Shown: positions 1 to 64,000 of the stretch, one piece after another | Layout: the number at the start of each line of letters is the position of its first letter | Position numbering within the stretch: the first letter of the stretch is position 1 | Source: a virus | DNA length: 64,000 nucleotides | Reading direction: 5' to 3' (one strand) | Virus record (IMG/VR): IMGVR_UViG_3300025598_002228 | Location: 5,029 to 69,028 of that record | Notes under the pieces: model-generated | The model's input: the letters and a program-made list of their open reading frames with translations, nothing else | The model's database searches: none | Told to the model about the DNA's origin: nothing | Program-made: the position numbers and the translations under genes

Positions 1-289
1 TTTCTGTAACTAAAAATATATTTTCGGGGTTTTCTTTCGCATATTCTACAAACCGCCTAACACTATCACCAATGTCTGTAATATCTCTTTTTTCAAATTT
101 CTCATTAAGGGTAGGTATCGCATAAGATTTCCCTTGTAAGCCTTCTGCCTTCCCCATAATTGCCCCAAAATTATCAAGGGCAAATTTAGCTGCTCCTCCT
201 GCATGATTTCCCGCAAGGTTAGAGCCAAATACAAATACTTCGTTTTTCTTTAACTTTTTAATGTTTGGTGATGTGGTTTTATTTTCCAT
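1..289 (-). CDS. Macro-domain-like phage protein (FVFGSN..G.H.GGAA family), runs off window
   Basis: Hand translation from ATG at 289: MENKTTSPNIKKLKKNEVFVFGSNLAGNHAGGAAKFALDNFGAIMGKAEGLQGKSYAIPT...; track ORF 46..234 is the wrong frame. Confidence 0.75.
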   Translation of the reverse strand, partial: MENKTTSPNIKKLKKNEVFVFGSNLAGNHAGGAAKFALDNFGAIMGKAEGLQGKSYAIPTLNEKFEKRDITDIGDSVRRFVEYAKENPENIFLVTE

Positions 290-336
290 GATTTTGTTTT
301 AGTTTGATTGGTTATACTTGTAATAGTTGTTTAAAT

Positions 337-780
337 CTATCCTTTTTGCTGATTTACAAAATCTTGCTTCTTTATTGCTTCAATTGTAGCCGCATTGTGT
401 TTTAGCAATAAGTCCCAATAAGGCTTTACAAGAAAGGGTAATTTTTCCCTTGTCATTGTTTTTAATAAAAACCTCAATGTTTGTTCATCTTTATATAAGG
501 CAGATTCACCTTTTATCCAATACTCTACCCAATAAGAGATGGCTGTATGGTCATTTAGCATATACCAGAAAGCAGTAAATACACCTCCCAAAAGAATAAA
601 CATAACCTCCAATGGAGTTACTATTATATCTATTAAAGTTAAAAAGACAAACCAAAATAATGTCGAACCAATATACTCTTGACTTTTTCGCAAGGTATCT
701 CTTCTTTTATCCCCCGCTAAATATAACCCAACCATTAAAGGAAAAAGTCCGATTAGATTTAAAACTGTATGTAATTTCAT
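337..780 (-). CDS. Multi-pass membrane protein, hypothetical
   Basis: Track ORF 337..864; likely start MKLHTVLN; three hydrophobic segments. Confidence 0.55.
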   Translation of the reverse strand: MKLHTVLNLIGLFPLMVGLYLAGDKRRDTLRKSQEYIGSTLFWFVFLTLIDIIVTPLEVMFILLGGVFTAFWYMLNDHTAISYWVEYWIKGESALYKDEQTLRFLLKTMTREKLPFLVKPYWDLLLKHNAATIEAIKKQDFVNQQKG

Positions 781-865
781 GTTTTTGTGTTTTTGTAACA
801 CAAATATGACTACTTTAATCGAATAAAGTAAATAATTTGAATAATTATTAAGGCTTTTTAACAAT

Positions 866-1411
866 TTAAACAGATAGGCTATTCAGGTCGGCTTGAAGTG
901 CCTGAAAATCGAAGCCATTGGGTGCTTTAGAGCCTATAAAGTCCTTAGATATGATTGCATAGCCCTCATCGCAGTAATTGCTAAAAAAGTTCCATGTAGC
1001 CTTTTTTATAGCACCCCATGTTATAAGATAGATGTATTGGCTATCATAACCTATGGCACAAACACAATGCCCTCCCCATGAACCAGACATACCATCTCCC
1101 AGATATGCACCTGTAGGGGGAACTTCCCATATATCCTGCTTTTTGGCAGATACAGGTAATTGGAAACCTAAATATACCCCACCGAATAAATATATGGCGG
1201 TTTTAACCTGCTGTATATTCCTTATGTTAATCTTAGCATAAGCATATATCTTGTGCCCTGCTATGCCCTGATTCCTCCAGTAATTTAGCACATCTAAACA
1301 TGATGCACCGACATCTTTATCTCCTGTAGATGGATTATAGCCTGTAACTGCTGAATATGCAGCTACTATATCGCTATCTGATATGGCTATTATTGATTTA
1401 GTGTTAGCCAT
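866..1411 (-). CDS. Papain-like (C1-type) cysteine peptidase, C-terminal half with catalytic His
   Basis: VLNYWR..GIAGHKI, SWGGHCV, ITWGA, YCDEGYA, FDFQALQADL motifs of a common phage peptidase family. Confidence 0.7.
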   Translation of the reverse strand: MANTKSIIAISDSDIVAAYSAVTGYNPSTGDKDVGASCLDVLNYWRNQGIAGHKIYAYAKINIRNIQQVKTAIYLFGGVYLGFQLPVSAKKQDIWEVPPTGAYLGDGMSGSWGGHCVCAIGYDSQYIYLITWGAIKKATWNFFSNYCDEGYAIISKDFIGSKAPNGFDFQALQADLNSLSV

Positions 1412-1412
1412 G

Positions 1413-1814
1413 TTATTTTTTGGATAAAAGTGTATATAATACTAAAACTATACCAGTACCTAACAGTCCATATGCTATATATTGGTATTGTGCCTGATTA
1501 ATTTCAGAGCCACCTCCTGTTTTTACATTCGGGTCATCAGGATTTGACAGCACCGACATGCCTAAGTCATTTTGCCATCCCATAATCAGGTGTCCTGCTG
1601 CTGCTATAGTGCAATCCCCTATCTTATCATTTAACATCATACCCCATTGTGGTACTTTGGTATTCCATATATAACTATCGGGTATTGCTGGTAGCTGGGT
1701 GCTATTGATGTAAGTTGCAAGCTTAAATGTTCGGGCATCATGCTTAACAGGCTTCTTACCAAGTCTTACTTGCTGTTGTGGATTGACTTTAGATATGGTA
1801 TTTTGTACTTGCAC
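1413..1814 (-). CDS. Papain-like peptidase N-terminal half (catalytic Cys) fused to a C-terminal TM anchor
   Basis: LGKKPVKHDARTFKL, MMLNDKIGDCTIAAAGHLI, then unrelated linker and YIAYGLLGTGIVLVLYTLLSKK. Confidence 0.65.
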   Translation of the reverse strand: MQVQNTISKVNPQQQVRLGKKPVKHDARTFKLATYINSTQLPAIPDSYIWNTKVPQWGMMLNDKIGDCTIAAAGHLIMGWQNDLGMSVLSNPDDPNVKTGGGSEINQAQYQYIAYGLLGTGIVLVLYTLLSKK

Positions 1815-1819
1815 GATGA

Positions 1820-2050
1820 TTATTTAGGGCAATATGAGCAAATACTGAGGCTATCTTTTAAATGCAAATTTTCTTTTTTTATCTTCTCATACTCTATTTG
1901 CAGATTTTGAGTATGCTGTTTATTTTTTACGTCTTGGTGGGCTATGGTTATGATTTGTAGTATTGCTAATGCTACAAGGCAAGATATAGAAACGGATGCA
2001 GCTATATATTTTTTCATTTTGTGCCGTTTATCTCCTCGTGCTCGCTTCAA
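1820..2050 (-). CDS. Small TM + coiled-coil protein (lysis-module-like)
   Basis: N-terminal hydrophobic helix then coiled coil; adjacent to holin-like gene. Confidence 0.4.
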   Translation of the reverse strand: MKRARGDKRHKMKKYIAASVSISCLVALAILQIITIAHQDVKNKQHTQNLQIEYEKIKKENLHLKDSLSICSYCPK

Positions 2051-2318
2051 TTATTACCTTAATTTCATTTAGTGCTTTGGAGTTATTGTCAATTACACTC
2101 AATAGTCTTTCACGGTCTGTTTTTATATAGGTATTTAATTCTTCTTGTAATGCCTCAAGCCTATCTAATAAATAATCTTCTGTTTTCATCATGCGTTTAA
2201 GTAGAAACCAAAGGGCAAAACCCATTGCTAATACAATTAAGCCTAACGCACCATATTGTGTAAGGCTTTCAAAAACTCCAAATGATGACTGACTGTTAAC
2301 TACATCTAACACTCTCAT
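2028..2318 (-). CDS. Holin-like protein (BhlA/UviB-type architecture)
   Basis: QYGALGLIVLAMGFALWFLLK single TM followed by coiled coil. Confidence 0.5.
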   Translation of the reverse strand: MRVLDVVNSQSSFGVFESLTQYGALGLIVLAMGFALWFLLKRMMKTEDYLLDRLEALQEELNTYIKTDRERLLSVIDNNSKALNEIKVIIEASTRR

Positions 2319-2666
2319 AAATAGATTAATTTGAATGCTAAAATAACAAACCTATGATAAACTTAAAAATATTATCCTCGATTTATCATTTGCGGTTAGC
2401 CTTAAAACCTGATATGCCCTAAAGCCAATTGCGCTGCAAATGTTACTGCCGCTACTACGCCTATAAATGTGGCTATTCTTATACCCATATCATAAATAGT
2501 CATTTCATGTAAATATTCGATGTGGCTTTTTTCAGCAATAGAATTTTTATTGGTATCTATATTCATGTTACAAGTTTTAATTTGTGCGAATTTAATAAAA
2601 AATAATCTTAAACAAAAAAGCCCCTCTTTTTTTGAGTAGGGGATGAGCAATCTATATCTTTTTTGA

Positions 2667-2792
2667 TTACTTCTTATGGCGAACCAAAAGAAATACTGTA
2701 GTAGCCAATAGCCCGATGATAACTACATGGTGTATGTTGTTGCCGCCAAGAAACTTATCATTCTCTGCTGATGGATTTAAAAAGCTGTTCAT
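2667..2792 (-). CDS. Small C-terminally anchored membrane protein (41 aa, not in ORF track)
   Basis: MNSFLNPSAENDKFLGGNNIHHVVIIGLLATTVFLLVRHKK; TATATTTG promoter just upstream. Confidence 0.5.
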   Translation of the reverse strand: MNSFLNPSAENDKFLGGNNIHHVVIIGLLATTVFLLVRHKK

Positions 2793-2917
2793 AATATTTG
2801 TTTTATTTAAAGCAAATATAACAGTTAATTCAAATGATATAGATTAACCGAACATAATTGCTTTAAAAATATTGTAAAATCACGACTTGCGCTTATAGTT
2901 CAGAAAGCGAATCACGC

Positions 2918-3241
2918 CTATATATAACTGGGTATTGATATGGGTCGCTGCACTTTACTATTTTTACTTTTTTTGTTTCGCTCATGTCTTGTTATATTTA
3001 TAACCCTCATAGGTTTTATGACTATTTCTTTGTTAAGAAGCACGAGCGGCATCATTCGCTCATCTAAATGTCTCGCTCTATTTGAGAAATCTGCTATCTC
3101 AAATAAAAGATGTTGCGGTATCTTCTTTCTTTGGAGTATAAGACCATCCCTTATTTTTAATAGCTCAAAATAATTATCAATAGCATAATTATACTCACGC
3201 TGCATGTATTCTAAACTTGCTTTATCCCCAGCCAAAAGCAT
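2918..3241 (-). CDS. Hypothetical protein
   Basis: 107 aa ORF in gene-dense minus-strand run. Confidence 0.5.
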   Translation of the reverse strand: MLLAGDKASLEYMQREYNYAIDNYFELLKIRDGLILQRKKIPQHLLFEIADFSNRARHLDERMMPLVLLNKEIVIKPMRVINITRHERNKKSKNSKVQRPISIPSYI

Positions 3242-3243
3242 AA

Positions 3244-3516
3244 TTAGATTGCTTTACAATATTTATCGAAAAATTCACCCATGCTCAAGCCCATATATTT
3301 AGCCATATTGTAAGCCTCTGTAAATGTAAGTTCGTATTTTGAAGCCTCATCAATCTTCCTGCTAATAGCGACCAATTTTGTTTTCGGAGCACCATTTTTT
3401 ATTACAAATTGAGCTATTTTAAACTTATTGGTTTTCTCATTTTTTTCAGTTTCATAATCTAATATTATCTTACGAATATTAATGTAAACTTTATCTACTG
3501 GTTTGTTTTCGCTCAT
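3244..3516 (-). CDS. Small protein, possible HTH DNA-binding
   Basis: LTFTEAYNMAKYMGLSMGEFF resembles an XRE C-terminal part; TACATTTG promoter upstream. Confidence 0.4.
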   Translation of the reverse strand: MSENKPVDKVYINIRKIILDYETEKNEKTNKFKIAQFVIKNGAPKTKLVAISRKIDEASKYELTFTEAYNMAKYMGLSMGEFFDKYCKAI

Positions 3517-3603
3517 ATCTGCTTTACTTTAGAGAGACCTTTGGCTATCACGCTATGCAAATGTAGCGCATTATCTTAATTATACAAATTATTTTGCTTA
3601 ATT

Positions 3604-4221
3604 TTAGGCATTATATGCTGCCCAATACTTATTAAAGTATGCAAGTCTTTCAGGCAGCCCATTTATACCGCCATTAACCCTTTTGGTAATCAGTGTTACC
3701 GTGTCACTGGTTGCTCCCATGCCGCATAATACCCAAAGGTTATTATCGGAAAAATAAAAAGCAGCCGAAGATAACGGATAGGTAGTGGCAAGTAAGTCGG
3801 GGTTATTTACAATCTCATCTTCCATACCTAAAAACTGACCGAATCTTATGTAATTTCTTTTGCCCGTTGTTTGTATATATCCTCTGCCCCTGAAATTAAA
3901 GCCATCACCGCTATTTACATCACCGTTGCCGTTCCTGTTGGCGTATACGAGATTAGCTATCTTTTCAGGTTGATTAGCATATTGTGAGGCTGTTGCCACG
4001 TTAAAATAACTTGGAAATACTCTTAGTAAGCCCTGCGCACTGTAAAACAAATTCTCCCTTATATATTGAAAATTTCCGCTTTCGTGGGCAGCCTGCGAGA
4101 GAAAATGGCAAAGCCTTAGTCCAGTATTGCATTGAAATTTTTGTATAAAGTCATCGTTTATTTGCCCTAATACATTTGCAGGTACGATGTTATTTAGTTT
4201 GTTCAGGTTGAGTAGAGCCAT
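3604..4221 (-). CDS. GH19 (chitinase-like) endolysin
   Basis: HFLSQAAHESGNF, ENLFYS, IANLVYANRNGN, FRGRGYIQTTGKRNY, ITKRVNGGINGL. Confidence 0.9.
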   Translation of the reverse strand: MALLNLNKLNNIVPANVLGQINDDFIQKFQCNTGLRLCHFLSQAAHESGNFQYIRENLFYSAQGLLRVFPSYFNVATASQYANQPEKIANLVYANRNGNGDVNSGDGFNFRGRGYIQTTGKRNYIRFGQFLGMEDEIVNNPDLLATTYPLSSAAFYFSDNNLWVLCGMGATSDTVTLITKRVNGGINGLPERLAYFNKYWAAYNA

Positions 4222-4483
4222 TTGAGTTATTATTTTGAGGTTTAAAAAATCCCGATACTGTTTCTATGGTAGTTAATGCAAGGCAGGAGCAAGCAAGAAA
4301 AGTAACCGCCTGTATAAGCGTTGAATCGCTGCCGTTTTTGTATAATGTACCACATAACGAAATAGTGCATAGCAACCCACACAAACGCTTCATTGAAGCT
4401 GTCCCGTCTTTAGAATAAAAAAAACCAGATATGAAGCACATTATTTGCTGTATAATGCTTCCGATATAATTAAATATGTTCAT
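4190..4483 (-). CDS. Putative holin (2 TM) overlapping endolysin start
   Basis: SMKRLCGLLC..., two hydrophobic helices, directly upstream of GH19. Confidence 0.5.
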   Translation of the reverse strand: MNIFNYIGSIIQQIMCFISGFFYSKDGTASMKRLCGLLCTISLCGTLYKNGSDSTLIQAVTFLACSCLALTTIETVSGFFKPQNNNSNGSTQPEQTK

Positions 4484-4537
4484 GGTATTTATTTTATGGG
4501 CAAAGTAACAATATTTTTTTTGACCAAGAAAAATATT

Positions 4538-7279
4538 TTAAAATGGAACTGAACTATCATAATCATCGCCATATTCTTCCTTACGCCCGTTTTTTGCCAA
4601 TGCCTCTTGCATCGGTATTAATTTTTGTGGTGGTGATTGCGTAACAGGCTTTTCGATTTCTACGTACATGGGATTTTCTATGTAAGTTAAATCTTTAAAC
4701 TTGGTATATTTCCCTTCAAATGCTACCCTTATATCTCTCAATTTTCCATTACGGTGCTTTTTTACACACAACTCTGCTGTACCTCTTGTGTCTCTGCCAT
4801 CCGCATCGGACAATATTCCATAATACTCGGCTCTATAAGGGAATAATACTATATCTGCATCCTGTTCGATTGCTCCGCTATTGTGAACTATTATACCATT
4901 AACGATAAAATTGTTTGTATCAGGCACACTTCTATCAAACAAGTCAACTTCACCAATATAAGTTGTCGAATCTATGCTATCCCAATAGATATTATCAGAT
5001 GTTAGCCATTTGTATTCAGATAATTCTTTAGGGTGCTTATTTATGGCATCTGTGAGGACACTTTTAGTTAATCTTCCAGCGATGAGGTTTTCAACCTTAA
5101 ATCCGCCATCTTGTACACTCTTTAATTTTTGAATTATATCAAAGGTGGTTTTTTTCCCAATTCTGTTGCAAAGACTATCGGATAGTAACTTTTTGAAAAA
5201 ATTTAATTCTCTTTTTAGAATATCTGCTTTTTCATTTTCTATCGGCACTTTCTGTGAGAATTTAGACATAAATTCATAACTTTCACAAACATATATTTTA
5301 TATATCTTTTCTTTTTTACCATACTTCTTTTGCGATATAGTCAGGTTGGCTATTATACCTATTCGAGCCAACAAATAGATTACTTGATTTGCCAATACAA
5401 TAGATGGCGTAATAAACTCACCTAAAATACCACTCTTTTCGTGGGTATCGAAAATACCTGCTAAAAGCTCACATATGCTTTGCTCATCAGCATTATCCAT
5501 AAACCAAGAAGGTATCTGCTTTTCGCTTTTATCTGTAAACCATAGCCCATTTTCTTTAAGCCATTCTGTTGCAGCATGTGGTCTGTCTACAGAGTTGCCA
5601 TTAAAAAAACCTAATAACGTATGCTTATATCTTTTTTTTAAGGTATTTACTTGAGGGAGAAATCCGAATATTTGAAAAAAACCGAACTCAAATTCTTGGC
5701 TAAGCTTTTTATCATAGCACCTAAATTCAGCAAAGGCTTTAGTTTCTCCACCGCCCAGCATCCATCCTATGAACTTCGATTCCTTAATATATTTTCCGAT
5801 ATTACCACCCCAGTTCATTGCTACCGCTATTGCCTCGCCGATTTCAATATCTTTTAATGGCTTGTAGCCGTCAGATGTAAGGATTGGGTGCTCTGCCGTA
5901 CAATCAACATATCGTCCCGTTGTAAGCTTTAACCGATAAACAGAATTTCTTTATTTTGGTATGTCCAAGCTGTTAGTTACTCTGATTTTATGGTCAGCAT
6001 TTAAGGAAAGTAATTTGAAATCTGAATCTGAATTATATTGAAGGTTGGTTTCTGTATAAATAAGAGAAGTATCTTTTGATAGACATTCGCGCAAATCTGA
6101 CAACTGCGGTTTCTTTTCACCGCCCCTTGTCTCTACTGCCCTACTTAACTGACTTAATGCTATAACAGGTATTTTAAGCTCTTTTGCCAAAGCTTTAAGA
6201 CCACGAGAGATGTTTGATATTTCCTGCTCCCTATTACCCTCCCCTTTGCCTGTACCGCTCATAAGCTGTAAGTAGTCTATTACTATTAGCCCTATGTCAT
6301 GCAACTGCTTTAGCTTTCGTGCCCTTGTTTTTAATTCAAAGATGGATAAAGCAGGTGTGTCGTCAATAAACAGAGGGGCATTCATCAATTCATCGAGGGA
6401 GGCTGTAATACGCCTGTATTCATCTTTAGTAAGTGTACCGTTACGTATGGCTTCGGTATCTACTTCTGATTCACTTGCGATAAGGCGTTGTACCAATTGA
6501 CCCGTTGACATCTCTAACGAGAAAAAAGCTACTGGTACTGGCTGTTTACTTAACGCCGCATTTTTTGCTAAAGCTAAACTTAGGGCTGTCTTACCCATAG
6601 ACGGTCTGGCAGCTATGATAATTAAATCGGAAGGTTGCCAGCCGCCAGTTATACTGTTTAACTCCATAAAGCCAGTATCTACCCCTAACAACTTACCATT
6701 AGAGGTATTAGCCATGCGAATATCAATAGATGACATCTCCTCCGCGATTGCCTGATACATCGAAGACGAATTATTACTTTTGATACCATTGGTAATTTCG
6801 GATAAGCCTTTTTCAGCTTGCTCTAAAAGCTCTATGGCATCATATTCTCGTGATATGGCTTTTTGGTATGTATTATAGCCATAACCTGCTACCTGACGTT
6901 CGATATAATGTTGCCTTATTATGGTAGCGTGGTAAACAGCATTGGCAGCAGAGCCTATACTGTTAGTGAGTTGCGTTATTTTATAAGCACCACCAACAGA
7001 TTCCAGTTTACCCCTGCGTGATAGCTCTTCGGTTACGGTTAATATGTCTATAGCTATGTTACGGCTGTTTAAACTTAGAATAGTGCTGTATATATCCTTA
7101 TGCTCAGGATAAGCAAACATTTCTTCTGTGATAATCTCCACTACATCATAGATTACATCATCCTCTAATAATATAGCACCGAGTACCGCCTCTTCGTATT
7201 CTTTACGAGATATGGTTTGCACCGAACTATTTTCAAATAGGTCTGCTACTTTTTCTGTTTTATTCCTCCCCTTAGCCAT
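4538..7279 (-). pseudogene. dnaB: Replicative helicase DnaB with intein, interrupted by one in-frame TAA (5951-5953)
   Basis: AARPSMGKT, FSLEMS, IDYLQL, ALSQLSR, LSDLRE|intein|SGAIEQDADIV, KHRNG; frame continues across the stop. Confidence 0.85.
4880..6085 (-). mobile_element. Intein in DnaB (DLRE/SG site) with degenerate LAGLIDADG-type endonuclease
   Basis: Starts CLSKDT, block B TAEHPILT, FIGWMLGGG and LLAGIFDTH, ends NFIVNGIIVHN|S. Confidence 0.85.
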
Positions 7280-7302
7280 GATTTTAATGGTAATGATATA
7301 CA

Positions 7303-8472
7303 TTAGTGTACATCTTCCTGCTTCATAGCATCAGCTACTGCCGACTGCTCCACAGGCACATCCCGAATAACCTTCGGTGAATGGGTTAAAAAATATTGTT
7401 TAATGTTATCCGCAGCATTTTTGTCTCGGTCGTGTAATGTACCACACTCTGCACATATCCACTCGCGGGTAGCAAGGGTCAGTGTTTGGTTGAGCACACC
7501 ACAGATACCGCACTTCTTTGTAGAAGGTTCAAATCTGGGTATCTGGTAAAAGTGTTTACCTGACCATTCAGACTTGTATTTGATTGCTTCTACAAACATG
7601 CCCCAGCCCACATCAGCTATACCCTGTGCAAGCTTATGGTTTTTCATCATGCCGCTTATATTCAAATCTTCCTTCAAAATCGCATCGTGTATCCGAACTA
7701 ACTGTGAGGATAGTTTATGTATAAAGTCTTTTCTTTGATTAGCAATTTTTTCATGCTTAACAGCTACCTTATGTTGTGCTTTTTTTCTATTGGCACTACC
7801 TTTCTTTTTCTTTGATAGCCTTCTCTGTAAAATAAATAATCTCTCTATTGATTGCTTTAGGTACTTGGGGTTCTCTATTATCTCGCCATTACTTGTTACA
7901 GCGAACTTACTTAGCCCCATATCTATGCCGATTGTCCTCTTAGGTTTTGGAGTAATCTTCTCTGGTGTCTTCTCTCCTGTCTCACAAAGTATGGATACAA
8001 AGTATTTTCCTGTCGGGGTGCGCGATATTGTATTGCTTCTTATTTTCCCCTTGTGCTCGCGGTCTATAGCGACTTTTATTCCTTCGGTAAACTTGGGTAG
8101 GATTATCTTGCCATCTACAAACTTAACTTTATTCCCATGCGGATTTCTAAATGATTGAGAGCCTTTATTGCGGCTTTTGAACTTCGGATAGCCTTTGCCT
8201 TTAAAAAAGCCTTTAAACGCATCATCCATATTCCGTATGGCTTGTTGCGGGCACTGGCTGTCTACCTCATTGAGCCATGTAAATTCTTTCTTTAATGCTG
8301 GCAGTTGACCAATAAGGTCATATTTAGATAACGTCTTTCGATAGGATTTATAGGCATACGTCTTTGTATCCAGCGCAAGGTTATACACAAGCCTGCACGC
8401 ACCGATATGTTTATTTATCAGTATCTCTTGCGCTGAAGTCGGGTATAGCCTGTATATATATGCTTTTAACAC
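7303..8472 (-). CDS. tnpB: TnpB RNA-guided endonuclease (IS200/IS605 OrfB family)
   Basis: KAYIYRLYPT HTH, RuvC GIDMG / EDLNISGM / DRDKNAA, Zn finger CGIC..CAEC; no tnpA adjacent. Confidence 0.95.
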   Translation of the reverse strand: MLKAYIYRLYPTSAQEILINKHIGACRLVYNLALDTKTYAYKSYRKTLSKYDLIGQLPALKKEFTWLNEVDSQCPQQAIRNMDDAFKGFFKGKGYPKFKSRNKGSQSFRNPHGNKVKFVDGKIILPKFTEGIKVAIDREHKGKIRSNTISRTPTGKYFVSILCETGEKTPEKITPKPKRTIGIDMGLSKFAVTSNGEIIENPKYLKQSIERLFILQRRLSKKKKGSANRKKAQHKVAVKHEKIANQRKDFIHKLSSQLVRIHDAILKEDLNISGMMKNHKLAQGIADVGWGMFVEAIKYKSEWSGKHFYQIPRFEPSTKKCGICGVLNQTLTLATREWICAECGTLHDRDKNAADNIKQYFLTHSPKVIRDVPVEQSAVADAMKQEDVH

Positions 8473-8476
8473 GTCT

Positions 8477-8484
8477 CAAATTTA
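8477..8484 (-). promoter_or_regulatory. Bacteroidota -7 promoter TAAATTTG in front of tnpB
   Basis: TAnnTTTG consensus 4 nt upstream of the GTG start, inside the TIR-bounded element. Confidence 0.5.
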
Positions 8485-8495
8485 ATCTTTGTACA

Positions 8496-8813
8496 CTAAA
8501 GTATATAATTGCCTAATTTTAAATAAATAGACTTTTCAACGCATAGTTTCTCAGCAAATTTATCAGCTAAGCTCCAAGTAAGGTCTCTAAATTGAGATAG
8601 CCTTTTTGTGTAATCCTCATCATAGATGTTATACATTTCTTCTAATAACTTTACTGGTTCAAGTAAATAATGACAATCATCAAATATTATCTCATCTATA
8701 TATCCAATAAGGCTCACCTCACCTTCAGTATCATCAATTAAAATTTTAACACTTGATTTAAAAACCAATGTCTCTAAATATTTTATTTCTCGTTTGTCTT
8801 GATATTGTCTCAT
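8496..8813 (-). CDS. Hypothetical protein whose 3' end runs into the TIR
   Basis: 105 aa; last codons GNYIL* are encoded by the inverted repeat. Confidence 0.5.
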   Translation of the reverse strand: MRQYQDKREIKYLETLVFKSSVKILIDDTEGEVSLIGYIDEIIFDDCHYLLEPVKLLEEMYNIYDEDYTKRLSQFRDLTWSLADKFAEKLCVEKSIYLKLGNYIL

Positions 8814-8843
8814 TAGTCATTATTTTTTATGGTAACTATATCT

Positions 8844-9071
8844 TTATTCAACCTTCATTTTTTCAATTGCTACTCCAGATTGAATAAGCCCGAAAAGGTC
8901 AAATCCCTTAGAGAGTAGCCATAATACTTTATCAGCAATATCATCTACGCGACTATCGTATTCTTCCCCTTCGCGGTGAACTGTAATGCTTCCGTCTTTG
9001 CGGATGATAATCCCTCCCTCAAAGCATCTGATAGAAACACCGATATACACTTCAACATCATAATCCACCAA
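8844..9071 (-). pseudogene. C-terminal fragment of a Bacteroidota-phage family protein
   Basis: LLSKGFDLFGLIQSGVAI C-terminal motif; the upstream ATG (9129) opens a different frame. Confidence 0.4.
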
Positions 9072-9147
9072 AAGGCCACCATCTTGAGTTGCTGCACTTA
9101 ATAATTCTAACTTTTTTTGTTTTGCTCATGGTTTTGTTTTTTGTTGG

Positions 9148-9609
9148 TTATTTAGGGTTATTGTGATTCTTAACTATTTCGATAAGTTTTCTCAAGCAAT
9201 CAAGTTCTGCGTCTTCGTAGGTTTGAAAATATGGCTCTTTGTCAATATTCTGGTTATAGGCTAATTCGTAATAGCCCAAAACGGATATTTCAAATCTCCA
9301 TGTTTCTTGATTTACTCTATCATGTAGGTTAATTTCGGGAAATAATTTGTATTTCCCCCTAAACCATTTAAAGGCTTGTGAATATAGTGGGGCTGAAACT
9401 CTTGGTGCATTGGTTTTTTTGGGGACAGCATGTAAACTATTTATACATAAAGGATTAGTATATGCATCATCAACATGCAATTTATGATAATAAAATTCCG
9501 TATTTATCAAATCGTATTTATCAAATATATAGTAACCCATACATGGCTCATCAAAACCCAGTTCTTTCATGGCTTTAGCCTCTTCAAAAGGAACAAATAA
9601 ATCTTTCAT
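9148..9609 (-). CDS. Conserved Bacteroidota-phage hypothetical protein
   Basis: FVPFEEAKAMKELGFDEPC...SAPLYSQAFKWFR...TYEDAELDCLRKLIE. Confidence 0.7.
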   Translation of the reverse strand: MKDLFVPFEEAKAMKELGFDEPCMGYYIFDKYDLINTEFYYHKLHVDDAYTNPLCINSLHAVPKKTNAPRVSAPLYSQAFKWFRGKYKLFPEINLHDRVNQETWRFEISVLGYYELAYNQNIDKEPYFQTYEDAELDCLRKLIEIVKNHNNPK

Positions 9610-9700
9610 ACTTTTTATTGAATTAATGACATTGCGGTCTAATCCGCTTTATTCAAAAGCAAATAAAAGCAATAATTCATTAAAATAAAATAATTTAACT

Positions 9701-10264
9701 TTATTTTTTTACTTGTATGCCGAATGACACACAGCCATCCATAGCCTTCATGTCTATGGAGAGAGAATATTTGCTGCAAAATTCATCTACAGCCTGTTTA
9801 ACACCGAAGAAGTGTATATTATCGGTTTTTTGCCTGTTAAATTCATAATCATGCCCCATAATATACCCGCCATTTTTAACCTTCAAAAAAGCGTTATTTA
9901 GGTCGTTTTTAACCGCCTCATAAGAATGGTCGGCATCTATGTAAACCATATCAAAATAATCATCAGGATAGCTAAGTATGGCGTTTGTGGTTTCCCTTAC
10001 TATACTTACATTCCCATTACCGCCAAATCTAATTATTACGCCTCTTAATAACTCTTCACCATCAATGTGCTCTAAGTTATTGCCATCGGCATCACCGCTT
10101 TGTATGGGGTAATTAGCCCACATATCAATCAATACCAGTTTTTGCGGCTGGCATGAATCAAGGATTTGCTGAGAGAAATCACCTTTATAAACACCTAATT
10201 CAGCAATAACAGAATTAGGCTTTACCCTATAAAGCATATCTACTCGTGTATTATAAATCTCCAT
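9701..10264 (-). CDS. Class I SAM-dependent methyltransferase (Methyltransf_24-like)
   Basis: AELGVYKGDFS, FDMVYIDADHSYEAV, GGYIMGHDY. Confidence 0.85.
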   Translation of the reverse strand: MEIYNTRVDMLYRVKPNSVIAELGVYKGDFSQQILDSCQPQKLVLIDMWANYPIQSGDADGNNLEHIDGEELLRGVIIRFGGNGNVSIVRETTNAILSYPDDYFDMVYIDADHSYEAVKNDLNNAFLKVKNGGYIMGHDYEFNRQKTDNIHFFGVKQAVDEFCSKYSLSIDMKAMDGCVSFGIQVKK

Positions 10265-10269
10265 GCGTT

Positions 10270-10980
10270 TTATTTATGCTGAAAAAAACATTCCTGATTA
10301 GCATAGTCCCATTTCCAAAATTCAGTATTGAGAGGTTTGCCGTGAACTATCTTATCCTCATAGAGGGAATATAGTACCTGATTAAACACTATCATATCAA
10401 CGGTATCGGATTTACAGTTATACAGCTTTAATATTTCGGCTATGTCTTGAATAACTGGAAGCAAATTCTGTGTGTACCCTCCGAAAATACCGCAATTTAA
10501 AAGCTGCTTATCTTTTATTTTTTGGAAATAATTGGTACACCTCTGATTATTTATCAATCCAACCCTATAATTCATCCATTCGATTCCTACTATGGCAGTT
10601 TCATCACCTACGTATATTTTATGTTTTTCAATAAAATCAAAAGGATTTTTGAGTACAGTAGAATCACCAGTATCAATAATAAAAAATTTCTCTATTTCTG
10701 GGTGACTTACCAGATATTCATAAAGATACACCCACCGTGCATCCATCTGATTTAGCAAATCGGGCTTTTTTTTGATTACATGAAATTGTATATGCGGATA
10801 AGCCTGTTGTAGCTCTTTGCTTTCTTTATCTATAATGAGCACGCAATCTAATCCATTTTTTTTGATTGATTCCTGCCAATCACGTATATAAGAAACAGGC
10901 TCTATTTCTTTGTCATATTTAAAAAAAGGGTAGTCATATACTGTGAGGCAGAAACCTATAATTACAGAACGTTTACTCAT
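10270..10980 (-). CDS. Putative glycosyltransferase (GT-A-like)
   Basis: FIIDTGD, LKNPF, LLNCGIFGG, DMIVFN, FFQHK pattern. Confidence 0.55.
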   Translation of the reverse strand: MSKRSVIIGFCLTVYDYPFFKYDKEIEPVSYIRDWQESIKKNGLDCVLIIDKESKELQQAYPHIQFHVIKKKPDLLNQMDARWVYLYEYLVSHPEIEKFFIIDTGDSTVLKNPFDFIEKHKIYVGDETAIVGIEWMNYRVGLINNQRCTNYFQKIKDKQLLNCGIFGGYTQNLLPVIQDIAEILKLYNCKSDTVDMIVFNQVLYSLYEDKIVHGKPLNTEFWKWDYANQECFFQHK

Positions 10981-11666
10981 ACTTGATTTTGGGCTATATC
11001 TAAAGTGCCGTTAACACCCAGAAGTTTTAGAATATATGCTTTCGTTTCGGTAGGAAGGTTTGCGAGTAAGGTCTGTTCATCCCCTATAAGCCCTTTACCT
11101 GCTTTATTTGAAAAATAGCCTTGATTATATCTTACAACTACTTTGTCCATCCTTAATTTACCGCCCTCTGTATGCTCATCCATTAGCAGACCGACATATA
11201 GGCAGCCTATAAGAATATTAAGCAAAGGGTCAAGCAAGTCATTCTGTGTTATGAAGACAGATGATGCAGTCCCGTTTACCGTAACTTTATCTCCAAGATA
11301 ACGCATCTTCATAATGCCATTGGTAAACCTGTTACCTAATTTCTGTGTAAGTATTTGTTTTTCCCCATCAGACAATATCCGACCTTTGGTTTTTTCGAGC
11401 ACAAGTACATCACTTGCCGCAGATGGCACAAGCTGCATAAGTCCTACTGCACCAGCACCGCTTATGGCATTTGCATTGCCACCGCTCTCAATAAAAATAA
11501 AACTTGTTATTATGTCTGGTGGTATGTGTACTAATTGAGAAACCGTATCTATCTCATTCTTGTACCTGCTATAGATATTATCCATAGTGGTTTTTATACT
11601 CGGACGCTGCGAATATTGATAGTAAGAAAAATTGACCTGCGGTACAGAAAGTTTTATGTCAGCCAT
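10977..11666 (-). CDS. Lytic transglycosylase (SLT)
   Basis: IFIESGGNANAISGAGAVGLMQL, NILIGC.Y, YNQG, ETKAYI. Confidence 0.9.
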   Translation of the reverse strand: MADIKLSVPQVNFSYYQYSQRPSIKTTMDNIYSRYKNEIDTVSQLVHIPPDIITSFIFIESGGNANAISGAGAVGLMQLVPSAASDVLVLEKTKGRILSDGEKQILTQKLGNRFTNGIMKMRYLGDKVTVNGTASSVFITQNDLLDPLLNILIGCLYVGLLMDEHTEGGKLRMDKVVVRYNQGYFSNKAGKGLIGDEQTLLANLPTETKAYILKLLGVNGTLDIAQNQV

Positions 11667-11675
11667 GTTTAGTTT

Positions 11676-11819
11676 TTAGGCATAGATTACATTACGAGAG
11701 TATTTAGCTTCTGGTGTTGCCTCCTGCACAGTCCCTATAAATTCATTAGCACCAGCAAATATTAGAAAGCCACCTAAAGCTACTAATGAAAATACAAATA
11801 ATTTACTTGCTCCGCTCAT
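11676..11819 (-). CDS. Small N-terminal TM protein (47 aa, not in track)
   Basis: MSGASKLFVFSLVALGGFLIFAGANEF...; TACATTTG promoter upstream. Confidence 0.45.
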   Translation of the reverse strand: MSGASKLFVFSLVALGGFLIFAGANEFIGTVQEATPEAKYSRNVIYA

Positions 11820-12192
11820 ATGCTTACAAATGTAACCATTTATTCTTACAGAAAAAACAACTCAATCAATACTCCTGCCAAAATTAAAAACTTAGGCTCG
11901 TGTGGTAAACACCCTGCGCAGCCATAGTATATGGCATAAATGATAGCCACCTTATATGCGATTGATATACACATAGCTATAGCTCTTCCTAAAAAATAAA
12001 GGATAAATCCCAATATTTTGTATATTATCATAAAAATTAATTTTATTTTAGTAGTGAATTAATCGGCTGTACAATCACATAAAACACAGGTATCAGGCTG
12101 TGGCTCGGTTATTTCGGGCAATTCATCATCACCATTGGCAATGTGGTTATCAATAACATTTGATTTTATTTTAGGCTTCTTTGGTTTCATGG

Positions 12193-12465
12193 TTAGCTAA
12201 ATATGTTTTTAAGCCAATTACGAAAAGGTCTCTTGTGCAATACTACCTGTGTCTTTTTAAATATAACTTTATCGCTTTCGCCATCTCCAAAGATATATAT
12301 TATATGACCTGCGGAATCTATTTCAGAAATAGGCAAAACCATTCCTACGGTAAGCAATGTTTGCTGACGCTCTGAACCTATAATAATATCTATAAGTTTC
12401 TTCTGCTGCTTTCTGAGCACCCATATAACCCTTACCTTATCGCCTATATAAAACTCTTCTATCAT
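12193..12465 (-). CDS. Hypothetical protein
   Basis: 90 aa, ATGA overlap with upstream gene. Confidence 0.5.
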   Translation of the reverse strand: MIEEFYIGDKVRVIWVLRKQQKKLIDIIIGSERQQTLLTVGMVLPISEIDSAGHIIYIFGDGESDKVIFKKTQVVLHKRPFRNWLKNIFS

Positions 12466-13163
12466 GGCTTAACATCCTCTCCTTTCGAATCTTTATTAGG
12501 TTTTGCTTTTTTATTAACTAAGTCTATTTCTTTAGTCGGGAGCAGTCCTAAGTTTATAAGCTCATCAAATGCAAAACCAAGTGCACACATAGCATCTTTA
12601 CTTATGGAAAAGCGACATGATGCCACTTTAACACCCCACTTCTCTATTAATTCAATTTTTGAAGGCTTAAAGTTTGCAAAAGATTCTGTAGGCGTTAATA
12701 CTTTTTTTGTATCAATCACAAAATTACCTGCCGCATCCTCGAAAACAGTAACCTTTCGACCTCCATTTAAGTATAATTCAACGCCGTTTATTTGGAAACG
12801 TGCCTTTCTTATAATACCTGCTAAATCTATTTTTTTAATTTGCGGAATTATTATCTTCTCTTTAACTACTGGTCTCGTTCTCTTTTTAGGGGCAACCTTT
12901 TTACCTTTAGTAGTCCTACTGTTTGTCTTATTGGGCACTTTATCTACAATAATTTTAGTTGTAGATAAAGAATAATTTTCCTCACCTGTTGGTGTAATTA
13001 CGGTTATGTCTTTTTCGGGAAGATTCTCGACAGATACATTCGAATCAGGTTTGGTTGGTGCTGTTATAGCTGGGACTAAAACATTATCATGCATGTAACC
13101 AACATTATTGCCTTTTGGTTTATTAGAGCCTTTATTACCGCCCTTGTTTCTATTTTTGCCCAC
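12462..13163 (-). CDS. Lys-rich hypothetical protein
   Basis: 233 aa ORF with GTG start. Confidence 0.55.
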   Translation of the reverse strand: MGKNRNKGGNKGSNKPKGNNVGYMHDNVLVPAITAPTKPDSNVSVENLPEKDITVITPTGEENYSLSTTKIIVDKVPNKTNSRTTKGKKVAPKKRTRPVVKEKIIIPQIKKIDLAGIIRKARFQINGVELYLNGGRKVTVFEDAAGNFVIDTKKVLTPTESFANFKPSKIELIEKWGVKVASCRFSISKDAMCALGFAFDELINLGLLPTKEIDLVNKKAKPNKDSKGEDVKP

Positions 13164-13277
13164 CTGCTTTGTAATTTAGAAGCAAATAAATAAAATAATT
13201 GAAATAAAACAAAGCTTTTTTACATATTTTTTGTTTGTTTTTTTGATTTTCTCGTTTTTAGTGTATATGTTTGTGTT

Positions 13278-13553
13278 ATGAAGATTAGGTTAAATAAAAA
13301 TAACGCTGTGGATAATACTGATAAAGACAAAGAAATATTGCTTGAAAACTTGAAAGAGGCTAACGCTAAGATAACACGCCTGCAAAGAGCTACAATGTAT
13401 AAGCCGCTTGAAAAGATTATTACTAAACCGATATTCAATCAGATTGTACGGGGCACATATGTTTCTAAGGGCAATATTAAAATTGCACAGTCACTACTAA
13501 AGCAGATGGAAGAATATGTTAAGACCAATGAGGAATACATAGAAGCCAATTAA
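13278..13553 (+). CDS. Hypothetical coiled-coil protein
   Basis: TATGTTTG promoter just upstream, terminator downstream. Confidence 0.55.
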   Translation: MKIRLNKNNAVDNTDKDKEILLENLKEANAKITRLQRATMYKPLEKIITKPIFNQIVRGTYVSKGNIKIAQSLLKQMEEYVKTNEEYIEAN

Positions 13554-13578
13554 TCGCCTCCCCTCTTTTTTGCTATAT

Positions 13579-13606
13579 AAAAAAGCCCCGTTTTTCGGGG
13601 CTTTTT
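13579..13606. terminator. Bidirectional intrinsic terminator
   Basis: AAAAAAGCCCCG-TTTTT-CGGGGCTTTTT between convergent genes. Confidence 0.85.
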
Positions 13607-13614
13607 GTTTTGGC

Positions 13615-14373
13615 TTACTTTCTCAGGTTTCCGTACAACTGTCTTAATTTGGGTAGTTTCTCAAGAAATTTATACATAAGGATATTAAATGTGCTCTCGA
13701 AAGCAGGAATGGCCTCTTTGTAGCTTTTAAGCGTCTCATCAAGTTCATTCATGGTATATTGCCAATTACCAAATAATTCAGCAGGCGTGTTAAAACCATA
13801 AAACTTCAATACACTCTTTTGCGTTTCAACAACCTTACTGCCGTTCCAGTTTTGCCCTATACAAATGAAGCCTGCATCTTTGCCTTCTAATATGTTTTTT
13901 TCACCAAGTGCCGACCATCTGTTTTCAAGCCAATCTAAACGCTCTATAAGCTTTTGATAATACCCGTTTGCCTGCCCCCAGCGAACAGAGGCAAAAAAAA
14001 CAATAGCGTCAGATGCGAATATTTCATTTGCTATCTTATACAATTCATCATCAGCGTTATTGTACGAAGCCCAACAACGTAAATGCCCTGTGGGATTCTT
14101 AACGGCATCCTTTAGGGCTGATTCCTTCACCCCGCAGTTATTGCCATCTTTAGAGCTTACATTGCCTTCGCATGGATATATTTTAAGGCGTGGCACTTCT
14201 ATTACAGTTACACGTTCCCCTATTGTATTAGCTATCTTATATGCCAAAGCTGTAGACTTAGGCTGGTCATTATCATGCCCTGTATAGCGATTAGATGTAG
14301 TAAGGAATAATATCTTTTTTTTCTTACTAAGATGCCTTATTAATGCCGATATGTGGATGTTGTTTTGCATCAT
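13615..14373 (-). CDS. Flavodoxin-like / iron-sulfur flavoprotein (NADPH-FMN reductase family)
   Basis: LFLTTSNR, PCEGNVS..CG..CW, SDAIVFFASVRWG. Confidence 0.75.
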   Translation of the reverse strand: MMQNNIHISALIRHLSKKKKILFLTTSNRYTGHDNDQPKSTALAYKIANTIGERVTVIEVPRLKIYPCEGNVSSKDGNNCGVKESALKDAVKNPTGHLRCWASYNNADDELYKIANEIFASDAIVFFASVRWGQANGYYQKLIERLDWLENRWSALGEKNILEGKDAGFICIGQNWNGSKVVETQKSVLKFYGFNTPAELFGNWQYTMNELDETLKSYKEAIPAFESTFNILMYKFLEKLPKLRQLYGNLRK

Positions 14374-15077
14374 AGGTTATTTATTTTACCCAATACGGTT
14401 TCACCGTCAACTACAATATCGCCCACCTTAACTATTGGTACTATTGATTCAGGCAAAACGACTGTAACCTGACTACCCATTTTTATAACACCTATTTGCT
14501 CACCCTGCACGACTGCTTGACCCTCGTTTATAAAACTTTGTATTTTTCTTGCTAAAAATCCAGCTATCTGAACAACCTTATACTTTATACCATCGGGAGT
14601 TTCAAACAGATAAGAACAATGCTCATTATTATATCTTATTATACCATCGGGAGTTTTACTAATAGCATTTTTAAAATCCCCTTTTGAATACTCTATTTTA
14701 CGTACTGTTGCTGACATAGGGCATCTTTGAAAATGCACATCGGTTACTTTCATATGTATGGAAATAATAGTACCAGTAGTATCTACATCCCCTGCGAATA
14801 GATTTATTGCGCCTGCAATATTGTCTTCATTTTCAAATTTATCTTCTACTACTTTTGTTTTGTCGAATTTTCTTACAGCAACAATAGTTCCGTTTGCTGG
14901 ACTTAGAAACTCCTCCTGATTATTGGATATAGCCCTCTTAGGGCTTCTTAGGAAGGCACTTTTATACAAAATCAAATACGTGCCTATTGCCGTAACCAAA
15001 AAGCCTAAATACATCATTGCCCTATGCTTAGTTTTATCTTCCAAGTAAATGATATGTTTCAGATACCAATATACCAA
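14370..15077 (-). CDS. psd: Phosphatidylserine decarboxylase proenzyme
   Basis: N-terminal TM, SPANGTIV, DVHFQRCP, VVQIAGFLARKI, IKMGSQV self-cleavage GS motif, VKVGDIVVDGETVLG. Confidence 0.85.
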   Translation of the reverse strand: MVYWYLKHIIYLEDKTKHRAMMYLGFLVTAIGTYLILYKSAFLRSPKRAISNNQEEFLSPANGTIVAVRKFDKTKVVEDKFENEDNIAGAINLFAGDVDTTGTIISIHMKVTDVHFQRCPMSATVRKIEYSKGDFKNAISKTPDGIIRYNNEHCSYLFETPDGIKYKVVQIAGFLARKIQSFINEGQAVVQGEQIGVIKMGSQVTVVLPESIVPIVKVGDIVVDGETVLGKINNL

Positions 15078-15540
15078 TTAATCCACCGACTAAAAAGCCT
15101 GCTGTAGTTCCCAAACCAACAGCTAATTTCTTATGTCGTTTTTCTTTTTTTAATTGCTTAATATAAGTGCTAATCTCCTTATCTTTTTCTGCTATCAGTT
15201 CGTTTCTATTATCGAGCATTCCACTCATAAGATTTATCTGAATATCTTTTACAGCATTATCTTTACGGCACAGAGATATAGCCAATGTGTCGGCAGTATT
15301 TTTTATTCTGTAATTTTGTATGATAATAGAATCTATAATTGCATTAGTACTACAATCTTCATAGCGAAGAATATACTCGTATACCTTTTTCTTTTGAGCC
15401 TGAGTAAAAACGGTGAATGTATCTTTACCGAAATCTATAACACCAGTAACAGTTTTAGGGTAGCTATTTGAGTTTTCCTGCGAGTAGGTCATTAAGCTGC
15501 TTATCAGGAATAGAGCCAATAGAAGCGAACTTTTTTTCAT
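15034..15540 (-). CDS. Secreted/anchored coiled-coil protein (possible spanin-like)
   Basis: Signal peptide, coiled coil, C-terminal TM; overlaps partner gene. Confidence 0.45.
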   Translation of the reverse strand: MKKSSLLLALFLISSLMTYSQENSNSYPKTVTGVIDFGKDTFTVFTQAQKKKVYEYILRYEDCSTNAIIDSIIIQNYRIKNTADTLAISLCRKDNAVKDIQINLMSGMLDNRNELIAEKDKEISTYIKQLKKEKRHKKLAVGLGTTAGFLVGGLIGILVSETYHLLGR

Positions 15541-15895
15541 CTTGTATTTTTTTTCTGTTTTTTACCAATATAAGGCTGTCAATTTTATACTGTTGAGATA
15601 CAGTAAAAGCAATTACAGAATCTAATTGGTTTTTAAGGTTAGTAGCCTGCTTTTCGCTTTGCTTGTATTTTATCTGCAATGAATCATACTGCTGTTTTAG
15701 TATGAGTTCTTTTTTATCGGGTTGGGTATTAAGATATTCAGGCTTAAAATAATATCTCGCCACATTAGCGATGAGTATGCCTGTAATTAAAAATACAGGT
15801 ATAATTTGTTCAATGGTAAATTTTAGTTTCACCATCAGAAAAATAGCTGCTATAAACACTGATATTGATATGAGGTCAATAATTAGTTGAGCCAT
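15464..15895 (-). CDS. TM + coiled-coil protein (possible Rz-like)
   Basis: Two N-terminal TM helices then coiled coil; likely start MAQLIID. Confidence 0.45.
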   Translation of the reverse strand: MAQLIIDLISISVFIAAIFLMVKLKFTIEQIIPVFLITGILIANVARYYFKPEYLNTQPDKKELILKQQYDSLQIKYKQSEKQATNLKNQLDSVIAFTVSQQYKIDSLILVKNRKKIQDEKKFASIGSIPDKQLNDLLAGKLK

Positions 15896-15896
15896 G

Positions 15897-16208
15897 TTAT
15901 ATCTGGAATTTAGAACCCAATTTAGTATTAATTTCGAGAACCAAAGCATTTAATTTTGTTATATCAATATTTGCTATTGGCACAGTATATGTACTTGCGT
16001 TATTTTTTGCGTTAAAGATAACCTCTGAGCCAATTGTAACGGCTATATTATACATATCACCGCTCGGTGTACCTGCTGGTTTTAATGAAGCAATATTATC
16101 TGTAAAAGCTTTTAGCGTTTTTAGGTCGCTGCTTATGAAAATATTAGTTAATGTTCCGTTTGACACCTGTGTTTGACCGAACCAGAAAATGTTAATTGTA
16201 TTTGCCAT
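15897..16208 (-). CDS. Hypothetical protein downstream of spike gene
   Basis: 103 aa ORF. Confidence 0.5.
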   Translation of the reverse strand: MANTINIFWFGQTQVSNGTLTNIFISSDLKTLKAFTDNIASLKPAGTPSGDMYNIAVTIGSEVIFNAKNNASTYTVPIANIDITKLNALVLEINTKLGSKFQI

Positions 16209-16234
16209 GATTAGTTAGATATTACTGTTGAAAA

Positions 16235-18931
16235 TTAAGGAGCACCGCCTGTTAATATTGCAAGATAAAATTTGCCATCGCTTTCCTGATACATGGATTT
16301 TGTTGGTGTACCACTATTCATCTCTGCGGTTGGTGTTATGGTTTTTCCATTTATATAGTCCAAGAAGCTGTGATTTACTATTTCCCCTGCAATTGTACAA
16401 TTAACTACACTTTGCCCCATTATAGTATTAAAAGCCCCGCCGAGTACCACGTTACTTAACTCATTAAGATTGCAAACCAATATATCAGAATTTGTAGTTT
16501 CGGTTACATTAGTAATAGTATTTACGTTGTTTTGCCTTATCCCACTTGTTATCACTACTGATTGTATTAATGAGCCAGTATTGTTATCTATGCGATTAGT
16601 CGTATTGCTCAAAATTCTTCCAACTACATTGTATGACAAACTTGAAGATATTGCATTATTATCAATTATTCCGCCACTATTATATTGTATAATACCAAGA
16701 CCGCTATTGTTAGTTATAACATTCGTTTGATTGTTATAAATACCCCCAGTATTTGTATTACCTGCAATAGTATACCCATTGTTTTGCTTTATCTCCTGCA
16801 ATGAAGTGTTGAATGAAATAGTTTGTACTATGTTATTTGCAATATTGCTAAAATTGGCATTTTGCGAGATAACCGAACCACTATTGTCTACTATTGTTGC
16901 GCCTGATGAGTTATTGTTATCTATTGAGCTAACAATATTATCACTTATGATGCCAGTAGTATTATTATTTATTGTCGTACCTGAATTTCTTGCTATAGTA
17001 TTACAAGTGTTATTATTAATCGTGTTTACGCTATTATTTATGCATTCAACAGCTATTGTATTAGTGTCAATAAAATAGCAATTATTTTGATTTATTGAAG
17101 CTGCACCGCCATTATTGGTTATTTGATAACCAACGTTATCGCTGATAGAGCCTGTATTTTCGTTATTTTCTATCAATACTACAATGTTACCTGATATAAC
17201 TCCGCATCCATTGCCTGAAATAGTGTTTCCAGTATTGTTGCTAATGTTTCCAGTTGTAGTATTACTAAGGATGCTTAGGCATGAGTTACCAGTGATGCTA
17301 CCTGTATTATTGTTGCCATTTATTTGAACGGCTATATTTTCAGATATTTCAGTAACAAAACCGAGATTGGCTTTTATTTCTATGCATGTATTGTATTGTA
17401 TCGCCCCCGTATTACTATTAATTGAAATGTCATTACCGCAAGTGTTATTAGATACGTTATCACAAGAGTTGGTGTCAATCGAATTAGCGACATTACTGTT
17501 AATACCATTAGGGCAGGTATTAGCATTAATGATGTTAGCAATATTATCTAAGCAATCGGATGAATTACCTGTAATCGCCGAACAAACATTTCCTGTTATA
17601 TTTATACAAGTATTACCGCTTATTTCATAGCAATTATTTGTTGATATAACCGCACTCGAATTAGTCATGTTATTGTTTTGAATAACACTTCCTACGTTAT
17701 TATTCATTACAGCAACCGTATTGCTGTTAATAGTATCTATGTTATTATTGGCTATTTGCTGACACACATTGCCATTAAACTGATTTATGGTGTTACCAAT
17801 AAATATATGTCCAGAATCGGGCGCAATTATGCTGTTATTTTGAACATAATTTATATTATTCACCCCATGAAGGTCGCAAGCTATAATGTTGTTAAAATAT
17901 ATGTTATAAGAACAAGAAAACATTAGACCATCGCCTGTCGAAAAACAGCTAATGGTATTTCCATATGATTTATTAACAATAACATCAAATACAACATTCA
18001 TATTTGAGAAAACGGTATTATCAAGCCAATAGGGAGTACCGAAAAACGCTCTCTCTTGAAGAGGACTTCCGATATTTATTTGCCCAACATTACCACAGTT
18101 ATTAAAGCAATTAACGTCAATAGATGCTGCACCTGCTACTGGTGTATAAGAGTAATACAAGCCATTACCTATAACTGTTTCCCACCGCCTGAAAACTACA
18201 TTTCTCCAATCATAATCCCTTCCTATATTATTAACCGCATCTTTTCTGTATATAATACATCCTTTACCCTGACTTGCAGCATATTCATAATCTCCATCAG
18301 GTACAGAAATTTGATAGTTAATAATATCATTAGGGAATGTGAGCGATTGAGCAGAAAGGCTTATCTCACTATTTGAAATAGCTTGCACGAGTAATGGCTC
18401 TACCGCCCCTAAATGCACAGCCTCACCACCTATACCGCCACTGCCAGTACCACTATACTGAATATAAGAGGCAGTTTGATAGTCGGTAATCAGGTAAAAT
18501 GCACCTGCATTAAGATTACCGCCATTTATAAGAGAAACAAGTTGAGTATAGGTAACGTTATTATATATGGGTGTACCACCTCCACCAGTACCGCTTGATA
18601 CATCAAGCCATACATTACCTGTTATATAAGTTACAGCGTCTAAAATTAAGAAGGATTTGTTACCTGTAATACTTTTGGTTGTAATTATAGTACCAGAGTT
18701 TTCGGAAATTGCATCTGTACCCCCTGCATTTAACGTTAATGTTGTACCACTATCACCAACGAGCGCAATTATAGTACCAGCCTTTTTTATACTGTTAATG
18801 CTCGGTAAATTTACCGTTACGTTACCTCCGCCTGTTGCTAAAATGAAAGTATATGGAAAGTTTACAAGTCCACTGAACTCTATTGCATTTAAGTTATATG
18901 GAGAATTTGATGATGAAACCTGTATTATCAT
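16235..18931 (-). CDS. Parallel beta-helix protein, candidate receptor-binding spike/fibre
   Basis: TYTQLVSLINGGNLNAGAFYLITDYQT fibre-type N-domain; ~500 aa Asn/Ile-rich I..N...I..N repeats; TAAATTTG promoter at 18952-18959. Confidence 0.7.
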   Translation of the reverse strand: MIIQVSSSNSPYNLNAIEFSGLVNFPYTFILATGGGNVTVNLPSINSIKKAGTIIALVGDSGTTLTLNAGGTDAISENSGTIITTKSITGNKSFLILDAVTYITGNVWLDVSSGTGGGGTPIYNNVTYTQLVSLINGGNLNAGAFYLITDYQTASYIQYSGTGSGGIGGEAVHLGAVEPLLVQAISNSEISLSAQSLTFPNDIINYQISVPDGDYEYAASQGKGCIIYRKDAVNNIGRDYDWRNVVFRRWETVIGNGLYYSYTPVAGAASIDVNCFNNCGNVGQINIGSPLQERAFFGTPYWLDNTVFSNMNVVFDVIVNKSYGNTISCFSTGDGLMFSCSYNIYFNNIIACDLHGVNNINYVQNNSIIAPDSGHIFIGNTINQFNGNVCQQIANNNIDTINSNTVAVMNNNVGSVIQNNNMTNSSAVISTNNCYEISGNTCINITGNVCSAITGNSSDCLDNIANIINANTCPNGINSNVANSIDTNSCDNVSNNTCGNDISINSNTGAIQYNTCIEIKANLGFVTEISENIAVQINGNNNTGSITGNSCLSILSNTTTGNISNNTGNTISGNGCGVISGNIVVLIENNENTGSISDNVGYQITNNGGAASINQNNCYFIDTNTIAVECINNSVNTINNNTCNTIARNSGTTINNNTTGIISDNIVSSIDNNNSSGATIVDNSGSVISQNANFSNIANNIVQTISFNTSLQEIKQNNGYTIAGNTNTGGIYNNQTNVITNNSGLGIIQYNSGGIIDNNAISSSLSYNVVGRILSNTTNRIDNNTGSLIQSVVITSGIRQNNVNTITNVTETTNSDILVCNLNELSNVVLGGAFNTIMGQSVVNCTIAGEIVNHSFLDYINGKTITPTAEMNSGTPTKSMYQESDGKFYLAILTGGAP

Positions 18932-19013
18932 ACTACGCTATAATTTAACTGCAAATTTAATGATTGCTTTAGTGCTAACCCCATAAATATTGTCAAGCCA
19001 ACACTTTACATCA

Positions 19014-19412
19014 TTATAGATTTAGCTCTGATTCGAGGTCGAGCCACCTTACAAATTCGAGGGATTTTTGAAGGGCAAGGTTTACTGTTGGGTCTTCATC
19101 AGACTGCGCTACCAAAAGCACGCTAACTTCGCTTTTTTCACATCCTAATTCTTGCGATAAAACACCTAAAATAAACTTTAACCCACTGCCAATTATCAGG
19201 GTTTTATTCAAAAAGTCTAATTTTATGTTTAGTATATCATGCTGTAAGCTAAGGTTCTTTTTAAATTCACCTTGTACATACAACTTATACTCTATCTGCT
19301 CATCGGCATTAGGTATTAGTAACACTTGTATATCACGATAACCTACACCGTACTCTTTAGCATAAAATGCTAATTTATCCGAAAATAACTTTTCTATTTC
19401 TTTAATGTCCAT
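19014..19412 (-). CDS. Hypothetical protein
   Basis: 132 aa ORF. Confidence 0.55.
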   Translation of the reverse strand: MDIKEIEKLFSDKLAFYAKEYGVGYRDIQVLLIPNADEQIEYKLYVQGEFKKNLSLQHDILNIKLDFLNKTLIIGSGLKFILGVLSQELGCEKSEVSVLLVAQSDEDPTVNLALQKSLEFVRWLDLESELNL

Positions 19413-19440
19413 ACTATGTATTTTGGGCGCAATATAACAA

Positions 19441-19935
19441 TTATTGAATTAATTGCCCTAAATTTTCCTGAATTTGGAATGGCAAATTACTTACATCAAT
19501 ACCATCTACCGCTCCCGAAACATACCCTATAAGTTTAATATTTATGGAATTTAGGTTGAGATTTTTTAGTATAGATGATAAATCAATACTTCCCAATATC
19601 GTAGCTATATTAAAATAGATATTAAACGAGACCTGAGATGTGGCGTTAGCAATAATAACCTGATTGGTATTTTGTATTACCTTGTTTATATACTTATCAT
19701 TAATATACACATCGAAATTGAGATTTGTTACATTAATTGTTAGTGCCGATATATTGGTAACATTTAAAGTTAAATTTAAACCTATATTACCGCTTTGCAT
19801 GGGCAGCATAGATGCACCAGCAAATGTTATACGCATTTGCTTTGCAAGCATTGCCTGTTTATAAATAGAATAACCAACTATACCGAAAATAGCTGTTACG
19901 AATCCTCCTACTGCATATACTAATCCTTTTGCCAT
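19441..19935 (-). CDS. LEA_2/WHy-like beta-sandwich membrane protein
   Basis: N-terminal TM; LNLTLNVTNIS.LTINVTNLNFDVYIND...IIANATSQVSF. Confidence 0.65.
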   Translation of the reverse strand: MAKGLVYAVGGFVTAIFGIVGYSIYKQAMLAKQMRITFAGASMLPMQSGNIGLNLTLNVTNISALTINVTNLNFDVYINDKYINKVIQNTNQVIIANATSQVSFNIYFNIATILGSIDLSSILKNLNLNSINIKLIGYVSGAVDGIDVSNLPFQIQENLGQLIQ

Positions 19936-19936
19936 A

Positions 19937-22900
19937 TTATTGAGCTATTGCTGGTTGTGAAGATGAAGATGGTTTTGATAAAGCAAGATACGCTATAGCA
20001 CAAACTACTAATACACCTCCTATTCCTGCAATCAGAAGTGTAGTATTGCTTTTAGGGGTTGTATCTAATGCCGCCTGCTTTGTATTGTCCTGCTGAAATT
20101 GCTGTAAGGTTTGCCCCTGCAATTTATTCATCTGAATGTCCGATTGCCTTTGTGTAGAATCCCTTTGTGCTTGCTCAATTTGAGATGCTGTCCATCCACC
20201 ATCTACACAACGGCTTCTTACACGCTTGCAACTCCACTCCTCATTGCCTTCCAACTCGGCTTTAAGGCAACGCTTTCTATCCATTGCCCTTGCTGTTCTT
20301 CCGCACCAGTGAAACTTGGCTTCGAACCTTGCGGGATGTGCGCCTGTATCATCATTATACCATTTCATAACAAGTATTATTGTTTTAATTAATCTCCAAA
20401 TGCTCTGCCCGATATTTTTTGATGATGATGGGTATGCTTATGATGTGTACCACTATTATCATGCTCATATGCAATCGGCAACTTATCGAAATCTATCTCC
20501 TCTTTGTTTTGATAATAATTAAACCCGTCATCATGCAAAAATGCATCATCTGCATATTCACATAAGCCATCCGCATTAGATGCACCCTGCTTCATAGCAT
20601 CGCTTACTGTAGGTATTTTAGTAACGGCAGGTTTATATGCTGTTGCTGGATTTTGCCGTTGTATATTACTGCCACAAAAAATAAAAATGTTCGGATGCCT
20701 AACATCCTGTACATGATAAAGCTTCTTATTATTTATAAACACATAATACGCTTTATTTACCTTTAGCTTACGACCCTTTAAAAAAAAGCCCTTGCTATGT
20801 ATTTTACCGTCTGCTCCCATATAAAAAGCAGTTGTTTTTTTGGTAATCACTATTTCTTCAATGTGATTTACTTTGTCTTTATTTTGCTTTGCCTTTTCCA
20901 TTAATAGTGAATTTTAGTCGTTAGGGTATTTTGCGTTTAATGCGTCAACTGCCGATTGCCACTTAGGGTCTGCCAGAGATACCCAGTTGTTAGGGGCGGA
21001 TTTCTTAGCTGTATACCATATACCATCCTTTTTTTGATAATTGTATATAGTATCAAAATCCGTTCTCACTGGTGGTGTTACGGTTGTAGCTGATGTGTTA
21101 TCTGATGGGGTTTCAGTTGTTGGGGCATTGCTGCTATCATCTTGCACTGGCTTGTTATCACTTTTAGGTGATATAGGGGCTTTGGGTTGCGGTGTTTTTT
21201 TGCTACCCTTTACCACAAAATAAATGCCTACAGCAGCACTTACAGTGAGTACTCCTATTACCGAGCCAAGTATTATTTTTGTTTTATTGTCCATCCTTTA
21301 AATATTTAAGAAATTGGTAATACAATATCAGTGTTTATTTTACCTGCAAGAATATCATCATAATGCGATTTTTGCAGCTTCAAATCCCTATATTTTAAAA
21401 ATGCCGAGAAGCAAAACCTAAAAGCCTTACTACATATTGCTTTCAGTGTTTCCTCACCCATGCTACCATCGGTTACAAGATTTGTACCGAAGTTTGTATT
21501 AAGGGCTTTCTGAATATCCCAAACAAGCTTGTTTTTACTCCCCACTACAAGAGGAAAGCTACCAGCAGGTAAATGGTCGCCATAGTTTATAATATCATAT
21601 CGTACTTGCTCTGGTGTATCACCAACAATAGGAGCACCAGTAGTTGTATCGCCACCAGATGAAATATTATCTCCAGTAGATTGATTGGGCTGTTGATTAC
21701 CACTGCCGCCATTATTAGGGGCACTTCCACTTGTACTGGTTTTAATAGTTGATGATACTTTAGGCTTACGTGTAATAAAATAAATACCAACACCTACCCC
21801 AGTTGCCAAGAATAGCCCACCTAATGTATATACAACTATTGATTTTGCTTCCATCTATGTTAATTTACTTGTATAATTCAAAATATATTTCTGCAAATTG
21901 TCATTACTCATATTGTTTTTTAGATATGATAGCATATCTGTTTGATTATATTCATTATAAAATCTATCCGCAAGCTGAGATACTTCACATTTACTTGTTA
22001 AATTCTTAAATACACTTTCTAATGCAGTATAATCATTAAAGAATACCCCTATTGCTCCATGAACTTTATCCGCCTGACTTTTTAAAATTGCACCGTCTAT
22101 GATTCCACATGGAGTATTCTTATATGTATTTATATCGAATGCCGAACCTTTACCTAATGCATCGCTAACTGCATCATCATTTTGCTGAATAACATTAATT
22201 AGATAGTCAAAATTAGCCTGACGTTGTTTTTTATTATAAATAATAGGCGCAGCGATTCCGAAGGCAGTTGTAGCCACTAATCCTACTCCTAACAAAATAT
22301 AACCTATGTTACTGCCTTTCTTCATTATACTAACGCTGCTTTTGCTGCTGTGCCTGCTACTTTTCCCGCATCAGATGCACTTAATGTTATTATTCTTATC
22401 GCTAATCCACCAACCAATATAACAGCTATTCCAATCGCTGAATAAAATACTATTTTTGTTCCAGTGCCCATAGTATTGAAAAACCCACCAATATAACTTA
22501 CTGCGTTTGAGCCTGTCTGTTCTAAATTTTGCAAAAAGTTCTTAGATAGATTTAATCCAGTACCTTTTTCAACTTCTATTACATCTGCTGCACCATTTGT
22601 TCCTCTTTTTGCCCACCTTAACACAAATGCCTGTATAGCTGCACTTGTGCCATATACATTTACAAGTGCATTGTAAAATTGAATCCACTCATCCGATGTT
22701 GATTTCTCATTCGGCAATAATAATATCGGGTCTATACTGACTGACATGTTATCTCCTTCTAAATGCGCTGTTAGCCCTATATACACCTCCACCAAAAGCA
22801 CTTAACCTCAATTGTCTTGGCGGTGTTGTTCTTATTATAGGTGTTGTATTTGTTAATCCACTTAAACCCGATGTACCACTTGTACCTGTACCTGATGTAC

Positions 22901-25440
22901 CTGTACCTGATGTACCGCTCGTACCTGTATTACCGCCTACATTTATAAGCCCTGAATTACCGCCTGTTCCGCTCATTGGGGCTATACCAGCTCCTCCCAT
23001 TTGTGTTAATCCTGTATTACCTGATAAGTTGCCCAGATTAATCAACTGACTATTACTACCTGTATTAGGTACTGATGTACCAGAGGTTGTAGATGTTGAA
23101 GACCCGCCAGTTGGGGTCGTGGTCAATGGCGGTGGGGTTGAAATATTTGGCGAATAAACAGGTGCGGGATTTGTATTAGTTGAAGGAAACATGTTCGCAG
23201 TGGTTAGTAATGCAGGTGTCATTACTGCTGGAACCATCTCTACTGCGCCCTGCCCCATACTGCCACCTCCGCCTCCGCCAGAATTACTGTCGGCAGATTG
23301 GGCAGCAGCATCTTGTTGTGCTTTTAATGCTGCCGCATCCTGCTGTGCTTTAGTTGCTGTATTTTGCGCTAATGCAAGCTTATCCTCTAATGATTTCTTT
23401 GCAAGAGCATCAGCTTTCTTTTTGTTGCTATACCAAACATAACCTGCACCAGCAATAGCTATCGCAATCCCGCCTATTATATAAGGCATTTGCTTTTTAT
23501 TTATTTTCATATTAATTAGTTGTGGCTTTTGAAATTGCTTGAATATCGTTATTTACTTTCTGTGTTACCTGCTTTGCTTTATCTGCTCCGTATTTATCAA
23601 AAAATTCTTTTGTTGGCTGAGTTAAAATAGATAATGAACTCATCTGTTTTTTATCCATAGCAGAATATTTAGCTAATGCATTAAGATAATTCACAAAAAA
23701 TTCCTTTTCTATATCTGAATATTTAGATACTAAATCATTCAACATAGACTTAGCCTTTTCGGTATCTATTTTTTTGCCTTCTTTCGCCTTATCTGCTGCT
23801 ATTGCATCAATGTCGGCTGATATTACCGATGATATATCGCTGTTTGATGTTCCCGAAGCACTTGGAGTGTTTGAATTATTGGCATTCAAAACATTAGCCT
23901 GACTTTTATTCTTTTTATAAAAATACCAGCAGGTAGTGCCTATCACTATAACTGCACCAACACCGATTGCAATTTTAACATTGTTATTCATTATAGTTTC
24001 TTTTCTTTTTTAAGTTTATTGCTTGCTTTAACGATGGCATCAGTCCACTTTATACCACTTTTACCGCCGTTGTATATTTTCTTAGCTTCATGCGAAATCA
24101 TCGCCATTCTGCTTGTATTTTCTTTCTTGCTCATCTTATTTGTTTATCTTTTTGTCATAATAGGTATTTGCTTTTGTTAGTGCTTGTTGACCCAAAACCA
24201 TATCCGCATCAGATATGCCGAATTTAGCCCATACAGCATTAGCTTCGTCTTTTGTCTTTGGTGCAGCTTTTGCCATTGCTGTTTTTATATCAGGGTTAGA
24301 AGATACATAATTAAACTTATAAATAGCGATTACTTCTTGGTCGCTCAACGGGGCTACCGATTTAGTTAATTGGTCTAATGTAACTTTTGTCCCTTGTGTT
24401 ATGTTTTGATTGTAAATTGCATTTATCGCATCCGTTCTGTTAGTCGGAAATTGATTGCTATTTTGTGCTATTGATGCAGATTTATTATTTGTGCTGCTAA
24501 GACTGTCGCTTTTGGGTTTGACAAATATTTTGACCCCTATTTTACCAACTATTCCGAAAGCTAATGAACCGAGTGCGGCATAACCAACATATCCCCAAAA
24601 ATGCGACTTTTTTGTATGGGCATAATATAATCCCGCAAGCATTCCCACAGAAGATAAAATATCTGGTATAGGATTTGATTCTTTTGTTACCGTTTGATTC
24701 GTTCCATTATCGCTGAAATGTATTGATGGCTTTACCTCACTATAGGATTTCACCATATGGCTTGGTTTTAATTGAATAAAAAATGATGCATTATTAACTA
24801 ATTCATACGGTACAATTAAATAGTTAAAACCCTTGTAATTTACCGAATATAAACCCCATTTTTTATTAAAGGAATCAACATTATTAGTAAAAAAAACTTC
24901 TCCAGCTTTAATATTACTATTTACTTTTTTATTAGTCAGCGAATCAAATAGTCTTATGCCTTTATCTGCTACAAACTTTTGTGAACTCAATAAATAAACA
25001 CTATTTATATAATACTTTTTATTGTTATACAAAACAGGGTACACATCCCATGCAGTCCAGTAATCCCCGTTAATAACAAAAGAATCGCCAGATTTTATTT
25101 TTAAATTGGTCGCTGTAGGAGTACCTGTTGTATTTACCAATAAAGGTATATCCTGCTTTGCTGTTTGGTTCTTATTTAATACTGTTGACATATTTTTATT
25201 TTTGATTAATTAACCACCACAACCGCAATCTTCCGATACTTTTTGTGCTGCTTTCTTTGATTCAATTAATAGAGGCACTGATAATAGCAACATACCCGAA
25301 AGGCTATATCCAAGATAACAGCCTATGCAATCTTTGTTTTGGTATTTTGCAAGACCGATACCTGCAATAAGCCCCACCACTGGTAATGCCTTTGACCATG
25401 TTGGTGAATCGCTTATGTTAAGCATTAATTTATTTCCCAT
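19937..25440 (-). CDS. Run of small membrane-anchored putative virion proteins (19937, 20914, 21306, 21855, 22325, 22749, 23512, 24136, 25210) plus soluble 20389
   Basis: Each anchored ORF has an N- or C-terminal TM, mostly flanked by Lys/Arg; genes are tightly abutting. Confidence 0.65.
21306..21854 (-). CDS. TM-anchored peptidoglycan-binding domain protein
   Basis: LVVGSKNKLVWDIQKALN...LVTDGSMGEETLKAI matches the PG_binding_1 pattern. Confidence 0.65.
   Translation of the reverse strand: MEAKSIVVYTLGGLFLATGVGVGIYFITRKPKVSSTIKTSTSGSAPNNGGSGNQQPNQSTGDNISSGGDTTTGAPIVGDTPEQVRYDIINYGDHLPAGSFPLVVGSKNKLVWDIQKALNTNFGTNLVTDGSMGEETLKAICSKAFRFCFSAFLKYRDLKLQKSHYDDILAGKINTDIVLPIS
21855..22325 (-). CDS. 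TM-anchored annexin-repeat-like protein
   Basis: ADKVHGAIGVFFNDYTALESVFKNLTSKCEVSQLADRFYNEYNQTDMLSYLKNNMS resembles one annexin repeat. Confidence 0.5.
   Translation of the reverse strand: MKKGSNIGYILLGVGLVATTAFGIAAPIIYNKKQRQANFDYLINVIQQNDDAVSDALGKGSAFDINTYKNTPCGIIDGAILKSQADKVHGAIGVFFNDYTALESVFKNLTSKCEVSQLADRFYNEYNQTDMLSYLKNNMSNDNLQKYILNYTSKLT
22871..22929. repeat. Imperfect 15-bp tandem repeat encoding GTSGT
   Basis: tgtacctgtacctga units inside G/S/T-rich ORF 22749..23510. Confidence 0.6.
23991..24134 (-). CDS. Small basic protein (47 aa, not in track), possible DNA-binding core protein
   Basis: MSKKENTSRMAMISHEAKKIYNGGKSGIKWTDAIVKASNKLKKEKKL fills the gap between neighbours exactly. Confidence 0.6.
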   Translation of the reverse strand: MSKKENTSRMAMISHEAKKIYNGGKSGIKWTDAIVKASNKLKKEKKL

Positions 25441-26899
25441 GATGTTCGGTTTTTAATGTTCTTAATTTATGGTCTATCAATTCTGCGATTAGACCGTCTT
25501 TTTCTTTTTCGTTATTAATCTCCCCTTCTATGCTTTCAACTGGTATTCCTGTTATGCTATGGTATTCATGGGCTAATTCATTGTTAGTCATTCCCATGAT
25601 TTTTTTCTCATAATCTTCTATAACCTCTAATGAACCGCCTTTCTCATAATATAGTGCCCAATGGTCGAGTGCTGTATTGTATGACGGAATGCCACAATTA
25701 CCCACACCATAATCATCCGATTCAGGTGGTTTAAATGATTCTATTTCTAATGAGCCGCCCTCTTCTTTTCTACTTAATCCTGCCTCATTCAAAGCTATAG
25801 CTATTGCCTGTTTGTAATCAGTTACTTTATGACCATGACTTTTAAGTTTTCCGTGCTTAAATTCATGCATAACCTTAGCTACCTTTTTTCTTCCTGCTAA
25901 AGCAATATTGCCGCCTTCGGCATATTTATTTTGCTTTTCAAGAGATTTTGCTTTTTTATCTGCGGCTTCTTTGGTTGCGAAAACATCAACCGTTTGGGGT
26001 AAATAACCAGTAATTCTAACATAAACGGGATAACCTGTCTTTTCTTTTTTATTTTTTATTACAGTTATTGGCTCTTCACCAACTTCTACTTTATACCTAT
26101 CTGCAAATGCCCCGCCATGCTCTTTTATTTTAACACTTTCAGGAATAAGGGTGTATGGTGAACTAAAATACTCAATATCTCCTCCCAATTCAAGTTTAAC
26201 TTCTTTATGTGCAATAAATTTTATACCAGCGAAGCCACGCTCTCCATGAATAGTATATCCATCTATTTCTATCTCCCCTTTTGAATCTAATATCTCAAAA
26301 TCAGAATCTTTTATAGAGGGAAAATCTTGTTTTATATCGAAATATTTTGTGTCTCCAACATATGTTTTTTCGATTATTTCCTTCCCATCGTAAACCCATT
26401 CTTTGTAAAAGCCTTTCTTTGATATACCACCACCTTTACTAAGCTTTGTATGACTTACAAAGTAATCCATATAATGATAAACTGAATCAATCATAGCACC
26501 AGCGATTGACAATTCATGCTTCATCCATTCCTGAAATTCGATGTGCTCTTTCGCAAGTACATCAAGCATTTTACTTGCATATTTGTGTATATGCAAGCAC
26601 ATCATTTTAACTATTTCGCCATCATAATGCTCTTTAACAGACCCGCCATGCTCAAATTTATTCGGATATTCCGCCTCTAAAGCATGTTTAACGTTAGCGG
26701 TAGTTTGCTCAACTTTAGCCAGTTTTGATATTACCCACGCCTCTACTTCATCATTATCTTTAAGTAACTCACTTATTTTTAGTGAGTATTCTTGAAGCTT
26801 CATAATGTCCCCCTTAACCATGTCAAGCTCGGCATTATGCTTTATTTCAAGCGAACCGCCTTGTACATATTTTTTTGCATGATGGAATATATTAAACAT
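25430..26899 (-). CDS. Multi-module soluble protein with 8 xxGG motifs; includes a DUF6496-like module
   Basis: Two EAWV.SKL-type helical repeats; KVAKVMHEFKHGKL...QAIAIALNEAG module. Confidence 0.65.
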   Translation of the reverse strand: MFNIFHHAKKYVQGGSLEIKHNAELDMVKGDIMKLQEYSLKISELLKDNDEVEAWVISKLAKVEQTTANVKHALEAEYPNKFEHGGSVKEHYDGEIVKMMCLHIHKYASKMLDVLAKEHIEFQEWMKHELSIAGAMIDSVYHYMDYFVSHTKLSKGGGISKKGFYKEWVYDGKEIIEKTYVGDTKYFDIKQDFPSIKDSDFEILDSKGEIEIDGYTIHGERGFAGIKFIAHKEVKLELGGDIEYFSSPYTLIPESVKIKEHGGAFADRYKVEVGEEPITVIKNKKEKTGYPVYVRITGYLPQTVDVFATKEAADKKAKSLEKQNKYAEGGNIALAGRKKVAKVMHEFKHGKLKSHGHKVTDYKQAIAIALNEAGLSRKEEGGSLEIESFKPPESDDYGVGNCGIPSYNTALDHWALYYEKGGSLEVIEDYEKKIMGMTNNELAHEYHSITGIPVESIEGEINNEKEKDGLIAELIDHKLRTLKTEHHGK

Positions 26900-27620
26900 C
26901 TTTTTTTCTTTTTAAATGATAGACCAATAAACCGCCGCCTATAAATGTTATACTTAGTATTATTATACCTATACCTATGTTAACGTAACTTTTGCCAAAT
27001 TTAAGAGTTTCTATTGTGTATTGAGCCGAAATATCCTCAACTATTGACTTTCGATATTTATCCAATCTACTTAGCCAATTTGATACAGCATTAGGATTGG
27101 TTTTTACGCCGACAGTATTAATCCAATTTTTCCTACCGTCATATAATTGCTGATATATTTGGTCTTGTGGTAGCGAATTTATTTTTGATAATGTATCATT
27201 ACCGACAACGCCATCAACAGCTATAGAGGACGGAATAATTATATTATTAATACCTTGCTGCAATATTTTTACACCTTCTCCACCCGAATTTACGGTCAAA
27301 TCGTATAGGAGATTAGCGACATCTTGATTTTGTATGCTATCGCCCTTTATTAAATCCCAATAATTCTGCTTATATTTTTCTTTTACAAGTTCACCGAGAG
27401 AACCATCGGGGTCTGGTATATACGAGTTCCATGCGGGTATTCCATAGGTTGCCTTATATGCATCTATTTTAGCCCAGCCTGCCCAGTCGGGATTGTTATT
27501 TCGGGAGATACCCATATAGGTCTCTCCGCCCGAATCGCCAAATTTTGCTGCATCGGCTGCGGACAAATATCCACCCTCATTACTAAGCGTTTTTTGATAT
27601 GCAACACTAAAGTCAGCCAA
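26892..27620 (-). CDS. GH108 lysozyme with C-terminal TM anchor
   Basis: NEGGY, DSGGETYMGIS, DLTVNSG, VDGVVGNDTL, WLSRL; C-terminal hydrophobic helix. Confidence 0.85.
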   Translation of the reverse strand: MADFSVAYQKTLSNEGGYLSAADAAKFGDSGGETYMGISRNNNPDWAGWAKIDAYKATYGIPAWNSYIPDPDGSLGELVKEKYKQNYWDLIKGDSIQNQDVANLLYDLTVNSGGEGVKILQQGINNIIIPSSIAVDGVVGNDTLSKINSLPQDQIYQQLYDGRKNWINTVGVKTNPNAVSNWLSRLDKYRKSIVEDISAQYTIETLKFGKSYVNIGIGIIILSITFIGGGLLVYHLKRKKDV

Positions 27621-27623
27621 CCT

Positions 27624-28562
27624 TTATTTTTTATGCTTCTTATAAAAAAGTTTATACCCAGCATAGGCTATTATTGCAATACCTGCGGTAATAACAACAG
27701 GTTTAACCCATGTAGGTTGCGTAACTTCCCCTAATGCTTTTTTTTCTGCCACAGTTTTTAATGGCACTGGGTTTACGGTAGTACTCGTTGTAGATGCTGC
27801 TGCCTTTACTAAATCTGTCGGTTGAATTTGTTTTAATGCACTTATATCTGATTTATCGGCAGACTTAACTGCTTTAGTGGCAACATCTACATTATCATTT
27901 ACCGCAGTCTCTATACTATTTAATTCTGTACTCGCATCAGCTTGTGCCTCTTTAGGCAATTTACTTATTTCCGCTTTTGCAACTTGCACTTCATTCAAAA
28001 CATCATCATCGGCAGCATCGGCATCTGCTGAATGGTAACTTCCAGATGTGGCAGCTAAATTGTTAACTATACCGCCAATCTCTGGTATAGTTACTGTTTT
28101 ACCAGCAACACGCATAGTGCCAGATGTGGCAGCTACATTGTTAACTATATTAGAGAAATGATACGGGGAATTTTCATGTAAAAGTTCATGCAATGCCTCT
28201 AATAAAGTTATGTCCTTTTGCTTTGCAAGAGCAACAACTTTATCAAACGGTATATGATGCCTCTTAGCCTGTTTTAATGCAATATTTTTCAATAGCGTAT
28301 TTATAAATGCATTGGCATGGGGATGTATCTTTTTATTTTTCCTGCGCCTTTTTACATGTTCAGCAATAAACCGAGAAAGCATTATCTGCCTTGTGCTCGG
28401 ATTATATATAAGCCATGCTGGTAGTAATTGCTTAAATCTTTCTTGGCGTAACCTTTCAATTTGCTGTTTTTGTGTAAGTGGTGCAGATGCGCCAACTCCT
28501 TTTGTAAGTGTGCCTACTTCATTTACGATTGCGCCGATGTCATTATAATGTTGATGTCTCAT
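27624..28562 (-). CDS. C-terminally anchored putative virion protein, paralog A
   Basis: Aligns along its length with 28569..29381; internal IVNN.AATSG duplication. Confidence 0.7.
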   Translation of the reverse strand: MRHQHYNDIGAIVNEVGTLTKGVGASAPLTQKQQIERLRQERFKQLLPAWLIYNPSTRQIMLSRFIAEHVKRRRKNKKIHPHANAFINTLLKNIALKQAKRHHIPFDKVVALAKQKDITLLEALHELLHENSPYHFSNIVNNVAATSGTMRVAGKTVTIPEIGGIVNNLAATSGSYHSADADAADDDVLNEVQVAKAEISKLPKEAQADASTELNSIETAVNDNVDVATKAVKSADKSDISALKQIQPTDLVKAAASTTSTTVNPVPLKTVAEKKALGEVTQPTWVKPVVITAGIAIIAYAGYKLFYKKHKK

Positions 28563-28568
28563 TGTTTT

Positions 28569-29381
28569 TTATTTGATTTTTTTGTAAAATATTTTATATC
28601 CTGCATACGCTACAATCAATATACCAGCACCAATAACAGTAGGCTTAACCCATGCTGGCGTTGTTGATTCTCCAAGTGCCTTCTTTTCATCTACTGTCTT
28701 TAATGGTAAAGGCTTTGCTGTTGTATCTGGTGCTGTTGCTGCTACTTTTGCAATGTCGGTATTTTTAGCAGCAGATTGTGCTTGCGCTAAGTCAATTTTA
28801 TCTGCTGATTTAATTGCTTTGTTTGCTGTATCTAAGTTTGCCTTTGCTGCCGCTTGTATATCTGTAATTTCTGCTAAAGCATCTTTTTGTGCTTCTATCG
28901 GAAGATTACCTATATTCTTCTTTGCCTCAATTATTTCTAATTCAATATCGTCCGTATCAGTAGTTGCACCATCAGCATTGCTATGAACAGAAACATGATT
29001 TGAGCCTGAACCCACTGAATGTACAGTCGAAGCCACATGCTCTACCAAATTATTAAATGATGCTGGTGCTCCGCCGTGAATTATTTTAAGCACAGCTTGT
29101 AGCAAAGTTATATTCTCTTGCTGTGCTAATTCTTTTACTTTATCAATAGGTATTTTATGATGGTTGGCTATCCTCTTTGCTAAATTATTTACAAAGGTAT
29201 CAATAAATATTTCGGCAGCAGGATGTTTCTTTTTTTGCGAGCGTCTATTTTTTATCCTTTCTTCCGTAAATTTAGCAAGCATTATTGTTCTTGTCAAAGG
29301 ATTTAAAAGTAAGAAAGATTTAAAAAGCTCCCCGAAACGAATCCTTCTTAATTTTCTAAAAAAATTTGAAAATAATCCCAT
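28569..29381 (-). CDS. C-terminally anchored putative virion protein, paralog B
   Basis: Shared NP.TR.IML, HP.A..FI.T, PLKTV.EKKALGE, WVKP, YAGYK.FYKK. Confidence 0.7.
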   Translation of the reverse strand: MGLFSNFFRKLRRIRFGELFKSFLLLNPLTRTIMLAKFTEERIKNRRSQKKKHPAAEIFIDTFVNNLAKRIANHHKIPIDKVKELAQQENITLLQAVLKIIHGGAPASFNNLVEHVASTVHSVGSGSNHVSVHSNADGATTDTDDIELEIIEAKKNIGNLPIEAQKDALAEITDIQAAAKANLDTANKAIKSADKIDLAQAQSAAKNTDIAKVAATAPDTTAKPLPLKTVDEKKALGESTTPAWVKPTVIGAGILIVAYAGYKIFYKKIK

Positions 29382-29412
29382 GCTATTTTGTTTTAAGTTT
29401 ATTTAATCGTGT

Positions 29413-30680
29413 TTATTGTGGTGATTGAGATTGATTCCTTTTATAGATGACGAAGCCTATAACGCCAACAACTATAAGTCCACCTATGATTATAGGTACT
29501 ATGGGTAGTGAAGACTTTGTGGCAAGTGATTTCGTGTTTTGTGCACCCTGTCCGTTTGTGCTATTATCTTTAGGTAATGAGCCGCTTCCCGAATCAGAAG
29601 GATTTGCGCCTCCTTGCCCCGTTGCTGGCTGTGGAGCAGGTGATGTATTATCGGTACTCTGCATTAATATGTTAGCTTTATTAAAGCTTGCTTTGCTGTC
29701 TACTAACGCCTGCTTTAGCACCTTTAAAGCTTGGGAATATACACCTGAATTGTTTTTAATTGCATTGTCTATATCACTGGCAAACCAATCTTCATGCCAT
29801 CTATCGCTTGGTTTGGCTTTATGTAGATTGTTCCAATAAGTCCATACAACATTATCCTGTGCCTGAACTGCGGTGTTCAAATCCGCACCAGAATATTGGC
29901 TACTTAAAGTGTTTTGTGCAGCTAAATATCCATCTTTTACCCATTTTGGGTAAATAGATAGCGTTGTGTCAGCATTGATTACCATATTATATTTTGTTTT
30001 TTTTTACATAAAAAAATATGCCTGCTCCTATGGATATTAAGGCAACACCTACAACACCATAAAATACAGGTTTATTAAGACCCAATATCTTATTTTGAGG
30101 GTTTTCCACTTTAGTAAGCGTTATCCCTGATTTTTCTGGTGGTAGGGGTTTCCTGCCTTTTGCTTCTAATTCTGGACTGATTAAGCTCATATTATTTAGT
30201 TTTATCGTGAATTAATTTTTGAACTCTTTTTAGCATCAGCAATTCGCTATTTGATATGCCTTTTTGATGCTTTTTCTTTTCGATTACTTCTATTGCGATT
30301 TTTTTCTCAACCTCATCTACTTTATGTGATACTGCCTCTTTAGTATGAGTAATTGCTTCACCTATTTTATGCGTAGCCGTATTTATGGCTTCTTTAAAAC
30401 TCCCGCCCTTTTTAAATTCTCCAGCAGGTGTTGATTCCCAATTTTGTTGGCTTACGGGATTACCAAAATCCATTTCCTTTTGTAATTCCCCCATTTCGGT
30501 GGCATTATTTTCAGGCACATTCTCTGATATTTGTACATCAGGCTGTACTGGGGCTGGTGGTGGCACAACGGCACTATCTAATAGTGTCGGTGGCGTACTG
30601 TTTGATAAATCTGTAGTTACAGAATTTACGCTTGCGTCTTCGCCTAAAAATGCCTTCGCATGAGAAAATAGATGAAACAT
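29413..30680 (-). CDS. Three putative virion proteins (29413 and 29987 C-terminal TM; 30192 soluble with KKGG)
   Basis: ORF track; hydrophobic C-termini followed by basic residues. Confidence 0.6.
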
Positions 30681-31489
30681 TATTTTACAATTTTAAAGTT
30701 AGTCCTATCAAATTTTTCTACAAATTCTTTCAGTTCTTTCCATCTTGCCATATTAAAATCAGATGGTGTCCTGTAAAATACTTTGCAAAATGCTCTCGCC
30801 CCTTCTTGTCTTGGAAAGCCAAGACCACAATATATCAGTAATGCATTATGGTCAGCTTCAAACTCATCACTGTGTACTTCATTCAAATAGAAATGGGAAA
30901 ATTCATGTAACAAAATGGCAATAGTTTCGGGTATTGTATATTCCTTTACATACTTCTTAGCCAATTCCATTACGCCATTATGATTATTAACCCTCATAGA
31001 AGTTTTACGTGGTTTACCGTCATCTCCTATTATCTCATCTACGTAATGAATAACAAATCTTCCGTCATCAGACTTGTATATACTTCGGTTCTTACCTTCA
31101 TCACTATGAGTTGATAAATAGTTTTTACACTCGGCAAACTCCTTAGCAAACTTTATAAAGCTCTTTAAGGTTTTATTGCTTGTCTCATATACATCGAGGT
31201 TAGCCGTAAATGGAACTTTTTTAATACCGCCTATCTTAAATCCCTTATCCCTATTTCTTTTATCTTTTACGCTTGCATTCCATATGCTTATTACCCCATC
31301 TTTAGGGCATAAAGGCAATCTTATATCAATTACCCTTGACCCATCTACCCATGTTTTAGAATAGGTATAAAAGGTATCACGGCATTTAGCAGAATAAACA
31401 GCAACTCCTATCAACATCTTTTGAGGTGTCTTAATATTTACCTTGAACATGCAAGGTCGCTTGAAGGGGTTTTGAATGTTTATCTCCAC
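30680..31489 (-). CDS. Zincin metallopeptidase (HEXXH)
   Basis: ILLHEFSHFYL...DEFEADHNAL. Confidence 0.7.
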   Translation of the reverse strand: MEINIQNPFKRPCMFKVNIKTPQKMLIGVAVYSAKCRDTFYTYSKTWVDGSRVIDIRLPLCPKDGVISIWNASVKDKRNRDKGFKIGGIKKVPFTANLDVYETSNKTLKSFIKFAKEFAECKNYLSTHSDEGKNRSIYKSDDGRFVIHYVDEIIGDDGKPRKTSMRVNNHNGVMELAKKYVKEYTIPETIAILLHEFSHFYLNEVHSDEFEADHNALLIYCGLGFPRQEGARAFCKVFYRTPSDFNMARWKELKEFVEKFDRTNFKIVK

Positions 31490-33939
31490 TATTTTTGAGT
31501 TTGTGATTCTTTTCTAAAAAATAAAAATAACCCACCTGCTATGAATAACACCGTTACCCCACTTACAATAAAAAATGTGCCTTTTTGCATACCCAGAATC
31601 TTAGTCGGTTCGATATTATCCAAATTGACTGGCTTCAAATCGTCTTCTTGTGCAGATTGTGCCTCTGTATTAGCATTATCTGAATAGTAATTCTGCAATA
31701 CCCTTGAAGGACTATCATTAAAAATATCGGCAAACTCTTTAAAGCTGCCTTTAAAGAGATTAGTCCTAACAGCCTCCCTATATTTCTTTGATAAGCTTTC
31801 TGTTTTACTTTCCATGTTACTTTGCTGCTGGTGCTGGTGAATTGCTATTTCCGCTCGTTGCTAAATATATGCCTGCCCCAGCAACTAATACCAAAACTAA
31901 AGCACCTGCAAAAAATACAGGGGTACTCATACCAAGAATCTTTCCACTACCTGCTGGGCTTGGTACTGGTTGACCGCCTCCGCCTTTGGGTATTGTTCCA
32001 CCACCGCCACCACCTTGACCTTTTTCAACTGCGGTTGCTATTTGTGAGCCTACATTCACACCTGCCCCTAAAAGATTAGTTATTCCCGACACTGCTTGTG
32101 TGTTTTCGAGAAATTTCATAAATCCGCTTTTTTCGCCGCTTGTTGCGGGTGCTGGACTTTCGCCACTTGTTGCGGGTGCTTGATAGCCTGCTGGTGGCAT
32201 TTCAACTCCTACATTTGTAGATGCTGCTGGTGCGTAAGGTATTACTGTGGAATCATCTCCGTAATATTTTGCCAATTTGCTTAATGAGCTTCTTGAAAGT
32301 GTCATATCTTTTTATTTATAATTGTTTTACTAATTCCATATCCTATTAACCCACCCGAAACACCACCTATCAGTCCATACCATAAAAGGCTTTTGCCTTT
32401 CATCAATGCTATGGCAAATCCGCCAAAAGCACCTATTGTAAGTCCTGTCATAGACTTTCTTGCCGTATCTAAAATATCAGAGGCAAGATTCTTATTTACA
32501 ATATTGGCAACATCTTTATTTACCTTTTCATGTGCCTCACCTGTATCACTATCAAACACCGTTTCTACCTTTTTTACATACATTATAGGTATAACATATC
32601 CATCCGCCTCTTTAATAACCTTTACAGGTTTCCCTTTATATACAGCATATCCGTTAGGATTACCGCCAATATATTCACCCTTTCTAAAAAGCCTTTGCAG
32701 CCTATCGCCATTGGCTTCTGTATTATATTTAGGTGCTGTGAAATCATCTGTTATAAAATAATTTGGCATATTATGCGCTTTTTACTGCTGGTGCTTGTGC
32801 TGCTATATATGCAGGGGAACTTGCCCTGCGAGACATCACTACTACCACAAAACCTAAAACTAACAATGTCCCCACCCCTATCATTATCAATGTTGTTGTT
32901 GAAGCACCGCTTAATTCTGATTGCTGCTGTGCTTTCAATGCATCCGACTGTGTTTTAGCAGACATTAGTGTCTTAAACATATCAGCCCTCGTTGTCATCT
33001 CCACTTGCTTTGTTCCTTCCTGCGCCTCTTGCAGCCTCATGCGTTCAACTTTCGGTGCAGTAACCGCATTCGCTATCCCACCTACAATATTTCCTACCCC
33101 GCTTACTATACTTCCTATTCCTGTTATATCCTCTGAGTATTTTTTACTTTCGAGTAATAGCGTTTCAACCAGATTTTTTAGAAATTCTTTGTTGGCATTA
33201 TCAATACCAGCGACAATTAATTTTGCTAAGTCTTCCGATTTTATATTGTCGGGTATTTGCTTTCCTGATTTTTGCACAACACGAACTAATGCAAGCTTAT
33301 CTTTCGATAATATTTTGCCCACTTCGGACAATAAAACTTTAATAACCTGTTCATGGTTATTGGCTTTTATTGCACCTGTGATATTTTGTTCGAAATTATG
33401 TTGTTTGTACTGCATTACTTTTTATTTAGCGATACTAAGGATAAAGCAATAACCCCGAACGTGCCCAATATCATTGCACCCACGAGTAATTCATTAATAT
33501 GGGATTGATTATTGGTATTTAACGCTGGTGCTTTACCACCAGTTGATGTTCCGTCATCTCCATACGTTTTTACATTCGCAAATCGCAAATCCAGCTTTGC
33601 GTCTTTAAGCTCTTCTTTATGTTTTGCACTAAGTTCTTTTAATTCCCTCTCGTGCTTTTTTTCTATTTCATCTATGTGTTCTTTAAAGTAATTTTCAAAC
33701 ACATCATAATCAGGGTGTATGCTGATTAAATCGGGTATCACATCCTCTTTATGTTGCTTATACAGCGTTCGCAGCTTATAATAAAGCTGTATTCTATCAG
33801 AGGCTTTAGGTATACCATATTTACCAAGTACCGCCTGTGCCTTTTCAACTGTTTTTTTGTCGGCTTTAGCTATACGTGTAAAGATATTCTCTTTTATTTT
33901 CGGTGCTGCTGGAGCTTCAACTTCTTGGTCTCTGAACAT
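31489..33939 (-). CDS. Five C-terminally anchored putative virion membrane proteins (31489, 31817, 32302, 32771, 33415)
   Basis: C-terminal TM helices, abutting or overlapping genes directly downstream of the capsid candidate. Confidence 0.65.
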
Positions 33940-33960
33940 ATAATATTTATTTAAAAAGTA

Positions 33961-33989
33961 ACGGGCAGGCAGAATGACCGCCTGCCCGT
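33961..33989 (-). terminator. GC-rich hairpin terminator after the capsid candidate
   Basis: ACGGGCAGGC-9 nt-GCCTGCCCGT followed by TACTTTTT on the minus strand. Confidence 0.75.
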
Positions 33990-34015
33990 ATGCTTATTAT
34001 GATAACCTTAACTTA

Positions 34016-34756
34016 CTAAGATAGAGCCTTGCCACTTGGAGCAATAAGCTTAACTGTCTGGTCAAGATAAGTGTCAGGACGGCGAAGGTCTTTCACCACG
34101 CCCTGACCCTCAAGACCACGTTTAAGCGATGCCACATCAGCCGCATAGAAGAACCAACGGCAAATGGTATTAGGCAATTGGTTATATTGCAGTTCTGTAC
34201 CGCCATAAATAACCATATCAGTTTCAGTCTCAATCGCGTTAGATTGATACTGGTTCAGCTTCCTAAAGTTAACAACTGGGTAGGTAACTTGCTTACCAGT
34301 TGGGTCGAAGTCGTTAACATTGAGTGTTGCCGATAGCTGTAATGCTGTATCACATTCCAAACGTATGCGACCAAAGGTCAAAGGTGCAGCCTCAGTACGG
34401 GCAAGCAATGCACCGTAGCCTGATGTACCACCACCATAATAACCTGTAAAGTCATAAGTGATTGAAATTGTGTTGGCGTTGCCAAAGTTTGTAGCGGTAC
34501 GGTTCTTTTCTGAACCATATAGTACCACCGATTGTGTGGCGTTATCTGATGACGTAACAGTAAAGATATACGGCATTGATATTTGCGGCTTAGGGGCACG
34601 GCGCATTGGTTGTGCTGCTGCTTCGCTGTAATTATCATACTTAAAAGCGTCATCACCAAAAGCGTCATCCATATCGAAACCACCATCATTGCTCCAATCA
34701 CCTATGCTGCTTAGTTGCTCATCAAGGATTGAACGGTTTTTGTTTCTTGAAAACAT
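34016..34756 (-). CDS. Candidate major capsid protein (beta-rich, possible single jelly-roll)
   Basis: Higher-GC coding than neighbours, own terminator, alternating beta-strand pattern, acidic N-terminal extension, two paralogues and a packaging ATPase nearby; fold is inferred. Confidence 0.55.
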   Translation of the reverse strand: MFSRNKNRSILDEQLSSIGDWSNDGGFDMDDAFGDDAFKYDNYSEAAAQPMRRAPKPQISMPYIFTVTSSDNATQSVVLYGSEKNRTATNFGNANTISITYDFTGYYGGGTSGYGALLARTEAAPLTFGRIRLECDTALQLSATLNVNDFDPTGKQVTYPVVNFRKLNQYQSNAIETETDMVIYGGTELQYNQLPNTICRWFFYAADVASLKRGLEGQGVVKDLRRPDTYLDQTVKLIAPSGKALS

Positions 34757-34917
34757 TTTGTTGAGTTTTTGTTGTTTGTGAAAAAATTTTTACGCCTTTG
34801 TTTATTGTAAGAAACATCGCAAACTTCTTACTTTCGGTATATATCGAAAGTATCAACCTTTTTTGGGATAACACCGATAACGGCAGCTATCCTACCCCTA
34901 CGCTAACGCAAGGGCTA

Positions 34918-35073
34918 TTATCCTTTTTCTGAATCAGCAGGCTTTGGTGCTATCAAGGTAGCTGTGCCTATCACATGATGGTTAATGTGATGTGCTGCAA
35001 CTACTGCGGCAGTTAAGGCAACAAATACCAAGCCCGTCTGTATCAACATTGTTTTTACTGAACCTTTTTCCAT
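34918..35073 (-). CDS. Small TM protein (51 aa, not in track), paralog of 35099..35323
   Basis: MEKGSVKTMLIQTGLVFVALTAAVVAAHHINHHVIGTATLIAPKPADSEKG. Confidence 0.75.
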   Translation of the reverse strand: MEKGSVKTMLIQTGLVFVALTAAVVAAHHINHHVIGTATLIAPKPADSEKG

Positions 35074-35098
35074 TTCTTTATTTTTTTGAGGTTTTTAA

Positions 35099-35323
35099 TT
35101 ATTTTGAACTGTCTGCTGGTGCTGCGGCTGAACTGCCTTTGTCTGCTGGTGCTTTTGAGCTATTATCAGCGAGTGGCTTAGGTTCTACTACCGTAGGTGT
35201 GGAAAGTAACGAATGGTTAATGTGGTGTGCTGCCACTAAAGCTGCTGTTGCTGCAAGGAATATCAAACCTGTTGCCAATAGTGCTCCTTGTATTGATGAG
35301 CCTTTTTCTGAATTTTCTGCCAT
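35099..35323 (-). CDS. Small TM protein, first gene of capsid operon
   Basis: EKGS...TGLIFLAATAALVAAHHINH. Confidence 0.7.
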   Translation of the reverse strand: MAENSEKGSSIQGALLATGLIFLAATAALVAAHHINHSLLSTPTVVEPKPLADNSSKAPADKGSSAAAPADSSK

Positions 35324-35476
35324 TGTGTTATTTTTTTATGGTTAATTTGTTTGTTAATTACAATTGCAAAGTACGTAAGAAAAAAAATAACAAATTAAGC
35401 TTTATCCTCAACTTATAATTTGCGTTTAGCTTTATTGAGTATTTAACTTAAAATCTTATCTTTAGATTTGATTTTT

Positions 35477-35484
35477 TATTTTTG
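35477..35484 (+). promoter_or_regulatory. Bacteroidota -7 promoter TATTTTTG in divergent region
   Basis: 14 nt upstream of ATG 35499. Confidence 0.5.
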
Positions 35485-35498
35485 CAAAAAAAATATAG

Positions 35499-36137
35499 AT
35501 GGCATCATATCATAATGTAGATGGGGAGCAAATAAAAATAGAAACCCCTTTAATAGTAAATATATTACCGTTGCTTTCTTTCTCGGCAACTGCCGCTATT
35601 TTATCATATCAAAAAAAGAAACCTACTACTGTTTTATTATTTAGCCTGCTTGCTGGCGTGGCTGGATTTATACCAAGATTATTCCTAAACAAAATTGCAG
35701 TTGAGGATGCGAAAAAAAATAATCTTACAAAGAAAACAGTTATTGCTCCTGAGCAAGTAACTAAAACCCCTGAGCCTACTCCTAATGCTGTTCTTGCAAT
35801 AGATACCCCTAAAATAATATTGCTATTAGAATCTGTTGCTGGGAAAAATAAAACCTTGCAAAATTTCCTTCCCAAGAAAGATTATTTTACTAAGGTTATT
35901 GATTCTTTTTCACAACAACAAAAAGATGCTGCCTTTGAAATCGTAACCGCAGTAAACGCTTTACCTGAAAAGCCATCTGATGATGATATAGGAGAAATGA
36001 TGGATAAAATGGCTTCTTTAGAATTTAAATATGGCAAAGAATTTATTGATAGCTTAAATTCAAAACTTCAAAAAATAAGTGCGAGTATTAGCCAACCTAA
36101 TACTCAGGAAGATACACTCTTAAATGCTGCCGTATAA
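35499..36137 (+). CDS. Two-TM membrane protein
   Basis: Two N-terminal hydrophobic helices, helical C-terminal domain. Confidence 0.6.
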   Translation: MASYHNVDGEQIKIETPLIVNILPLLSFSATAAILSYQKKKPTTVLLFSLLAGVAGFIPRLFLNKIAVEDAKKNNLTKKTVIAPEQVTKTPEPTPNAVLAIDTPKIILLLESVAGKNKTLQNFLPKKDYFTKVIDSFSQQQKDAAFEIVTAVNALPEKPSDDDIGEMMDKMASLEFKYGKEFIDSLNSKLQKISASISQPNTQEDTLLNAAV

Positions 36138-36838
36138 TGTTAGAGTGGCTCACCGATATAGTACCAAATGCTTATGACCTTGAAAATCTTTTTGGTCGTG
36201 CTAAGGGCTTTGGTATGTCTAATCCGTTTGTAGTAAATATATCTACTACTCCTACTTATGTTAATAGCGGGGCTATAAATATTTTTGGAGCTAACGTTAA
36301 CCGATTTTTACCTAATCAGGGTAATCAGCAAATTGATGTGGTAGGTAAATACACAGTATTAAGTTCTTATGGTTATAGTGATTATACTGAAAATGCTTTC
36401 CTTGCTAATACAATGCAAGCACCATTTCAATTAGGTATATTGCGAGTTGAGACTAATTCACCAAGTCAATTTGTTGCTCAGAATAATGTTATTAGTTATA
36501 TTCAGAACGAGCCTACTGGTGAAAGAAAACAAATATCAATCCCTTTATTCAAAAGGTTAAATCAATATCAAAATGATGCTGTTGAATTTGACTTATCATC
36601 ACACAAAATAATTATTGATGGTGATATGCAAATGCAATTTTTTATAAAATATGCCAATACTTCATTGAAGTTTTATTTTTATCCTACCGCAAAAGCTTCT
36701 TATAAAATATTACTTCAAACAGGCTTTATAGCTCAAACATACTCTTATCCATCCTTGCCATTATCATCTGATTATTCAGCTATAATTAAGCCTAAGAAGT
36801 TAGCTATGACCGATGATGCTAAGGCATTTTTTGTGTAA
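36137..36838 (+). CDS. Paralog of capsid candidate
   Basis: SNPFVV, FGANVNR, APFQLGILRVE, EPTG, KRLNQYQNDAVE, IDGD, FYFYP match 34016..34756. Confidence 0.65.
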   Translation: MLEWLTDIVPNAYDLENLFGRAKGFGMSNPFVVNISTTPTYVNSGAINIFGANVNRFLPNQGNQQIDVVGKYTVLSSYGYSDYTENAFLANTMQAPFQLGILRVETNSPSQFVAQNNVISYIQNEPTGERKQISIPLFKRLNQYQNDAVEFDLSSHKIIIDGDMQMQFFIKYANTSLKFYFYPTAKASYKILLQTGFIAQTYSYPSLPLSSDYSAIIKPKKLAMTDDAKAFFV

Positions 36839-36842
36839 CCCC

Positions 36843-37448
36843 TTACTTTGTATCGGTTACGGGGAATAAGAAAACCCTCAAAAAAATCTCTGGCATTAAG
36901 CTCAATTTGATATTTGTTTTTGAATCTACCTTTAAATCAATATCCCTTTCAACCACATATTGCATGAATTGATTTAATTGAACAAACATGTAATGCATTG
37001 TTTCTTCATTATTTTTTCCACCTTTGTTTAGATTGTAAAAAATAGGCTCTGAACATTGTATTCTTGCGTATTTTTCATAGTCATGTATGCATTCAATGCG
37101 AATGCGACCTATTTTAACATCTCCTTTTTGTAATGCTTCTATTATCTCAATCGGTGTCTTTATAAAGCTTGGATATTCTGGTGTAGACAAAGTAACCCTT
37201 TTATCATATTCACCCGTTTCTAATGCTTGGGCGAGATTATTTATCTCAAACTTAAATATCCTTTCAAAGCTATTGTTTTTAATCTCCAATATATACGGCA
37301 TAGACATCTTTTGCTTATAATCAGGTGCAATAAATATGGTGTGCCTTGCCTTGTCTTTTATACCTTTCCCCTTAGCAGCCGACATCTTAGGTATCTTAGC
37401 CTGTTTTTTCTGTGGTGCTTTTGTATCTGTTGTTTTTGCTTTTTCCAT
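36843..37448 (-). CDS. Second paralog of capsid candidate with basic N-terminal arm
   Basis: SMPYIL, IGRIRIEC, LNQF...VE.DIDL.VD, LMP...RVFLFP. Confidence 0.6.
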   Translation of the reverse strand: MEKAKTTDTKAPQKKQAKIPKMSAAKGKGIKDKARHTIFIAPDYKQKMSMPYILEIKNNSFERIFKFEINNLAQALETGEYDKRVTLSTPEYPSFIKTPIEIIEALQKGDVKIGRIRIECIHDYEKYARIQCSEPIFYNLNKGGKNNEETMHYMFVQLNQFMQYVVERDIDLKVDSKTNIKLSLMPEIFLRVFLFPVTDTK

Positions 37449-37467
37449 TTTTTTATTTTGATGTTAA

Positions 37468-38313
37468 TTATACCGTACAATATTCTTTATAAAGTTTATT
37501 CTTAACTACCTGCAATGCTTGCGAAGGCGTATATTTTCTTTGATTAGTAAGAAAATCTATTCGCTTAATTTCTTTCTGCACTATATTTTGATTCTCTTCC
37601 AAATAATCCATGATGGCTTTATCAAACATTGCCCTGCTATATGCACCCCTTATCTTTTTATCCTCTTTATCAACCCAAACAAAAAACCTTGTATTGCCTG
37701 CATTATATTGAAAATCTACCATTAATTGAGCTATCTTGAATATCTCATAATCTTCTTTCAGTTTTTCTTTGGACTGGTCTACACTATCAAGCTGGGCATG
37801 AAACCTAATCATCTGTGTATTCTGCCACATCTTAGGCAATATCCTACCAATGGATTGCATTTGTATTATTATATCACAGTCCCTATGAGCGTTATTAGTA
37901 AAGAATGCAGAAACCTTTTTAGGTAATGAATCTCCGAATACGGTATTCAAATCTTCAATAAATAAGCATCCGCCCCTGAACTCCGACATCATTTTCACAA
38001 TCAAATCATCCTGTTCATCTGGCGTAAGAGGCTGACCGAAATTATTAACGGGTACTATTCTTCTTATTTCAACTACTTTTTGTTTATTAAAACTTAAAAT
38101 ATCATTATGACCGAGCAAGGGAACATTGACAATAACAATTCCTCCCCTATCGTATAATTCATATGCCCCATATTCATTGTTAGGGTCGAAGATAAGTACC
38201 TTACGCCCATGCTGCCCCCTGCAATATTCATTATATAGAGTGCGTAGCGTTTCATTGGATTTACCGATTCGTTTACGCCCAGTTACTACTACTAACTTTG
38301 TCTCTCTCGCCAT
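37468..38313 (-). CDS. Genome-packaging ATPase, FtsK-HerA/A32-like
   Basis: Walker A GRKRIGKS, VLIFDPNNEY, Walker B CLFIED, AHRDCDIIIQMQ..RILP...QN; likely start MARETK. Confidence 0.7.
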   Translation of the reverse strand: MARETKLVVVTGRKRIGKSNETLRTLYNEYCRGQHGRKVLIFDPNNEYGAYELYDRGGIVIVNVPLLGHNDILSFNKQKVVEIRRIVPVNNFGQPLTPDEQDDLIVKMMSEFRGGCLFIEDLNTVFGDSLPKKVSAFFTNNAHRDCDIIIQMQSIGRILPKMWQNTQMIRFHAQLDSVDQSKEKLKEDYEIFKIAQLMVDFQYNAGNTRFFVWVDKEDKKIRGAYSRAMFDKAIMDYLEENQNIVQKEIKRIDFLTNQRKYTPSQALQVVKNKLYKEYCTV

Positions 38314-38338
38314 TGTAATTATACTTCTTACTGCCTGA

Positions 38339-39544
38339 TTAAGGCTGGTTGCTTTCAATAGGGACAATTTCCACACCTATATTTTGCGCTTCGCTTCTTT
38401 TATTGTCGCCATCGTAAAAAGGCACTTCTCTTACATTAGGATTTGTAACCTCTGAATTAGGCATTTCAAAAGTTTCAACGAATTTGTTATTAGGTGTCTC
38501 TGTAAAATTCTCTGAATATACCGTTGCCTGCTGAGGTGTTTCTTGTGCAGGCGGTGTCGGTTTCTCTTTCTTAATTACCGTAGGCTCGCTTTTTTCTACT
38601 CTTGCTGCCTGCTGCTGGAATAATTCTTCCCTGAGCTTCTTTGTTTCTTCATAGCTCTTCATTACCGATTTGGTAAAATTATTCATCGTGCTTTTTAGCT
38701 GATATACAGCTAAGGAACGCTGCCCAGCATCCCTTACAAAGTGCTGTATGATATATTGCATATCGCTTATACCCCAACCCCTTTTAGTAAATTCCCTAAC
38801 CATTGCCGCCCTTACATCCTGAAATGATTGTGATGTAAGATTAACTGTAAGTGCTTCCTTTGCTTGACTATTAAAGGTATCGTATACTTCTTTTAAGGAA
38901 GCCTCTTTGCCATCTTCCCCTACACCGATTCGTATATCAAGGCTTATCTGGTCTTGCATTACCCATTCAATAATCTTATCATCAGATACCTCAACCCATT
39001 TTGAAGTAAAACCCCAAAATTGTTTATAGCCATCTAATATGGCATCTACAAGTAATGTCGAAGCTTGCTTTGCATCTTTTTCAGGCAAGCCCTGCATGTC
39101 TGGGTTTAATTTTTGCGGTTGCGGAGCGGTTGTTTGTGCGCCTCCATTATTGATAGGTGGCTGAGATTCACCTGACATGGTATTACTCCCAGCATTTTTG
39201 TTAGGCGGTGGTGGCGGAGGCATTGTAATCTTAGGTTCGGGCACTCTTTCAATTATTTGTTCATTACCGCTTGCTTCTAAGCCTGCCTTTGTTGCATAAT
39301 CCCTTTTTTTGGTCTCACCCTGCAAAGGATTATATTCGTCTCCTATTTTATGCGGGTCATCATTCACTGTAGGGGGAGTGGTATTCGATTCAATTATTTC
39401 TGCATCGGTAATACTGCTATTATCATTAATATTTGTCATTGTTTCGTTGTTATCGGTTATCTCTTCATTATCCATTTGCGGTATATTGTCCTCATCAAAT
39501 ACCGATGGCTGCTTTCTGCCGTTTGTTTTAATCCCTCTTGCCAT
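38339..39544 (-). CDS. Hypothetical protein upstream of ATPase (acidic/Pro-rich arms)
   Basis: 401 aa ORF. Confidence 0.65.
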   Translation of the reverse strand: MARGIKTNGRKQPSVFDEDNIPQMDNEEITDNNETMTNINDNSSITDAEIIESNTTPPTVNDDPHKIGDEYNPLQGETKKRDYATKAGLEASGNEQIIERVPEPKITMPPPPPPNKNAGSNTMSGESQPPINNGGAQTTAPQPQKLNPDMQGLPEKDAKQASTLLVDAILDGYKQFWGFTSKWVEVSDDKIIEWVMQDQISLDIRIGVGEDGKEASLKEVYDTFNSQAKEALTVNLTSQSFQDVRAAMVREFTKRGWGISDMQYIIQHFVRDAGQRSLAVYQLKSTMNNFTKSVMKSYEETKKLREELFQQQAARVEKSEPTVIKKEKPTPPAQETPQQATVYSENFTETPNNKFVETFEMPNSEVTNPNVREVPFYDGDNKRSEAQNIGVEIVPIESNQP

Positions 39545-39547
39545 GTC

Positions 39548-39982
39548 CTATAAATAATCTTTATTTTTTAAATTTTCAATTACTTTGTCATATAACCGCA
39601 ACGTAACAACATCAATCCTATTATTTCTATCTAAACTTTTTATATACTTAATCCTGCGCGATACATTTGATTCGTGTATATCAAAAATTTCCTTTATTTT
39701 TTTTAGCTCGAACCTATAATCTTCTTTCAGGATATAACAGATAAGGTTTATAGACATTTGTTTTTTATCATCCCTTGCCTTATTATTATTATCTTTTATG
39801 TACGCCTCATCAATTTCATATATGGAGGCGACTTCGCTGATAACCTTGTTAATCAAGATTGCCTCACTTTCATTACATAAGTTAGATATGCTCGTCAAGT
39901 TTTCTAAAAAACTTTCAATATCTATATTCTTCCTGAGACTAATTATAGTGCCAAGAATGTTAGCCCGATTTTTTTGTTCCAT
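39548..39982 (-). CDS. DnaA domain IV-like HTH protein
   Basis: VISEVASIYEI....IK.....R......ICYIL.....LKKIKEIFD.H.SNV pattern. Confidence 0.5.
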   Translation of the reverse strand: MEQKNRANILGTIISLRKNIDIESFLENLTSISNLCNESEAILINKVISEVASIYEIDEAYIKDNNNKARDDKKQMSINLICYILKEDYRFELKKIKEIFDIHESNVSRRIKYIKSLDRNNRIDVVTLRLYDKVIENLKNKDYL

Positions 39983-39990
39983 GTGTCATT

Positions 39991-41431
39991 TTAGAATAAC
40001 CAATCAAAAATTCCCATCCCCCCTTTTTCTTTGGATGAGTTATTTGATTTGCTATCTTCACCTGTTGTAGGTTGCTGTGGTACGGCTGTTGATTCTCCAT
40101 ATGCAGCAGCAGGTGATGGTGTTTGCTCAGTAGGTGGTTCTTCGAGGTTTTCCTCTGCATAGTCCATGATTTCATTTGCTAATTTAGCAGATTCATGTTC
40201 TATGTTAATTTTTTCTTTTTCGTCAGGTTTTTGTGAATACTCATCTGCTTTTAAAATTAGCTTGATGATTTTTTCATTTAATTCTTTTGGTAAACTACTT
40301 TGCGATAGCCCATACTGACTTAGGGCTTCTAAATGTGCCAAATACAAATCATTAACCATAATGTTAGCGGTTTAAATTAAGAAAGTATAAATCACGACAA
40401 ACCTACGAAAGTTTATTGTGATTTATATAATTTTCTTAATTCTTTTTTTTCACAGGATTATGGCTATAGTGCCCTAGTACTTTTCCAGCTTTTTTACCTG
40501 CTGTTTTACCGTGCTTACTTCCCAATACCGCACCTGCCTCTTTCGCTGGTGTTACTGGGAATTTGTGTGTGCCTACTAATTTCTCAGCATGAGTATGTAG
40601 GGTATGGATTATTGAGTTACTCTTATGTGCCATTGTTTTTTTATTTTGTGGTGAATTAAATTGGTTAATGTGTTATTCCTTAACTTCATTGATAGCTTCA
40701 TCTATCGCCTCTTTAAGGGCTTTCTTTAGCTTATTGATACTTGTTTCGGGAATAATTTTATTGAGGGCTGAAAATGCATCTTCCATTTTGTGTTTAAAGG
40801 AATTTAATGCCGCTATCACCTCTTTGGGTTTATTATCAATAGTTTTTTCAGGAATAGCATCGTGTATGTTACTGATTAAGGTCTCTACCTTATCGGCAGC
40901 TTTTACTATATCACTTTTTGTTTTATGCTTATTTGCATAACGCTTGCTTTGGTTTACTCGTGCTTTAACTGCCAATATTGCCTGCCTGCAATCTTCCAAA
41001 TCATAATGCTTGCCATCTACTTGTATAATAGATTGCTTTTTGTGCTTTTCTTCTGCTTCTTCGAGTTCCCGCTTTTGCTCTGCCTTTTCAAACTTTTCAA
41101 TTTCTTTATCTTGTTTTTTAGGCATAAATATTTCATGTGCCCTATTGGTCTGGTGCTCTACCGCCTCTTTTAATTTCTCTTTCTTGCTTGCTTTTTTCGG
41201 AGCACCTGTTTTTGGGGCTTTTGGCGTTTTAGCAGGCTTTTCAGGCTTTTTTTCGCCCTCTGCAATCGCTTCAATCTTTGCTTCTTCTGCCTCTTTCAAT
41301 TCTTTTTCTAAATCAGCTAATGCTGATTCCATTATTTTTTTGTCTTCGGCATTAGTCTCTTCTGATATAGCGATTTTTACATCTTCAATATCTGCTTTTA
41401 TCTGCTCGATGCTTCTGTGTTTTTGTGACAT
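39991..41431 (-). CDS. Three highly charged proteins (39991 acidic; 40436 His/Lys-rich; 40673 Lys/Glu coiled coil)
   Basis: ORF track and composition. Confidence 0.55.
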
Positions 41432-41443
41432 GGATATATTATT

Positions 41444-42769
41444 TTAATTGTTTTTACTGGTATATATTGATAACTCTTCAATGTCTTTAGGCGTTATGCC
41501 CATTTCTTCTGCTAAAGAAACTAATATCCACCCGAAGCTACCACTGCCCCAATCTATATCATATGCAGGCTCATCGCCATGCGGTGTTTGATAGGTGATT
41601 TTTTTTACAGTATTGATATTGTCAAGAGTAATGGGTTTTGTATGCTCATCATAGCCTTCATCTTGTCTTCTAAACTCCTCATTAAGTTTATCAACTATTG
41701 TTTGCAGATGGGCATGGTCGGTCTTATGCTCAGGCTCTTTATCCTGCTGTAAAAATTCTTTGGCAATTTTAATATAGTGGGGCAACTCTTCTTTATCTTG
41801 CTTACGTATATGCACCCCTTCCATCCTTATTTCGTTTATAATAAACTCAAGTTTCTGTAATAGATTTTTAAGGTCTGGGCTTGCCGATTCAGGAAGTTGC
41901 TCTAATTGCTTTTTCAAAAGGTCATTGGTATGTGCCCAGCCTTTTTTGATAAATGGTGTTATAATTTCATTCTTGTCGCCTAAAAGCCTCTCAAAATTCA
42001 CCAATACATAGTGAGCGTTCCATATTGCAGCCATTAATTCGGTATTCATCTCCCCGCCTTGTTTCATATGCTTTGTCGGGTCGTGCTTTGTGAACCTTTC
42101 TATGCTATGTTTCCCTGCAAATTGATAATTACCCTTATGGTCTTTTACATAGTGCCCCTCTGCCGCTTTATCATAATGGGAATAGCGATAAAGATTGCCT
42201 TGTGCATCATAAAAGGTTTCACCCTTAGTATACTTTTTTATTTCACCGCCATGTTGCATTTGTTCATCTACTGGGTCGCCTGTCTGTACTACCGCAGAGC
42301 CGATTACTTCACCTGTTTGAGGCGTTGGGTCGCCTGTGATTTTTTGTAATGTTATGGCTACTTTCCCCCCTTTCTCCCTCATCTCATGTAGCTTCTTTAG
42401 TTTCATTTCGAATATCCTGATTTTGCGCTCTAAGCTTTCTTTATCCTTACCTTCGATTTTAGGCACACGCATCTTAAATATCTTTACTTTTCTTTCTAAA
42501 GATATAATTTGTTCTTCGGTGCTTTTTTCTTCTGATTCAGTAGCTTTTGGCTGCTCATTCGGCTCAGGCTGATAAGATACATATGCATGAGGGTATTCTG
42601 TATCAATAAGGCTTTTAATGTCCTTAAAATATTTATCATCCACCGATACCTTTAGACTTTGAGGGTCTGAAAGTATGTTATCCTTAATATACGTGCCTAC
42701 ATTGATAGGTAGTAAAGCAAGGTTAATCCCTTCAAAATATTCTTTTACCGATGGTATTGCATTATCCAT
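41444..42769 (-). CDS. Multi-module soluble protein with 3 xxGG motifs
   Basis: MREKGG, MQHGG, MKQGG; TAATTTTG promoter at 42775-42782. Confidence 0.65.
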   Translation of the reverse strand: MDNAIPSVKEYFEGINLALLPINVGTYIKDNILSDPQSLKVSVDDKYFKDIKSLIDTEYPHAYVSYQPEPNEQPKATESEEKSTEEQIISLERKVKIFKMRVPKIEGKDKESLERKIRIFEMKLKKLHEMREKGGKVAITLQKITGDPTPQTGEVIGSAVVQTGDPVDEQMQHGGEIKKYTKGETFYDAQGNLYRYSHYDKAAEGHYVKDHKGNYQFAGKHSIERFTKHDPTKHMKQGGEMNTELMAAIWNAHYVLVNFERLLGDKNEIITPFIKKGWAHTNDLLKKQLEQLPESASPDLKNLLQKLEFIINEIRMEGVHIRKQDKEELPHYIKIAKEFLQQDKEPEHKTDHAHLQTIVDKLNEEFRRQDEGYDEHTKPITLDNINTVKKITYQTPHGDEPAYDIDWGSGSFGWILVSLAEEMGITPKDIEELSIYTSKNN

Positions 42770-42796
42770 AATTGCAAAATTAAAGATTTTTTTTAA

Positions 42797-45700
42797 TTAA
42801 TTTTTGTTGTATAATTTCGGGAATCTTTTTCTCAACTCCTTCTCGTTTTCATTATAATACCCACTCTCGAAAGCCAACATTATTTCCCGTGCATAGTTTC
42901 TGGGCTTTCCTTTAATGGCTGGGTACATAAATTCTGTGAGCTTATTATTATGTGCAGGTATTCTCGGCAAGCCATCCCTGCAAGATTCTTCGCCTATTTT
43001 ATAGGCTTCTCGTTTCAATTCATCTAAGTGAGGGTCTGACTTAGCAACCTTACCACCTTTTACAAGTAATTCTTCACCATGAAATAACCTGAGAAGATTA
43101 ACCAGCTTTTTATCGAACTCTACCCTACCCTTTTCAAGCTCTATGTCAAAAATCTGGTTGGTCTTTTTAAGTTGTTCAGCCATTTGATTAGCCTGTATCT
43201 CAGCTAAAGCCCTTGTCTCTTCTTCATGGATGCGGTTTTCTTCCTCTTTATCAACAACGGTCAGTTTCTCAATAAATATATCCTCTGGGCGTTTTTCTTC
43301 ATCCTGATAATCTACGGTGTCATCGAGCGTATCTTTTATGCGTTCAAATTGATTTGGCACTAATGCCACTGTAAGTTTGAATTTCTCTTGCAGATATTCA
43401 ACAAGGTTATCAATTTTAATGGCATTAATTTCCGCAATCATGTTGCCGCCAGACTTTTCAAACTGACCGTTCACAAGTCTTCGTATGAGGTCATCAAGAT
43501 AATACTGTCCACCTAATGATTTAGAAGCAGGTACAATGATTTTGTACTTTTCACCATTCATCCTGCTAAAAGTAAATTGACCTGATGCATAAAGGCTGCT
43601 ACCAAAAGTCATAGATTTAATCAATGGTAAGGCTTTAATCAATGGTACAGTAATACGAAGTGCCTCTTTATCTCTCTTACTTGATGGAGTGAACCCATCA
43701 GGCAGTAATATACCCTTCTTAATACCGCCTGTATTTGTAGTATAGCTAATTAAATTACCTTTCAATTCAGGAACGCCATATGCCTGTAATATGTTACCTG
43801 TAACAATATATCGAATAACGGTATCGCTGCTACTTTCAGCTATTATCTTATCCCAATTGTCTAATGTAGATGCGGTGTCTGATGAATAAATGTTTTCGTA
43901 TGTAAGGGATTTAATTGTATCTATCAATTCATATTTAGACATAGGTATAGCAATATAGCGTAGGCTGTTAGCTACTGCAAATCTTAACTTAATAGCAGAA
44001 GGTGTGTAAGGGTTTTTTGATTTATCATTTATCTGAAATCCTAAACATATTGCCTTATACCATGCCCTATCTATTGTATAGCTTACACTTGGGTAAGCCA
44101 CTACCCTGCCTACTTTGAAAAATTCAAACTCTTTTTGAAGTGAACGCAATCTGTTAGCCGAGCGCGACTTTGCAGATTCAAGTCTTTCTTTTCTGCCTTG
44201 CTCTAATGCTTTTTCCCTGTCATTTACATAGTCTCTCTGTGCCCTTGCATCGTAGCTTAATTTTATAAACCCTTTCTCGCTTGTTATCTCTTCTTTTTGG
44301 TTATCGTAGTGCTCATTTATTTCCTCTTCTTCATTTGCGAGGTTTTGCTCGAATATCATATTTAGTTTTTTGATATTCGCTTTTTGGAGTGATTCAGCAT
44401 TTGCAAACTCCCCTAAACTTTGCTTTAAAAGATTTTCAACCTCAATCTTTTTATATGGCTTTCTGAGGTTTACCACCCTGCATTTTTCTAATACCGAGTT
44501 ACGGCTAAATACGCTCTTGCCACCGATACCCGCTACTACGATTGTATTTTCAAGCGTTTCCGCTTTTAGGTCTACATCTTTTACTTCAAGGTCATATTGG
44601 TCAGTCTGTATTAAAAATTCTACTGTCGAAATATAACGGTTGCTTATTTCAGTGTAGAACTCTTCCTGCTCTTTACAAGATAATATAGCAACCCTGCCTG
44701 ACACCTTTTGCGCAGCATCTATAACTGTTGTTTTCTCTGAATCGGAATCTGATAGTTTTAGCGGGTCGCCTATTTTCTCATTGAACTCTTTATTTTCTAA
44801 GCAATACTCATACACTAACTGGTCGCCTATCTTATTTAAGAAATCAATATTAGCAACATCCATTAACGCCGCAGATTGTTTTTGATTTGAGGTTGTATTT
44901 GCATCCAGTGATTTTAATTTTTTCTGTAGCATCATCATCAACCTTTTCTCCGCAGGTATTGCACTAACTACATAGTCATAAATAGGCTTTAATATTTGAC
45001 CAGTCCTGTGTATTCTGCCTCTCTTTTGTACTTCGGTATTGATATTTAATTCTGCTTGTAAAATTATCATTACCCTTTGCCTCACCTGCTCCTTGCTTAC
45101 TCGCTTAGTTGGCATGGCGTGTGCTGATGCACCTGTACTACCTGATGTGTTAATCAATAAGCAGTCTGCTTCGTTATCATTAAATTGCCTGTAAGCATCG
45201 TTAACTGGGATTTTGTTTCTCGTTTTTACCAAAGCAGTGCCATCAGCATTTAATTTTAATTGCTTATTCCTGCCTGTTACTTCTAACACTTTATATCCAG
45301 CATTCTCAATCCTATCTAATAGCACATCAATAGGGCTACTGCTTATGCCTATAGATGTCTTTTTTATTTTTCGTAACAGCGTTTTATATGCTATTTGGAA
45401 AGATTCGTCCTGTTCAGATATATCTAACACTTTGTATTCTTTTTCACCTTTCGCATCTGATACGGTATATCTAAGTGTTGTATATAAACGTTTCTCTAAT
45501 ATTTTTGAGAAATCGGCATTTACGGTATCTCCTACCTTTATGCTTTCACCACTATCGCTGGTCATATTATCCAAAAAGCTTTCCATCGTATTGGCAAAGC
45601 CTATTACTGGTTTTTTGCCTTCTTTAAGTCGCTGTATAGCAACTTGCGCCACTGCATCAGCCTTTATAGAGAACAATAATTGATTGATAACATTAAATAC

Positions 45701-48607
45701 CCCGCTAAATATAGGTTGATTGGCAATGCCTACTTTGTTAGTACCTTTGGTTTTTTCGACCTGTTTATATTCTTTCTTGGCGATACTATCTGCCTTTGTT
45801 ATTACAGGGTCTACGTACTCCTCCTGAAACTCCATTATCTCCATGATGAGGGTTGTAGCGTTATCCATCATGGATTTATGGGTTTCCTCAAGGTTTAAAT
45901 CAGGATAGCCGCTATCTTCCTGCGATTTGTCGAGATATTTATAATTAACCTCTACCCCTTCAAACGAACGTTCTCTGCGTATTAGTTGCCCTTCCGATAC
46001 AAGGCTTGCAGATATTATTTCCTGTAAGGCTACACCGCCATTCGTTATAGCATAAACTAATGCCTCTGAATCTAAGTTCGAATCGCTCAAACATGTTTTA
46101 TCGGCATAAATAGGCATATTATCTGGTCGCTTTGCAAATGTCGCTGAAAGGAATGTACATCCTTTTGAATTTACCAGCATCTCCTTTAAAAACTCTCCCG
46201 TTTTTGAATCACCGCTCGCATTATGGCTCTCATCCATAATTACAATACTTCCCTTTGCCACACGGTTGATAAACTCGGTCTTTATACCTGCACGGTTGAA
46301 CTGTGAATAAGTTGAAAGTACAAGGTTATAAGGCTTTGCCAGCCTTCCTTTCAAAAATATTTCTTTTTGATTTTCGCCATTTAACCCCTTCGCTGTACCA
46401 GAAAAGCCTTCATATAAAATATTGCCGTTTTCGTCTTTTATAGAAGTCTTTTTGCCACCGCCATTTACAATAAATGGTATTACCCTCTTTTTACCTTTTG
46501 CCTCTTTATCATAGTTGGCATTCTTTCTGAATTTATCAACCTTTATCAATTCATATTTAGAATCCCAGTCTACCTCTTCGCCATCTTCTGATTCATCTTC
46601 ATCAGGTTCTTCAATACGCCTTTTTTCATAGACTGAATCTTCTTTTATTTTAATTGGTATTGCATCATCACTGCCTATTGCTATTAGGTCTCTGTATATA
46701 TCTGAAAACAGGTTGGGTTTTTCTGTGATAAAAATTGGTGTAATGCCTTGCAATAAAGCATACCGTATGATACCTGCCGCGACCCTGCCCTTTCCTGAAC
46801 CTGTGCCGTCTGCGATTATACAGCCCTGTCCTTTTACCTCAATATTATAAATAGCCTGTGCTATGGCATCTACCTGTTCCGCACTAAAGGCATCGCAAAG
46901 GCATTTTAAGCCAGCTTGTTTTTGCTCTATACTGCATTGCCCTACTATATAACCAAGTTTTAAAGCTACAAAAGCATCTACTCCATTTACACGCCTGTTT
47001 AGCTCTTGCATGGCTTTTGTAAGCTCATAACGCATACTTACAGGCACTATAAGGTCAACCGATTTGCAGGTCTCTGATACGGGCTGGTAAGATAGGTCAA
47101 GTAAAACAGGGTTTTGAGGTTCTATTTCTTCTAATGGCGATGCATGGGCTTCTGTCTGCTCAATGGTCTTTACTATTTTGGTTTCATCTTCGGTTTCTTT
47201 TGTTTCTGGTTGGTGGTGGGGTTCATCTGCCGTATGGTTTTCATTAAAATATAGCTTATCAAGTTTTTGGGCAAGTTCCGATGGGGAATATAATTTTTCT
47301 TTACCGAATGTTTCTACAGTATCAAGATATTCTTCTTTGCCGTTTTTATTCATATAGACAACAAGGTCTTTAGCTGATGTGATTTTAAATACCAAATCAT
47401 CATTTCTGGACATCTTAAAGCTATTGGATGTAATATCGAAAACATTATAATCCTTTTTTAGCTCATCAATTAATTCCCTGCCATAGCTTTCAGGCACTCC
47501 CCAGCGTATACCGTATACGAAATGCTCTTCATCTTCAAAATTAGGCTTTTCTGTATTCATGTATAACTCTGTTATCTTGTCGGCTATATAATGTGGAGAA
47601 TAGGGTTCTTTATCCTCTGATATGTATTTTATTGAATCTAAATAACTTTCATCATCTCCAACAACTAAATAAACAAGCAAATCCTCAGAGCTATCTTCAA
47701 TCAAAAATGTTTTGCCCTCATCTTTACTTATCCTAAAGCCTGTTCCATGCATATCGAATATATCGAAACCACTCAGGTCATCTATAACTTTTTTCCCATA
47801 GCTTTCAGGCACTCCTAAATGTTTGCCATAAACGAAATGCCCTTCAACTGCTTGCTTTTCGTTTTCTTGGTCATAAATGTCGTATATCCTGCTTTTTAGC
47901 TTGTAAATAGATACGATACCTTCGGTAGTATCGTAGGCAATATCGGCAATGTGCTTATCGCTTTCTTTATCAATTAAATTAAATTCACCGCCATTGTCAT
48001 TTACTATTACCTTTTTACCATCAGGTTGGCTAATAGTAATTTCCCCTTTCTTTATGTTTGATACGATAAAGCCAGAGCCTTCTAATGCATCTATCAGCCT
48101 TTTTCCATCATTCTTTGGTACGCCATAGCTTGCGCCATATGTAAATTGATTTGGCAGATTTGTTTCTTTACCATCAAAAATATCGTGTATCTCTGATAAG
48201 GCTTTTTGAGTTTCCCCATATTTTTTTTTCATAACCTCCGAAAACATCTTAGGGGTAAAATAAAAATCAAGTTCTACCCCTCTTAATTGAATCAGGTTCT
48301 CGATATTTATATATCCCCATTCAGCATTTTCTCTGTCTCCGTTTAATATTGCATAGCCAAATGCCTGTAATTGGTCTTTCTCTTCGTCTTTTTCCACAAT
48401 GTACCAATCGGACTGTGCTGCAAAATAATGCAGATATACTATTTTATCATCTGCATTTATATTTTCGGTTTCATATGTAGATGGAGTTTTTTCTATTGTT
48501 TTCTCTAATCTTTCACCCACCTCTTTTAGCTCTCCGCTAAAGTTACGAGTTGCCTGTAATTGAACTTTAGGTACAAAATGCTTCAATAATCCTATGTTGA
48601 TTGCCAT
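42797..48607 (-). CDS. Strawberry-notch-type SF2 helicase polyvalent protein with DUF2958-like N-domain and three ~100-aa repeats
   Basis: IADGTGSGKGR, DESHNA, FLSATFAKRP, EVTGR, GSTGASAH, QKRGRIHRTGQ; SDWYIVE..FGY..EWGYI; F.YG...GVP...G...ID.L x3; promoter TATCTTTG 48625-48632. Confidence 0.85.
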   Translation of the reverse strand: MAINIGLLKHFVPKVQLQATRNFSGELKEVGERLEKTIEKTPSTYETENINADDKIVYLHYFAAQSDWYIVEKDEEKDQLQAFGYAILNGDRENAEWGYINIENLIQLRGVELDFYFTPKMFSEVMKKKYGETQKALSEIHDIFDGKETNLPNQFTYGASYGVPKNDGKRLIDALEGSGFIVSNIKKGEITISQPDGKKVIVNDNGGEFNLIDKESDKHIADIAYDTTEGIVSIYKLKSRIYDIYDQENEKQAVEGHFVYGKHLGVPESYGKKVIDDLSGFDIFDMHGTGFRISKDEGKTFLIEDSSEDLLVYLVVGDDESYLDSIKYISEDKEPYSPHYIADKITELYMNTEKPNFEDEEHFVYGIRWGVPESYGRELIDELKKDYNVFDITSNSFKMSRNDDLVFKITSAKDLVVYMNKNGKEEYLDTVETFGKEKLYSPSELAQKLDKLYFNENHTADEPHHQPETKETEDETKIVKTIEQTEAHASPLEEIEPQNPVLLDLSYQPVSETCKSVDLIVPVSMRYELTKAMQELNRRVNGVDAFVALKLGYIVGQCSIEQKQAGLKCLCDAFSAEQVDAIAQAIYNIEVKGQGCIIADGTGSGKGRVAAGIIRYALLQGITPIFITEKPNLFSDIYRDLIAIGSDDAIPIKIKEDSVYEKRRIEEPDEDESEDGEEVDWDSKYELIKVDKFRKNANYDKEAKGKKRVIPFIVNGGGKKTSIKDENGNILYEGFSGTAKGLNGENQKEIFLKGRLAKPYNLVLSTYSQFNRAGIKTEFINRVAKGSIVIMDESHNASGDSKTGEFLKEMLVNSKGCTFLSATFAKRPDNMPIYADKTCLSDSNLDSEALVYAITNGGVALQEIISASLVSEGQLIRRERSFEGVEVNYKYLDKSQEDSGYPDLNLEETHKSMMDNATTLIMEIMEFQEEYVDPVITKADSIAKKEYKQVEKTKGTNKVGIANQPIFSGVFNVINQLLFSIKADAVAQVAIQRLKEGKKPVIGFANTMESFLDNMTSDSGESIKVGDTVNADFSKILEKRLYTTLRYTVSDAKGEKEYKVLDISEQDESFQIAYKTLLRKIKKTSIGISSSPIDVLLDRIENAGYKVLEVTGRNKQLKLNADGTALVKTRNKIPVNDAYRQFNDNEADCLLINTSGSTGASAHAMPTKRVSKEQVRQRVMIILQAELNINTEVQKRGRIHRTGQILKPIYDYVVSAIPAEKRLMMMLQKKLKSLDANTTSNQKQSAALMDVANIDFLNKIGDQLVYEYCLENKEFNEKIGDPLKLSDSDSEKTTVIDAAQKVSGRVAILSCKEQEEFYTEISNRYISTVEFLIQTDQYDLEVKDVDLKAETLENTIVVAGIGGKSVFSRNSVLEKCRVVNLRKPYKKIEVENLLKQSLGEFANAESLQKANIKKLNMIFEQNLANEEEEINEHYDNQKEEITSEKGFIKLSYDARAQRDYVNDREKALEQGRKERLESAKSRSANRLRSLQKEFEFFKVGRVVAYPSVSYTIDRAWYKAICLGFQINDKSKNPYTPSAIKLRFAVANSLRYIAIPMSKYELIDTIKSLTYENIYSSDTASTLDNWDKIIAESSSDTVIRYIVTGNILQAYGVPELKGNLISYTTNTGGIKKGILLPDGFTPSSKRDKEALRITVPLIKALPLIKSMTFGSSLYASGQFTFSRMNGEKYKIIVPASKSLGGQYYLDDLIRRLVNGQFEKSGGNMIAEINAIKIDNLVEYLQEKFKLTVALVPNQFERIKDTLDDTVDYQDEEKRPEDIFIEKLTVVDKEEENRIHEEETRALAEIQANQMAEQLKKTNQIFDIELEKGRVEFDKKLVNLLRLFHGEELLVKGGKVAKSDPHLDELKREAYKIGEESCRDGLPRIPAHNNKLTEFMYPAIKGKPRNYAREIMLAFESGYYNENEKELRKRFPKLYNKN

Positions 48608-48654
48608 GCTATTTGCGATTTTTGCAAAGATACAAAAAAATATATAAATGAATT

Positions 48655-51600
48655 TTAGCGTATTTTGTCTACCCTAATCCATAAGTCCTCAAACGTTTTA
48701 ACAACTTTTCCGCTATTGGTTTCTGTTGCCTCTAATGTTTCATTAAGCAACGGCGGGAACGCTGGTTTCTTTCTCCTGCCATTAATCAATATAAGCCTTA
48801 TATCAAATGCTGTGCCCTGCCGAGAATATAATGCGTGTCCGTCTATATTAATTACATCTTCTACATCATATAACTCATTAAGCAACACAAAGAAAGACCT
48901 ATTTTTACCTGCCTGTATTCTGCCCTCTTTATCCCAAGCACTATGACCACCGATAATAATTGCAGCCTTACCCTCATCTTTCATGGTCTGTAAGGCATTT
49001 AATGCCATAGTGTGTTCCAGCGATGTTATCTTATAGCCGTTATAATCAATAGCATCTACCGCACCAAACGGGGGATTAGTTAACACGGCATCGAACTTAT
49101 TGTCAAACCCATTAAAATGCTTGGTAGCATCCTGATTTAAAACTTCTTTGAAATTTTGAAACTTCAAATCTTTAAGTCGTTGTTTGTCGAGTTCGTTTAC
49201 TATAAATTCATCGGGATAGCCTGCAATGGTGAGTGCCCCATTACCTGCACTCGGTTCAAAATATAAAGCGGTCTTTTTATTTGACCCTATACCGCAATAT
49301 AAGCCCATAAGATAGCCTATCGGTATCGCAGTGGAATATTGTTGCAACTTGATGGATTCACTCGACCTGTGGCTTAAATTGGGCTGATTAAAATATAGCT
49401 TTACGAGTTGTTCGTATTTCTGTTTCTCGGTCAGTTTGCCTTTAAGTGAAATCTCTCTGCCTTTTAATATGATGGCTAACTCGGTCAGTTCTTTAATCTG
49501 TGTTTTATCGGTGATTTCATACTTAGCAGCAATTTTTTCAACACTGCTTTTATTATGCTTTACCTCTGATTCAATGTCTACAAATAGTTCAGATACAAAT
49601 TTATATTCATCTGCTGTTAATGCTGTAAGGTTGTATTCGTAGTTTTTTATTTCCGTGTCAATTAAATCCAACTTATCAGCTATTATCTTTTGCATACTCA
49701 TCATAAAAAGTAATTCCTCCAGCTTTTTTTCAAATGATTTGGTGAGTTCTCCGCCACTGCTATAAATAGGTTCATTAATCAATTCACCGTTACGCCTTAT
49801 AATTCGCGTTTGGTCTTTATCGAATACAACGGTTTGAAATGCTGGATATTTTGCCTGAACAGCATCGTAACCTTGCTCTTTGAGGAATTTTATATCTTCT
49901 TCGTTTATATGCTCAACTTCAATTCTCTTATTGGTATAGGGATTTTTAACTTCTGAAATATGAGTACCATTATTTATAATAAATGGCTTATTTATGAATA
50001 ACTGAACCTCATATTTATTCTTGCCATATTTAATTAATGTATCTGCCTCATTAAAATAGATTCCTTTGTTAGTAAGAGAGTGTTTACGTGTATATTCTTT
50101 ATCGCCTGCCTGAGCAAATTTATCGAATATGGCATCAGAATAATGAATGTATAATTTAGGCATTTTAATATTGCCTCCATTTTCTTTTTTCATAGGGTCG
50201 TTGCCCCAAATTAACAGCGAGAGATATTTACGGGTTTTATTGCCGTTTTTATCTATCAGTTCACCATGATTACCAGACATGCGCTTTATAAACCTTATTT
50301 GCCTTTCTGCCCACTCCCACATTTTTGGTGTCCATTCCTGCGATGGCAGTTCTTTCATTTTAATTATCCATCTTGCCGATTCCCTGCCGTAATGTATGCC
50401 AAGATTATGCGCCTGCTCTGATGACAGCCCTGCCTTTTTTCCCTCTTCACTATTGTAAAAGACTTGTAATTCTTTTGCCGACATGTTTACAAGTTCTTTC
50501 CATATTTTGTATATGTGTGCATTTTCGCTTTCGAATTGACCGCCTTGCTTATATTCGGTAAGTACGTTAATATTATTTTGCAAATAGTCCTCAAGTGCAG
50601 GAATAAGATTATACTCAAAAATATCATTAAGATTAGTTAGCCATGCTACATCGGCATTTTCATAGTTAAGCGATATATCAATGGGGTCTTTTAACTCTAC
50701 ATAATAATAATGAAAATCATAGCCCTCAAATGGTAGGCTTTCTATATGCTCAATATACATATCTCCTTCATAGCCTATTTCTTCCTGTATCTCCCTCTTA
50801 ACTGCTGTGTCTTTATCTTCTCCCGCATCTACCCCACCGCTAAGGATATGCCACATGCCGTCCGTGCTTTCTCCAAGCCTGCCCCTTTTTAGTATCAAAT
50901 AGCCGTGCTCAGGATGGTATATTATGCATCCTACGGTTTGATGCTTTAAATCCCCGCCATCCTCATATCTTATATCAGGGTTATGTGGGTCAAATGTTGT
51001 GTTAGTACCGTCAGCAAGTTTTATTTGTTCGGGGTTAAATGCAATATATTCCTTTATACCTTTTCCAAACTCCGATATTAAACCATTGTAGTTTTTATCC
51101 TTTAAATGATTATATACTTTATCCGTTACTAACTCCTCCATAAGCTCACCTAATTCACCCAATCCTACATTTTCATCTAAAAATGATAATGCTTTTTTTG
51201 ATTCCATTTTTTTTCCGAAAAGTGCAAATACAATATCCGATGCTTGCTTTTCATTTGTAAATAGTCCTGCAATTGTAAAATCTAAAGGTTTTTTGATAGA
51301 TAAAAATGCCGATATAATTCTATTGCCAGCCCCGTTTTCTTTTGTAAAGTTTTCTGCTAACCCTCTATCAGCAATAAAAAAGAAACCATATTTGGTGTTT
51401 TCCCAGCCCGTATTTTTACCTTTTGTTTTTAAATCAAACTTCCAAAATTCTGTATTAGTGCCATGATAAACCACAAGAGGCTCTCCGTTCTCGTCAACTA
51501 CTTTTGATGCATTAGCAGGGTCATGCAGCCAGTCACCAAACCAAGAAATAAACTCAGGCGTTCTTACTAATTTATATTGCTCTGGTGTAAGATTTGAAAT

Positions 51601-53676
51601 CTTACCATTAGGCGCGAGCAATATCTCTCCGCCATCGGCATATTTTATATCATTTGGTATAGCTAAGTTTTGTGCTATGGCTTCAATAGCTTGGTCTGTT
51701 ACCTCTTTTTTTATCCTTCCATTTTCATCATAATAGTCGCCTATATAATCACCGAAAATAGAAGATTGAGGCGCAGCAATATATATTATAATGCCATCTT
51801 TTTGTTTTATCCTAATAAAATCTGGTGACTCGTCATCTTGTGATAATGCCATATTGTATATGCGACTTACACTATCAGCATAGGCATAATAATCTCCATT
51901 TATATAAATATAAACATCACTATTTTTATATTGCTGGTTGCTATTTTTTAAAAAAGCCAGCATTTTATTCATAGCACGTTTACCATTATACAATGATAAA
52001 TATTTTAAAATTATTTGTCGTGCTGTTTTATCATAAGGACTATCGGTGTTATTAAGAACTATTACTTTGGGCTTTTTTATTTCTTCTTTTACATTGCTAA
52101 TTGTAAATTTTTCCACCTCTCCGCCATCAGCATATTTCTTATGCTTGATATGAAGTTCATCCAGCAAATCATCATCTTGTATATAGTTACCGCTTTTTGA
52201 ATAGCCGTGCTCCGCCTTAAAGATAAAAGCATTAAGCCTTGCTAATCCCCATGCCATTCTCGAATTAGGCTTACCATCGGTTATAGTCGGTCTATGTGTT
52301 ACACTATATGCACCCATGCCTCTCCTTACAACTGCTTTGGCAGCATCCGATGATATTTTCTTTGATGGGTTTAATTTATTATATTCAGAAACCTTATGCT
52401 CAATTATTTTTACGATGGCAGCACTTAGTTCTATATTTTTTGCATGATTAAGGTCACTTGCACTATTCGGTGCATTTTTTTCTGAACAATGAATCCTATC
52501 TTTCAATGGGGCTGGTGTCTTAGAAGGATTAATTTCCCCACCATCTTCATGTTTAACTATACCGCCTTTATGCAACTCGGTTAATTCAATCAACTTTCCG
52601 TGCTTTATGAAGTCGTCTTGTAATTCAGGTATAAGATAATGCGTTTTTAGGGTAGAAGCACCATGACCGACTTTATTGGCAGCATACTTTACACATTTAT
52701 TGAACTCCCTCTTTCTTTTTTTCTCATCATTAATATCTTGCAGGTTGCATTTTTTTAACCTATCCAAGATATAATAATTAGCAGCATAACCGCGAATATC
52801 TTTCACCGATATTTTGTACTCTGATAAATACCTGTTTATTCGGTCAGCCTTTATCTGAAAGCCATCTTTAGTACAAAAGATAAAATCGCAATTAGATTCC
52901 TTTATAGCCCTTCTTAACTCCGATGCTAACAACTCATCAGTAAACTGTTTATTCTGCTCTGTACCTGATTTCCCGATATAATTCAGATATACGGTGTTTC
53001 CATCTATCTTGATGTGTTTTTTTTGTAATCCCGTAACTCCTACATGACCGTTGGCTGCTGATTCTTCATTGCCTACCCTCTCAGATGTTTTGTCAATAAC
53101 GGCTATTGCGAGAGCGGTAAGCCTGTCTTTATCATTACCCGATTTAATATCTCTGGTTACATTATTGCGTAAGCTTTGTATAGATTGTGCTATACTGGTG
53201 ATATGTTCTTTTTTTTTATCCCAGCGTTGCTTTAATTCATGGGGCGTTGCTTTAGGGGCTATCTTGCCACCTTTTTTCATGGTACTTTTACCAAAGCTTA
53301 CATTACAAGACTTTTCAGCTTGCATTTCATCCAATATCTGCCTTACAGTACCTTTGCGATTATGGGGTGCAGGGTCGAGCACTACGAGCCTGCACAGTAT
53401 AAAATCCCCGCTATCTGCATGGTGTTTATCAAATTTACATGAAAATTCATTATGGATATAGTCAAGAATTTTTTTATTGGTTTTATTGGTAAAAGTGAGA
53501 ATCTCATCCGAGTTATATGCATCTTCACATATCTTCATTTCGGAGCGTTCAACTTCGACCATCTGACTGCCATCAACAACTACTTTTATACCGCCGAGCG
53601 GATTACCGTGTTCATCGTAGTGCCTCTCCCCTACATACATGGGGCTTTTTGTATCATGGCTTTTTGTCATAATCAT
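48655..53676 (-). CDS. Polyvalent protein: TopIB, DUF5824-like, ADP-ribosyltransferase, Nudix, DUF3140, second ART-like, N6-adenine MTase
   Basis: RVGN/GKSG/KDIR/VGH/HYL; RRGMGAY..WGLARLNAF; VVYHGT..GFFF..EYIAFNPEQIK; GGVDAGE..AVKREIQEEIG; LVNMSAKEL..SLLIWGNDP; QYST/EPSAGNG/NPPF. Confidence 0.85.
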   Translation of the reverse strand: MIMTKSHDTKSPMYVGERHYDEHGNPLGGIKVVVDGSQMVEVERSEMKICEDAYNSDEILTFTNKTNKKILDYIHNEFSCKFDKHHADSGDFILCRLVVLDPAPHNRKGTVRQILDEMQAEKSCNVSFGKSTMKKGGKIAPKATPHELKQRWDKKKEHITSIAQSIQSLRNNVTRDIKSGNDKDRLTALAIAVIDKTSERVGNEESAANGHVGVTGLQKKHIKIDGNTVYLNYIGKSGTEQNKQFTDELLASELRRAIKESNCDFIFCTKDGFQIKADRINRYLSEYKISVKDIRGYAANYYILDRLKKCNLQDINDEKKRKREFNKCVKYAANKVGHGASTLKTHYLIPELQDDFIKHGKLIELTELHKGGIVKHEDGGEINPSKTPAPLKDRIHCSEKNAPNSASDLNHAKNIELSAAIVKIIEHKVSEYNKLNPSKKISSDAAKAVVRRGMGAYSVTHRPTITDGKPNSRMAWGLARLNAFIFKAEHGYSKSGNYIQDDDLLDELHIKHKKYADGGEVEKFTISNVKEEIKKPKVIVLNNTDSPYDKTARQIILKYLSLYNGKRAMNKMLAFLKNSNQQYKNSDVYIYINGDYYAYADSVSRIYNMALSQDDESPDFIRIKQKDGIIIYIAAPQSSIFGDYIGDYYDENGRIKKEVTDQAIEAIAQNLAIPNDIKYADGGEILLAPNGKISNLTPEQYKLVRTPEFISWFGDWLHDPANASKVVDENGEPLVVYHGTNTEFWKFDLKTKGKNTGWENTKYGFFFIADRGLAENFTKENGAGNRIISAFLSIKKPLDFTIAGLFTNEKQASDIVFALFGKKMESKKALSFLDENVGLGELGELMEELVTDKVYNHLKDKNYNGLISEFGKGIKEYIAFNPEQIKLADGTNTTFDPHNPDIRYEDGGDLKHQTVGCIIYHPEHGYLILKRGRLGESTDGMWHILSGGVDAGEDKDTAVKREIQEEIGYEGDMYIEHIESLPFEGYDFHYYYVELKDPIDISLNYENADVAWLTNLNDIFEYNLIPALEDYLQNNINVLTEYKQGGQFESENAHIYKIWKELVNMSAKELQVFYNSEEGKKAGLSSEQAHNLGIHYGRESARWIIKMKELPSQEWTPKMWEWAERQIRFIKRMSGNHGELIDKNGNKTRKYLSLLIWGNDPMKKENGGNIKMPKLYIHYSDAIFDKFAQAGDKEYTRKHSLTNKGIYFNEADTLIKYGKNKYEVQLFINKPFIINNGTHISEVKNPYTNKRIEVEHINEEDIKFLKEQGYDAVQAKYPAFQTVVFDKDQTRIIRRNGELINEPIYSSGGELTKSFEKKLEELLFMMSMQKIIADKLDLIDTEIKNYEYNLTALTADEYKFVSELFVDIESEVKHNKSSVEKIAAKYEITDKTQIKELTELAIILKGREISLKGKLTEKQKYEQLVKLYFNQPNLSHRSSESIKLQQYSTAIPIGYLMGLYCGIGSNKKTALYFEPSAGNGALTIAGYPDEFIVNELDKQRLKDLKFQNFKEVLNQDATKHFNGFDNKFDAVLTNPPFGAVDAIDYNGYKITSLEHTMALNALQTMKDEGKAAIIIGGHSAWDKEGRIQAGKNRSFFVLLNELYDVEDVINIDGHALYSRQGTAFDIRLILINGRRKKPAFPPLLNETLEATETNSGKVVKTFEDLWIRVDKIR

Positions 53677-53678
53677 GG

Positions 53679-54662
53679 TTAGGCTGCGCCTGTGGCTTTC
53701 TCTTTTTTTGCTTTTTCTAATTGCAACGCTGTCAATTCTGCCTGCATAGCACGTACTTCTTTATTTTCAAGATATTGAATTACGCCTAAAGTAGTGCCTA
53801 TTAAGCCTAATGCAATACTAAAAATTGTAAGATAATGACCGAGAGTAAGTTTTTCTTCACTTTGGGCTGACATAATTCAAAAATGTATTTTAGAGTTAGA
53901 AATATAACAAACAGAGCACATATAATAGTTGCCGTTGCTTTATATGCACTGAGCATTATCGTCTTAAATAAAGATATGAAATATAACATAAGGTAACAAA
54001 ATTAGCCCTTATTTATCTGCAATTGCTAATTTTATTCTCAATATCGCATTTGCGCTTATAAAGACTTTAATTTAGCTGTATCAGCAATTGTTGTGGTCTG
54101 TTTTATCGCTTCTAAATCTTCAATTGAATGCCCTTCATAAACATCTATAATTGAAATATTACTTTGAAGATATTGAATTACTCTCGCCAATGTTTCTGGT
54201 TTATTCAAAACATTTAACTCTCCACCCGCTCTTATGGCTGCTACTATACCTGTCGCCATTGTATCTATATCCTTCTTAATGGTCTCACCTGCACGTTGGG
54301 CATCTTTTGAATCAAAGAAAAAATCTTTATGATGGCTTATTTTAACCCTATGCGGTGAGGTATCGCTGTCAACGAGAATTGCTACTAAATGCTTCATATT
54401 ATTTATTTTTGAAATTTATATAATTTTTACCTTCATATTCTATATCATATACAATCACTGTATCTTTACCTGATTTGAAACGGCTAACTTCCTTTATTTT
54501 AACCAAGTCATCTTTATAGACATAGTTAGTGGTGTCCTCACATAGAATTATTATAATACTTATTATCGCTGTTATACCGATGGCAGATAAAAAATAATTC
54601 CTTATAAGTGTAAATATTTTTTTTAAACCTATCTCGTTGCTATCTTTAAAAGAATCTTCCAA
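53679..54662 (-). CDS. Small hypothetical proteins (53679 TM, 54056, 54399 TM)
   Basis: ORF track; TAAATTTG promoter near 54682. Confidence 0.5.
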
Positions 54663-54851
54663 TCTCTATCCTGTTTCATGCAAATTTAGTATTTTATCCG
54701 ATTTGAAAAAAACTTAATTAAATTAGGCAATGACTAACGAGTTACGACAAGATTTTATGATACATATGAATCTTATGTTATTTGTGTGTTTTTGCTATAT
54801 TGTAACATCTGACATTTTTACGTGTTGGTTGTGACTTATCCCGATAAAAAC

Positions 54852-57611
54852 CTATTCAATAGGAAACATACCTGCTGTATAGGTGTCATAAAGTTCAAAT
54901 AAAAATTCAATTCTCTTTATGTCTGTTGTAAAAGCAGGTTCTCGATAACATTTATCAACTGCTTTATCAAGCATATGGTGCGCCTGCAATAATTCATGAG
55001 GCATTAGTGATGTATCGTAAAGGTCTGCAAGGGAACTTCCCTCTCTAACGTATATTTCTCTTATATCAATTACCCTTTGGGCAGCTATCTCAACCGCATC
55101 TTTTTTTCTTTTTAGAATCCCGTTTGGAAATGGGAAGTTATTGTAAACAATTTCATTGCTGTATCTGTAATCACTTTTTATTCTTCCGCATACATACTTA
55201 ACCCAAGCCATATGCATAGCTGACGAGATAATGCCAAACTGGTAAAGTGTTGCATTGTCTATTGCTAGGCAACTATCACTTGCAATATTATTACTTGAAA
55301 AAAAACCAAAGGGTATATAATTCCTATTTTCAGATGAATGTCGTGGGATTAAGACATAATTTGATTTAGGCTGTCTAATTTCACCAAATAAATACGGGGT
55401 AGATGCCAATTTCTTCGTTGCTTCCCTGTTACTCTCTATACGATGCTTCCTAACTGCCTGCACGCGCTTATAAATTGCTGTTAAGCTCTTCAATTCATTT
55501 GGTTTAATTCCGACCAACCAAAGACACCATCTTTTTTTTCCATTAAGGTATTCATGGGCACTCAACAATGGCTTTATCCATTTTCTGGCGTTTGGCTCTT
55601 CTTTTATCAATTCCTTTTTTTCTTCGTCTGAGAGTAAAAGATGTCCTCCGTCATTTGGCATACTTCCGAATGATATTTCTGCCACATTGCATATTGGAGT
55701 TCTCCTCTTTAAAATTGTCGTGTCGTTCCCTTGAACTAAATAAGGGTTGATATTTCTCACTTTAAATCTATTAGGCTCACCCTTAATGTTATCATATTCA
55801 TATAGTAATTTATCTTTTAGGTTTTCCTTGCCAAATCCAATAACCACACAGTGAACAGCCGCTACACCTTCTGCCTCATTATGCCATCGAAAGGTTTGAT
55901 GAGCAAATTGAATTTTCAGTTTATATTTTCTAAATAAATAGCTCCATAAAATCCCCGTTTGTTCTCCCTGTGCAATACTATTTGTACTTACTAATGCAGT
56001 TCGTGTTTCTGTATGTACTTTCATGTATTCTGCTGCTTTTATATACCAACAAGCAACATAATCTAAAACGCCGTAACCATTAGCCTCGCTTAGTATTTTA
56101 TCAATATCTATTTTCTGCTCTGGCGATTGATGTTGCTTGCCAATGAACGGGGGATTACCTAATATGTATGAAAAGCTTTTGCCTTTTTTGTTTGTATCCC
56201 AATCTATATTTAAAGAATTATCATTCACAATAACAGCAGCTTCATCCAAAGGTATTGTAGGAACAGCTTTGCCAAATTCACTTTCAAGTCTCATGTTCAT
56301 TTGGTGTTCGGTTAGCCATAAAGCTACCTTTGAAATCATTGCAGAGGTGGGGTCAATTTCGTACCCATAAAAATTTTCAAGCGGTACATTACTTAGCCAA
56401 CTGGCATCTAGCACTCTTGTTCCTTTATATATTTTTCGGATTATCTCAATATCTAACAGACGCAATTCACGATATGTAACCACCAAGAAGTTGCCACATC
56501 CACAAGCGGGGTCTAAGAAAGTTAGTCCGTTTATTTTTGCTCTAAATCTCTCCAATGTGGATTTGTTGGTCTTTATATTTTCAAACTCTTCATGCAGGGT
56601 ATCGAGAAATAGTGGCTCAACAACTCTCTTAATGTTTTTTTCAGAGGTGTAGTGAGCACCCAAAGACCGTCTTTCGTCATTATTCATTACAGCTTGGAAT
56701 AGTGAGCCAAAGATTACAGGTGAAATATCTGACCAGTCATAAGCGCAACAATCTAAGAGGGCATCACGCAGGGCATTTGTTGTTGTTGGGACTTTGTGTA
56801 GTTTTATATTAAACAAATCTCCATTTACATAAGGGAACTTTGAAATGACCCCACTTAATATTTTGCGATTCTTTTTGTTAGTATTTAGTGTATCAAACAA
56901 AGAAAGTAAATGTTCACCAAGTGTTTTACCAGTCGTATATTCTCTAATATAATTTTCGAATTGTTTTTTTTCAAAAATGCCAGTATCCTCAGCAAATAGA
57001 CAAAAAAGGATTCTTGCTAATAAAATTGCAATATCATTTGAGTTGTACCCCTTGCGTTCAATAGCGTCATATACATTTGCAATTCGTCTTGCTGCTTCTT
57101 GATTTACCTTTTCCTCATCGGATTCTAAACGATTGGCAAACTCAAGAAAGAAAGCAAACTCATCTATTTTCGTTCCAATGTTTTCAAGCGGAACTTCAAT
57201 TTCAAATGAAATCTTTACTTTATCTGACTTGCTCATTTCGACAGAATACTTTTGTATTCTTTTGAAGTTCATTAGCAAAATAAATTGAGGTCTTTGATGT
57301 GGTAATAGGTTTTCAATATATTCCTCTGCTTGATGGAGCGTTTTATCCCAATGCTTAGGGTTATCCAAATGTGCCGATTTAGATTCAATAATTAGCTTAC
57401 CCGACCAGAACAAGTCAGCAAAGCCAGTTCCTGTTTCGTCTTTCTTTTGAATTGGCTTCTCGAATTGCGCCAAGTTCTTCCTATCGAGACCAAAGATTTT
57501 AAAAAACTCATTGGTAAATGTTTGCGATTCCGCCCTTTCTGTAGTAGTGCCTCTCCAACGAAGAATAAATGCCTCCGCACTATCTTTCATTTGTTTAGTT
57601 ATGATGGTCAT
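54852..57611 (-). CDS. MmeI-family Type IIL restriction-modification enzyme
   Basis: FADLFW..KLIIESKS nuclease, LGAHYTSE, FLDPACGCGNFL, GNPPFIG, SDYRYSNEIVYNNFPFP; 919 aa. Confidence 0.92.
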   Translation of the reverse strand: MTIITKQMKDSAEAFILRWRGTTTERAESQTFTNEFFKIFGLDRKNLAQFEKPIQKKDETGTGFADLFWSGKLIIESKSAHLDNPKHWDKTLHQAEEYIENLLPHQRPQFILLMNFKRIQKYSVEMSKSDKVKISFEIEVPLENIGTKIDEFAFFLEFANRLESDEEKVNQEAARRIANVYDAIERKGYNSNDIAILLARILFCLFAEDTGIFEKKQFENYIREYTTGKTLGEHLLSLFDTLNTNKKNRKILSGVISKFPYVNGDLFNIKLHKVPTTTNALRDALLDCCAYDWSDISPVIFGSLFQAVMNNDERRSLGAHYTSEKNIKRVVEPLFLDTLHEEFENIKTNKSTLERFRAKINGLTFLDPACGCGNFLVVTYRELRLLDIEIIRKIYKGTRVLDASWLSNVPLENFYGYEIDPTSAMISKVALWLTEHQMNMRLESEFGKAVPTIPLDEAAVIVNDNSLNIDWDTNKKGKSFSYILGNPPFIGKQHQSPEQKIDIDKILSEANGYGVLDYVACWYIKAAEYMKVHTETRTALVSTNSIAQGEQTGILWSYLFRKYKLKIQFAHQTFRWHNEAEGVAAVHCVVIGFGKENLKDKLLYEYDNIKGEPNRFKVRNINPYLVQGNDTTILKRRTPICNVAEISFGSMPNDGGHLLLSDEEKKELIKEEPNARKWIKPLLSAHEYLNGKKRWCLWLVGIKPNELKSLTAIYKRVQAVRKHRIESNREATKKLASTPYLFGEIRQPKSNYVLIPRHSSENRNYIPFGFFSSNNIASDSCLAIDNATLYQFGIISSAMHMAWVKYVCGRIKSDYRYSNEIVYNNFPFPNGILKRKKDAVEIAAQRVIDIREIYVREGSSLADLYDTSLMPHELLQAHHMLDKAVDKCYREPAFTTDIKRIEFLFELYDTYTAGMFPIE

Positions 57612-57728
57612 TTGGCTTTGGGTATAAATCTATGAAATTAGGTATTTTACAGTATCTTAACAAGTGTGAAGTCTACTGCGCAAATACATTGCGTGGAGAC
57701 AGGGTAACTTGCGTATGTAATATTTAAG

Positions 57729-58676
57729 TTGCAAGTTATGATTAGTGTTTCTGGATTTAAAAGTGTTATAGCGGTTTTAGATTTTTTCAATACAAAAGAA
57801 AAATGCGTTGCTTACCTTGAGCAACAGAGATGGACAAATGGAGTCTGTTGCCCTAATTGCGGTCACGAAAAGGTATATCGCACGGCTCGCGGATTCAAAT
57901 GCGCCAACAAAGAATGTACACGAAAACATTTCACAGTTATATCGGGAACTATATTTGAAAATACTAAGATAGAATTACGTTACTGGTTCGCGGCTATCTA
58001 TTTAATCACAGCTCACAAAAAGGGTATCTCTTCACATCAGCTTGCTCGTGACTTAGGAGTAAGTCAAAAAACTGCATGGTTTTTAAATCACCGCATTCGT
58101 GAAATGATGCGTGTAAAATCTCCTCAGATATTAAGTAATGTAGTAGAGGTGGATGAGACTTTTGTTGGAGGAAAAAATAAGAACAGGCATAAGGATAAAA
58201 AAGTTGAAAACTCACAAGGGAGAAGCGTGAAAGATAAAACGCCAGTAGTCGGAATGATAGAGCGGGGAGGTATGCTTATTACAATGAAAGTAAAAGATAC
58301 AAAAGGGAAAACCTTAATGCCTGTAATCGTGAAAAATGTCAAAGAGGGGTCAACTGTTATGACTGATGAATGGGGTGGCTATAACAAGCTACGAACTAAA
58401 TTTGACCACATGGTTATCAACCATAAACTTGGCGAATATGTCAATGGTGATATTTACACAAATAGCATAGAGAACTATTGGTCACTCTTCAAACGTGGCA
58501 TCATTGGAATATACCACCACATCAGCGAAAAGCACCTTGACCGCTATTGTGATGAATTTGCTTACCGATTTAATTCACGTACTTTAAATGACCGTCAAAG
58601 GTTTGAAACTACACTTACAAATTGCAGTGGTAGATTAAGTTGGAACAACCTTGTTTTCGATACTGAAAGAGTATAA
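57729..58676 (+). CDS. IS1595-family (ISXO2-like) DDE transposase
   Basis: CPNC..C Zn ribbon, KKGISSHQL..QKTAW, VEVDETF, TDE, TNSIENYWS.FKRG, EF.YRFN. Confidence 0.95.
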   Translation: MQVMISVSGFKSVIAVLDFFNTKEKCVAYLEQQRWTNGVCCPNCGHEKVYRTARGFKCANKECTRKHFTVISGTIFENTKIELRYWFAAIYLITAHKKGISSHQLARDLGVSQKTAWFLNHRIREMMRVKSPQILSNVVEVDETFVGGKNKNRHKDKKVENSQGRSVKDKTPVVGMIERGGMLITMKVKDTKGKTLMPVIVKNVKEGSTVMTDEWGGYNKLRTKFDHMVINHKLGEYVNGDIYTNSIENYWSLFKRGIIGIYHHISEKHLDRYCDEFAYRFNSRTLNDRQRFETTLTNCSGRLSWNNLVFDTERV

Positions 58677-58716
58677 GGAGTTCGGAAAGTAAATGTCTTT
58701 TTATTATATTTGCTCT

Positions 58717-58887
58717 ATGAAAAGTGCAACATCAAAAAAACTCCCGCAAAATAAAAAGCCCAGCAAATATGATGAGGTTTTCAAAGTGAATGCCTCATTT
58801 GAAGATATAATGCAGATTGCACTAAATACTAATAAGCGTGACTTGAAAAGTTACAGCGAAATTCAAAAGCTAAAGAAGATTGATTGA
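58717..58887 (+). CDS. Small passenger protein in IS1595
   Basis: MKSATSKK...FEDIMQIAL; TATATTTG promoter just upstream. Confidence 0.5.
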   Translation: MKSATSKKLPQNKKPSKYDEVFKVNASFEDIMQIALNTNKRDLKSYSEIQKLKKID

Positions 58888-58987
58888 ATGCTTACTGCAT
58901 AACAAATATGCAACTAATATAAAGTGGCAAAATCCTGTCGTAACTCGTTAGTCATTGCCTTAAATTATTGTTTTTGTTAGAATTGTT

Positions 58988-59023
58988 TATATTTGCTTTC
59001 AGAAAGACGTTCTTTAACATATT
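58988..59023 (+). promoter_or_regulatory. -7 promoter TATATTTG followed by boxA-like GTTCTTTAACATATT
   Basis: Promoter consensus at 58988-58995; antitermination boxA-like motif at 59009-59023. Confidence 0.5.
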
Positions 59024-59403
59024 AACAGGGCGGTTGTACGTCCTTATGGTGATGCGCGAGCGCAATCACTAAATCCTTTTTTAAAAAAAATATTTATATC
59101 AGTACAGCCAAAAAGAATAGGCTTGGGATTCCTTCAACAATAGGAAAAATTTTACAACGATTTGGAACTATTATATTAATACAACCCTTCGTAGCAGTAT
59201 ATTGGATGCTATACAACGCTATGATAGAATGTTCAATTATGAACCGAAATTATTAAGGTAGATACAACAATCGACGTGTATTGTATTTGACATTGGATAT
59301 TATAACCACAATGTTTGAAGGGTAGATACAACATATGTATACGCGCCTATCCCTTTTAAGACAGTAATCGCTATTTTGGGTTAAATTTAGTAATAATTAA
59401 ATG

Positions 59404-60054
59404 TATAATTAAAATTAAAGTTATGGATAATATTTTAGGTAAAACAAAAACCGATTTAATTATTGAACCACAAGTTTTAATTGACTGGACAAGTGATGTG
59501 ATGGTAGCCTCTTTCGCTCACAGGGCTTTATACTATCATACATCATTTAAAAAAAGAATTTATATGTCTGCACAGCAATTATTCGATGAACATTTAATAA
59601 ACTTTAGAGAAACCGTATTCAAAAATACACTAACAATTGAACGCCTGACCAGTATATTAGAGCATATGTCTAAGGGGTGTATAGCAAAATACGTTTTAAA
59701 TGACTATGTAGGATACGCGTTTTTAGATGAACACAGAAAAGTATAACCTGAATGTATATAGCACATCTAAATTGGCTACATCAAGCCTTACTTGCAGACT
59801 TGCACTTTCTTCAACAGTAAAGGCAACATCCAAATTCTCACTAATAATGGCTTTAACCCATGTTCCTGCATTACCGCTGCCTCCATGTATGCTCAAAGCA
59901 AAATTGTTGTCTCCATCAAGTTGGGATATTGTAAATGTATTTGTGTTAGCAGGGAATTGTATTATTTCGGATTTTAAAACCGATTTTTCTCGGTCAGAGC
60001 AAAGAATAAGATTGATAATGTTCATATAATTGAAATTAAAGTTATGGATAATAT
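59404..60054 (+). repeat. 30-bp direct repeat spanning two gene starts
   Basis: TATAATT(A/G)AAATTAAAGTTATGGATAATAT at 59404-59433 and 60025-60054. Confidence 0.8.
59423..59746 (+). CDS. Hypothetical protein
   Basis: Starts MDNIL within the direct repeat. Confidence 0.55.
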   Translation: MDNILGKTKTDLIIEPQVLIDWTSDVMVASFAHRALYYHTSFKKRIYMSAQQLFDEHLINFRETVFKNTLTIERLTSILEHMSKGCIAKYVLNDYVGYAFLDEHRKV

Positions 60055-60253
60055 ATTGCAAGAGGAAAAACAAAGTGAGTTTAGGGAAATAACTAATGAA
60101 GAAAGCAATAAGTATTTCCTTGAGCTAATAGAGAAAATTCGTGAACCGTTTGCATCCGAATTTAGAGCCATATTAGAAAAATATCCTAACCCATGTAAAG
60201 AGAGGGCAGATTTAGTTACGGATGCTATAAATCGTTCTTACGAAAAACTTTAA
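60044..60253 (+). CDS. Hypothetical protein
   Basis: Starts MDNIL within the direct repeat. Confidence 0.55.
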   Translation: MDNILQEEKQSEFREITNEESNKYFLELIEKIREPFASEFRAILEKYPNPCKERADLVTDAINRSYEKL

Positions 60254-60549
60254 ATTTCTTGAAATATTATCAATACCTCATCCCATCTCACGGTTTCAAT
60301 AAATAGCTTACCGTTTTCATCATTAAGCCATGATTTGATTTTGTATTCATGGACATCGAATACAATAAAAGCGTCAGTATCATTTTTCCTAATGATTGTC
60401 CATGCCCTATATTTTTGTGATTTTATGAGAATTTTGGTATTATACCTATCACCGCTCGGTGCTATTCTTTGTGTAAAGAACTCATATAAATTTCCGTCTG
60501 AACTATCAAATATTTTGCCATATAAACTTTCAATCGCTATGTTATTCAT
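60250..60549 (-). CDS. Hypothetical protein
   Basis: 99 aa ORF. Confidence 0.45.
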   Translation of the reverse strand: MNNIAIESLYGKIFDSSDGNLYEFFTQRIAPSGDRYNTKILIKSQKYRAWTIIRKNDTDAFIVFDVHEYKIKSWLNDENGKLFIETVRWDEVLIIFQEI

Positions 60550-60855
60550 TTATGGTTTTTTGGGCAATTTATTTGAATTATCAAATCGTGGTATATTTGA
60601 ATTATAAACAACAAATAAACCATAAAGTCATGGTTTATTTGTTTCAGGCTTTTTGAGTGTTTATATTAAGATTATGCTATTTAAAGAACTTACGAAATTG
60701 TCAATGGAAGCACTGGCGAAGCAACAGTCAGTGACACTTGAACAGGCAAAAGCGCAAACAAAAAGGGTACAGGAAAGGATTTCAAAAAAGAAAGAAGTAC
60801 CCGACAAAAAAATCACCGAAGACCCTGCGGATAAGCCTATTTCTTTTCAGGCAAG

Positions 60856-61158
60856 TTAAAAATCGAATAAATCTTTTGGATGTATATTCAGTGCATCGCA
60901 TATTGCTTTTATATGCGTAAGGCTTGTATTGGCTTTGCCTAATTCTATTCGGTTAATGGTACTTTCTTCAATATCGCACATATAGCCCAAAACTTCTTGG
61001 GTTAACCCCTTATCCTTTCGTATCTGCCTGACTTTTAAGCCAAAGGATATTATAAAGTTTATATGCCTTGTTCTTTTCACATTGAATATTGTAAAAAGAA
61101 TACGAAAACGAGATTGTGATATATGCCTGCTTGTGATTTTTAATATATATTTGGGCAT
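60856..61158 (-). CDS. XRE-family HTH regulator
   Basis: FGLKVRQIRKDKGLTQEVLG...INRIELGKANTSL...LNIHPKDLF; true start probably internal. Confidence 0.85.
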   Translation of the reverse strand: MPKYILKITSRHISQSRFRILFTIFNVKRTRHINFIISFGLKVRQIRKDKGLTQEVLGYMCDIEESTINRIELGKANTSLTHIKAICDALNIHPKDLFDF

Positions 61159-61180
61159 TATTTAACTTAAAAACAACTCA

Positions 61181-61750
61181 ATGAAAAAAACAATGTTATC
61201 CTTTATCAGGACAAGCAGGCTATTGAAGCCATTAGTAATTTGTGTGCTATTTTCTACATTATCATTAACCATTAAAGCGGGTACACCCGAAGATGTAACA
61301 GTACCCTCTGGCGCATCAGTACCGTTACAAGTAGCGCAGAAAATTTCCACATCCCATCAGAAACATAAAGCAGGGGAAAAAATAGCTTTAACCGTAACAT
61401 CTGATGTAAGTGTTAATGGTAAAGTAGTGATTAAAGGGGGTTCGGCTGCTGAGGGGGTTATCAAGGAATTTAAAAAGCAGAAAGGCTTAGGTAAACAGGG
61501 TATAATTAAAATAGAGATTCTAAATGTAAAGGCTGTTGACGGCAGCACAATAGCTTTATCGCCTTGCCCTATATCTGATGAAGGCGAAAAAAGGCTCGGT
61601 TTGGCATTAGGGCTTGGATTAGGTTTGGGGCTTCTTGTTATGCCGCCCTTATTAGCTTGTATGGCAATAAAAGGGAAGCCAGCAAACATAGAATCGGGGT
61701 ATAGTTTAAACTGTACTGTATTAAGTAATACAACCGTAAAAGTTCAATAA
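61181..61750 (+). CDS. Secreted/membrane beta-rich protein
   Basis: Signal peptide, VSVNGKVVIK.G, C-terminal hydrophobic hairpin. Confidence 0.65.
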   Translation: MKKTMLSFIRTSRLLKPLVICVLFSTLSLTIKAGTPEDVTVPSGASVPLQVAQKISTSHQKHKAGEKIALTVTSDVSVNGKVVIKGGSAAEGVIKEFKKQKGLGKQGIIKIEILNVKAVDGSTIALSPCPISDEGEKRLGLALGLGLGLGLLVMPPLLACMAIKGKPANIESGYSLNCTVLSNTTVKVQ

Positions 61751-61777
61751 ATTTTTAAATCAATAAATCAATAAGCA

Positions 61778-62230
61778 ATGAAAAAATCCTTCTTTTTCGG
61801 CATTTGCGCCTTTCTTTTAATTACGGCTATCAGTTCTTGTTCTAAGAATAACTCTGCTCCTGATTTAACTACGAACCTTGTTGGTGTATATTCAGGTAAT
61901 ATTGGAGATTCTCTTTATAGCGGTTCTTCATACACGCAAGCATCAAGTAGCGTAACTGTTACTAAAATTGACAATACGCATATTCAGGTAACGCCACAAA
62001 CAGGCTATATTCCTTTTACAGCTACTCTCACAGGCACTACTAATGGAGATTATATTGCAGTAAATTCGGGTACAGTTAACGGTACTACGTATGTTGGTGG
62101 TACATTCAATAGCATATCTATACCAGCAGGATTTAATGGACTATTCAATACGAATACCAATCAGTTTGCATATAGCTTGAATGCAAATAACGGCAATGGA
62201 TTTACGGAGCAATTTGTTGGAACTAAATAA
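61778..62230 (+). CDS. Lipoprotein
   Basis: MKKSFFFGICAFLLITAISSC lipobox. Confidence 0.75.
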   Translation: MKKSFFFGICAFLLITAISSCSKNNSAPDLTTNLVGVYSGNIGDSLYSGSSYTQASSSVTVTKIDNTHIQVTPQTGYIPFTATLTGTTNGDYIAVNSGTVNGTTYVGGTFNSISIPAGFNGLFNTNTNQFAYSLNANNGNGFTEQFVGTK

Positions 62231-62252
62231 TAGAATAGCTTTCCGAAAGTTT

Positions 62253-62282
62253 AAAGCCCCGCCATTAAAAGCGGGGCTTTTT
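62253..62282. terminator. Intrinsic terminator between convergent genes
   Basis: AAAGCCCCGC-CATTAAAA-GCGGGGCTTTTT. Confidence 0.85.
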
Positions 62283-62306
62283 ATTTAGCAAAAATAAGTA
62301 ACAAGG

Positions 62307-63320
62307 TTATTTAGCTTCTGCTGTTTTTTTTGCCTTCTTTTTGCGCGGGTAAACAATTCGTTTAACATCTCCCTTCGGTTTATAATCGGTAAAACACTTC
62401 TCATCGCTGACTGCATTCTCTATGGTTTCACCAAAAGCCTGATTTTGTGTTAAATCCCTTCGGTTATAACGGTAGCAAAATTCGGCTAAGTAAAAAGGCA
62501 GGTATTTTTTGCTTAACACATGGTATTGCCCCCTTATGCCATTTTTGATTATTGACCAAAAGCCTTCAATAGTGTTAGTATGCGTTTTACCCCTTGAATA
62601 CTCTTTCGCTGAATGGTTTATCACATACCTTTCAATAAGTTCATCCATCTTCTTATATGCCCTGTAATCGTCTGTAATCAATATGCTGTCTTTAGTCTTT
62701 ACTGTTTTCTTTAACAAGGATATGAGTTCTTTAGAAGTCAGCCTATCCATTACTTTGGCTACTACATGCCCCTTGCGCTGTACTATACCCGCTATGGGTA
62801 TCTTCTTAGTACCACGCCCTCTCTTTATTCTTTCATCCTTTCGGTCATATACGTTGCTCAAGTCGGCTACATTGCTCGGTACTACAGAAGGGTTATTGCG
62901 CTTTCTCGGCTTACCGCCTACATAGCTTTCGTCCATCTCTACTATGCCCTCCAACATTTCTCCCCAGTCGAGCATAGCACAGCGTACCCGCATAGCACTA
63001 TACCATGCTGTTTTATAGGTTACACCTATATCCCTGCTTATTTGCATTGCTGATATACCCTTTTTAGCATTTAGCATCAGAAAGATTAACTGAAACCATT
63101 TTGGTAGTGCTAACCTGCTTTGTTCAAATATTGTCTCATAAAGCACAGAATAGTCCCTGTTGCAGTCATTACAATGCCAGCGTATACCCGATTTCCTTCG
63201 GTACACTTTTATTGAGCCGCATAGCAGGCAGGCAGGCGTATCGCCCCATCTAACCTTTTCCAAATGAGCAATACATTTTTCATTGGTGTTGTACTTGGTA
63301 GAAAGCTGTGTTAAATTCAT
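62307..63320 (-). CDS. IS1595-family DDE transposase (second, divergent)
   Basis: CLLC..CNDC, KKGISAMQI..YKTAW, VEMDESY, TDD, TNTIEGFWS.IKNG, EFCYRYNRR. Confidence 0.93.
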   Translation of the reverse strand: MNLTQLSTKYNTNEKCIAHLEKVRWGDTPACLLCGSIKVYRRKSGIRWHCNDCNRDYSVLYETIFEQSRLALPKWFQLIFLMLNAKKGISAMQISRDIGVTYKTAWYSAMRVRCAMLDWGEMLEGIVEMDESYVGGKPRKRNNPSVVPSNVADLSNVYDRKDERIKRGRGTKKIPIAGIVQRKGHVVAKVMDRLTSKELISLLKKTVKTKDSILITDDYRAYKKMDELIERYVINHSAKEYSRGKTHTNTIEGFWSIIKNGIRGQYHVLSKKYLPFYLAEFCYRYNRRDLTQNQAFGETIENAVSDEKCFTDYKPKGDVKRIVYPRKKKAKKTAEAK

Positions 63321-63419
63321 TGCTTTTTCTTTTGTTTTAGTTATCTAATAAGTATCTTTGTATCTCAAACACGCATGATACGGTTGGCTCGTTGTGCCCT
63401 CACGGTCTTGCAAGTTTGA

Positions 63420-63495
63420 TGGTCAGTCGTACAGGATTTGAACCCGTATTTATAAGGTGAGCGCCTCATTGTTCTATCCGTTGAACTAACGACCG
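63420..63495 (-). ncRNA. tRNA-like element 1 (76 nt, CCA end, non-canonical anticodon loop)
   Basis: CGGTCGT/ACGACTG acceptor, GTTC/GAAC D-stem, ATGAG/CTTAT stem with 8-nt loop GCGCTCAC, ACGGG-TTCAAAT-CCTGT T-arm, ACCA. Confidence 0.7.
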
Positions 63496-63501
63496 AATTT
63501 T

Positions 63502-63531
63502 AAAAGTCCCTAAGCCAATAGGGGCTTTTTT
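63502..63531 (+). terminator. Hairpin terminator after unit 1
   Basis: AAAAGTCCCTA-AGCCAA-TAGGGGCTTTTTT. Confidence 0.7.
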
Positions 63532-63553
63532 ATTTCAAATAATTTGTATCTTC

Positions 63554-63628
63554 GTGGAGTGGATGGGTTTCGAACCCATTTCCCAGAGTGTGAAATTCGT
63601 GGATGTTAACCAATTACACCACCACCCC
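63554..63628 (-). ncRNA. tRNA-like element 2
   Basis: GGGGTGG/CCACTCC acceptor, GTGT/ACAT D-stem, bulged anticodon arm, ATGGG-TTCGAAA-CCCAT. Confidence 0.6.
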
Positions 63629-63663
63629 AAAACTCTCAGCATTAGTAGTGCTGAGGGTTTTTT
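63629..63663 (+). terminator. Hairpin terminator after unit 2
   Basis: AAAACTCTCAGCA-TTAGTAG-TGCTGAGGGTTTTTT. Confidence 0.75.
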
Positions 63664-63686
63664 GTTTTCAAATATTTCTTATCTTT

Positions 63687-63755
63687 GTGGAGCGGATGGG
63701 AATCGAACCCATTTTAGTAGCGTTGAGAATCGCACTTTTGACCTTCAACCGCCCC
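63687..63755 (-). ncRNA. tRNA-like element 3 (shrunken D-arm, tmRNA-end-like)
   Basis: GGGGCGG/CCGCTCC acceptor, ATGGG-TTCGATT-CCCAT T-arm, GCG-ATTCTCAA-CGC arm. Confidence 0.55.
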
Positions 63756-63758
63756 CCG

Positions 63759-63793
63759 AAAGCCTCAGATGTTAGAGCATCTGAGGCTTTTTT
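63759..63793 (+). terminator. Hairpin terminator after unit 3
   Basis: AAAGCCTCAGATG-TTAGAG-CATCTGAGGCTTTTTT. Confidence 0.75.
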
Positions 63794-64000
63794 ATTTTTC
63801 GGCAGTAAAGGTCGAAGTATATAGTCTGAAAAAGATTGCAGGTTTGTTGCAAAAAGATTGCAAAAACGTTGCAGGAAATTTATTTAAAAATGGAGGCGTA
63901 TATTTTGTCCAGTACGGCGTAATCTCCCCCTAAAAACTTAGGGTCATCTAAAGTTTTTGGTTCTATGTTTCGAAGGGTCTCACGTAGCGTTCTCCCTTGT

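Follow-up and report, generated by a model that had tools for sequence, protein, structure and literature searches.

The genes at positions 16235-39544 of the 64,000-nt stretch of DNA analyzed here (the window) raise the question of what kind of particle, if any, they serve to build. The stretch belongs to the 69,028-bp record IMGVR_UViG_3300025598_002228, which IMG/VR files among viruses, in its class ‘inverted terminal repeats’. A 4.66-kb inverted terminal repeat, not remarked on in the initial annotation, bounds the record: its left copy (contig 1-4660) takes up the 5,028 bases outside the window, and its right copy lies, with no strand assigned, at 59341-64000 of the window. The block most likely is the particle-building module of an uncultured freshwater bacterial virus without tailed-phage genes. 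Gene content and predicted folds make it likely that this virus is tailless, probably with an internal membrane, and belongs to an undescribed lineage; we infer the membrane, the particle, and the taillessness from gene content. That annotation had read the block as the morphogenetic module of a very large tailless, membrane-containing Bacteroidota virus. Our results support this in part: a module in which an A32/B204-type ATPase accompanies jelly-roll proteins and numerous membrane proteins is present. Neither of the outcomes that the annotation named as refuting it was obtained, whether TerL, portal, or HK97 families elsewhere on the contig or an enzyme fold in the modelled capsid candidate.

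That annotation had also reported that terminase, portal, and HK97 capsid genes are lacking in the window, and this holds for the remainder of the contig as well. A six-frame Pfam search of the whole 69,028-bp record gave no match at E ≤ 1 for Terminase_6N, TerL_ATPase, Phage_portal, or Phage_capsid, and PHROGs searches on 20 of the approximately 67 ORFs gave no match to a tail family. As such profiles can miss highly divergent forms, one may suppose that the virus is a tailed phage after all and that its terminase, portal, capsid, and tail genes either escape the profiles through divergence or are encoded on sequence absent from the record. The CheckV completeness of 39% and the presence of five unannotated ORFs of at least 350 aa (350-900 aa), none of them above the Pfam cut-off or in PHROGs, would agree with this reading. 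However, none of those five has a Walker A motif; one encodes the Asn-repeat protein, two encode GG-modular proteins, and the remaining two encode a TM protein and a protein that is half disordered. A B204-type ATPase gene adjoining jelly-roll genes is, moreover, not a known arrangement in Caudoviricetes, so that a tailed phage appears very improbable.

A canonical Walker A motif occurs in two of the 57 ORFs, those of DnaB and of the candidate genome-packaging ATPase (37468-38376, minus strand, 302 aa), which is assigned by this motif (GRKRIGKS), its fold, and its synteny. Its Pfam matches are weak (DUF87/HerA, E 4.3e-5; Zot, E 0.005). B204 of STIV and STIV2, which represents the A32-like packaging ATPases of the FtsK-HerA superfamily among solved structures, ranked first for this protein by three methods. 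Among the Foldseek matches listed for the AF2 model (pLDDT 92.9), ranks 1-13 (11 rows) were all STIV/STIV2 B204, with E values of 3.7e-9 to 2.2e-7 and TM-scores on the target of 0.59-0.66, followed by Zot as the next family (6e-6). VIA aligned B204 over 188/204 residues (Z 18.2, rmsd 2.6), ahead of DndH (16.2), HerA (16.1), and VirB4 (15.4), and a 63-sequence family profile searched against PDB sequences also had B204 as its best match (E 8.5e-4), with Walker A and an NRH...Q block in register. The A32/FtsK-like ATPase of the initial annotation is therefore real. Its modelled fold is clearly B204-like, and we regard the protein as a candidate packaging motor. Like B204 in the Turriviridae, it is a small stand-alone P-loop domain encoded beside capsid-type genes, but the two are only 13-16% identical, and the present protein adds a C-terminal helical extension of approximately 55 residues (247-302). 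Its relatives fall into 399 clusters. In related metagenome contigs, numbered within L001-L010, it is 63-84% identical (L001, L002, L004, and L010; 77-84% in the first three), and the gene directly upstream (38339-39544, minus strand), which encodes a conserved 401-aa protein without Pfam or PHROG match, is syntenic in the same four contigs (36-53% identity).

As HerA, DndH, and VirB4 score only 2-3 Z units below B204, the ATPase may serve a non-packaging role. This bears on a quite unlikely reading of the record as a non-viral mobile element, i.e., a linear or circular plasmid-like replicon whose ATPase, membrane proteins, lysins, and polyvalent proteins would function in DNA transfer or defence. 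HerA, DndH, VirB4, and TrwB all reach Z 13-16 against the model, SLT-type lysins are found in DNA transfer systems, and polyvalent proteins reportedly occur in conjugative elements as well as in phages, as Iyer and colleagues are said to have described in 2017; genes for IS1595, IS605 TnpB, and an MmeI-type enzyme would also fit a mobile element. However, six-frame searches of the whole record gave no match for Relaxase or for the VirB4 N-domain (CagE_TrbE_VirB), both of which were found in a control Bacteroides genome, and the ATPase is a 302-aa stand-alone protein like B204 rather than an 800-aa VirB4. The record is moreover filed as a virus, encodes a phage-type endolysin (3604-4221, outside the block; phrog_181, E 3e-58), and has jelly-roll paralogues kept beside the ATPase gene.

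These paralogues are the candidate 1 protein (34016-34756, minus strand, 246 aa), paralogue 2 (36137-36838, plus strand, 233 aa), and paralogue 3 (36843-37448, minus strand, 201 aa, with a basic N-terminus). The initial annotation was right to recognize three beta-rich paralogues. In BLASTP, candidate 1 matched paralogue 2 with E 1e-17 (28% identity) and paralogue 3 with E 2e-6, and in profile-profile comparison (hhalign) its family matched the two with probabilities of 99.2% (E 1.3e-19) and 94.4% (E 8.6e-8), respectively; paralogues 2 and 3 compared with each other were not significant alone (E 0.17). While their paralogy stands, just two of the three are kept in relatives. Candidate 1 has 27 homologues, is syntenic in L001-L006, and is 67-74% identical in the contigs that share the gene order given below, and paralogue 2 has nine and keeps its position in L001, L002, and L004 (50-56%) and in L006 (42% over the part present). 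Paralogue 3, in contrast, is genome-specific, having no homologue except itself in 5.8 billion proteins and no counterpart at the matching position in L001, L002, or L004. Between the two conserved paralogues lies the gene of a two-TM protein (35499-36137, plus strand; TM segments 18-36 and 45-63), which is syntenic and 36-47% identical in L001, L002, L004, and L006. The order ATPase, paralogue 2, two-TM protein, paralogue 1, TM proteins is kept in L001, L002, and L004, and L006, whose sequence starts inside paralogue 2, keeps it from there on, so that four related contigs share the order in full or in part. Wherever the contig of a relative extends far enough, the two paralogues adjoin the ATPase. 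The same adjacency is seen in P23-77, where the ATPase ORF13 adjoins VP16 and VP17, and in PRD1, where P9 adjoins P3.

The structure was modelled for candidate 1, the other two being assigned by sequence paralogy. Its AF2 model has a disordered acidic N-terminal arm and a core at about residues 60-215 (pLDDT about 75-93) with approximately nine strands and one long helix. This core is a jelly-roll and not an enzyme, as the 50 rows that each structural search listed consist entirely of jelly-roll proteins, including viral capsids, pentons, TNF, carbohydrate-binding modules, and nucleoplasmin. However, the jelly-roll is a common fold, the best matches reach just Z 6.0 and 5.7, and TNF and carbohydrate-binding modules score like the viral proteins; the fold alone therefore shows no capsid role. 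Candidate 1 is without a close structural or sequence relative among known proteins: none of the fold matches listed is a Halopanivirales capsid protein, and the profiles of candidate 1 and paralogue 2 found nothing in PDB sequences, SSIP-1, P23-77, or PRD1. The best viral-type match is the 124-residue chain 6q5u_O of phage PR772 (Z 5.7). This chain and the PRD1 chain 1w8x_N (Z 4.3) we take, by chain length, to be the P31 penton protein, annotated in the PRD1 record as ‘penton’ with 126 aa. Together with the matches to STIV A223 (4ind), PM2 (2w0c_L), and a PBCV-1 capsid chain (8h2i_bC, 485 residues), and with the low CheckV estimate, it suggests another reading, in which a virus of the same type uses the paralogues as penton, turret, spike-base, or cementing proteins and encodes its shell protein in another unannotated ORF or off the record. 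We consider it unlikely: pentons and other jelly-rolls are not told apart by their Z values, two paralogues are conserved beside the ATPase, no other ORF has a capsid-like signal, and the Capsid_NCLDV and PRD1 P3 (double jelly-roll capsid) families gave no match in a six-frame search of the entire record. Candidate 1 and paralogue 2 are retained as candidate jelly-roll coat proteins, from the candidate 1 fold and the conserved gene order. With single jelly-roll candidates and no NCLDV hallmark seen on the record, the suggested position between small membrane phages and NCLDVs is not borne out.

If the block builds a tailless, membrane-containing particle, the run of approximately 20 small single-pass membrane proteins at 19441-33939 (minus strand, soluble ones interspersed), recognized from hydropathy and translations, would be candidates for its internal-membrane and delivery proteins. 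With a 19-residue Kyte-Doolittle window of at least 1.6, TM segments were found in 20 of 39 non-overlapping ORFs of at least 50 aa starting at 15,800-40,500. Sixteen of these are minus-strand genes of the run and one is the two-TM protein above, while the other three, all on the plus strand and either short or antisense, are doubtful as genes. Four more ORFs (22749, 28569, 32302, and 32771) have a hydrophobic end segment that was below threshold or masked. The run described in the initial annotation therefore exists, but the total of membrane-anchored proteins is about 21 rather than about 23. Of 20 small ORFs searched, none reached a Pfam cut-off; the TM proteins of the block are 36-53% identical in relatives, and several genes of the run keep their position in L003, L004, and L006. 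Of the anchored muramidases announced in the plural, the block holds one, a GH108 protein (26892-27620, minus strand; Pfam E 6.7e-15; C-terminal TM 215-233) that is 62% identical in L004 and is a candidate virion-associated lysin, whereas an SLT protein with a TM segment (10977-11666) lies outside.

Three further proteins of the block may belong to the virion or its maturation. An 898-aa protein (16235-18931, minus strand), recognized by composition and periodicity, contains 17% Asn and repeats about every 8.5 residues, as seen from autocorrelation maxima at 8, 17, 25, and 34; it has no Pfam, PHROG, or PDB sequence match and is a candidate vertex spike or receptor-binding protein, for which the initial annotation had proposed a beta-helix. 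A 489-aa modular protein (25430-26899, minus strand) combines eight [YFLK]xxGG motifs with a DUF6496 module (Pfam E 4.2e-8), its L004 homologue having 11 such sites. A zincin-like protein (30680-31489, minus strand) has a weak, below cut-off SprT-like match (E 0.0011) and an HEFSH motif kept in its L004 homologue (61% identity), which makes it a candidate maturation protease.

Among known viruses, the closest in design are the Halopanivirales (Helvetiavirae, now in Singelaviria), which are defined by the vertical orientation of their jelly-rolls and include P23-77 and IN93 of Thermus and the haloarchaeal SH1, HHIV-2, and HCIV-1. They share with the record a pair of paralogous single jelly-roll genes that adjoin the gene of a packaging ATPase, as well as virion-type lysins, many small membrane proteins, and the lack of tail genes. 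However, their genomes are 16-31 kb, compared with 69 kb with 4.66-kb repeats here, their hosts are extremophiles whereas those of the record would be mesophilic freshwater organisms, and searches of the record detected neither a protein-primed polymerase family nor a terminal protein. The ATPase profile found no similarity in P23-77 ORF13 (E 0.13). In P23-77, SH1, and, reportedly, SSIP-1, two such jelly-roll proteins form the capsomers. PMC4958249 and PMC6356626 describe the P23-77-type design with two single jelly-roll capsid genes, and PMC12643093 gives sphaerolipoviruses linear genomes with inverted terminal repeats. According to table 1 of PMC6260650 and to PMC6356626, SSIP-1, a tailless phage in culture whose host belongs to the Bacteroidota group, has an internal membrane, T=49, two capsid protein types (‘single jelly roll?’), and a circular genome of 43,788 bp (JN880423). 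Like that of the record, its genome is exceptionally long among viruses of this build, but SSIP-1 is circular and hypersaline, whereas the record has inverted terminal repeats and 1.6 times the length. The best E that any of three profiles reached among the SSIP-1 ORFs was 0.027, which is not significant, and a tblastn search of all phage records with the ATPase and with candidate 1 found nothing. As judged from sequence, the resemblance to Halopanivirales and SSIP-1 is one of design only, without detectable kinship. PRD1 and PM2 (Tectiviridae/Corticoviridae, Bamfordvirae) also encode a P9-type ATPase beside their capsid protein; their internal membrane contains many small TM proteins, and their lysins are membrane-associated, all of them features predicted for the record. 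In contrast to its single-barrel-sized candidates, they use one double jelly-roll capsid protein; their genomes are 10-15 kb, and PRD1 has a protein-primed polymerase, families of which gave no match in the record.

We propose that the genes of 16235-39544 assemble the virion of a dsDNA bacterial virus that is tailless and probably contains an internal membrane, and whose genome would be the 69-kb record with its 4.66-kb inverted repeats at both ends. From folds and gene order, candidate 1 and paralogue 2 would build the capsomers of an icosahedral shell, paralogue 3 being an accessory or vertex protein, and the B204-like ATPase, at a vertex, would pump linear DNA into a preformed procapsid lined by a membrane. 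The subsequent steps are suggested by gene content and analogy. The approximately 20 single-pass proteins would enter the host membrane and then the particle as internal-membrane proteins, where they would scaffold assembly, form the packaging vertex, and act in delivery, and a viral phosphatidylserine decarboxylase (14370-15077, minus strand; Pfam PS_Dcarbxylase E 1.7e-33; nearest Atlas clusters all PSD) may adjust the lipid supply. The anchored GH108 lysin would open peptidoglycan during entry, and the Asn-rich protein would be the host-recognition spike. Proteins with [YF]xxGG modules may be packaged as cargo and cut at these motifs by a virus protease, possibly the HEFSH protein. They would include two polyvalent enzymes (42797-53676, minus strand, assigned by Pfam), one of 1936 aa with a Strawberry-notch-type helicase (52% identical in L010) and one of 1673 aa with TopoIB, ART-PolyVal, NUDIX, and methyltransferase domains and nine xxGG motifs.

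The two repeat copies have one mismatch over their first 4,479 bases and few more thereafter, diverging from 4,661, and the Logan contig depth over the repeat is 1.2-1.9x that of the unique part. The repeats lie at the record ends and, as predicted from the record, may be the physical genome ends. However, a Logan contig of 291 nt extends 135 nt beyond the record end, and one relative of candidate 1 lies on a 203,472-bp contig; with the CheckV value, these suggest that the record may be an incomplete genome. The longest contigs among the relatives are 70,763 and 80,963 bp, so similar sizes recur. At 69,028 bp, ‘jumbo’ is not an apt term, and the stated range of about 10-30 kb for known genomes overlooked SSIP-1; nevertheless, a genome of 69 kb, if that is its size, would be larger than that of any described virus of the same build. 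The assignment to Bacteroidota is circumstantial, based on missing Shine-Dalgarno motifs (4/57 genes, the same as background) and on phage matches of GH108, about half of which are Bacteroidales phages. The record also encodes the IS1595, IS605 TnpB, and MmeI-type proteins mentioned above.

Tailless viruses with a membrane-lined jelly-roll shell count among the most ancient of virus architectures, and the design with two single jelly-roll proteins has been proposed as a forerunner of the double jelly-roll. To our knowledge, those that infect bacteria and archaea have almost only small genomes (10-31 kb, with SSIP-1 at 44 kb), and the single jelly-roll type comes almost only from extreme habitats. 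The block at 16235-39544, which the initial annotation took for the morphogenetic module of a very large tailless virus of Bacteroidota, does contain what was observed there: an ATPase gene, three paralogous genes, a run of small transmembrane (TM) proteins, and no hallmark of tailed phages.

The ATPase (37468-38376, minus strand, 302 aa) carries the Walker A motif GRKRIGKS at residues 33-40, and a canonical Walker A occurs elsewhere only in DnaB. Among 63 relatives, G38, K39, and D142 are invariant and E141 is nearly so. The protein is a small RecA-like domain that stands alone and has both a Walker A and an acidic Walker B motif, the arrangement by which A32/B204-like ATPases are recognized. 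Its Pfam matches are weak (DUF87/HerA, E 4.3e-5; Zot, E 0.005), and neither PHROGs nor a tblastn search of 50,697 phage records returned a match for it. When 1.84 billion representatives were searched exhaustively with HMMER, its relatives fell into 399 clusters (50% identity) at E<=1e-3, 309 at 1e-10, and 85 at 1e-30; nearly all are 250-340 aa long among the 150 clusters listed. A profile built from the 63 sequences and compared with PDB sequences found B204 of STIV2 (E 8.5e-4), B204 of STIV (1.7e-3), and HerA (2.2e-3), followed by P-loop noise. Against P23-77 ORF13 and PRD1 P9 the same profile gave E values of 0.13-1, so that an alignment with these proteins would be carried by the P-loop alone.

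The AlphaFold model of the ATPase (pLDDT 92.9, pTM 0.87) gave a consistent picture. B204, the only packaging NTPase with a solved structure from icosahedral viruses that contain a membrane, accounted for all 11 rows listed among Foldseek ranks 1-13 (E 3.7e-9 to 2.2e-7), and was followed by the Zot N-domain (6e-6), Rad51 (2.5e-5), and VirB4 (6.8e-5). In the VIA comparison, B204 also came first (Z 18.2, rmsd 2.6, 188 of 204 residues), with DndH (16.2), HerA (16.1), VirB4 (15.4), TrwB (13.4), and FtsK (11.1) below it. By both methods the closest solved structure is therefore this viral packaging NTPase and not HerA, VirB4, or FtsK. Taken together, the profile, Foldseek, and VIA results place the enzyme in the FtsK-HerA superfamily with B204 as its nearest solved relative. 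In VIA, B204 leads HerA and DndH by just 2 Z units, and the margin that the model gives it over cellular HerA-type proteins is real but modest. The nearness of these proteins is the feature that a non-viral element could share. On the other side, a six-frame search of the whole record at E<=1 gave 0 matches for Relaxase (PF03432, the one relaxase family included) and for the VirB4 N-domain (PF03135), both of which scored above the cut-off in a positive control, the Bacteroides thetaiotaomicron genome; the relaxase and VirB4-type ATPase that together define a conjugative element were thus not found. A non-viral element has, in our judgment, low odds.

The three paralogous genes begin at 34016, 36137, and 36843. 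For the first of them (candidate 1; 34016-34756, minus strand, 246 aa), a jelly-roll had been predicted, and the model bears this out, as a single jelly-roll though one without a close relative. Its core, residues 60-215 (pLDDT about 75-93), consists of about nine strands and one helix that form one barrel of approximately 150 residues, and the ends are disordered. Candidate 1 has 27 relatives in metagenomes, whereas Foldseek found no match in the PDB at E<=1e-3; the weak top rows were the satellite tobacco mosaic virus coat protein, picornavirus capsid proteins, TNF-family proteins, carbohydrate-binding modules, and nucleoplasmin. VIA against 48,161 chains gave six matches at Z of at least 5, headed by a peptidase C-terminal domain at 6.0, with a 124-residue chain from phage PR772 second at 5.7. 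A faustovirus capsid protein (5.2), STIV A223 (4.9), PBCV-1 (4.8), and phiCjT23 (4.6) came next, and PRD1 chain N (4.3) and PM2 chain L (4.2) further down, with carbohydrate-binding modules and lectins intermixed. A search of BFVD gave an equally generic picture, and the ESM Atlas gave no usable match. Profiles of candidate 1 and of candidate 2 (36137-36838, plus strand, 233 aa) found nothing among PDB sequences and nothing significant among the ORFs of SSIP-1, P23-77, and PRD1, and a scan of IMG/VR with the capsid alignment yielded 72 pattern matches, of which 0 were confirmed. A complex prediction for candidate 1 (residues 55-246) with candidate 2 (score 0.00, mark 0.32), run without controls, is evidence neither way. 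As modeled, the fold of candidate 1 is a single jelly-roll, and we regard the protein as a candidate for the capsid role.

What gives these genes further weight is their place in related genomes. Relatives occur at eight metagenome loci, on one contig binned in GTDB, and on one fragment in IMG/VR, and we compared gene order by tblastn of 57 window proteins against these loci. Contigs of 70,763, 80,963, and 203,472 bp also carry relatives of the capsid candidates. Three of the loci (L001, L002, and L004) share the same order, namely the 252-, 122-, 144-, and 401-aa proteins (the last at 38339-39544, minus strand), the ATPase, paralogue 2 (candidate 2), the 2-TM protein (35499-36137, plus strand), paralogue 1 (candidate 1), and TM proteins, with identities of 77-84% for the ATPase, 50-56% for paralogue 2, and 67-74% for paralogue 1. 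The ATPase gene lies directly beside the jelly-roll paralogue genes in the window, and this position is kept in all three loci. In L004 the shared order extends further, to take in the HEFSH protein (61%) as well as the GH108 lysin (62%). A further locus, L006, starts only inside paralogue 2 (42%) and keeps the same order from there, and L010, the IMG/VR fragment, has the upstream part including a helicase-type polyvalent protein and stops just after the ATPase. The capsid profile found nothing in the whole of that fragment, which ends about 1.1 kb past the ATPase. Paralogue 3 (36843-37448, minus strand, 201 aa) is absent from L001, L002, and L004, and has no relative except itself in 5.8 billion proteins; since paralogues 1 and 2 are syntenic, the conserved core consists of the ATPase and two jelly-roll paralogues. 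In an alternative reading, the jelly-roll paralogues are not the main shell protein; carbohydrate-binding modules and TNF-family proteins score like viral proteins in the structural comparisons, and a capsid role does not follow from the fold by itself. The two conserved paralogues keep their place next to the ATPase, and we give this alternative low odds.

A tailed phage in disguise would have to hide every hallmark of its class from the profiles. The six-frame search of the whole record at E<=1 gave 0 matches for Terminase_6N, TerL_ATPase, Phage_portal, and Phage_capsid (PF03237, PF03354, PF04860, and PF05065), and the positive controls of all four families scored above the cut-off; the large terminase, portal, and HK97-fold capsid protein that define Caudoviricetes were thus not detected. 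The initial annotation had left room for such genes on the rest of the contig, and the 5,028 bases outside the window turned out to be just the left copy of a terminal repeat. Likewise, PHROGs gave 0 matches for the 10 largest or key structural ORFs (20 ORFs were searched there, and 60 against Pfam), and the five unannotated ORFs of at least 350 aa showed nothing above a curated cut-off. A disguised tailed phage therefore has low odds in our view. The same six-frame search gave 0 matches for Capsid_NCLDV and PRD1 P3 (PF04451 and PF09018) and for protein-primed PolB, three absences that come without a positive control at the cut-off. The mark of Bamfordvirae was accordingly not found, and the candidates are of single-barrel size, with the reservation that divergent double jelly-roll proteins may slip past the PF04451 and PF09018 profiles.

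The simplest account would be a tailless virus with a shell of two single jelly-roll proteins, which a B204-type motor would fill; inside it would lie a membrane in which the small TM proteins and an anchored lysin are embedded. Of the original interpretation, the B204-type ATPase, the jelly-rolls, and the lack of tailed-phage hallmarks stand; the third paralogue proved unconserved, and Bacteroidota is a possible host group. Overall, such a virus would most simply work like Halopanivirales and SSIP-1. Halopanivirales build their shell from two major capsid proteins, each with a single jelly-roll core, whose barrels are perpendicular to the capsid surface and combine into heteromeric pseudo-hexameric capsomers; here candidate 1 is modeled so and candidate 2 is assigned by paralogy. 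In P23-77, the ATPase ORF13 with VP16 and VP17 shows the same logic as the ATPase and the two jelly-roll paralogues. The capsid proteins of P23-77, SH1, and HHIV-2 were not among the matches listed for candidate 1 by Foldseek or among the best 50 of each VIA search, and the capsid profiles found nothing among P23-77 ORFs by hmmsearch. SSIP-1 gave no tblastn match and best E values of 0.027 and 1.6 in profile searches, and thus the detectable ATPase or capsid similarity that would make the virus SSIP-1-like was not seen. The likeness seen is one of design, and membership in either group is at most putative, because the searches found no sequence relation and the defining vertical orientation of the barrels is a property of particles.

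Table 1 of PMC6260650 and passages of PMC6356626 and PMC4958249 describe SSIP-1 as a membrane phage with a 44-kb circular genome, T=49, and two capsid protein types, and the same sources group P23-77, IN93, SSIP-1, SH1, SNJ1, HHIV-2, and PH1 as viruses with vertical single barrels. Genomes of 16-31 kb are given for Sphaerolipoviridae and Simuloviridae in PMC12643093 and PMC12642351. In open-access papers and bioRxiv, we came across no account of freshwater bacteria as hosts to a large lineage of tailless phages with single jelly-rolls. The virus predicted here from genes and folds would be a form of the known tailless jelly-roll design with a 69-kb genome, and the original interpretation is supported in part.

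The virus record is a single contig of 69,028 bp, of which the window covers bases 5029-69028. Its ends are classed as inverted terminal repeats in the source collection, with a CheckV completeness estimate of 39. Set against its reverse complement, the contig shows one mismatch (base 2124) up to base 4,479 and a few more at 4480-4562, and the copies diverge from base 4661, which sets the repeat at about 4.66 kb with a graded inner edge. The copies lie at contig positions 1-4660 (left) and window positions 59341-64000 (right), and encode an IS1595-type transposase, two lipoprotein-like ORFs, an HTH_3 protein, and a small array of tRNA-like units. In four public freshwater runs, whose Logan contigs we placed on 55000-64000, the unique-region contig ends at 59370, the inner repeat boundary. 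The ratio of repeat depth to unique-part depth (1.44, 1.63, 1.86, and 1.18 in X1, X2, X5, and X6, respectively) fits two copies per genome. A 291-nt contig extends 135 nt past the last base of the record in X1 and X2, and there was no strand-switch joint at the terminus among the joints listed, which come from contigs and not raw reads. As contigs are blind to molecule ends and the record is overrun by 135 nt, physical linearity of the genome is putative, and a hairpin, a terminal protein, and a circular form with a missing segment look alike in these data.

The tRNA-like units (63423-63755, minus strand) are spaced 133 nt apart, less than 600 nt from the record end, with 83% identity over 60 nt. 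One, with an 8-nt anticodon loop, scores above the Rfam tRNA cut-off (43.6 bits), and two acceptor/T-arm units score only as tmRNA ends; in one run there are joints that skip at least one unit. At 54852-58676, a complete MmeI-type restriction-modification enzyme (five MmeI domains, E down to 1.8e-85) is adjoined by a second IS1595 transposase; the 31-bp ends there are near-identical inverted repeats. The 1673-aa polyvalent protein (48655-53676, minus strand) contains a eukaryotic/poxvirus-type topoisomerase IB catalytic core (E 2.8e-24), a noteworthy feature in view of the long inverted terminal repeats.

The block encodes about 21 small membrane-anchored proteins between 19441 and 36137, and Pfam gave no match at the cut-off for any of 20 small ORFs. 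The GH108 lysin (26892-27620, minus strand) has a C-terminal anchor. The candidate spike, an 898-aa protein (16235-18931, minus strand) with 17% Asn, has a repeat period of about 8.5 residues that would fit a solenoid. From their translations, the adjacent C-terminally anchored proteins at 27624-28562 and 28569-29381 (minus strand) resemble tandem paralogues, and in L003 and L004 the 214-aa TM protein (32771-33415) is joined by a neighboring, weaker copy; the run of membrane proteins seems to grow by local duplication. The motif [YFLMK]xxGG recurs at module boundaries in 25430-26899, 30192-30680, 41444-42769, and 42797-53676, with eight sites in the 489-aa protein (the first of these) and 11 in its L004 homologue, nine in the 1673-aa polyvalent protein, and one or two in three others. 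The conserved HEFSH protein (30680-31489, minus strand) is the sole protease-like candidate seen, and cleavage at the GG motifs is our inference.

Combining these lines, we find the following plausible, though short of probable: a widespread, undescribed lineage, of family level or well above it, of 65-100-kb tailless phages of freshwater bacteria with an internal membrane and a shell of two single jelly-roll paralogues. The lineage would either stand on its own or be the counterpart of Halopanivirales among mesophilic bacteria, with a large genome. Its genome would be linear, with 4.7-kb inverted terminal repeats and replication without a protein-primed polymerase, and its particle would carry polyvalent polyproteins, cut at [YF]xxGG and delivered with the DNA. 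If this is true, jelly-roll shells scale to much larger genomes in bacteria, and the two-protein single jelly-roll design extends beyond extremophiles. It would also mean that tail-centered virus detection overlooks a sizeable group, as only one other IMG/VR record, and 0 of 50,697 phage records, yielded a relative, compared with the 399 ATPase clusters. How long inverted repeats are replicated without a protein-primed polymerase, and what GG-punctuated proteins with a putative cargo role mean for virion maturation, are separate questions.

With regard to the host, Shine-Dalgarno motifs precede four of 57 genes (7%, the background level), G+C is about 35%, and 52 of the 107 phage records matched by the GH108 lysin are Phocaeicola, Parabacteroides, or Bacteroides phages, all of which would fit Bacteroidota. 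Other routes to a host were set aside. The repeat transposase matched 478 plasmid records, all below 60% identity and from many phyla; the phosphatidylserine decarboxylase found mixed phyla in the Atlas; and the best phage matches of DnaB were unannotated fecal phage fragments and a cyanophage. The TAnnTTTG motif, located upstream of eight genes, showed no overall enrichment (45 per strand, with 50 and 27 expected). The sole host-type label seen belongs to L001, the one locus from the GTDB genome scan, an 8.7-kb contig in a public MAG labeled uncultured Alphaproteobacteria; we discounted it as a likely binning artifact of a viral contig.

Outside the block, the record encodes a phage endolysin, an SLT protein with a TM segment, a phosphatidylserine decarboxylase, a glycosyltransferase, an intein-bearing DnaB, and two polyvalent proteins. 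The decarboxylase gene (14370-15077, minus strand; E 1.7e-33) overlaps an upstream FMN-reductase-like ORF, and its presence in a virus suggests possible lipid remodeling during infection. In DnaB (4538-7303, minus strand), the DnaB_C match is split at profile position ~197 and accompanied by an Intein_splicing match. The reading frame is broken within the intein by one in-frame TAA (5951-5953), which could mean that the gene is a pseudogene, that an A-rich run was misread in sequencing, or that the arrangement is a split one. Abutting the dnaB start is an IS605-type TnpB gene (7303-8472, minus strand) with OrfB_IS605, Cas12f1-like TNB, and HTH domains, and the 51,728-nt unique-region Logan contig starts at about this gene, as expected at a repeat.

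What the first reader, a model, noticed from the sequence alone, without database searches (positions are those of the whole stretch)
48655..53676. Nine-module enzyme polyprotein punctuated by an xxGG signal at every domain boundary
Seen: MKKGG (~53270) | TopIB | LHKGG..HEDGG (~52540) | DUF5824-like | YADGG (~52125) | unknown | YADGG (~51635) | ART | YEDGG (~50960) | Nudix | YKQGG (~50545) | DUF3140 | KENGG (~50178) | ART-like | YSSGG (~49755) | MTase. Known: polyvalent proteins are described in phages and conjugative elements; ASFV polyproteins are cut at GG-X and adenovirus precursors at (M/L/I)xGG-X. Inference: a bacterial-virus polyprotein system in which a cargo of host-takeover enzymes is packaged as one chain and released at di-glycine sites, or the motif is a repeated packaging tag. 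About 20 copies occur in soluble proteins here.
Basis: partly seen in the sequence, partly recalled or inferred. Interest (0 to 1): 0.87.

Follow-up and report, generated by a model that had tools for sequence, protein, structure and literature searches.

The report
Phage cargo protein with Gly-Gly junctions
A 1673-residue multi-enzyme "polyvalent" protein of an uncultivated bacterial virus is built from swappable enzyme cassettes, each joined to the next by the same short glycine-glycine motif, which looks like a signal for cutting or packaging although no cutting has been shown.

Summary
ORF 48655..53676(-) is one 1673-aa frame with an N-terminal module, TopoIB, two unassigned modules, ART, Nudix, DUF3140, an ART-like module and an MTase. 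Nine of its 12 GG dipeptides lie at the 8 module boundaries.

The junction is a 7-residue motif, [Y/F/M]-x-x-G-G-x-[I/V/L/M]. It is 5 to 15 times commoner than in shuffles in six related viral genomes and rare in six polyvalent proteins of other phages. It is kept at protein level, not as a DNA repeat. It marks the points where cassettes are reshuffled between relatives.

The protein is a phage-type polyvalent protein next to a DarB-like helicase, which is a known kind. The conserved junction code appears undescribed.

Cleavage is not shown. No C5, C48 or C39 protease was found, and 0 of 9 junctions fit the adenovirus (M/I/L)xGG rule. The only protease candidate is a conserved stand-alone HExxH zincin, one of five core genes of this virus group.

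My odds: processing site about 0.4, uncleaved packaging or anchoring tag about 0.3, passive hinge about 0.2.

The parts
48655..53676 (-). P0001, a 1673-aa polyvalent protein in one ORF
53272..53676 (-). N-terminal module, aa 1-135. It comes first in all 18 family proteins. H19, C50, C80, C95 and C124 are invariant. Fold unknown.
53260..53280 (-). junction 1: TMKKGGK (GG at aa 136-137)
   Evidence: GG is kept in at least 90% of 14 aligned relatives
52567..53265 (-). Topoisomerase IB module (Pfam 147-346)
   Evidence: E 2.8e-24
52531..52575 (-). junctions 2 and 3: LHKGGIVKHEDGGEI (GG at aa 371 and 379)
52126..52536 (-). module aa 381-517, no family assigned.
   Evidence: (H13 aligns 389-516)
52114..52134 (-). 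junction 4: KYADGGE (GG at aa 518)
51634..52119 (-). module aa 520-681, unknown
   Evidence: no family
51622..51642 (-). junction 5: KYADGGE (GG at aa 682)
   Evidence: tblastn matches to other phages start at 681-688
50959..51627 (-). ART-PolyVal module
   Evidence: E 4.4e-25
50947..50967 (-). junction 6: RYEDGGD (GG at aa 907)
   Evidence: tblastn matches end at 904-908
50545..50952 (-). NUDIX module
   Evidence: E 2.2e-10
50533..50553 (-). junction 7: EYKQGGQ (GG at aa 1045)
50179..50538 (-). DUF3140-like module
   Evidence: E 5.7e-5, 23.9 bits against a 25-bit cut-off; 60% identical to a module at another position in the G001 protein
50167..50187 (-). junction 8: KKENGGN (GG at aa 1167)
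49756..50172 (-). second, divergent ART-like module
   Evidence: ART-PolyVal E 1.5e-4, below the cut-off
49744..49764 (-). junction 9: IYSSGGE (GG at aa 1308)
   Evidence: the match to Bacteroides phage BS-TP4 starts at aa 1309
48658..49749 (-). helical lead-in plus N6-adenine MTase module, the MTase half of a DarB-like dyad
42797..48607 (-). P0002, a 1936-aa Sno/SNF2-type helicase, the helicase half of the dyad. One motif (LLVKGGKV) lies 85 aa from its C-terminus.
41444..42769 (-). 441-aa protein with 3 motif copies (aa 134, 174, 238)
25430..26899 (-). 489-aa protein with 8 motif copies, the first at aa 14, and a DUF6496 domain
30680..31489 (-). 269-aa beta-sandwich plus HExxH zincin-like metallopeptidase. 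It is a core gene and the only protease candidate found.

Best explanation
Shown:
- P0001 is a phage-type polyvalent protein, a string of self-contained enzyme cassettes behind an invariant N-terminal module. The cassettes are TopoIB, two ARTs, Nudix, DUF3140, MTase and two unknown modules.
- It is encoded next to the helicase half of a DarB-like methylase-helicase pair, in a 69-kb virus with inverted terminal repeats.
- The cassettes are joined by a 7-residue motif, [K/R]-[Y/F/M]-x-x-G-G-x-[I/V/L/M].
- The motif is conserved at protein level and shared by two to five large proteins per genome across a large uncultivated virus group. It marks where cassettes are gained, lost and reordered.

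Inferred: the motif is a cis-acting signal read by a virus-encoded factor. The mechanism I think most likely has three steps:
1. The N-module brings the whole chain into the particle.
2. The junctions are then cut in trans, releasing separate enzymes that enter the host with the DNA.
3. The best candidate protease is the conserved stand-alone HExxH zincin at 30680..31489, one of the few core genes of the group.

The motif may also serve as an anchoring tag before it is cut.
For: - **Architecture.** Pfam finds TopoIB, ART-PolyVal, NUDIX, DUF3140 and MTase in P0001, and AAA_34 plus Helicase_C_4 in P0002.
- **Enrichment.** P0001 has 6 copies of [YFM]xxGG against 0.83 in shuffles. The strict motif in six whole genomes is 17, 25, 15, 13, 22 and 44, against shuffle means of 2.1-2.9 and maxima of 6-7.
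- **Lineage specificity.** Six polyvalent proteins of other phages hold 4 strict motifs in 20,880 aa, against 5 in 1673 aa here.
- **Cassette boundaries.** Three modules shared with the 2180-aa G001 protein lie in a different order, each bounded by GG. Of 2367 BLASTP alignment ends among 19 family proteins, 42.5% lie within 5 aa of a GG, against 9.1% for random positions. Matches to distant phages start at 681-688 and 1309 and end at 904-908.
- **Protein-level selection.** The 21 sites use varied codons and their 24-mers are 53% identical on average.
- **Protease candidate.** The 269-aa protein has 465 cluster representatives. H195, E196, H199, E209 and D213 are invariant in 68 sequences. The AF2 model has pLDDT 95, with the HExxH helix followed by a helix that carries the Glu. 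It is one of 5 gene families found in at least 5 of 6 genomes; all five turned out to be in all 6.
- **No embedded peptidase.** None of 14 family members scanned has a peptidase family at E<=1e-3, so any cutting would be in trans.
- **Precedent.** Zincin-mediated processing of polyvalent proteins is proposed in PMC5512222 (abstract and passages).
Against: - No cleavage product has been observed, and none can be observed with these tools.
- P1 DarB, the archetype of the methylase-helicase pair, is packaged as an intact 250-kDa protein through an N-terminal 30-residue signal (PMC9024508 abstract). N4 vRNAP is also packaged unprocessed (PMC5512222 passage).
- In G004 and G005 the motif often occurs as tandem 6-residue units, such as KYADGGMMARGGYV. 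That suits a binding tag better than a cut site.
- Three ORFs end exactly with the complete motif (..GGKL*..GGEI*..GGKL*). My rough estimate of the chance expectation is about 0.5; this was not computed in a call. A cut there would remove only two residues.
- The zincin's N-terminal beta-sandwich resembles carbohydrate-binding or jelly-roll domains only weakly (best E 3e-3), so its substrate could be something else.
- The zincin is present in 70 viral loci, but within 10 kb of it the motif is only 2.2 times enriched (127 against 57.9), and 10 of 70 loci are clearly enriched.
- The regex was defined post hoc.
Confidence: 0.4

Rival explanations
1. Uncleaved packaging or anchoring tag. The motif is a short linear peptide that binds a virion component, such as the inner capsid surface, a scaffold or the portal. 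Cargo proteins each carried one tag, and gene fusions turned those tags into internal junctions. The chain stays intact and is held at many points.
For: - Tandem 6-residue units occur in G004 and G005.
- Three ORFs end exactly with the full motif and one ends 5 aa after it.
- Copies also lie close to N-termini, at aa 14 of the 489-aa protein and aa 32 of the G001 1127-aa protein.
- Residues next to GG vary, while the two hydrophobic anchors 6 residues apart are kept.
- P1 DarB is targeted by a short peptide and stays intact (PMC9024508 abstract).
- Encapsulin cargo-loading peptides are a similar device; this comparison is recalled, not checked in a call.
Against: - One tag per protein would be enough, yet almost every module boundary has one.
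- The invariant N-module already looks like the targeting element.
- Terminal positions are not enriched overall. Four motifs lie within 5 aa of a C-terminus against 3.2 expected, and 11 lie within 20 aa of an N-terminus against 10.6 expected.
- The final modules of P0001 and of P0011-P0013 carry no tag.
- No receptor is known.
Confidence: 0.3
2. Passive hinge inherited with the cassettes. The motif is only a favoured flexible linker, or a capping turn, that travels with modules when they are shuffled. Nothing reads it.
For: - It lies between independently folding domains.
- GG is a classic flexible element.
- Gene fission and fusion happen at junctions. In G001 the chain stops 5 aa after a junction and the MTase follows in a separate ORF, whereas in G000 the two are fused.
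Against: - Linkers do not normally keep an aromatic or Met at -3 (48% of 244 contexts, enriched 3 to 7 times) and I/V/L at +2 (55%) across proteins that are only 30-60% identical and across unrelated module types.
- The same motif occurs in non-homologous proteins of six genomes.
- It is absent from polyvalent proteins of other lineages that carry the same ART module.
- Codons vary, so it is not carried along as a DNA repeat.
Confidence: 0.2
3. Adenovirus- or ASFV-like maturation: a clan CE or CA cysteine protease (C5, C48, C63 or C39 type) cuts after GG.
For: - GG lies at every junction.
- The genome has inverted terminal repeats and a weak HerA/FtsK-type ATPase hit. Both features also occur in the PRD1-adenovirus lineage; that link rests on general knowledge.
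Against: - Peptidase_C48 gave 0 of 5 genomes, Peptidase_C5 0 of 5, and Peptidase_C39 0 of 5 over the cut-off. C39 gave one 14.7-bit hit in G001 that crosses stop codons.
- No such family appeared among 62 window proteins scanned.
- None of the 9 junctions has M, I or L at P4 (rule from a passage of PMC4246237).
Confidence: 0.05

Closest known systems
Polyvalent proteins of phages and conjugative elements (Iyer et al. 2017, PMC5512222)
   Same: It is a large chain of unrelated enzymes, including ART-PolyVal, an MTase, a Nudix domain and the methylase-helicase theme. It is encoded by a virus and predicted to be delivered with the DNA. Processing by zincin-like peptidases is proposed for this class.
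   Different: - No peptidase is embedded in the chain: 0 of 14 family members scanned.
- A conserved junction motif punctuates the modules. The paper's main text has no occurrence of 'linker', 'glycine' or 'boundar'. Its supplementary files could not be seen.
- The only occurrence of 'topoisomerase' in that text is in its reference list, a title about Toprim.
Phage P1 Dar system (DarB methylase-helicase)
   Same: An MTase plus an SF2 helicase, next to other anti-restriction cargo. An N-terminal element is likely to direct packaging.
   Different: - The MTase and the helicase are on two adjacent ORFs here.
- DarB is packaged intact as a 250-kDa protein through a 30-residue N-terminal signal (PMC9024508 abstract).
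- No GG code is reported there.
Adenovirus AVP and ASFV pS273R processing at GG-X
   Same: Several virion proteins share a di-glycine site.
   Different: - The protease families are absent here.
- The hydrophobic residue is at P5, not P4. None of the 9 junctions fits (M/I/L)xGG.
- Those are eukaryotic viruses.
T4 internal proteins and Alt, and phiKZ inner-body proteins cut by the prohead protease (recalled, not checked in a call)
   Same: Cargo enzymes are targeted into the head and trimmed at a short consensus shared by many virion proteins.
   Different: - As I recall them, those sites are (L/I)xE and (S/A/G)xE, and their proteases are serine-type prohead proteases.
- Here the motif is Gly-Gly, no prohead protease family was found, and no tailed-phage hallmark gene was detected.
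Encapsulin cargo-loading peptides (recalled)
   Same: Short Gly-containing peptides with hydrophobic anchors, at termini or linkers, that dock cargo enzymes to the inner shell.
   Different: There is no sequence relation. The shell protein of this virus is unknown, and binding is untested.

Membership tests
Polyvalent protein (Iyer et al. 2017) | Many biochemically unrelated domains in one polypeptide | tested here: met
   TopoIB, ART-PolyVal, NUDIX, DUF3140 and MTase in one 1673-aa ORF
Polyvalent protein (Iyer et al. 2017) | Encoded by a phage or conjugative element | tested here: met
   G000 is a 69,028-bp virus record. The related record G001 has the same gene order.
Polyvalent protein (Iyer et al. 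2017) | Carries domains typical of the class (ART-PolyVal, methylase-helicase pair) | tested here: met
   ART-PolyVal E 4.4e-25. An MTase is followed by an SF2 helicase in the next ORF. Relatives carry PBECR5, Kinase-PolyVal, LPD3 and LPD23.
Polyvalent protein (Iyer et al. 2017) | Transferred into the host with the DNA | not testable with these tools
   Needs virion proteomics or infection assays.
DarB-like methylase-helicase dyad | MTase fused at its C-terminus to an SF2 helicase | tested here: not met
   The two are adjacent but on separate ORFs, 47 nt apart (48655..53676 and 42797..48607).
DarB-like methylase-helicase dyad | LPD36 domain N-terminal to the MTase | tested here: inconclusive
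   Residues 1309-1420 gave no credible Pfam family at E<=1; the only row was a chance-level ApoB100_C match, E 0.039. The segment is conserved in relatives.
GG-X polyprotein processing by C5/C48/C63/C39-type cysteine proteases | A protease of one of these families is encoded by the virus | tested here: not met
   C48 0 of 5, C5 0 of 5, C39 0 of 5 genomes over the cut-off. None among 62 window proteins scanned with Pfam. C63 was not searched by itself.
GG-X polyprotein processing by C5/C48/C63/C39-type cysteine proteases | Hydrophobic residue at P4: (M/I/L)xGG | tested here: not met
   0 of 9 junctions. The hydrophobic residue sits one position further out.
GG-X polyprotein processing by C5/C48/C63/C39-type cysteine proteases | Cleavage demonstrated at the sites | not testable with these tools
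   No proteomic data were available.
Zincin-like metallopeptidase (for 30680..31489) | HExxH in a helix, with a Glu ligand in the following helix | tested here: met
   H195, E196, H199, E209 and D213 are invariant in 68 sequences. Helices 186-202 and 209-222 appear in a model of pLDDT 95.
Zincin-like metallopeptidase (for 30680..31489) | Significant match to a curated family or a solved zincin structure | tested here: inconclusive
   SprT-like at E 1.1e-3, 19.2 bits, below the cut-off. No PDB sequence hit at E<=1. Foldseek hits only the N-terminal beta-sandwich, best E 3e-3.
MPTase of polyvalent proteins (Iyer et al. 2017) | Peptidase domain embedded in the polyvalent chain | tested here: not met
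   It is a stand-alone 269-aa protein about 17 kb from P0001. No peptidase family was found in 14 family members.

The most novel reading that the evidence does not exclude
A previously unrecognised cargo code. In a large, uncultivated group of Bacteroidota-associated viruses, every protein destined for delivery would carry the heptad [Y/F/M]-x-x-G-G-x-[I/V/L/M]. These viruses are 56-102 kb, some have inverted terminal repeats, no tailed-phage hallmark genes were detectable in this window, and a core of at least five gene families includes a HerA-like ATPase. A core virion metalloprotease that carries its own jelly-roll domain would read the heptad, first to hold the chain in the particle and then to cut it into nine or more free enzymes. 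That would be a bacterial-virus counterpart of polyprotein maturation, evolved independently of the adenovirus and ASFV cysteine proteases. The cargo would be freely reprogrammable by swapping cassettes at the junctions.
Probability: 0.25. Interest if true: 0.85.

Novelty: new variant of a known kind. Interest (0 to 1): 0.68.

Why it matters
Polyvalent proteins are thought to be the first weapons a phage delivers. How a chain of a dozen enzymes is packaged, moved and activated is still open. The 2017 survey could only propose self-processing by embedded zincins.

Here the chain has no embedded peptidase. Instead it has a sharply conserved junction motif, shared with other putative cargo proteins and found across a whole virus group. 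That gives a precise and cheap experimental handle:
- mutate GG;
- co-express the chain with the core zincin;
- look for junction-terminated peptides.

If the motif is a cut site or a packaging tag, it would allow cargo proteins to be predicted from sequence alone. It would also explain why cassettes recombine exactly at these points, and it would offer a modular system for loading foreign proteins into phage particles. If it is only a hinge, the finding reduces to a well-documented lineage-specific linker.

Tried and rejected
- **DNA repeat or recombination signal: rejected.** The 21 motif sites use all four Gly codons and varied flanks, and their 24-mers are 53% identical on average.
- **General property of polyvalent proteins: rejected.** Six polyvalent proteins from Bacteroides, crAss-like, Pseudoalteromonas, Pseudomonas and Shewanella phages hold 0, 0, 2, 0, 1 and 1 strict motifs. 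In the three of the four examined that have the APNGKP start, the ART module is not preceded by GG; the Pseudomonas match has a GG just upstream.
- **N-module as a protease or a known fold: no result.** There was no Pfam hit at E<=1. The AF2 model reached only pLDDT 70. The best PDB Foldseek hit had E 1.6. The ESM Atlas gave only a 0.79-0.80 lead, including a crAss cargo-protein cluster, which is below the level that means anything.
- **Zincin fold searches.** Neither PDB nor BFVD gave a match at E<=1e-3. A profile against PDB sequences gave 0 hits. tblastn of the zincin against 50,697 GenBank phage records found no match.
- **Packaging ATPase against PDB sequences:** 0 hits.
- **ESM Atlas on the 246-aa core protein:** no usable hit.
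- **Complex prediction of the zincin (alignment A2) with P0001 residues 660-705.** The verdict was 'no answer', with scores 0.54, 0.01 and 0.01. It counts neither for nor against binding.
- **Terminal enrichment of the motif: not found.** Four motifs lie near C-termini against 3.2 expected, and 11 near N-termini against 10.6 expected.
- **Association of the motif with the zincin's immediate neighbourhood: weak.** The count is 127 against 57.9, and 10 of 70 loci are clearly enriched. Most cargo genes lie further away.
- **Literature.** Three full-text searches found nothing on such a motif in phages: for polyvalent proteins, for phage virion Gly-Gly processing, and for the motif strings YADGG, YAKGG, MAKGG, MADGG, YEDGG and FEDGG. 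The 25 of 51 hits listed were unrelated; those I recognised were fluorescent-protein papers. A search for a described tailless ITR-bearing Bacteroidota virus group gave no match to this group among the 15 of 40 papers listed.
- **Supplementary files of PMC5512222 could not be seen.** They may contain alignments that show the junctions.
Full report
**What is there.** The window is 64 kb of a single 69,028-bp virus record. IMG/VR classes its ends as inverted terminal repeats.

ORF 48655..53676(-) is one uninterrupted 1673-aa frame. An almost identical 1671-aa protein is on record from 6 contigs. Pfam finds the following:

| Module | Residues | Support |
|---|---|---|
| Topoisomerase IB | 147-346 | E 2.8e-24 |
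| ART-PolyVal | 728-895 | E 4.4e-25 |
| NUDIX | 911-993 | E 2.2e-10 |
| DUF3140 | 1059-1154 | 23.9 bits, just under the cut-off |
| N6-MTase | 1497-1576 | weak hits |

A second, divergent ART-like module covers 1169-1307 (E 1.5e-4). Residues 1-135, 380-517 and 520-681 match no family.

The next ORF, 42797..48607(-), is a 1936-aa Sno/SNF2-type helicase. Together the two ORFs form a split version of the DarB-like methylase-helicase pair described for polyvalent proteins (PMC5512222, passages). Upstream lies an MmeI-type restriction-modification enzyme.

**The motif.** P0001 has 12 GG dipeptides. Three lie inside conserved cores: aa 28, aa 947 in the Nudix domain and aa 1576 in the MTase.

Over 244 non-redundant GG contexts in 19 family proteins the consensus is as follows:

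| Position relative to GG | Preferred residues |
|---|---|
| -4 | K/R |
| -3 | Y/F/M (48%; enriched 3 to 7 times) |
| -2 | E/K |
| -1 | D/K/E |
| +1 | E |
| +2 | I/V/L (55%) |

So the unit is a heptad with two hydrophobic anchors six residues apart.

**More than chance.**
- [YFM]xxGG occurs 6 times in P0001, against a mean of 0.83 and a maximum of 5 in 1000 composition-preserving shuffles.
- The pattern was written after looking at P0001 and one relative, so independent sequences matter. Among 17 relatives found through the N-terminal module, 13 exceed every shuffle, 2 equal the maximum and 2 are not enriched.
- In six whole genomes of the group, the stricter heptad occurs 17, 25, 15, 13, 22 and 44 times, against shuffle means of 2.1-2.9 and maxima of 6-7. 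It is concentrated in two to five large proteins per genome.
- Six polyvalent proteins of other phage lineages hold 4 heptads in 20,880 aa. Three of the four whose module start was examined begin with APNGKP.. and none of those three is preceded by GG.

**It delimits cassettes.** The 2180-aa polyvalent protein of the related record G001 shares three modules with P0001, in a different order, each bounded by GG on both sides.

Among 19 family proteins, 42.5% of 2367 BLASTP alignment ends fall within 5 aa of a GG, against 9.1% for random positions. The median distance is 6.5 aa against 33.5 aa.

tblastn matches to unrelated phages begin at residues 681-688 or 1309 and end at 904-908, which are the junctions.

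Relatives carry up to about eight tandem ART cassettes, each ending ..NPDIR[YF]xxGG and followed by [SE][IV]LLAPNGK... Exceptions exist. One ART cassette in P0010 and one in P0012 lack the GG, and a DUF3140 module that comes last in the chain ends just before where the GG would be.

**Selected as protein, not as DNA.** The 21 sites in this genome use all four glycine codons and varied flanking codons. Their 24-mers are 53% identical on average.

**Other carriers.** In this genome the motif also occurs as follows:
- 8 times in a 489-aa protein (25430..26899), the first copy at residue 14;
- 3 times in a 441-aa protein directly downstream of the helicase;
- once near the helicase C-terminus.

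In G001 the protein downstream of the helicase (1127 aa, with a RelA_SpoT domain) has 10 strict copies, or about 11 by eye. In G004 and G005 the heptads are often tandem, as in KYADGGMMARGGYV.

**Who could read it.** Pfam scans of 62 window proteins found no cysteine or serine protease. Six-frame searches in five genomes found no Peptidase_C48, C5 or C39 over the cut-off.

The adenovirus rule puts M/I/L at P4 (PMC4246237, passage). None of the 9 junctions does so.

The one candidate is the 269-aa protein at 30680..31489:
- Its family has 465 representatives in a library of 1.84 billion proteins.
- HExxH, E209 and D213 are invariant in 68 aligned members.
- A pLDDT-95 model shows an N-terminal beta-sandwich and a helical zincin core.
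- It is one of only five gene families that BLAST finds in all six genomes, together with a weakly HerA-like ATPase.
- Seventy IMG/VR contigs carry it, and none of 50,697 GenBank phages does.

Its fold has no significant match in PDB or BFVD.

**Mechanism.**

*Shown:* a cassette protein with a selected, lineage-wide junction heptad, and a conserved N-terminal module that is always first.

*Inferred:* the heptad is a signal read in trans. I favour proteolytic release (about 0.4) for three reasons:
- Enzymes with unrelated targets are strung together.
- A core metalloprotease is available.
- Processing is the standing proposal for this class (PMC5512222).

Against this:
- P1 DarB and N4 vRNAP are packaged intact.
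- Tandem heptads, and three ORFs that end exactly with a complete heptad, fit an uncleaved docking tag better. I give that reading about 0.3.
- A passive hinge (about 0.2) does not explain the conserved anchors.

A single structure-prediction test of zincin plus junction gave no verdict.

**Novelty.** The protein class is known. I did not find the junction code or the trans-acting core zincin in the text of PMC5512222 (0 occurrences of 'linker', 'glycine' or 'boundar') or in three full-text searches. The supplements of that paper could not be seen. The virus group itself appears uncultivated and has no recognisable tailed-phage genes.

Noticed in passing
window 59423..64000 and the first ~4.5 kb of the genome (outside the window): The genome ends are near-perfect inverted repeats of about 4.5 kb, with 3 mismatches in 4500 bp. 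They carry genes, including an IS1595-type transposase. The relative G001 has inverted ends of only about 100-150 bp. IMG/VR classes both records as having inverted terminal repeats.
   Followed up: partly
window 19441..19935, 30680..31489, 34016..34756, 37468..38376, 38339..39544: BLAST finds only five gene families in all six related genomes. None of the 62 window proteins scanned matches a terminase, portal, HK97-type capsid or prohead protease family. There are many small membrane proteins and a weak DUF87/HerA-Zot ATPase hit. The virion type of this 56-102 kb group is unknown and may be non-tailed.
   Followed up: partly
window 4538..7303 (-): The DnaB-like replicative helicase appears to be interrupted. 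ORF 5951..7303 holds DnaB N- and C-terminal domains. ORF 4538..5818 holds an intein-splicing domain (just below the cut-off) and the end of DnaB_C.
   Followed up: no
window 14370..15077 (-): A phosphatidylserine decarboxylase gene (E 1.7e-33) lies in a viral genome, next to a flavodoxin-like FMN_red protein. It may relate to the lipids of a membrane-containing particle or of the host envelope.
   Followed up: no
window 54852..57611 (-): A complete MmeI-type (type IIL) restriction-modification enzyme, with all five MmeI domains, lies directly upstream of the polyvalent gene.
   Followed up: no
window 7303..8472 (-); 57729..58676 (+); 62307..63320 (-): There is a TnpB/OrfB_IS605 gene and IS1595-type transposases. 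One of these lies in the terminal repeat and so occurs at both genome ends. The best bacterial relative of the ITR transposase is in a Chitinophagales MAG (80% identity), and the next seven are all Bacteroidota (49-56%). This is a weak hint at the host.
   Followed up: partly
window 63420..63495 and 63554..63628 (-): ARAGORN calls two tRNA-like genes with irregular anticodon loops (2 and 4 bases) inside the terminal repeat.
   Followed up: no
window 16235..18931 (-); L025 17227..20283; L041 17440..19122: Large Gly-rich proteins carry regular ..[ST][IV]GGG.. repeats, which look like a fibre or beta-helix. This GG pattern is different from the junction heptad and is not part of the finding.
   Followed up: no
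G001 26956..30339 (L007 6956..10339): The heptad-rich 1127-aa protein downstream of the helicase in the relative carries a RelA_SpoT nucleotide pyrophosphokinase domain (E 1.3e-13). It is another putative delivered effector.
   Followed up: no
window 26892..27620, 10977..11666, 3604..4221 (-): Three different cell-wall hydrolase types occur in one genome: GH108 with a C-terminal membrane anchor, an SLT transglycosylase, and a GH19-like protein.
   Followed up: no

What the first reader, a model, noticed from the sequence alone, without database searches (positions are those of the whole stretch)
63345..63930. Array of three tRNA-mimic units wired for antisense transcription beside an IS1595 transposase
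Seen: three minus-strand cloverleaf-like elements with good acceptor and T arms but aberrant 8-9 nt anticodon loops, all containing TCA (GCGCTCAC, ATTTCACAC, ATTCTCAA). On the plus strand each is preceded by a Bacteroidota -7 box (TATCTTTG 63353, TATCTTCG 63547, TATCTTTG 63680) and followed immediately by a hairpin+U-tract. Each unit therefore reads promoter / anti-tRNA / terminator. Units 2 and 3 share TTTCAAATA..TATCTT.GTGGAG.GGATGGG..TCGAACCCATTT. The array lies between the transposase start and a TIR-like 24-mer (63906-63929). Inference: non-decoding tRNA decoys (e.g. against anticodon nucleases), antisense RNAs to host tRNA/tmRNA, UGA-related suppressors, or RNAs linked to transposon targeting.
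Basis: partly seen in the sequence, partly recalled or inferred. Interest (0 to 1): 0.75.

Follow-up and report, generated by a model that had tools for sequence, protein, structure and literature searches.

The report
Transposon-borne alanine-type tRNA look-alikes
The three odd tRNA-like genes are real and belong to a so far undescribed family of alanine-tRNA-derived genes that a group of Bacteroidota jumping genes always carries just in front of its transposase gene; what they do is still unknown.

Summary
Three minus-strand cloverleaf units (U1 63423-63495, U2 63555-63628, U3 63688-63755) are separated by hairpins that are good plus-strand terminators. Each has a Bacteroidota -7 box on the plus strand.

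The '24-mer TIR' is not a TIR. The real transposon end, CGCGCCTATCCCTTTTAAGACAGTA, lies at 59342-59366. The other end lies beyond the window. The contig's 4.65-kb 'inverted terminal repeat' is two inverted copies of this IS1595-type transposon.

In all 13 loci (12 distinct) of the two nearest transposase clades, a tRNA-like gene sits 26-100 nt upstream of the transposase ATG, on the same strand and inside the inverted repeats. One relative is a complete 3.9-kb copy with an 8-bp target duplication.

The main class (12 units, including U2 and U3) keeps G3:U70 and A73 in 12 of 12, with neighbouring pairs covarying. Nine of the 12 have a loop YU-(U/C)GA-CA: a serine anticodon, an abnormal C37 and no long variable arm. 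Host tRNA-Ala genes are the nearest ordinary relatives.

The window's three units have eroded or altered anticodon arms.

The structured strand is the transposase strand. The antisense promoter and terminator are conserved only in the window's clade.

Function is unproven. I found nothing like it in print.

The parts
63423..63495 (-). U1: tRNA-like gene of the second class. It has C1-G72, G2:U71, A73 and an encoded CCA at 63420-63422, a 6-bp anticodon stem and a 6-nt loop CGCUCA.
   Evidence: Rfam tRNA 43.6 bits. ARAGORN tRNA-???. Fold. R1 39.2 bits. It is identical to the L197 unit at all 26 5' positions and at 24 of the last 25 positions. The differences (8 substitutions and 1 indel) lie in positions 27-48.
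63555..63628 (-). U2: member of the alanine-identity class (G3:U70, A73). Its loop UU-UCA-CA has C at position 35 where the family has G. The two loop-proximal stem pairs are lost compared with L116.
   Evidence: Rfam tRNA 37.9 bits. R1 72.1 bits. 75% identical over 81 nt to the L116 unit. Alignment A1.
63688..63755 (-). U3: alanine-identity class with a collapsed D arm and an 8-nt loop AUUCUCAA.
   Evidence: Match to the tmRNA-model ends only, 31.7 bits. R1 46.5 bits. G3:U70 seen in A1.
63502..63536 (.). H1: hairpin flanked by an A-run and a T-run. It has T6 on the plus strand and T4 on the minus strand, and lies 5' of U1.
   Evidence: flanks
63629..63668 (.). H2: hairpin between U3 and U2. 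It is a plus-strand terminator with T6; the minus strand has T4.
63758..63799 (.). H3: hairpin 5' of U3. It is a plus-strand terminator with T6; the minus strand has T3.
63353..63360 (+). Antisense -7 box TATCTTTG, 62 nt from the U1 3' end.
63547..63554 (+). Antisense -7-like box TATCTTCG (one mismatch) abutting the U2 3' end.
63680..63687 (+). Antisense -7 box TATCTTTG abutting the U3 3' end.
62307..63320 (-). IS1595-family transposase, 337 aa.
   Evidence: Pfam DDE_Tnp_IS1595 4.8e-35 and Zn_ribbon_IS1595 1.4e-09. NCBIfam transpos_IS1595 5.8e-60.
59342..59366 (+). Terminal inverted repeat at the transposase-distal end of the transposon. It coincides with the inner edge of the contig's 4.65-kb repeat.
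63880..63999 (-). Last 39 codons of a passenger ORF that runs off the window, upstream of the array.
63829..63872 (.). Direct repeats (AAAAAGATTGCA.. twice; TGCAA motifs) between the passenger ORF and H3. Relatives have repeats of other sequence in the same place.
   Evidence: family D9. Repeats in relatives read by eye.

Best explanation
What it is. The three units are genuine minus-strand tRNA-like genes. They are cargo of an IS1595-family transposon of Bacteroidota that is at least 4.66 kb long (TIR CGCGCCTATCCCTTTTAAGACAGTA, 8-bp target duplication in relatives). In this transposon lineage a cassette of passenger ORF, short direct repeats and tRNA-like gene always lies directly upstream of the transposase, on its strand.

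The family. The main class derives from tRNA-Ala. It keeps the alanine identity set (G3:U70, A73) and the tRNA elbow. Its anticodon loop is YU-(U/C)GA-CA: a serine UCN anticodon, a pyrimidine at position 37 and no long variable arm.

The window. The window holds a three-unit version. U2 and U3 are of the alanine class with eroded anticodon or D arms. U1 is of a second class with a 6-nt loop.

How it most likely works (inferred, not shown). The minus-strand RNA is transcribed with the passenger ORF and/or the transposase. It is released by RNase P and RNase Z, receives CCA, and for U2 and U3 is a substrate of AlaRS. In this clade each unit is also covered by a short plus-strand antisense transcript, running from a -7 box at its 3' end to a terminator at its 5' end. 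That transcript would limit the tRNA-like RNA and read-through into the transposase gene.

What the alanylated RNA then does is open. It could mis-decode serine codons at low efficiency, or act as a tRNA mimic. The window's own units, lacking the consensus loop, probably do not decode normally.
For: Transposon frame.
- Two identical copies in genome G004 define a 1512-bp IS with 26-bp TIRs and 8-bp target duplications.
- The same TIR type bounds a complete 3.9-kb copy in L197 (564-4470) with the duplication TTTTTATT. That copy contains a U1-like unit.
- The window has this TIR at 59342-59366, at the edge of the 4.65-kb contig repeat.

Linkage to the transposase.
- Of 13 loci in clades A and B (12 distinct; L286 is a near-copy of L116), 13 have a unit on the transposase strand 26-100 nt before the ATG: the window, L197, L116, L286, L287, L288, L117, L119, L310, L311, L313, L316 and L317.
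- Model R1 scores the well-formed alanine-class units 72-82 bits, the degenerate L287 and U3 39.3 and 46.5 bits, and the L197 unit 46.2 bits.
- In 5 host genomes every hit of 73 bits or more (7 hits) is transposase-linked.

Structure and strand.
- On 12 alanine-class units, 93.0% of cells pair against 68.9% in shuffles (0 of 500 reach it).
- 15 of 22 pairs change on both sides. The covariation score is 0.598 against 0.209, and 0.06-0.16 with slid partners.
- G3:U70 is G:U in 12 of 12.
- There are 32 G:U wobbles on the transposase strand against 5 A:C.
- G53, U54, U55 and A58 are invariant; U8, U33, A36, C37 and A38 are at least 90% conserved.

Anticodon loop.
- ARAGORN types 8 units as 'tRNA-Ser' (tga, cga, act or gct) although none has a long arm.
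- The loops are listed.

Antisense layout.
- Terminators.
- -7 boxes in clade A.
- By contrast, 5 of 7 clade-B units have a sense-strand TAnnTTT(A/G) box 14-22 nt upstream.

Established knowledge, recalled. G3:U70 is the major AlaRS determinant. Bacterial SerRS needs the long variable arm. Position 37 is normally a purine. CCA-less precursors are cut by RNase Z.
Against: - No expression data: no RNA run holding the stretch was listed.
- Within clade A alone the strand test is weak. Leaving out 3:70, there are 4 G:U against 3 A:C (from the per-unit counts). No sense-strand -7 box lies within 120 nt upstream of any clade-A unit. So in the window the antisense RNA could be the main product.
- U2's anticodon stem is down to 3 of 5 pairs, U3 lacks a D arm, and U1 has a 6-nt loop. 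These could be decaying copies.
- Metagenome contigs include a form that joins 63536 to 63797, without U2 and U3.
- C37 argues against efficient decoding.
- No serine-to-alanine recoding signal was found in the transposase genes.
- Aminoacylation, processing and any effect on transposition are all untested.
Confidence: 0.55

Rival explanations
1. The plus-strand antisense RNAs are the functional products. Each is a roughly 100-nt sRNA made from its own -7 promoter and ended by its own terminator. The tRNA shape would be only inherited from the gene it overlaps. The sRNA would act on the transposase leader or on another RNA.
For: - Exact or one-mismatch -7 boxes lie at the 3' end of 8 of 9 clade-A units. 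The variable 'nn' positions differ (TC, CA, AT) while TA and TTTG are kept (by eye).
- The hairpins have T5-T7 on the plus strand and T3-T5 on the minus strand.
- No sense-strand -7 box lies within 120 nt upstream of any clade-A unit.
Against: - G3:U70 would be a conserved C:A mismatch in the antisense RNA, yet it is kept in 5 of 5 clade-A alanine-class units and 12 of 12 overall.
- The T loops fit the tRNA consensus only on the minus strand.
- Clade B has the units but no antisense box in 0 of 7. L119 and L311 instead have an antisense-oriented terminator between unit and transposase.
- No other complementary target exists in two host genomes.
Confidence: 0.15
2. The window's three units are decaying pseudogenes: duplicated copies of the family's functional tRNA-like gene that are no longer used. 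They would be kept only by linkage.
For: - None of the three has the family's 7-nt YU-NGA-CA loop.
- U2 lost two stem pairs, U3 lost its D arm, and U1 has a 6-nt loop.
- R1 scores fall to 46.5 and 39.2 bits for U3 and U1.
- A population variant lacks U2 and U3.
Against: - Acceptor and T arms are fully paired, and G3:U70 is kept in U2 and U3.
- U1 is identical to the L197 unit outside positions 27-48 apart from one T-loop base, while the transposases are only 89-90% identical in protein. This looks like focused change in the anticodon arm, not general decay.
- The flanking terminators and -7 boxes are intact.
Confidence: 0.15
3. They are tRNA mimics that serve as decoys or antidotes for a tRNA-targeting enzyme. 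That enzyme could be a host anticodon nuclease, or the variable passenger protein encoded just upstream. No decoding would be involved.
For: - The unit subtype follows the passenger-ORF family rather than the transposase tree. L313 and L317 have near-identical transposases but different passenger and unit types.
- Change is concentrated in the anticodon arm of U1-type units.
- The carrier element encodes candidate counter-defence proteins, a polyvalent ART/TopoIB/NUDIX protein.
- The L197 passenger has a weak local match to seryl-tRNA(Sec) kinase: NCBIfam E 2e-5, far below the cutoff; PDB 3adb E 0.013.
Against: - No passenger protein has a recognised nuclease, toxin or tRNA-binding family.
- The P2 passenger model has no PDB fold match.
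- A decoy would not obviously need G3:U70 and A73.
Confidence: 0.1
4. They are ordinary decoding tRNA genes carried by a mobile element, like phage tRNA genes, and the tRNA finders mis-scored them.
For: U1 and U2 pass the Rfam tRNA gathering score. U1 encodes CCA.
Against: - ARAGORN cannot assign an anticodon.
- The loops are 6, 9-11 and 8 nt long.
- Across the family the identity set (alanine) and the anticodon (serine) disagree, and position 37 is C.
Confidence: 0.03

Closest known systems
Bacterial tRNA-Ala
   Same: - G1-G3 start, G3:U70 and A73.
- 7/5 acceptor/T architecture and canonical T-loop elements.
- Host tRNA-Ala genes are the best non-family hits to model R1 (59.9-64.2 bits). The P1-type units share the acceptor and T-arm pattern with them.
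   Different: - The anticodon is UGA or CGA (serine), or in the window UCA or an irregular loop, instead of UGC or GGC.
- Position 37 is C instead of A.
- The D arm differs.
- CCA is mostly not encoded.
- The gene lies inside a transposon directly before the transposase.
Irregular and mistranslating bacterial tRNAs: allo-tRNAs (Mukai et al., Nucleic Acids Res 2017, PMC5389517; I read passages only) and the tRNAPro-type mistranslators (recalled, not read here)
   Same: They are natural tRNAs whose identity elements and anticodon disagree. Some allo-tRNAs carry G3:U70. The passages I read report allo-tRNA genes near toxin-antitoxin systems and a transposon-related ORF, and polycistrons of irregular tRNAs. 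A review passage notes that natural mistranslators carry handicapping loop features such as G33 or A33 (PMC11415595).
   Different: - Allo-tRNAs have 8/4 or 9/3 acceptor/T branches; the units here are 7/5.
- The host phylum differs: Bacteroidota here, mainly Acidobacteria and others there.
- The fixed position in front of an IS1595 transposase, the NGA-CA loop and the antisense cassette are not described in the passages I read.
Antisense control of transposase genes (IS10 RNA-OUT type; recalled from textbook knowledge)
   Same: An outward-facing promoter near the transposase 5' end produces a short terminated RNA antisense to the transposase leader transcript.
   Different: Here the antisense RNA would not cover the start codon. 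It would cover a tRNA-like gene in the leader. The layout is repeated per unit and is found only in clade A.
tmRNA tRNA-like domain
   Same: U2 and U3 match both ends of the Rfam tmRNA model, that is the alanine-type acceptor plus T arm (31.7 and 24.1 bits).
   Different: The scores are below the gathering score of 47. There is no tag reading frame and no pseudoknots. The units are only 68-74 nt long.
IS1595-family elements with passenger genes (ISfinder subgroups; recalled)
   Same: DDE_Tnp_IS1595 plus Zn-ribbon transposase, TIRs, 8-bp duplications and variable passenger genes.
   Different: In 3 literature searches I found no report of a tRNA-like gene as a constant passenger.

Membership tests
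tRNA (Rfam RF00005) | Covariance-model score at or above the gathering score of 29 bits | tested here: met
   U1 scores 43.6 and U2 37.9 bits. U3 gets no tRNA-model hit listed; it matches only the tmRNA-model ends at 31.7 bits, below 47. So the feature is met for 2 of 3 units.
tRNA (canonical decoder) | 7-nt anticodon loop with U33 and a purine at 37, on a 5-bp stem | tested here: not met
   U1 has a 6-nt loop on a 6-bp stem. U2 has a 9-11 nt loop with 3 of 5 stem pairs. U3 has an 8-nt loop. The family consensus has C37.
tRNA-Ala identity (AlaRS substrate) | G3:U70 wobble pair and A73 | tested here: met
   U2 and U3 have both. G:U is present in 12 of 12 class members. U1 has G2:U71 and G3-C70 instead, so it does not meet the feature.
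tRNA-Ala identity (AlaRS substrate) | Actual alanylation | not testable with these tools
   Needs an aminoacylation assay.
Bacterial tRNA-Ser | Long variable arm (class II tRNA) | tested here: not met
   All units are 67-75 nt long with a 4-nt variable region, although ARAGORN labels 8 of them Ser by anticodon.
tmRNA | Tag reading frame and pseudoknots between the tRNA-like ends; Rfam gathering score of 47 | tested here: not met
   Scores are 31.7 and 24.1 bits, with about 300 model positions deleted. ARAGORN finds no tmRNA.
allo-tRNA | 8/4 or 9/3 acceptor/T-stem branch | tested here: not met
   A 7-bp acceptor and 5-bp T stem fit all 12 units, with 96-100% of cells paired.
IS1595-family transposon | DDE_Tnp_IS1595 transposase with N-terminal Zn ribbon | tested here: met
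IS1595-family transposon | Terminal inverted repeats and 8-bp target duplication enclosing the units | tested here: inconclusive
   Met in relatives: L197 (TIRs at 564 and 4470, duplication TTTTTATT) and the G004 copies. In the window only one TIR (59342-59366) is inside the sequence; the other end lies beyond the contig end.
Transposase-linked tRNA-like family defined here (model R1) | R1 score in the family range (72-82 bits) and the YU-NGA-CA loop | tested here: inconclusive
   U2 scores 72.1 bits but its loop is UU-UCA-CA. U3 scores 46.5 and U1 39.2 bits with other loops.
cis-antisense sRNA gene | Promoter and intrinsic terminator bracketing the unit on the opposite strand | tested here: met
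   Sequence signals only. Transcription itself could not be tested.
Opal (UGA) suppressor tRNA | Anticodon UCA at positions 34-36 of a functional anticodon arm | tested here: inconclusive
   Only U2 has UCA at the homologous positions, and its stem is eroded. The window's long ORFs read normally in code 11.

The most novel reading that the evidence does not exclude
The family may be a transposon-encoded, AlaRS-charged tRNA that reads serine codons. It would be a deliberately handicapped (C37) mistranslator, co-expressed with the transposase. In the window's clade it would be paired with a cis-antisense RNA. The stable tRNA would act as an RNA toxin or stress inducer and the antisense RNA as its antidote: an RNA-only addiction or regulation module for a DDE transposon.
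Probability: 0.15. Interest if true: 0.9.

Novelty: new variant of a known kind. Interest (0 to 1): 0.72.

Why it matters
Natural tRNAs whose charging identity and anticodon disagree are rare, and their biology is poorly understood. Here such a gene is a constant companion of a transposase across several Bacteroidota orders. It is kept by covariation, exchanged as a cassette, and sometimes wrapped in antisense control.

If the RNA is charged and used, it would link transposition to controlled mistranslation or to a new kind of RNA-based addiction. If it is a mimic, it points to an unknown tRNA-directed conflict system.

Either way, the family gives a defined and easily cloned set of sequences to test. 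It also explains a class of 'tRNA-???' and short 'tRNA-Ser' calls next to IS1595 transposases. Finally, it shows that this 'virus' record's inverted terminal repeats are two transposon copies, not genome ends.

Tried and rejected
1. Similar DNA elsewhere. blastn of 63330-64000 against the phage and plasmid collections found no match. tblastn of the transposase against plasmids found no match.

2. Pattern scans of viral contigs.
- T-arm and acceptor pattern: 3 hits, none a family member; the 2 that ARAGORN called are ordinary phage tRNAs.
- Promoter plus acceptor pattern: 0 hits.
- Looser pattern: 28 hits, of which 27 are ordinary tRNAs ending CCA-AGATA and 1 has a permuted-tmRNA-like arrangement.
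- Loop plus T-arm pattern: 7 hits, all ordinary tRNAs (Val, Gln and others) scoring at most 51.6 bits with R1.

3. Metagenome scan with a 25-mer of U1: 0 hits.

4. Neighbour ORF 61778-62230: no relatives in viral contigs.

5. Transposase relatives in viral contigs (at most 47% identity). ARAGORN found no same-strand upstream tRNA-like gene in 57 of the 80 loci; the other 23 were not scanned.

6. RNA evidence. No RNA holder was listed. Only DNA contigs of 4 runs were laid.

7. Recoding of the transposase by the tRNA. Conserved-alanine columns stay GCN (6 columns). None of the 7 serine columns is fixed to TCA or TCG. L287's transposase was not picked up by my script and was left out of both counts and of the tree.

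8. TIR search by simple inverted-repeat alignment failed. It succeeded only after copies in one genome were compared.

9. Passenger proteins.
- No Pfam or NCBIfam family, apart from the weak PSTK-like stretch in L197.
- The Atlas gave only hypothetical Bacteroidota clusters, with DUF6043 and DUF6617 as leads that I did not test.
- The word-index search found 2 proteins.
- The HMMER library found 78.
- hhalign P2-P3 gave E 0.015 and P2-P1 gave E 0.38, so homology is not shown.
- The profile against PDB sequences found nothing below E 0.2.
- The AlphaFold model of the P2 passenger (pLDDT 86.7) has no Foldseek PDB match at E <= 0.001; the best is E 0.64.

10. Ideas considered and dropped.
- Att-site relics: dropped because the cloverleaves are complete and covary.
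- IS insertion target: dropped because the units lie inside the TIRs.
- TTGACA as a -35 box: dropped because there is no -10 at the right spacing and the U34-to-C34 variants keep NGA.
- Loop mimic of the TIR: dropped because the loop does not follow the TIR differences between clades.

11. Literature. Searches found nothing on tRNA-like genes in IS1595 elements. Supplements were not opened.

Full report
**The observation**

The region 63345-63930 holds three cloverleaf-like units on the minus strand.
- ARAGORN calls two of them 'tRNA-???', with a 2-base and a 4-base 'anticodon'.
- Rfam's tRNA model scores them 43.6 and 37.9 bits against a gathering score of 29.
- The third unit matches only the acceptor and T-arm ends of the tmRNA model, at 31.7 bits, below threshold.
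- Single-sequence folds give a clean cloverleaf for U1, with a 6-bp anticodon stem and a 6-nt loop. U2 and U3 fold less regularly.

On the plus strand each unit is followed by a terminator-like hairpin. The scan found 6 such sites in 62200-64000 against 2.0 expected. Each unit is preceded by TATCTTTG, TATCTTCG or TATCTTTG. Units 2 and 3 share a 60-nt stretch at 83% identity.

It lies in the last codons of an ORF that runs off the window end.

**The setting**

The window is bases 5029-69028 of a 69,028-bp IMG/VR record classed as having inverted terminal repeats. The first and last roughly 4.65 kb are inverted copies of each other: identical up to position 2123, then decaying after about 4400. 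The array is therefore present twice.

The element carries these genes:
- a polyvalent protein with TopoIB, ART-PolyVal and NUDIX domains;
- a Sno/SNF2-like helicase;
- an MmeI-type enzyme;
- DnaB;
- several transposases.

Most other ORFs tested have no family.

Metagenome contigs from four freshwater runs cover the region and run past the window end, so base 64000 is not a physical end. They also show variants: a form joining 63536 to 63797 that lacks U2 and U3, and a U1 with a different anticodon arm. No RNA run was listed.

**Link to the transposase**

Distant transposase relatives in viral contigs (at most 47% identity) have no such units. ARAGORN scanned 57 of the 80 loci and found none. 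The close relatives do have them.

In species genomes and metagenome contigs I examined 13 loci (12 distinct) of the two nearest clades:
- Clade A: the window, L197, L116 with its near-copy L286, L287 and L288.
- Clade B: L117, L119, L310, L311, L313, L316 and L317.

Every one has a tRNA-like gene on the transposase strand, 26-100 nt before the ATG. Ten score 38.9-53 bits with Rfam tRNA, counting only the unit upstream of each transposase. L287 and the L288 upstream unit were found by eye and with my model.

Eleven loci of a third Bacteroidota clade, with about 50% identity, have none. One of them, L289, has a hairpin remnant ending ...CTCCAAATGTA.

On the transposase tree, clades A (99/97) and B (100/100) are well supported. 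The trait needs two changes on the best tree, but a single origin is not excluded.

**Cargo, not target**

Two identical copies in one genome (G004) define a 1512-bp IS with 26-bp terminal inverted repeats and 8-bp target duplications. Searching for that repeat type gave four results:
- L197 holds a complete 3.9-kb transposon (564-4470) flanked by the duplication TTTTTATT. Inside are a passenger ORF, direct repeats, a hairpin, a U1-like unit, the transposase and two small genes. The two small genes are homologous to window ORFs 60856-61158 and 59723-60073.
- L117 and L119 have the left repeat 1.1-1.26 kb upstream of the ATG.
- The window has a perfect copy of the repeat at 59342-59366, exactly at the inner edge of the contig's 4.65-kb repeat.
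- So the record's 'ITRs' are two inverted copies of a transposon at least 4.66 kb long, whose far end lies beyond the contig. The array is cargo inside it.

**The family**

Twelve units form one class: U2, U3, L116, L287, the L288 upstream unit, L117, L119, L310, L311, L313, L316 and L317. They align over 76 columns. On a standard 7/4/6/5 cloverleaf:
- 93.0% of cells pair, against 68.9% in shuffles (0 of 500 reach it).
- 15 of 22 pairs change on both sides.
- The covariation score is 0.598, against 0.209 in shuffles and 0.06-0.16 with slid partners.

Pair 3:70 is G:U in 12 of 12, while pairs 4:69 to 7:66 covary. A73 is invariant. There are 32 G:U wobbles on this strand against 5 A:C, so the structured RNA is on the transposase strand. 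The elbow elements G53, U54, U55 and A58 are invariant.

Nine of the twelve have the loop Y-U-(U/C)-G-A-C-A. Seven read UGA and two read CGA; both are serine UCN anticodons. C37 and A38 are constant, and the variable region is 4 nt. ARAGORN labels such units 'tRNA-Ser' by anticodon.

By established rules (recalled), G3:U70 with A73 specifies AlaRS, and bacterial SerRS needs a long variable arm. These RNAs would therefore be charged, if at all, with alanine.

My covariance model R1 separates the family from everything else:
- In five host genomes all seven hits of 73 bits or more are the transposase-linked units.
- The P1-type units resemble those tRNA-Ala genes in acceptor and T arm.

A second class comprises U1, the L197 unit and L288d1. 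It has another acceptor stem and AGY-type serine anticodons (ACU, GCU) or a shortened loop. L288 also has a unit with an alanine anticodon (UGC) but no G3:U70.

**The window's units within the family**

- U2 is a clear member: 72.1 bits, and 75% identical to the L116 unit. Position 35 is C, giving UCA, and the two loop-proximal stem pairs are gone.
- U3 scores 46.5 bits. It keeps acceptor, T arm and G3:U70 but has no D arm and an 8-nt loop.
- U1 scores 39.2 bits. It is identical to the L197 unit outside positions 27-48 apart from one T-loop base. It differs there at 8 positions plus an indel. The metagenome variant is a third version of the same arm.

Change is thus focused on the anticodon arm. 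None of the three units has the consensus loop.

**Sense and antisense signals**

In clade A, 5 of 9 units have an exact TAnnTTTG on the opposite strand within 62 nt of the 3' end. Three of these abut it: U3, L116 and the L288 upstream unit. Three more have a one-mismatch box: U2, L197 and L287, read.

In clade A a GC-rich hairpin with an A-run on one side and a T-run on the other lies just 5' of each upstream unit and of L288d1. The T-run is longer on the antisense side. No sense-strand -7 box lies within 120 nt upstream of any clade-A unit.

In clade B there is no antisense box (0 of 7). Five of the 7 units have a sense-strand TAnnTTT(A/G) box 14-22 nt upstream.

The antisense RNA has no other target in two host genomes.

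**Cassette behaviour**

The ORF upstream of the unit falls into three families: P1, P2 and P3. None could be shown homologous to another or to any known family. The P2 model is confident but matches no solved fold.

The unit subtype follows the passenger family, not the transposase tree. L313 and L317 have near-identical transposases, lie 5.5 kb apart in one genome, and carry different cassettes.

Different short direct repeats lie between passenger ORF and unit in each element. They look like operator sites; this is an inference.

**Tests of function that were possible**

If the RNA recoded the transposase gene, serine codons should sit at conserved alanine columns, or a serine codon should be fixed as TCA or TCG. 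Neither is seen.

I found no paper on tRNA-like genes in IS1595 elements. The nearest published parallels are allo-tRNAs and irregular tRNA polycistrons found near toxin-antitoxin genes and a transposon-related ORF (PMC5389517, passages). A review also remarks that natural mistranslators carry handicapping loop features (PMC11415595, passage).

**Verdict**

What the array is can be stated with good confidence. It consists of non-canonical, tRNA-Ala-derived genes that are constant cargo of a Bacteroidota IS1595-type transposon lineage. In this window the cargo is tripled and altered in the anticodon arms. In this clade it is wrapped in antisense promoter-terminator pairs.

How it works is inference. 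I favour an expressed, processed and, for U2 and U3, alanylatable minus-strand RNA under cis-antisense control, tied to transposase expression.

The rivals remain open until strand-specific RNA data and charging assays exist. They are an antisense sRNA as the main product, decaying copies, and a decoy for a tRNA-directed enzyme.

Noticed in passing
window 59342-64000 and G000:C1:1-4659: The record's 4.65-kb 'inverted terminal repeats' are two inverted copies of an IS1595-type transposon. The contig ends lie inside both copies, and metagenome contigs continue past the window end. The roughly 60-kb segment between them could be a composite transposon or simply lie between two insertions.
   Followed up: partly
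window 57729-58676 (+): A second IS1595-family transposase, about 37% identical to the first, lies just outside the transposon end.
   Followed up: no
window 4538-8472 (-): A DnaB-like helicase appears as two ORFs (5951-7303 and 4538-5818, the latter matching only the DnaB C-terminus). They lie next to a phrog_506 transposase (7303-8472). The gene may be split or carry an insert.
   Followed up: no
window 42797-57611 (-): A block of three large genes: a 1936-aa Sno/SNF2-like helicase; a 1673-aa polyvalent protein (TopoIB, ART-PolyVal, NUDIX, DUF3140); and a full MmeI-type restriction-modification enzyme. This is typical of conjugative or phage-like elements. CheckV rates the record 39% complete.
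   Followed up: no
L288:1249-1408 (-): Downstream of the transposase in this relative lie two more tRNA-like genes. One has a Ser GCU anticodon and normal loop but no long arm (Rfam 61.1 bits). The other has an Ala UGC anticodon but no G3:U70 (52.1 bits). Identity set and anticodon thus look mismatched in the other direction as well.
   Followed up: partly
L197:740-1420 (+): The passenger ORF of the complete transposon has a short local match to L-seryl-tRNA(Sec) kinase: NCBIfam TIGR03574 at E 2e-5 and 24 bits, far below the cutoff; PDB 3adb at E 0.013, residues 28-76 against 115-163. No P-loop is visible.
   Followed up: partly
L119:2357-2367 and about 2465-2475: The 11-mer GACTCGACACC occurs in the anticodon-like loop and again about 35 nt upstream of the transposase ATG, on the same strand.
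   Followed up: no
L116 (G001) and L286 (G358): The hairpin, unit and leader (161 nt) are 100% identical in genomes of two different species. This indicates recent horizontal spread.
   Followed up: no
G424 contig C63 (L313, L317): Two near-identical transposase genes lie 5.5 kb apart and carry different passenger ORF plus tRNA-like cassettes (P1 type and P2 type).
   Followed up: partly
L088-L115 (viral contigs): Many phage tRNA genes in unrelated contigs end ...CCA followed directly by AGATA. My pattern enforced this, but it recurs between successive tRNAs of the same arrays. L096 shows a permuted-tmRNA-like arrangement.
   Followed up: no
window 63829-63872: Direct repeats rich in TGCAA lie between the passenger ORF end and the first hairpin. 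L119 has similar CTGCAAT/CTGCAAC repeats in the same place, and other relatives have repeats of unrelated sequence.
   Followed up: no
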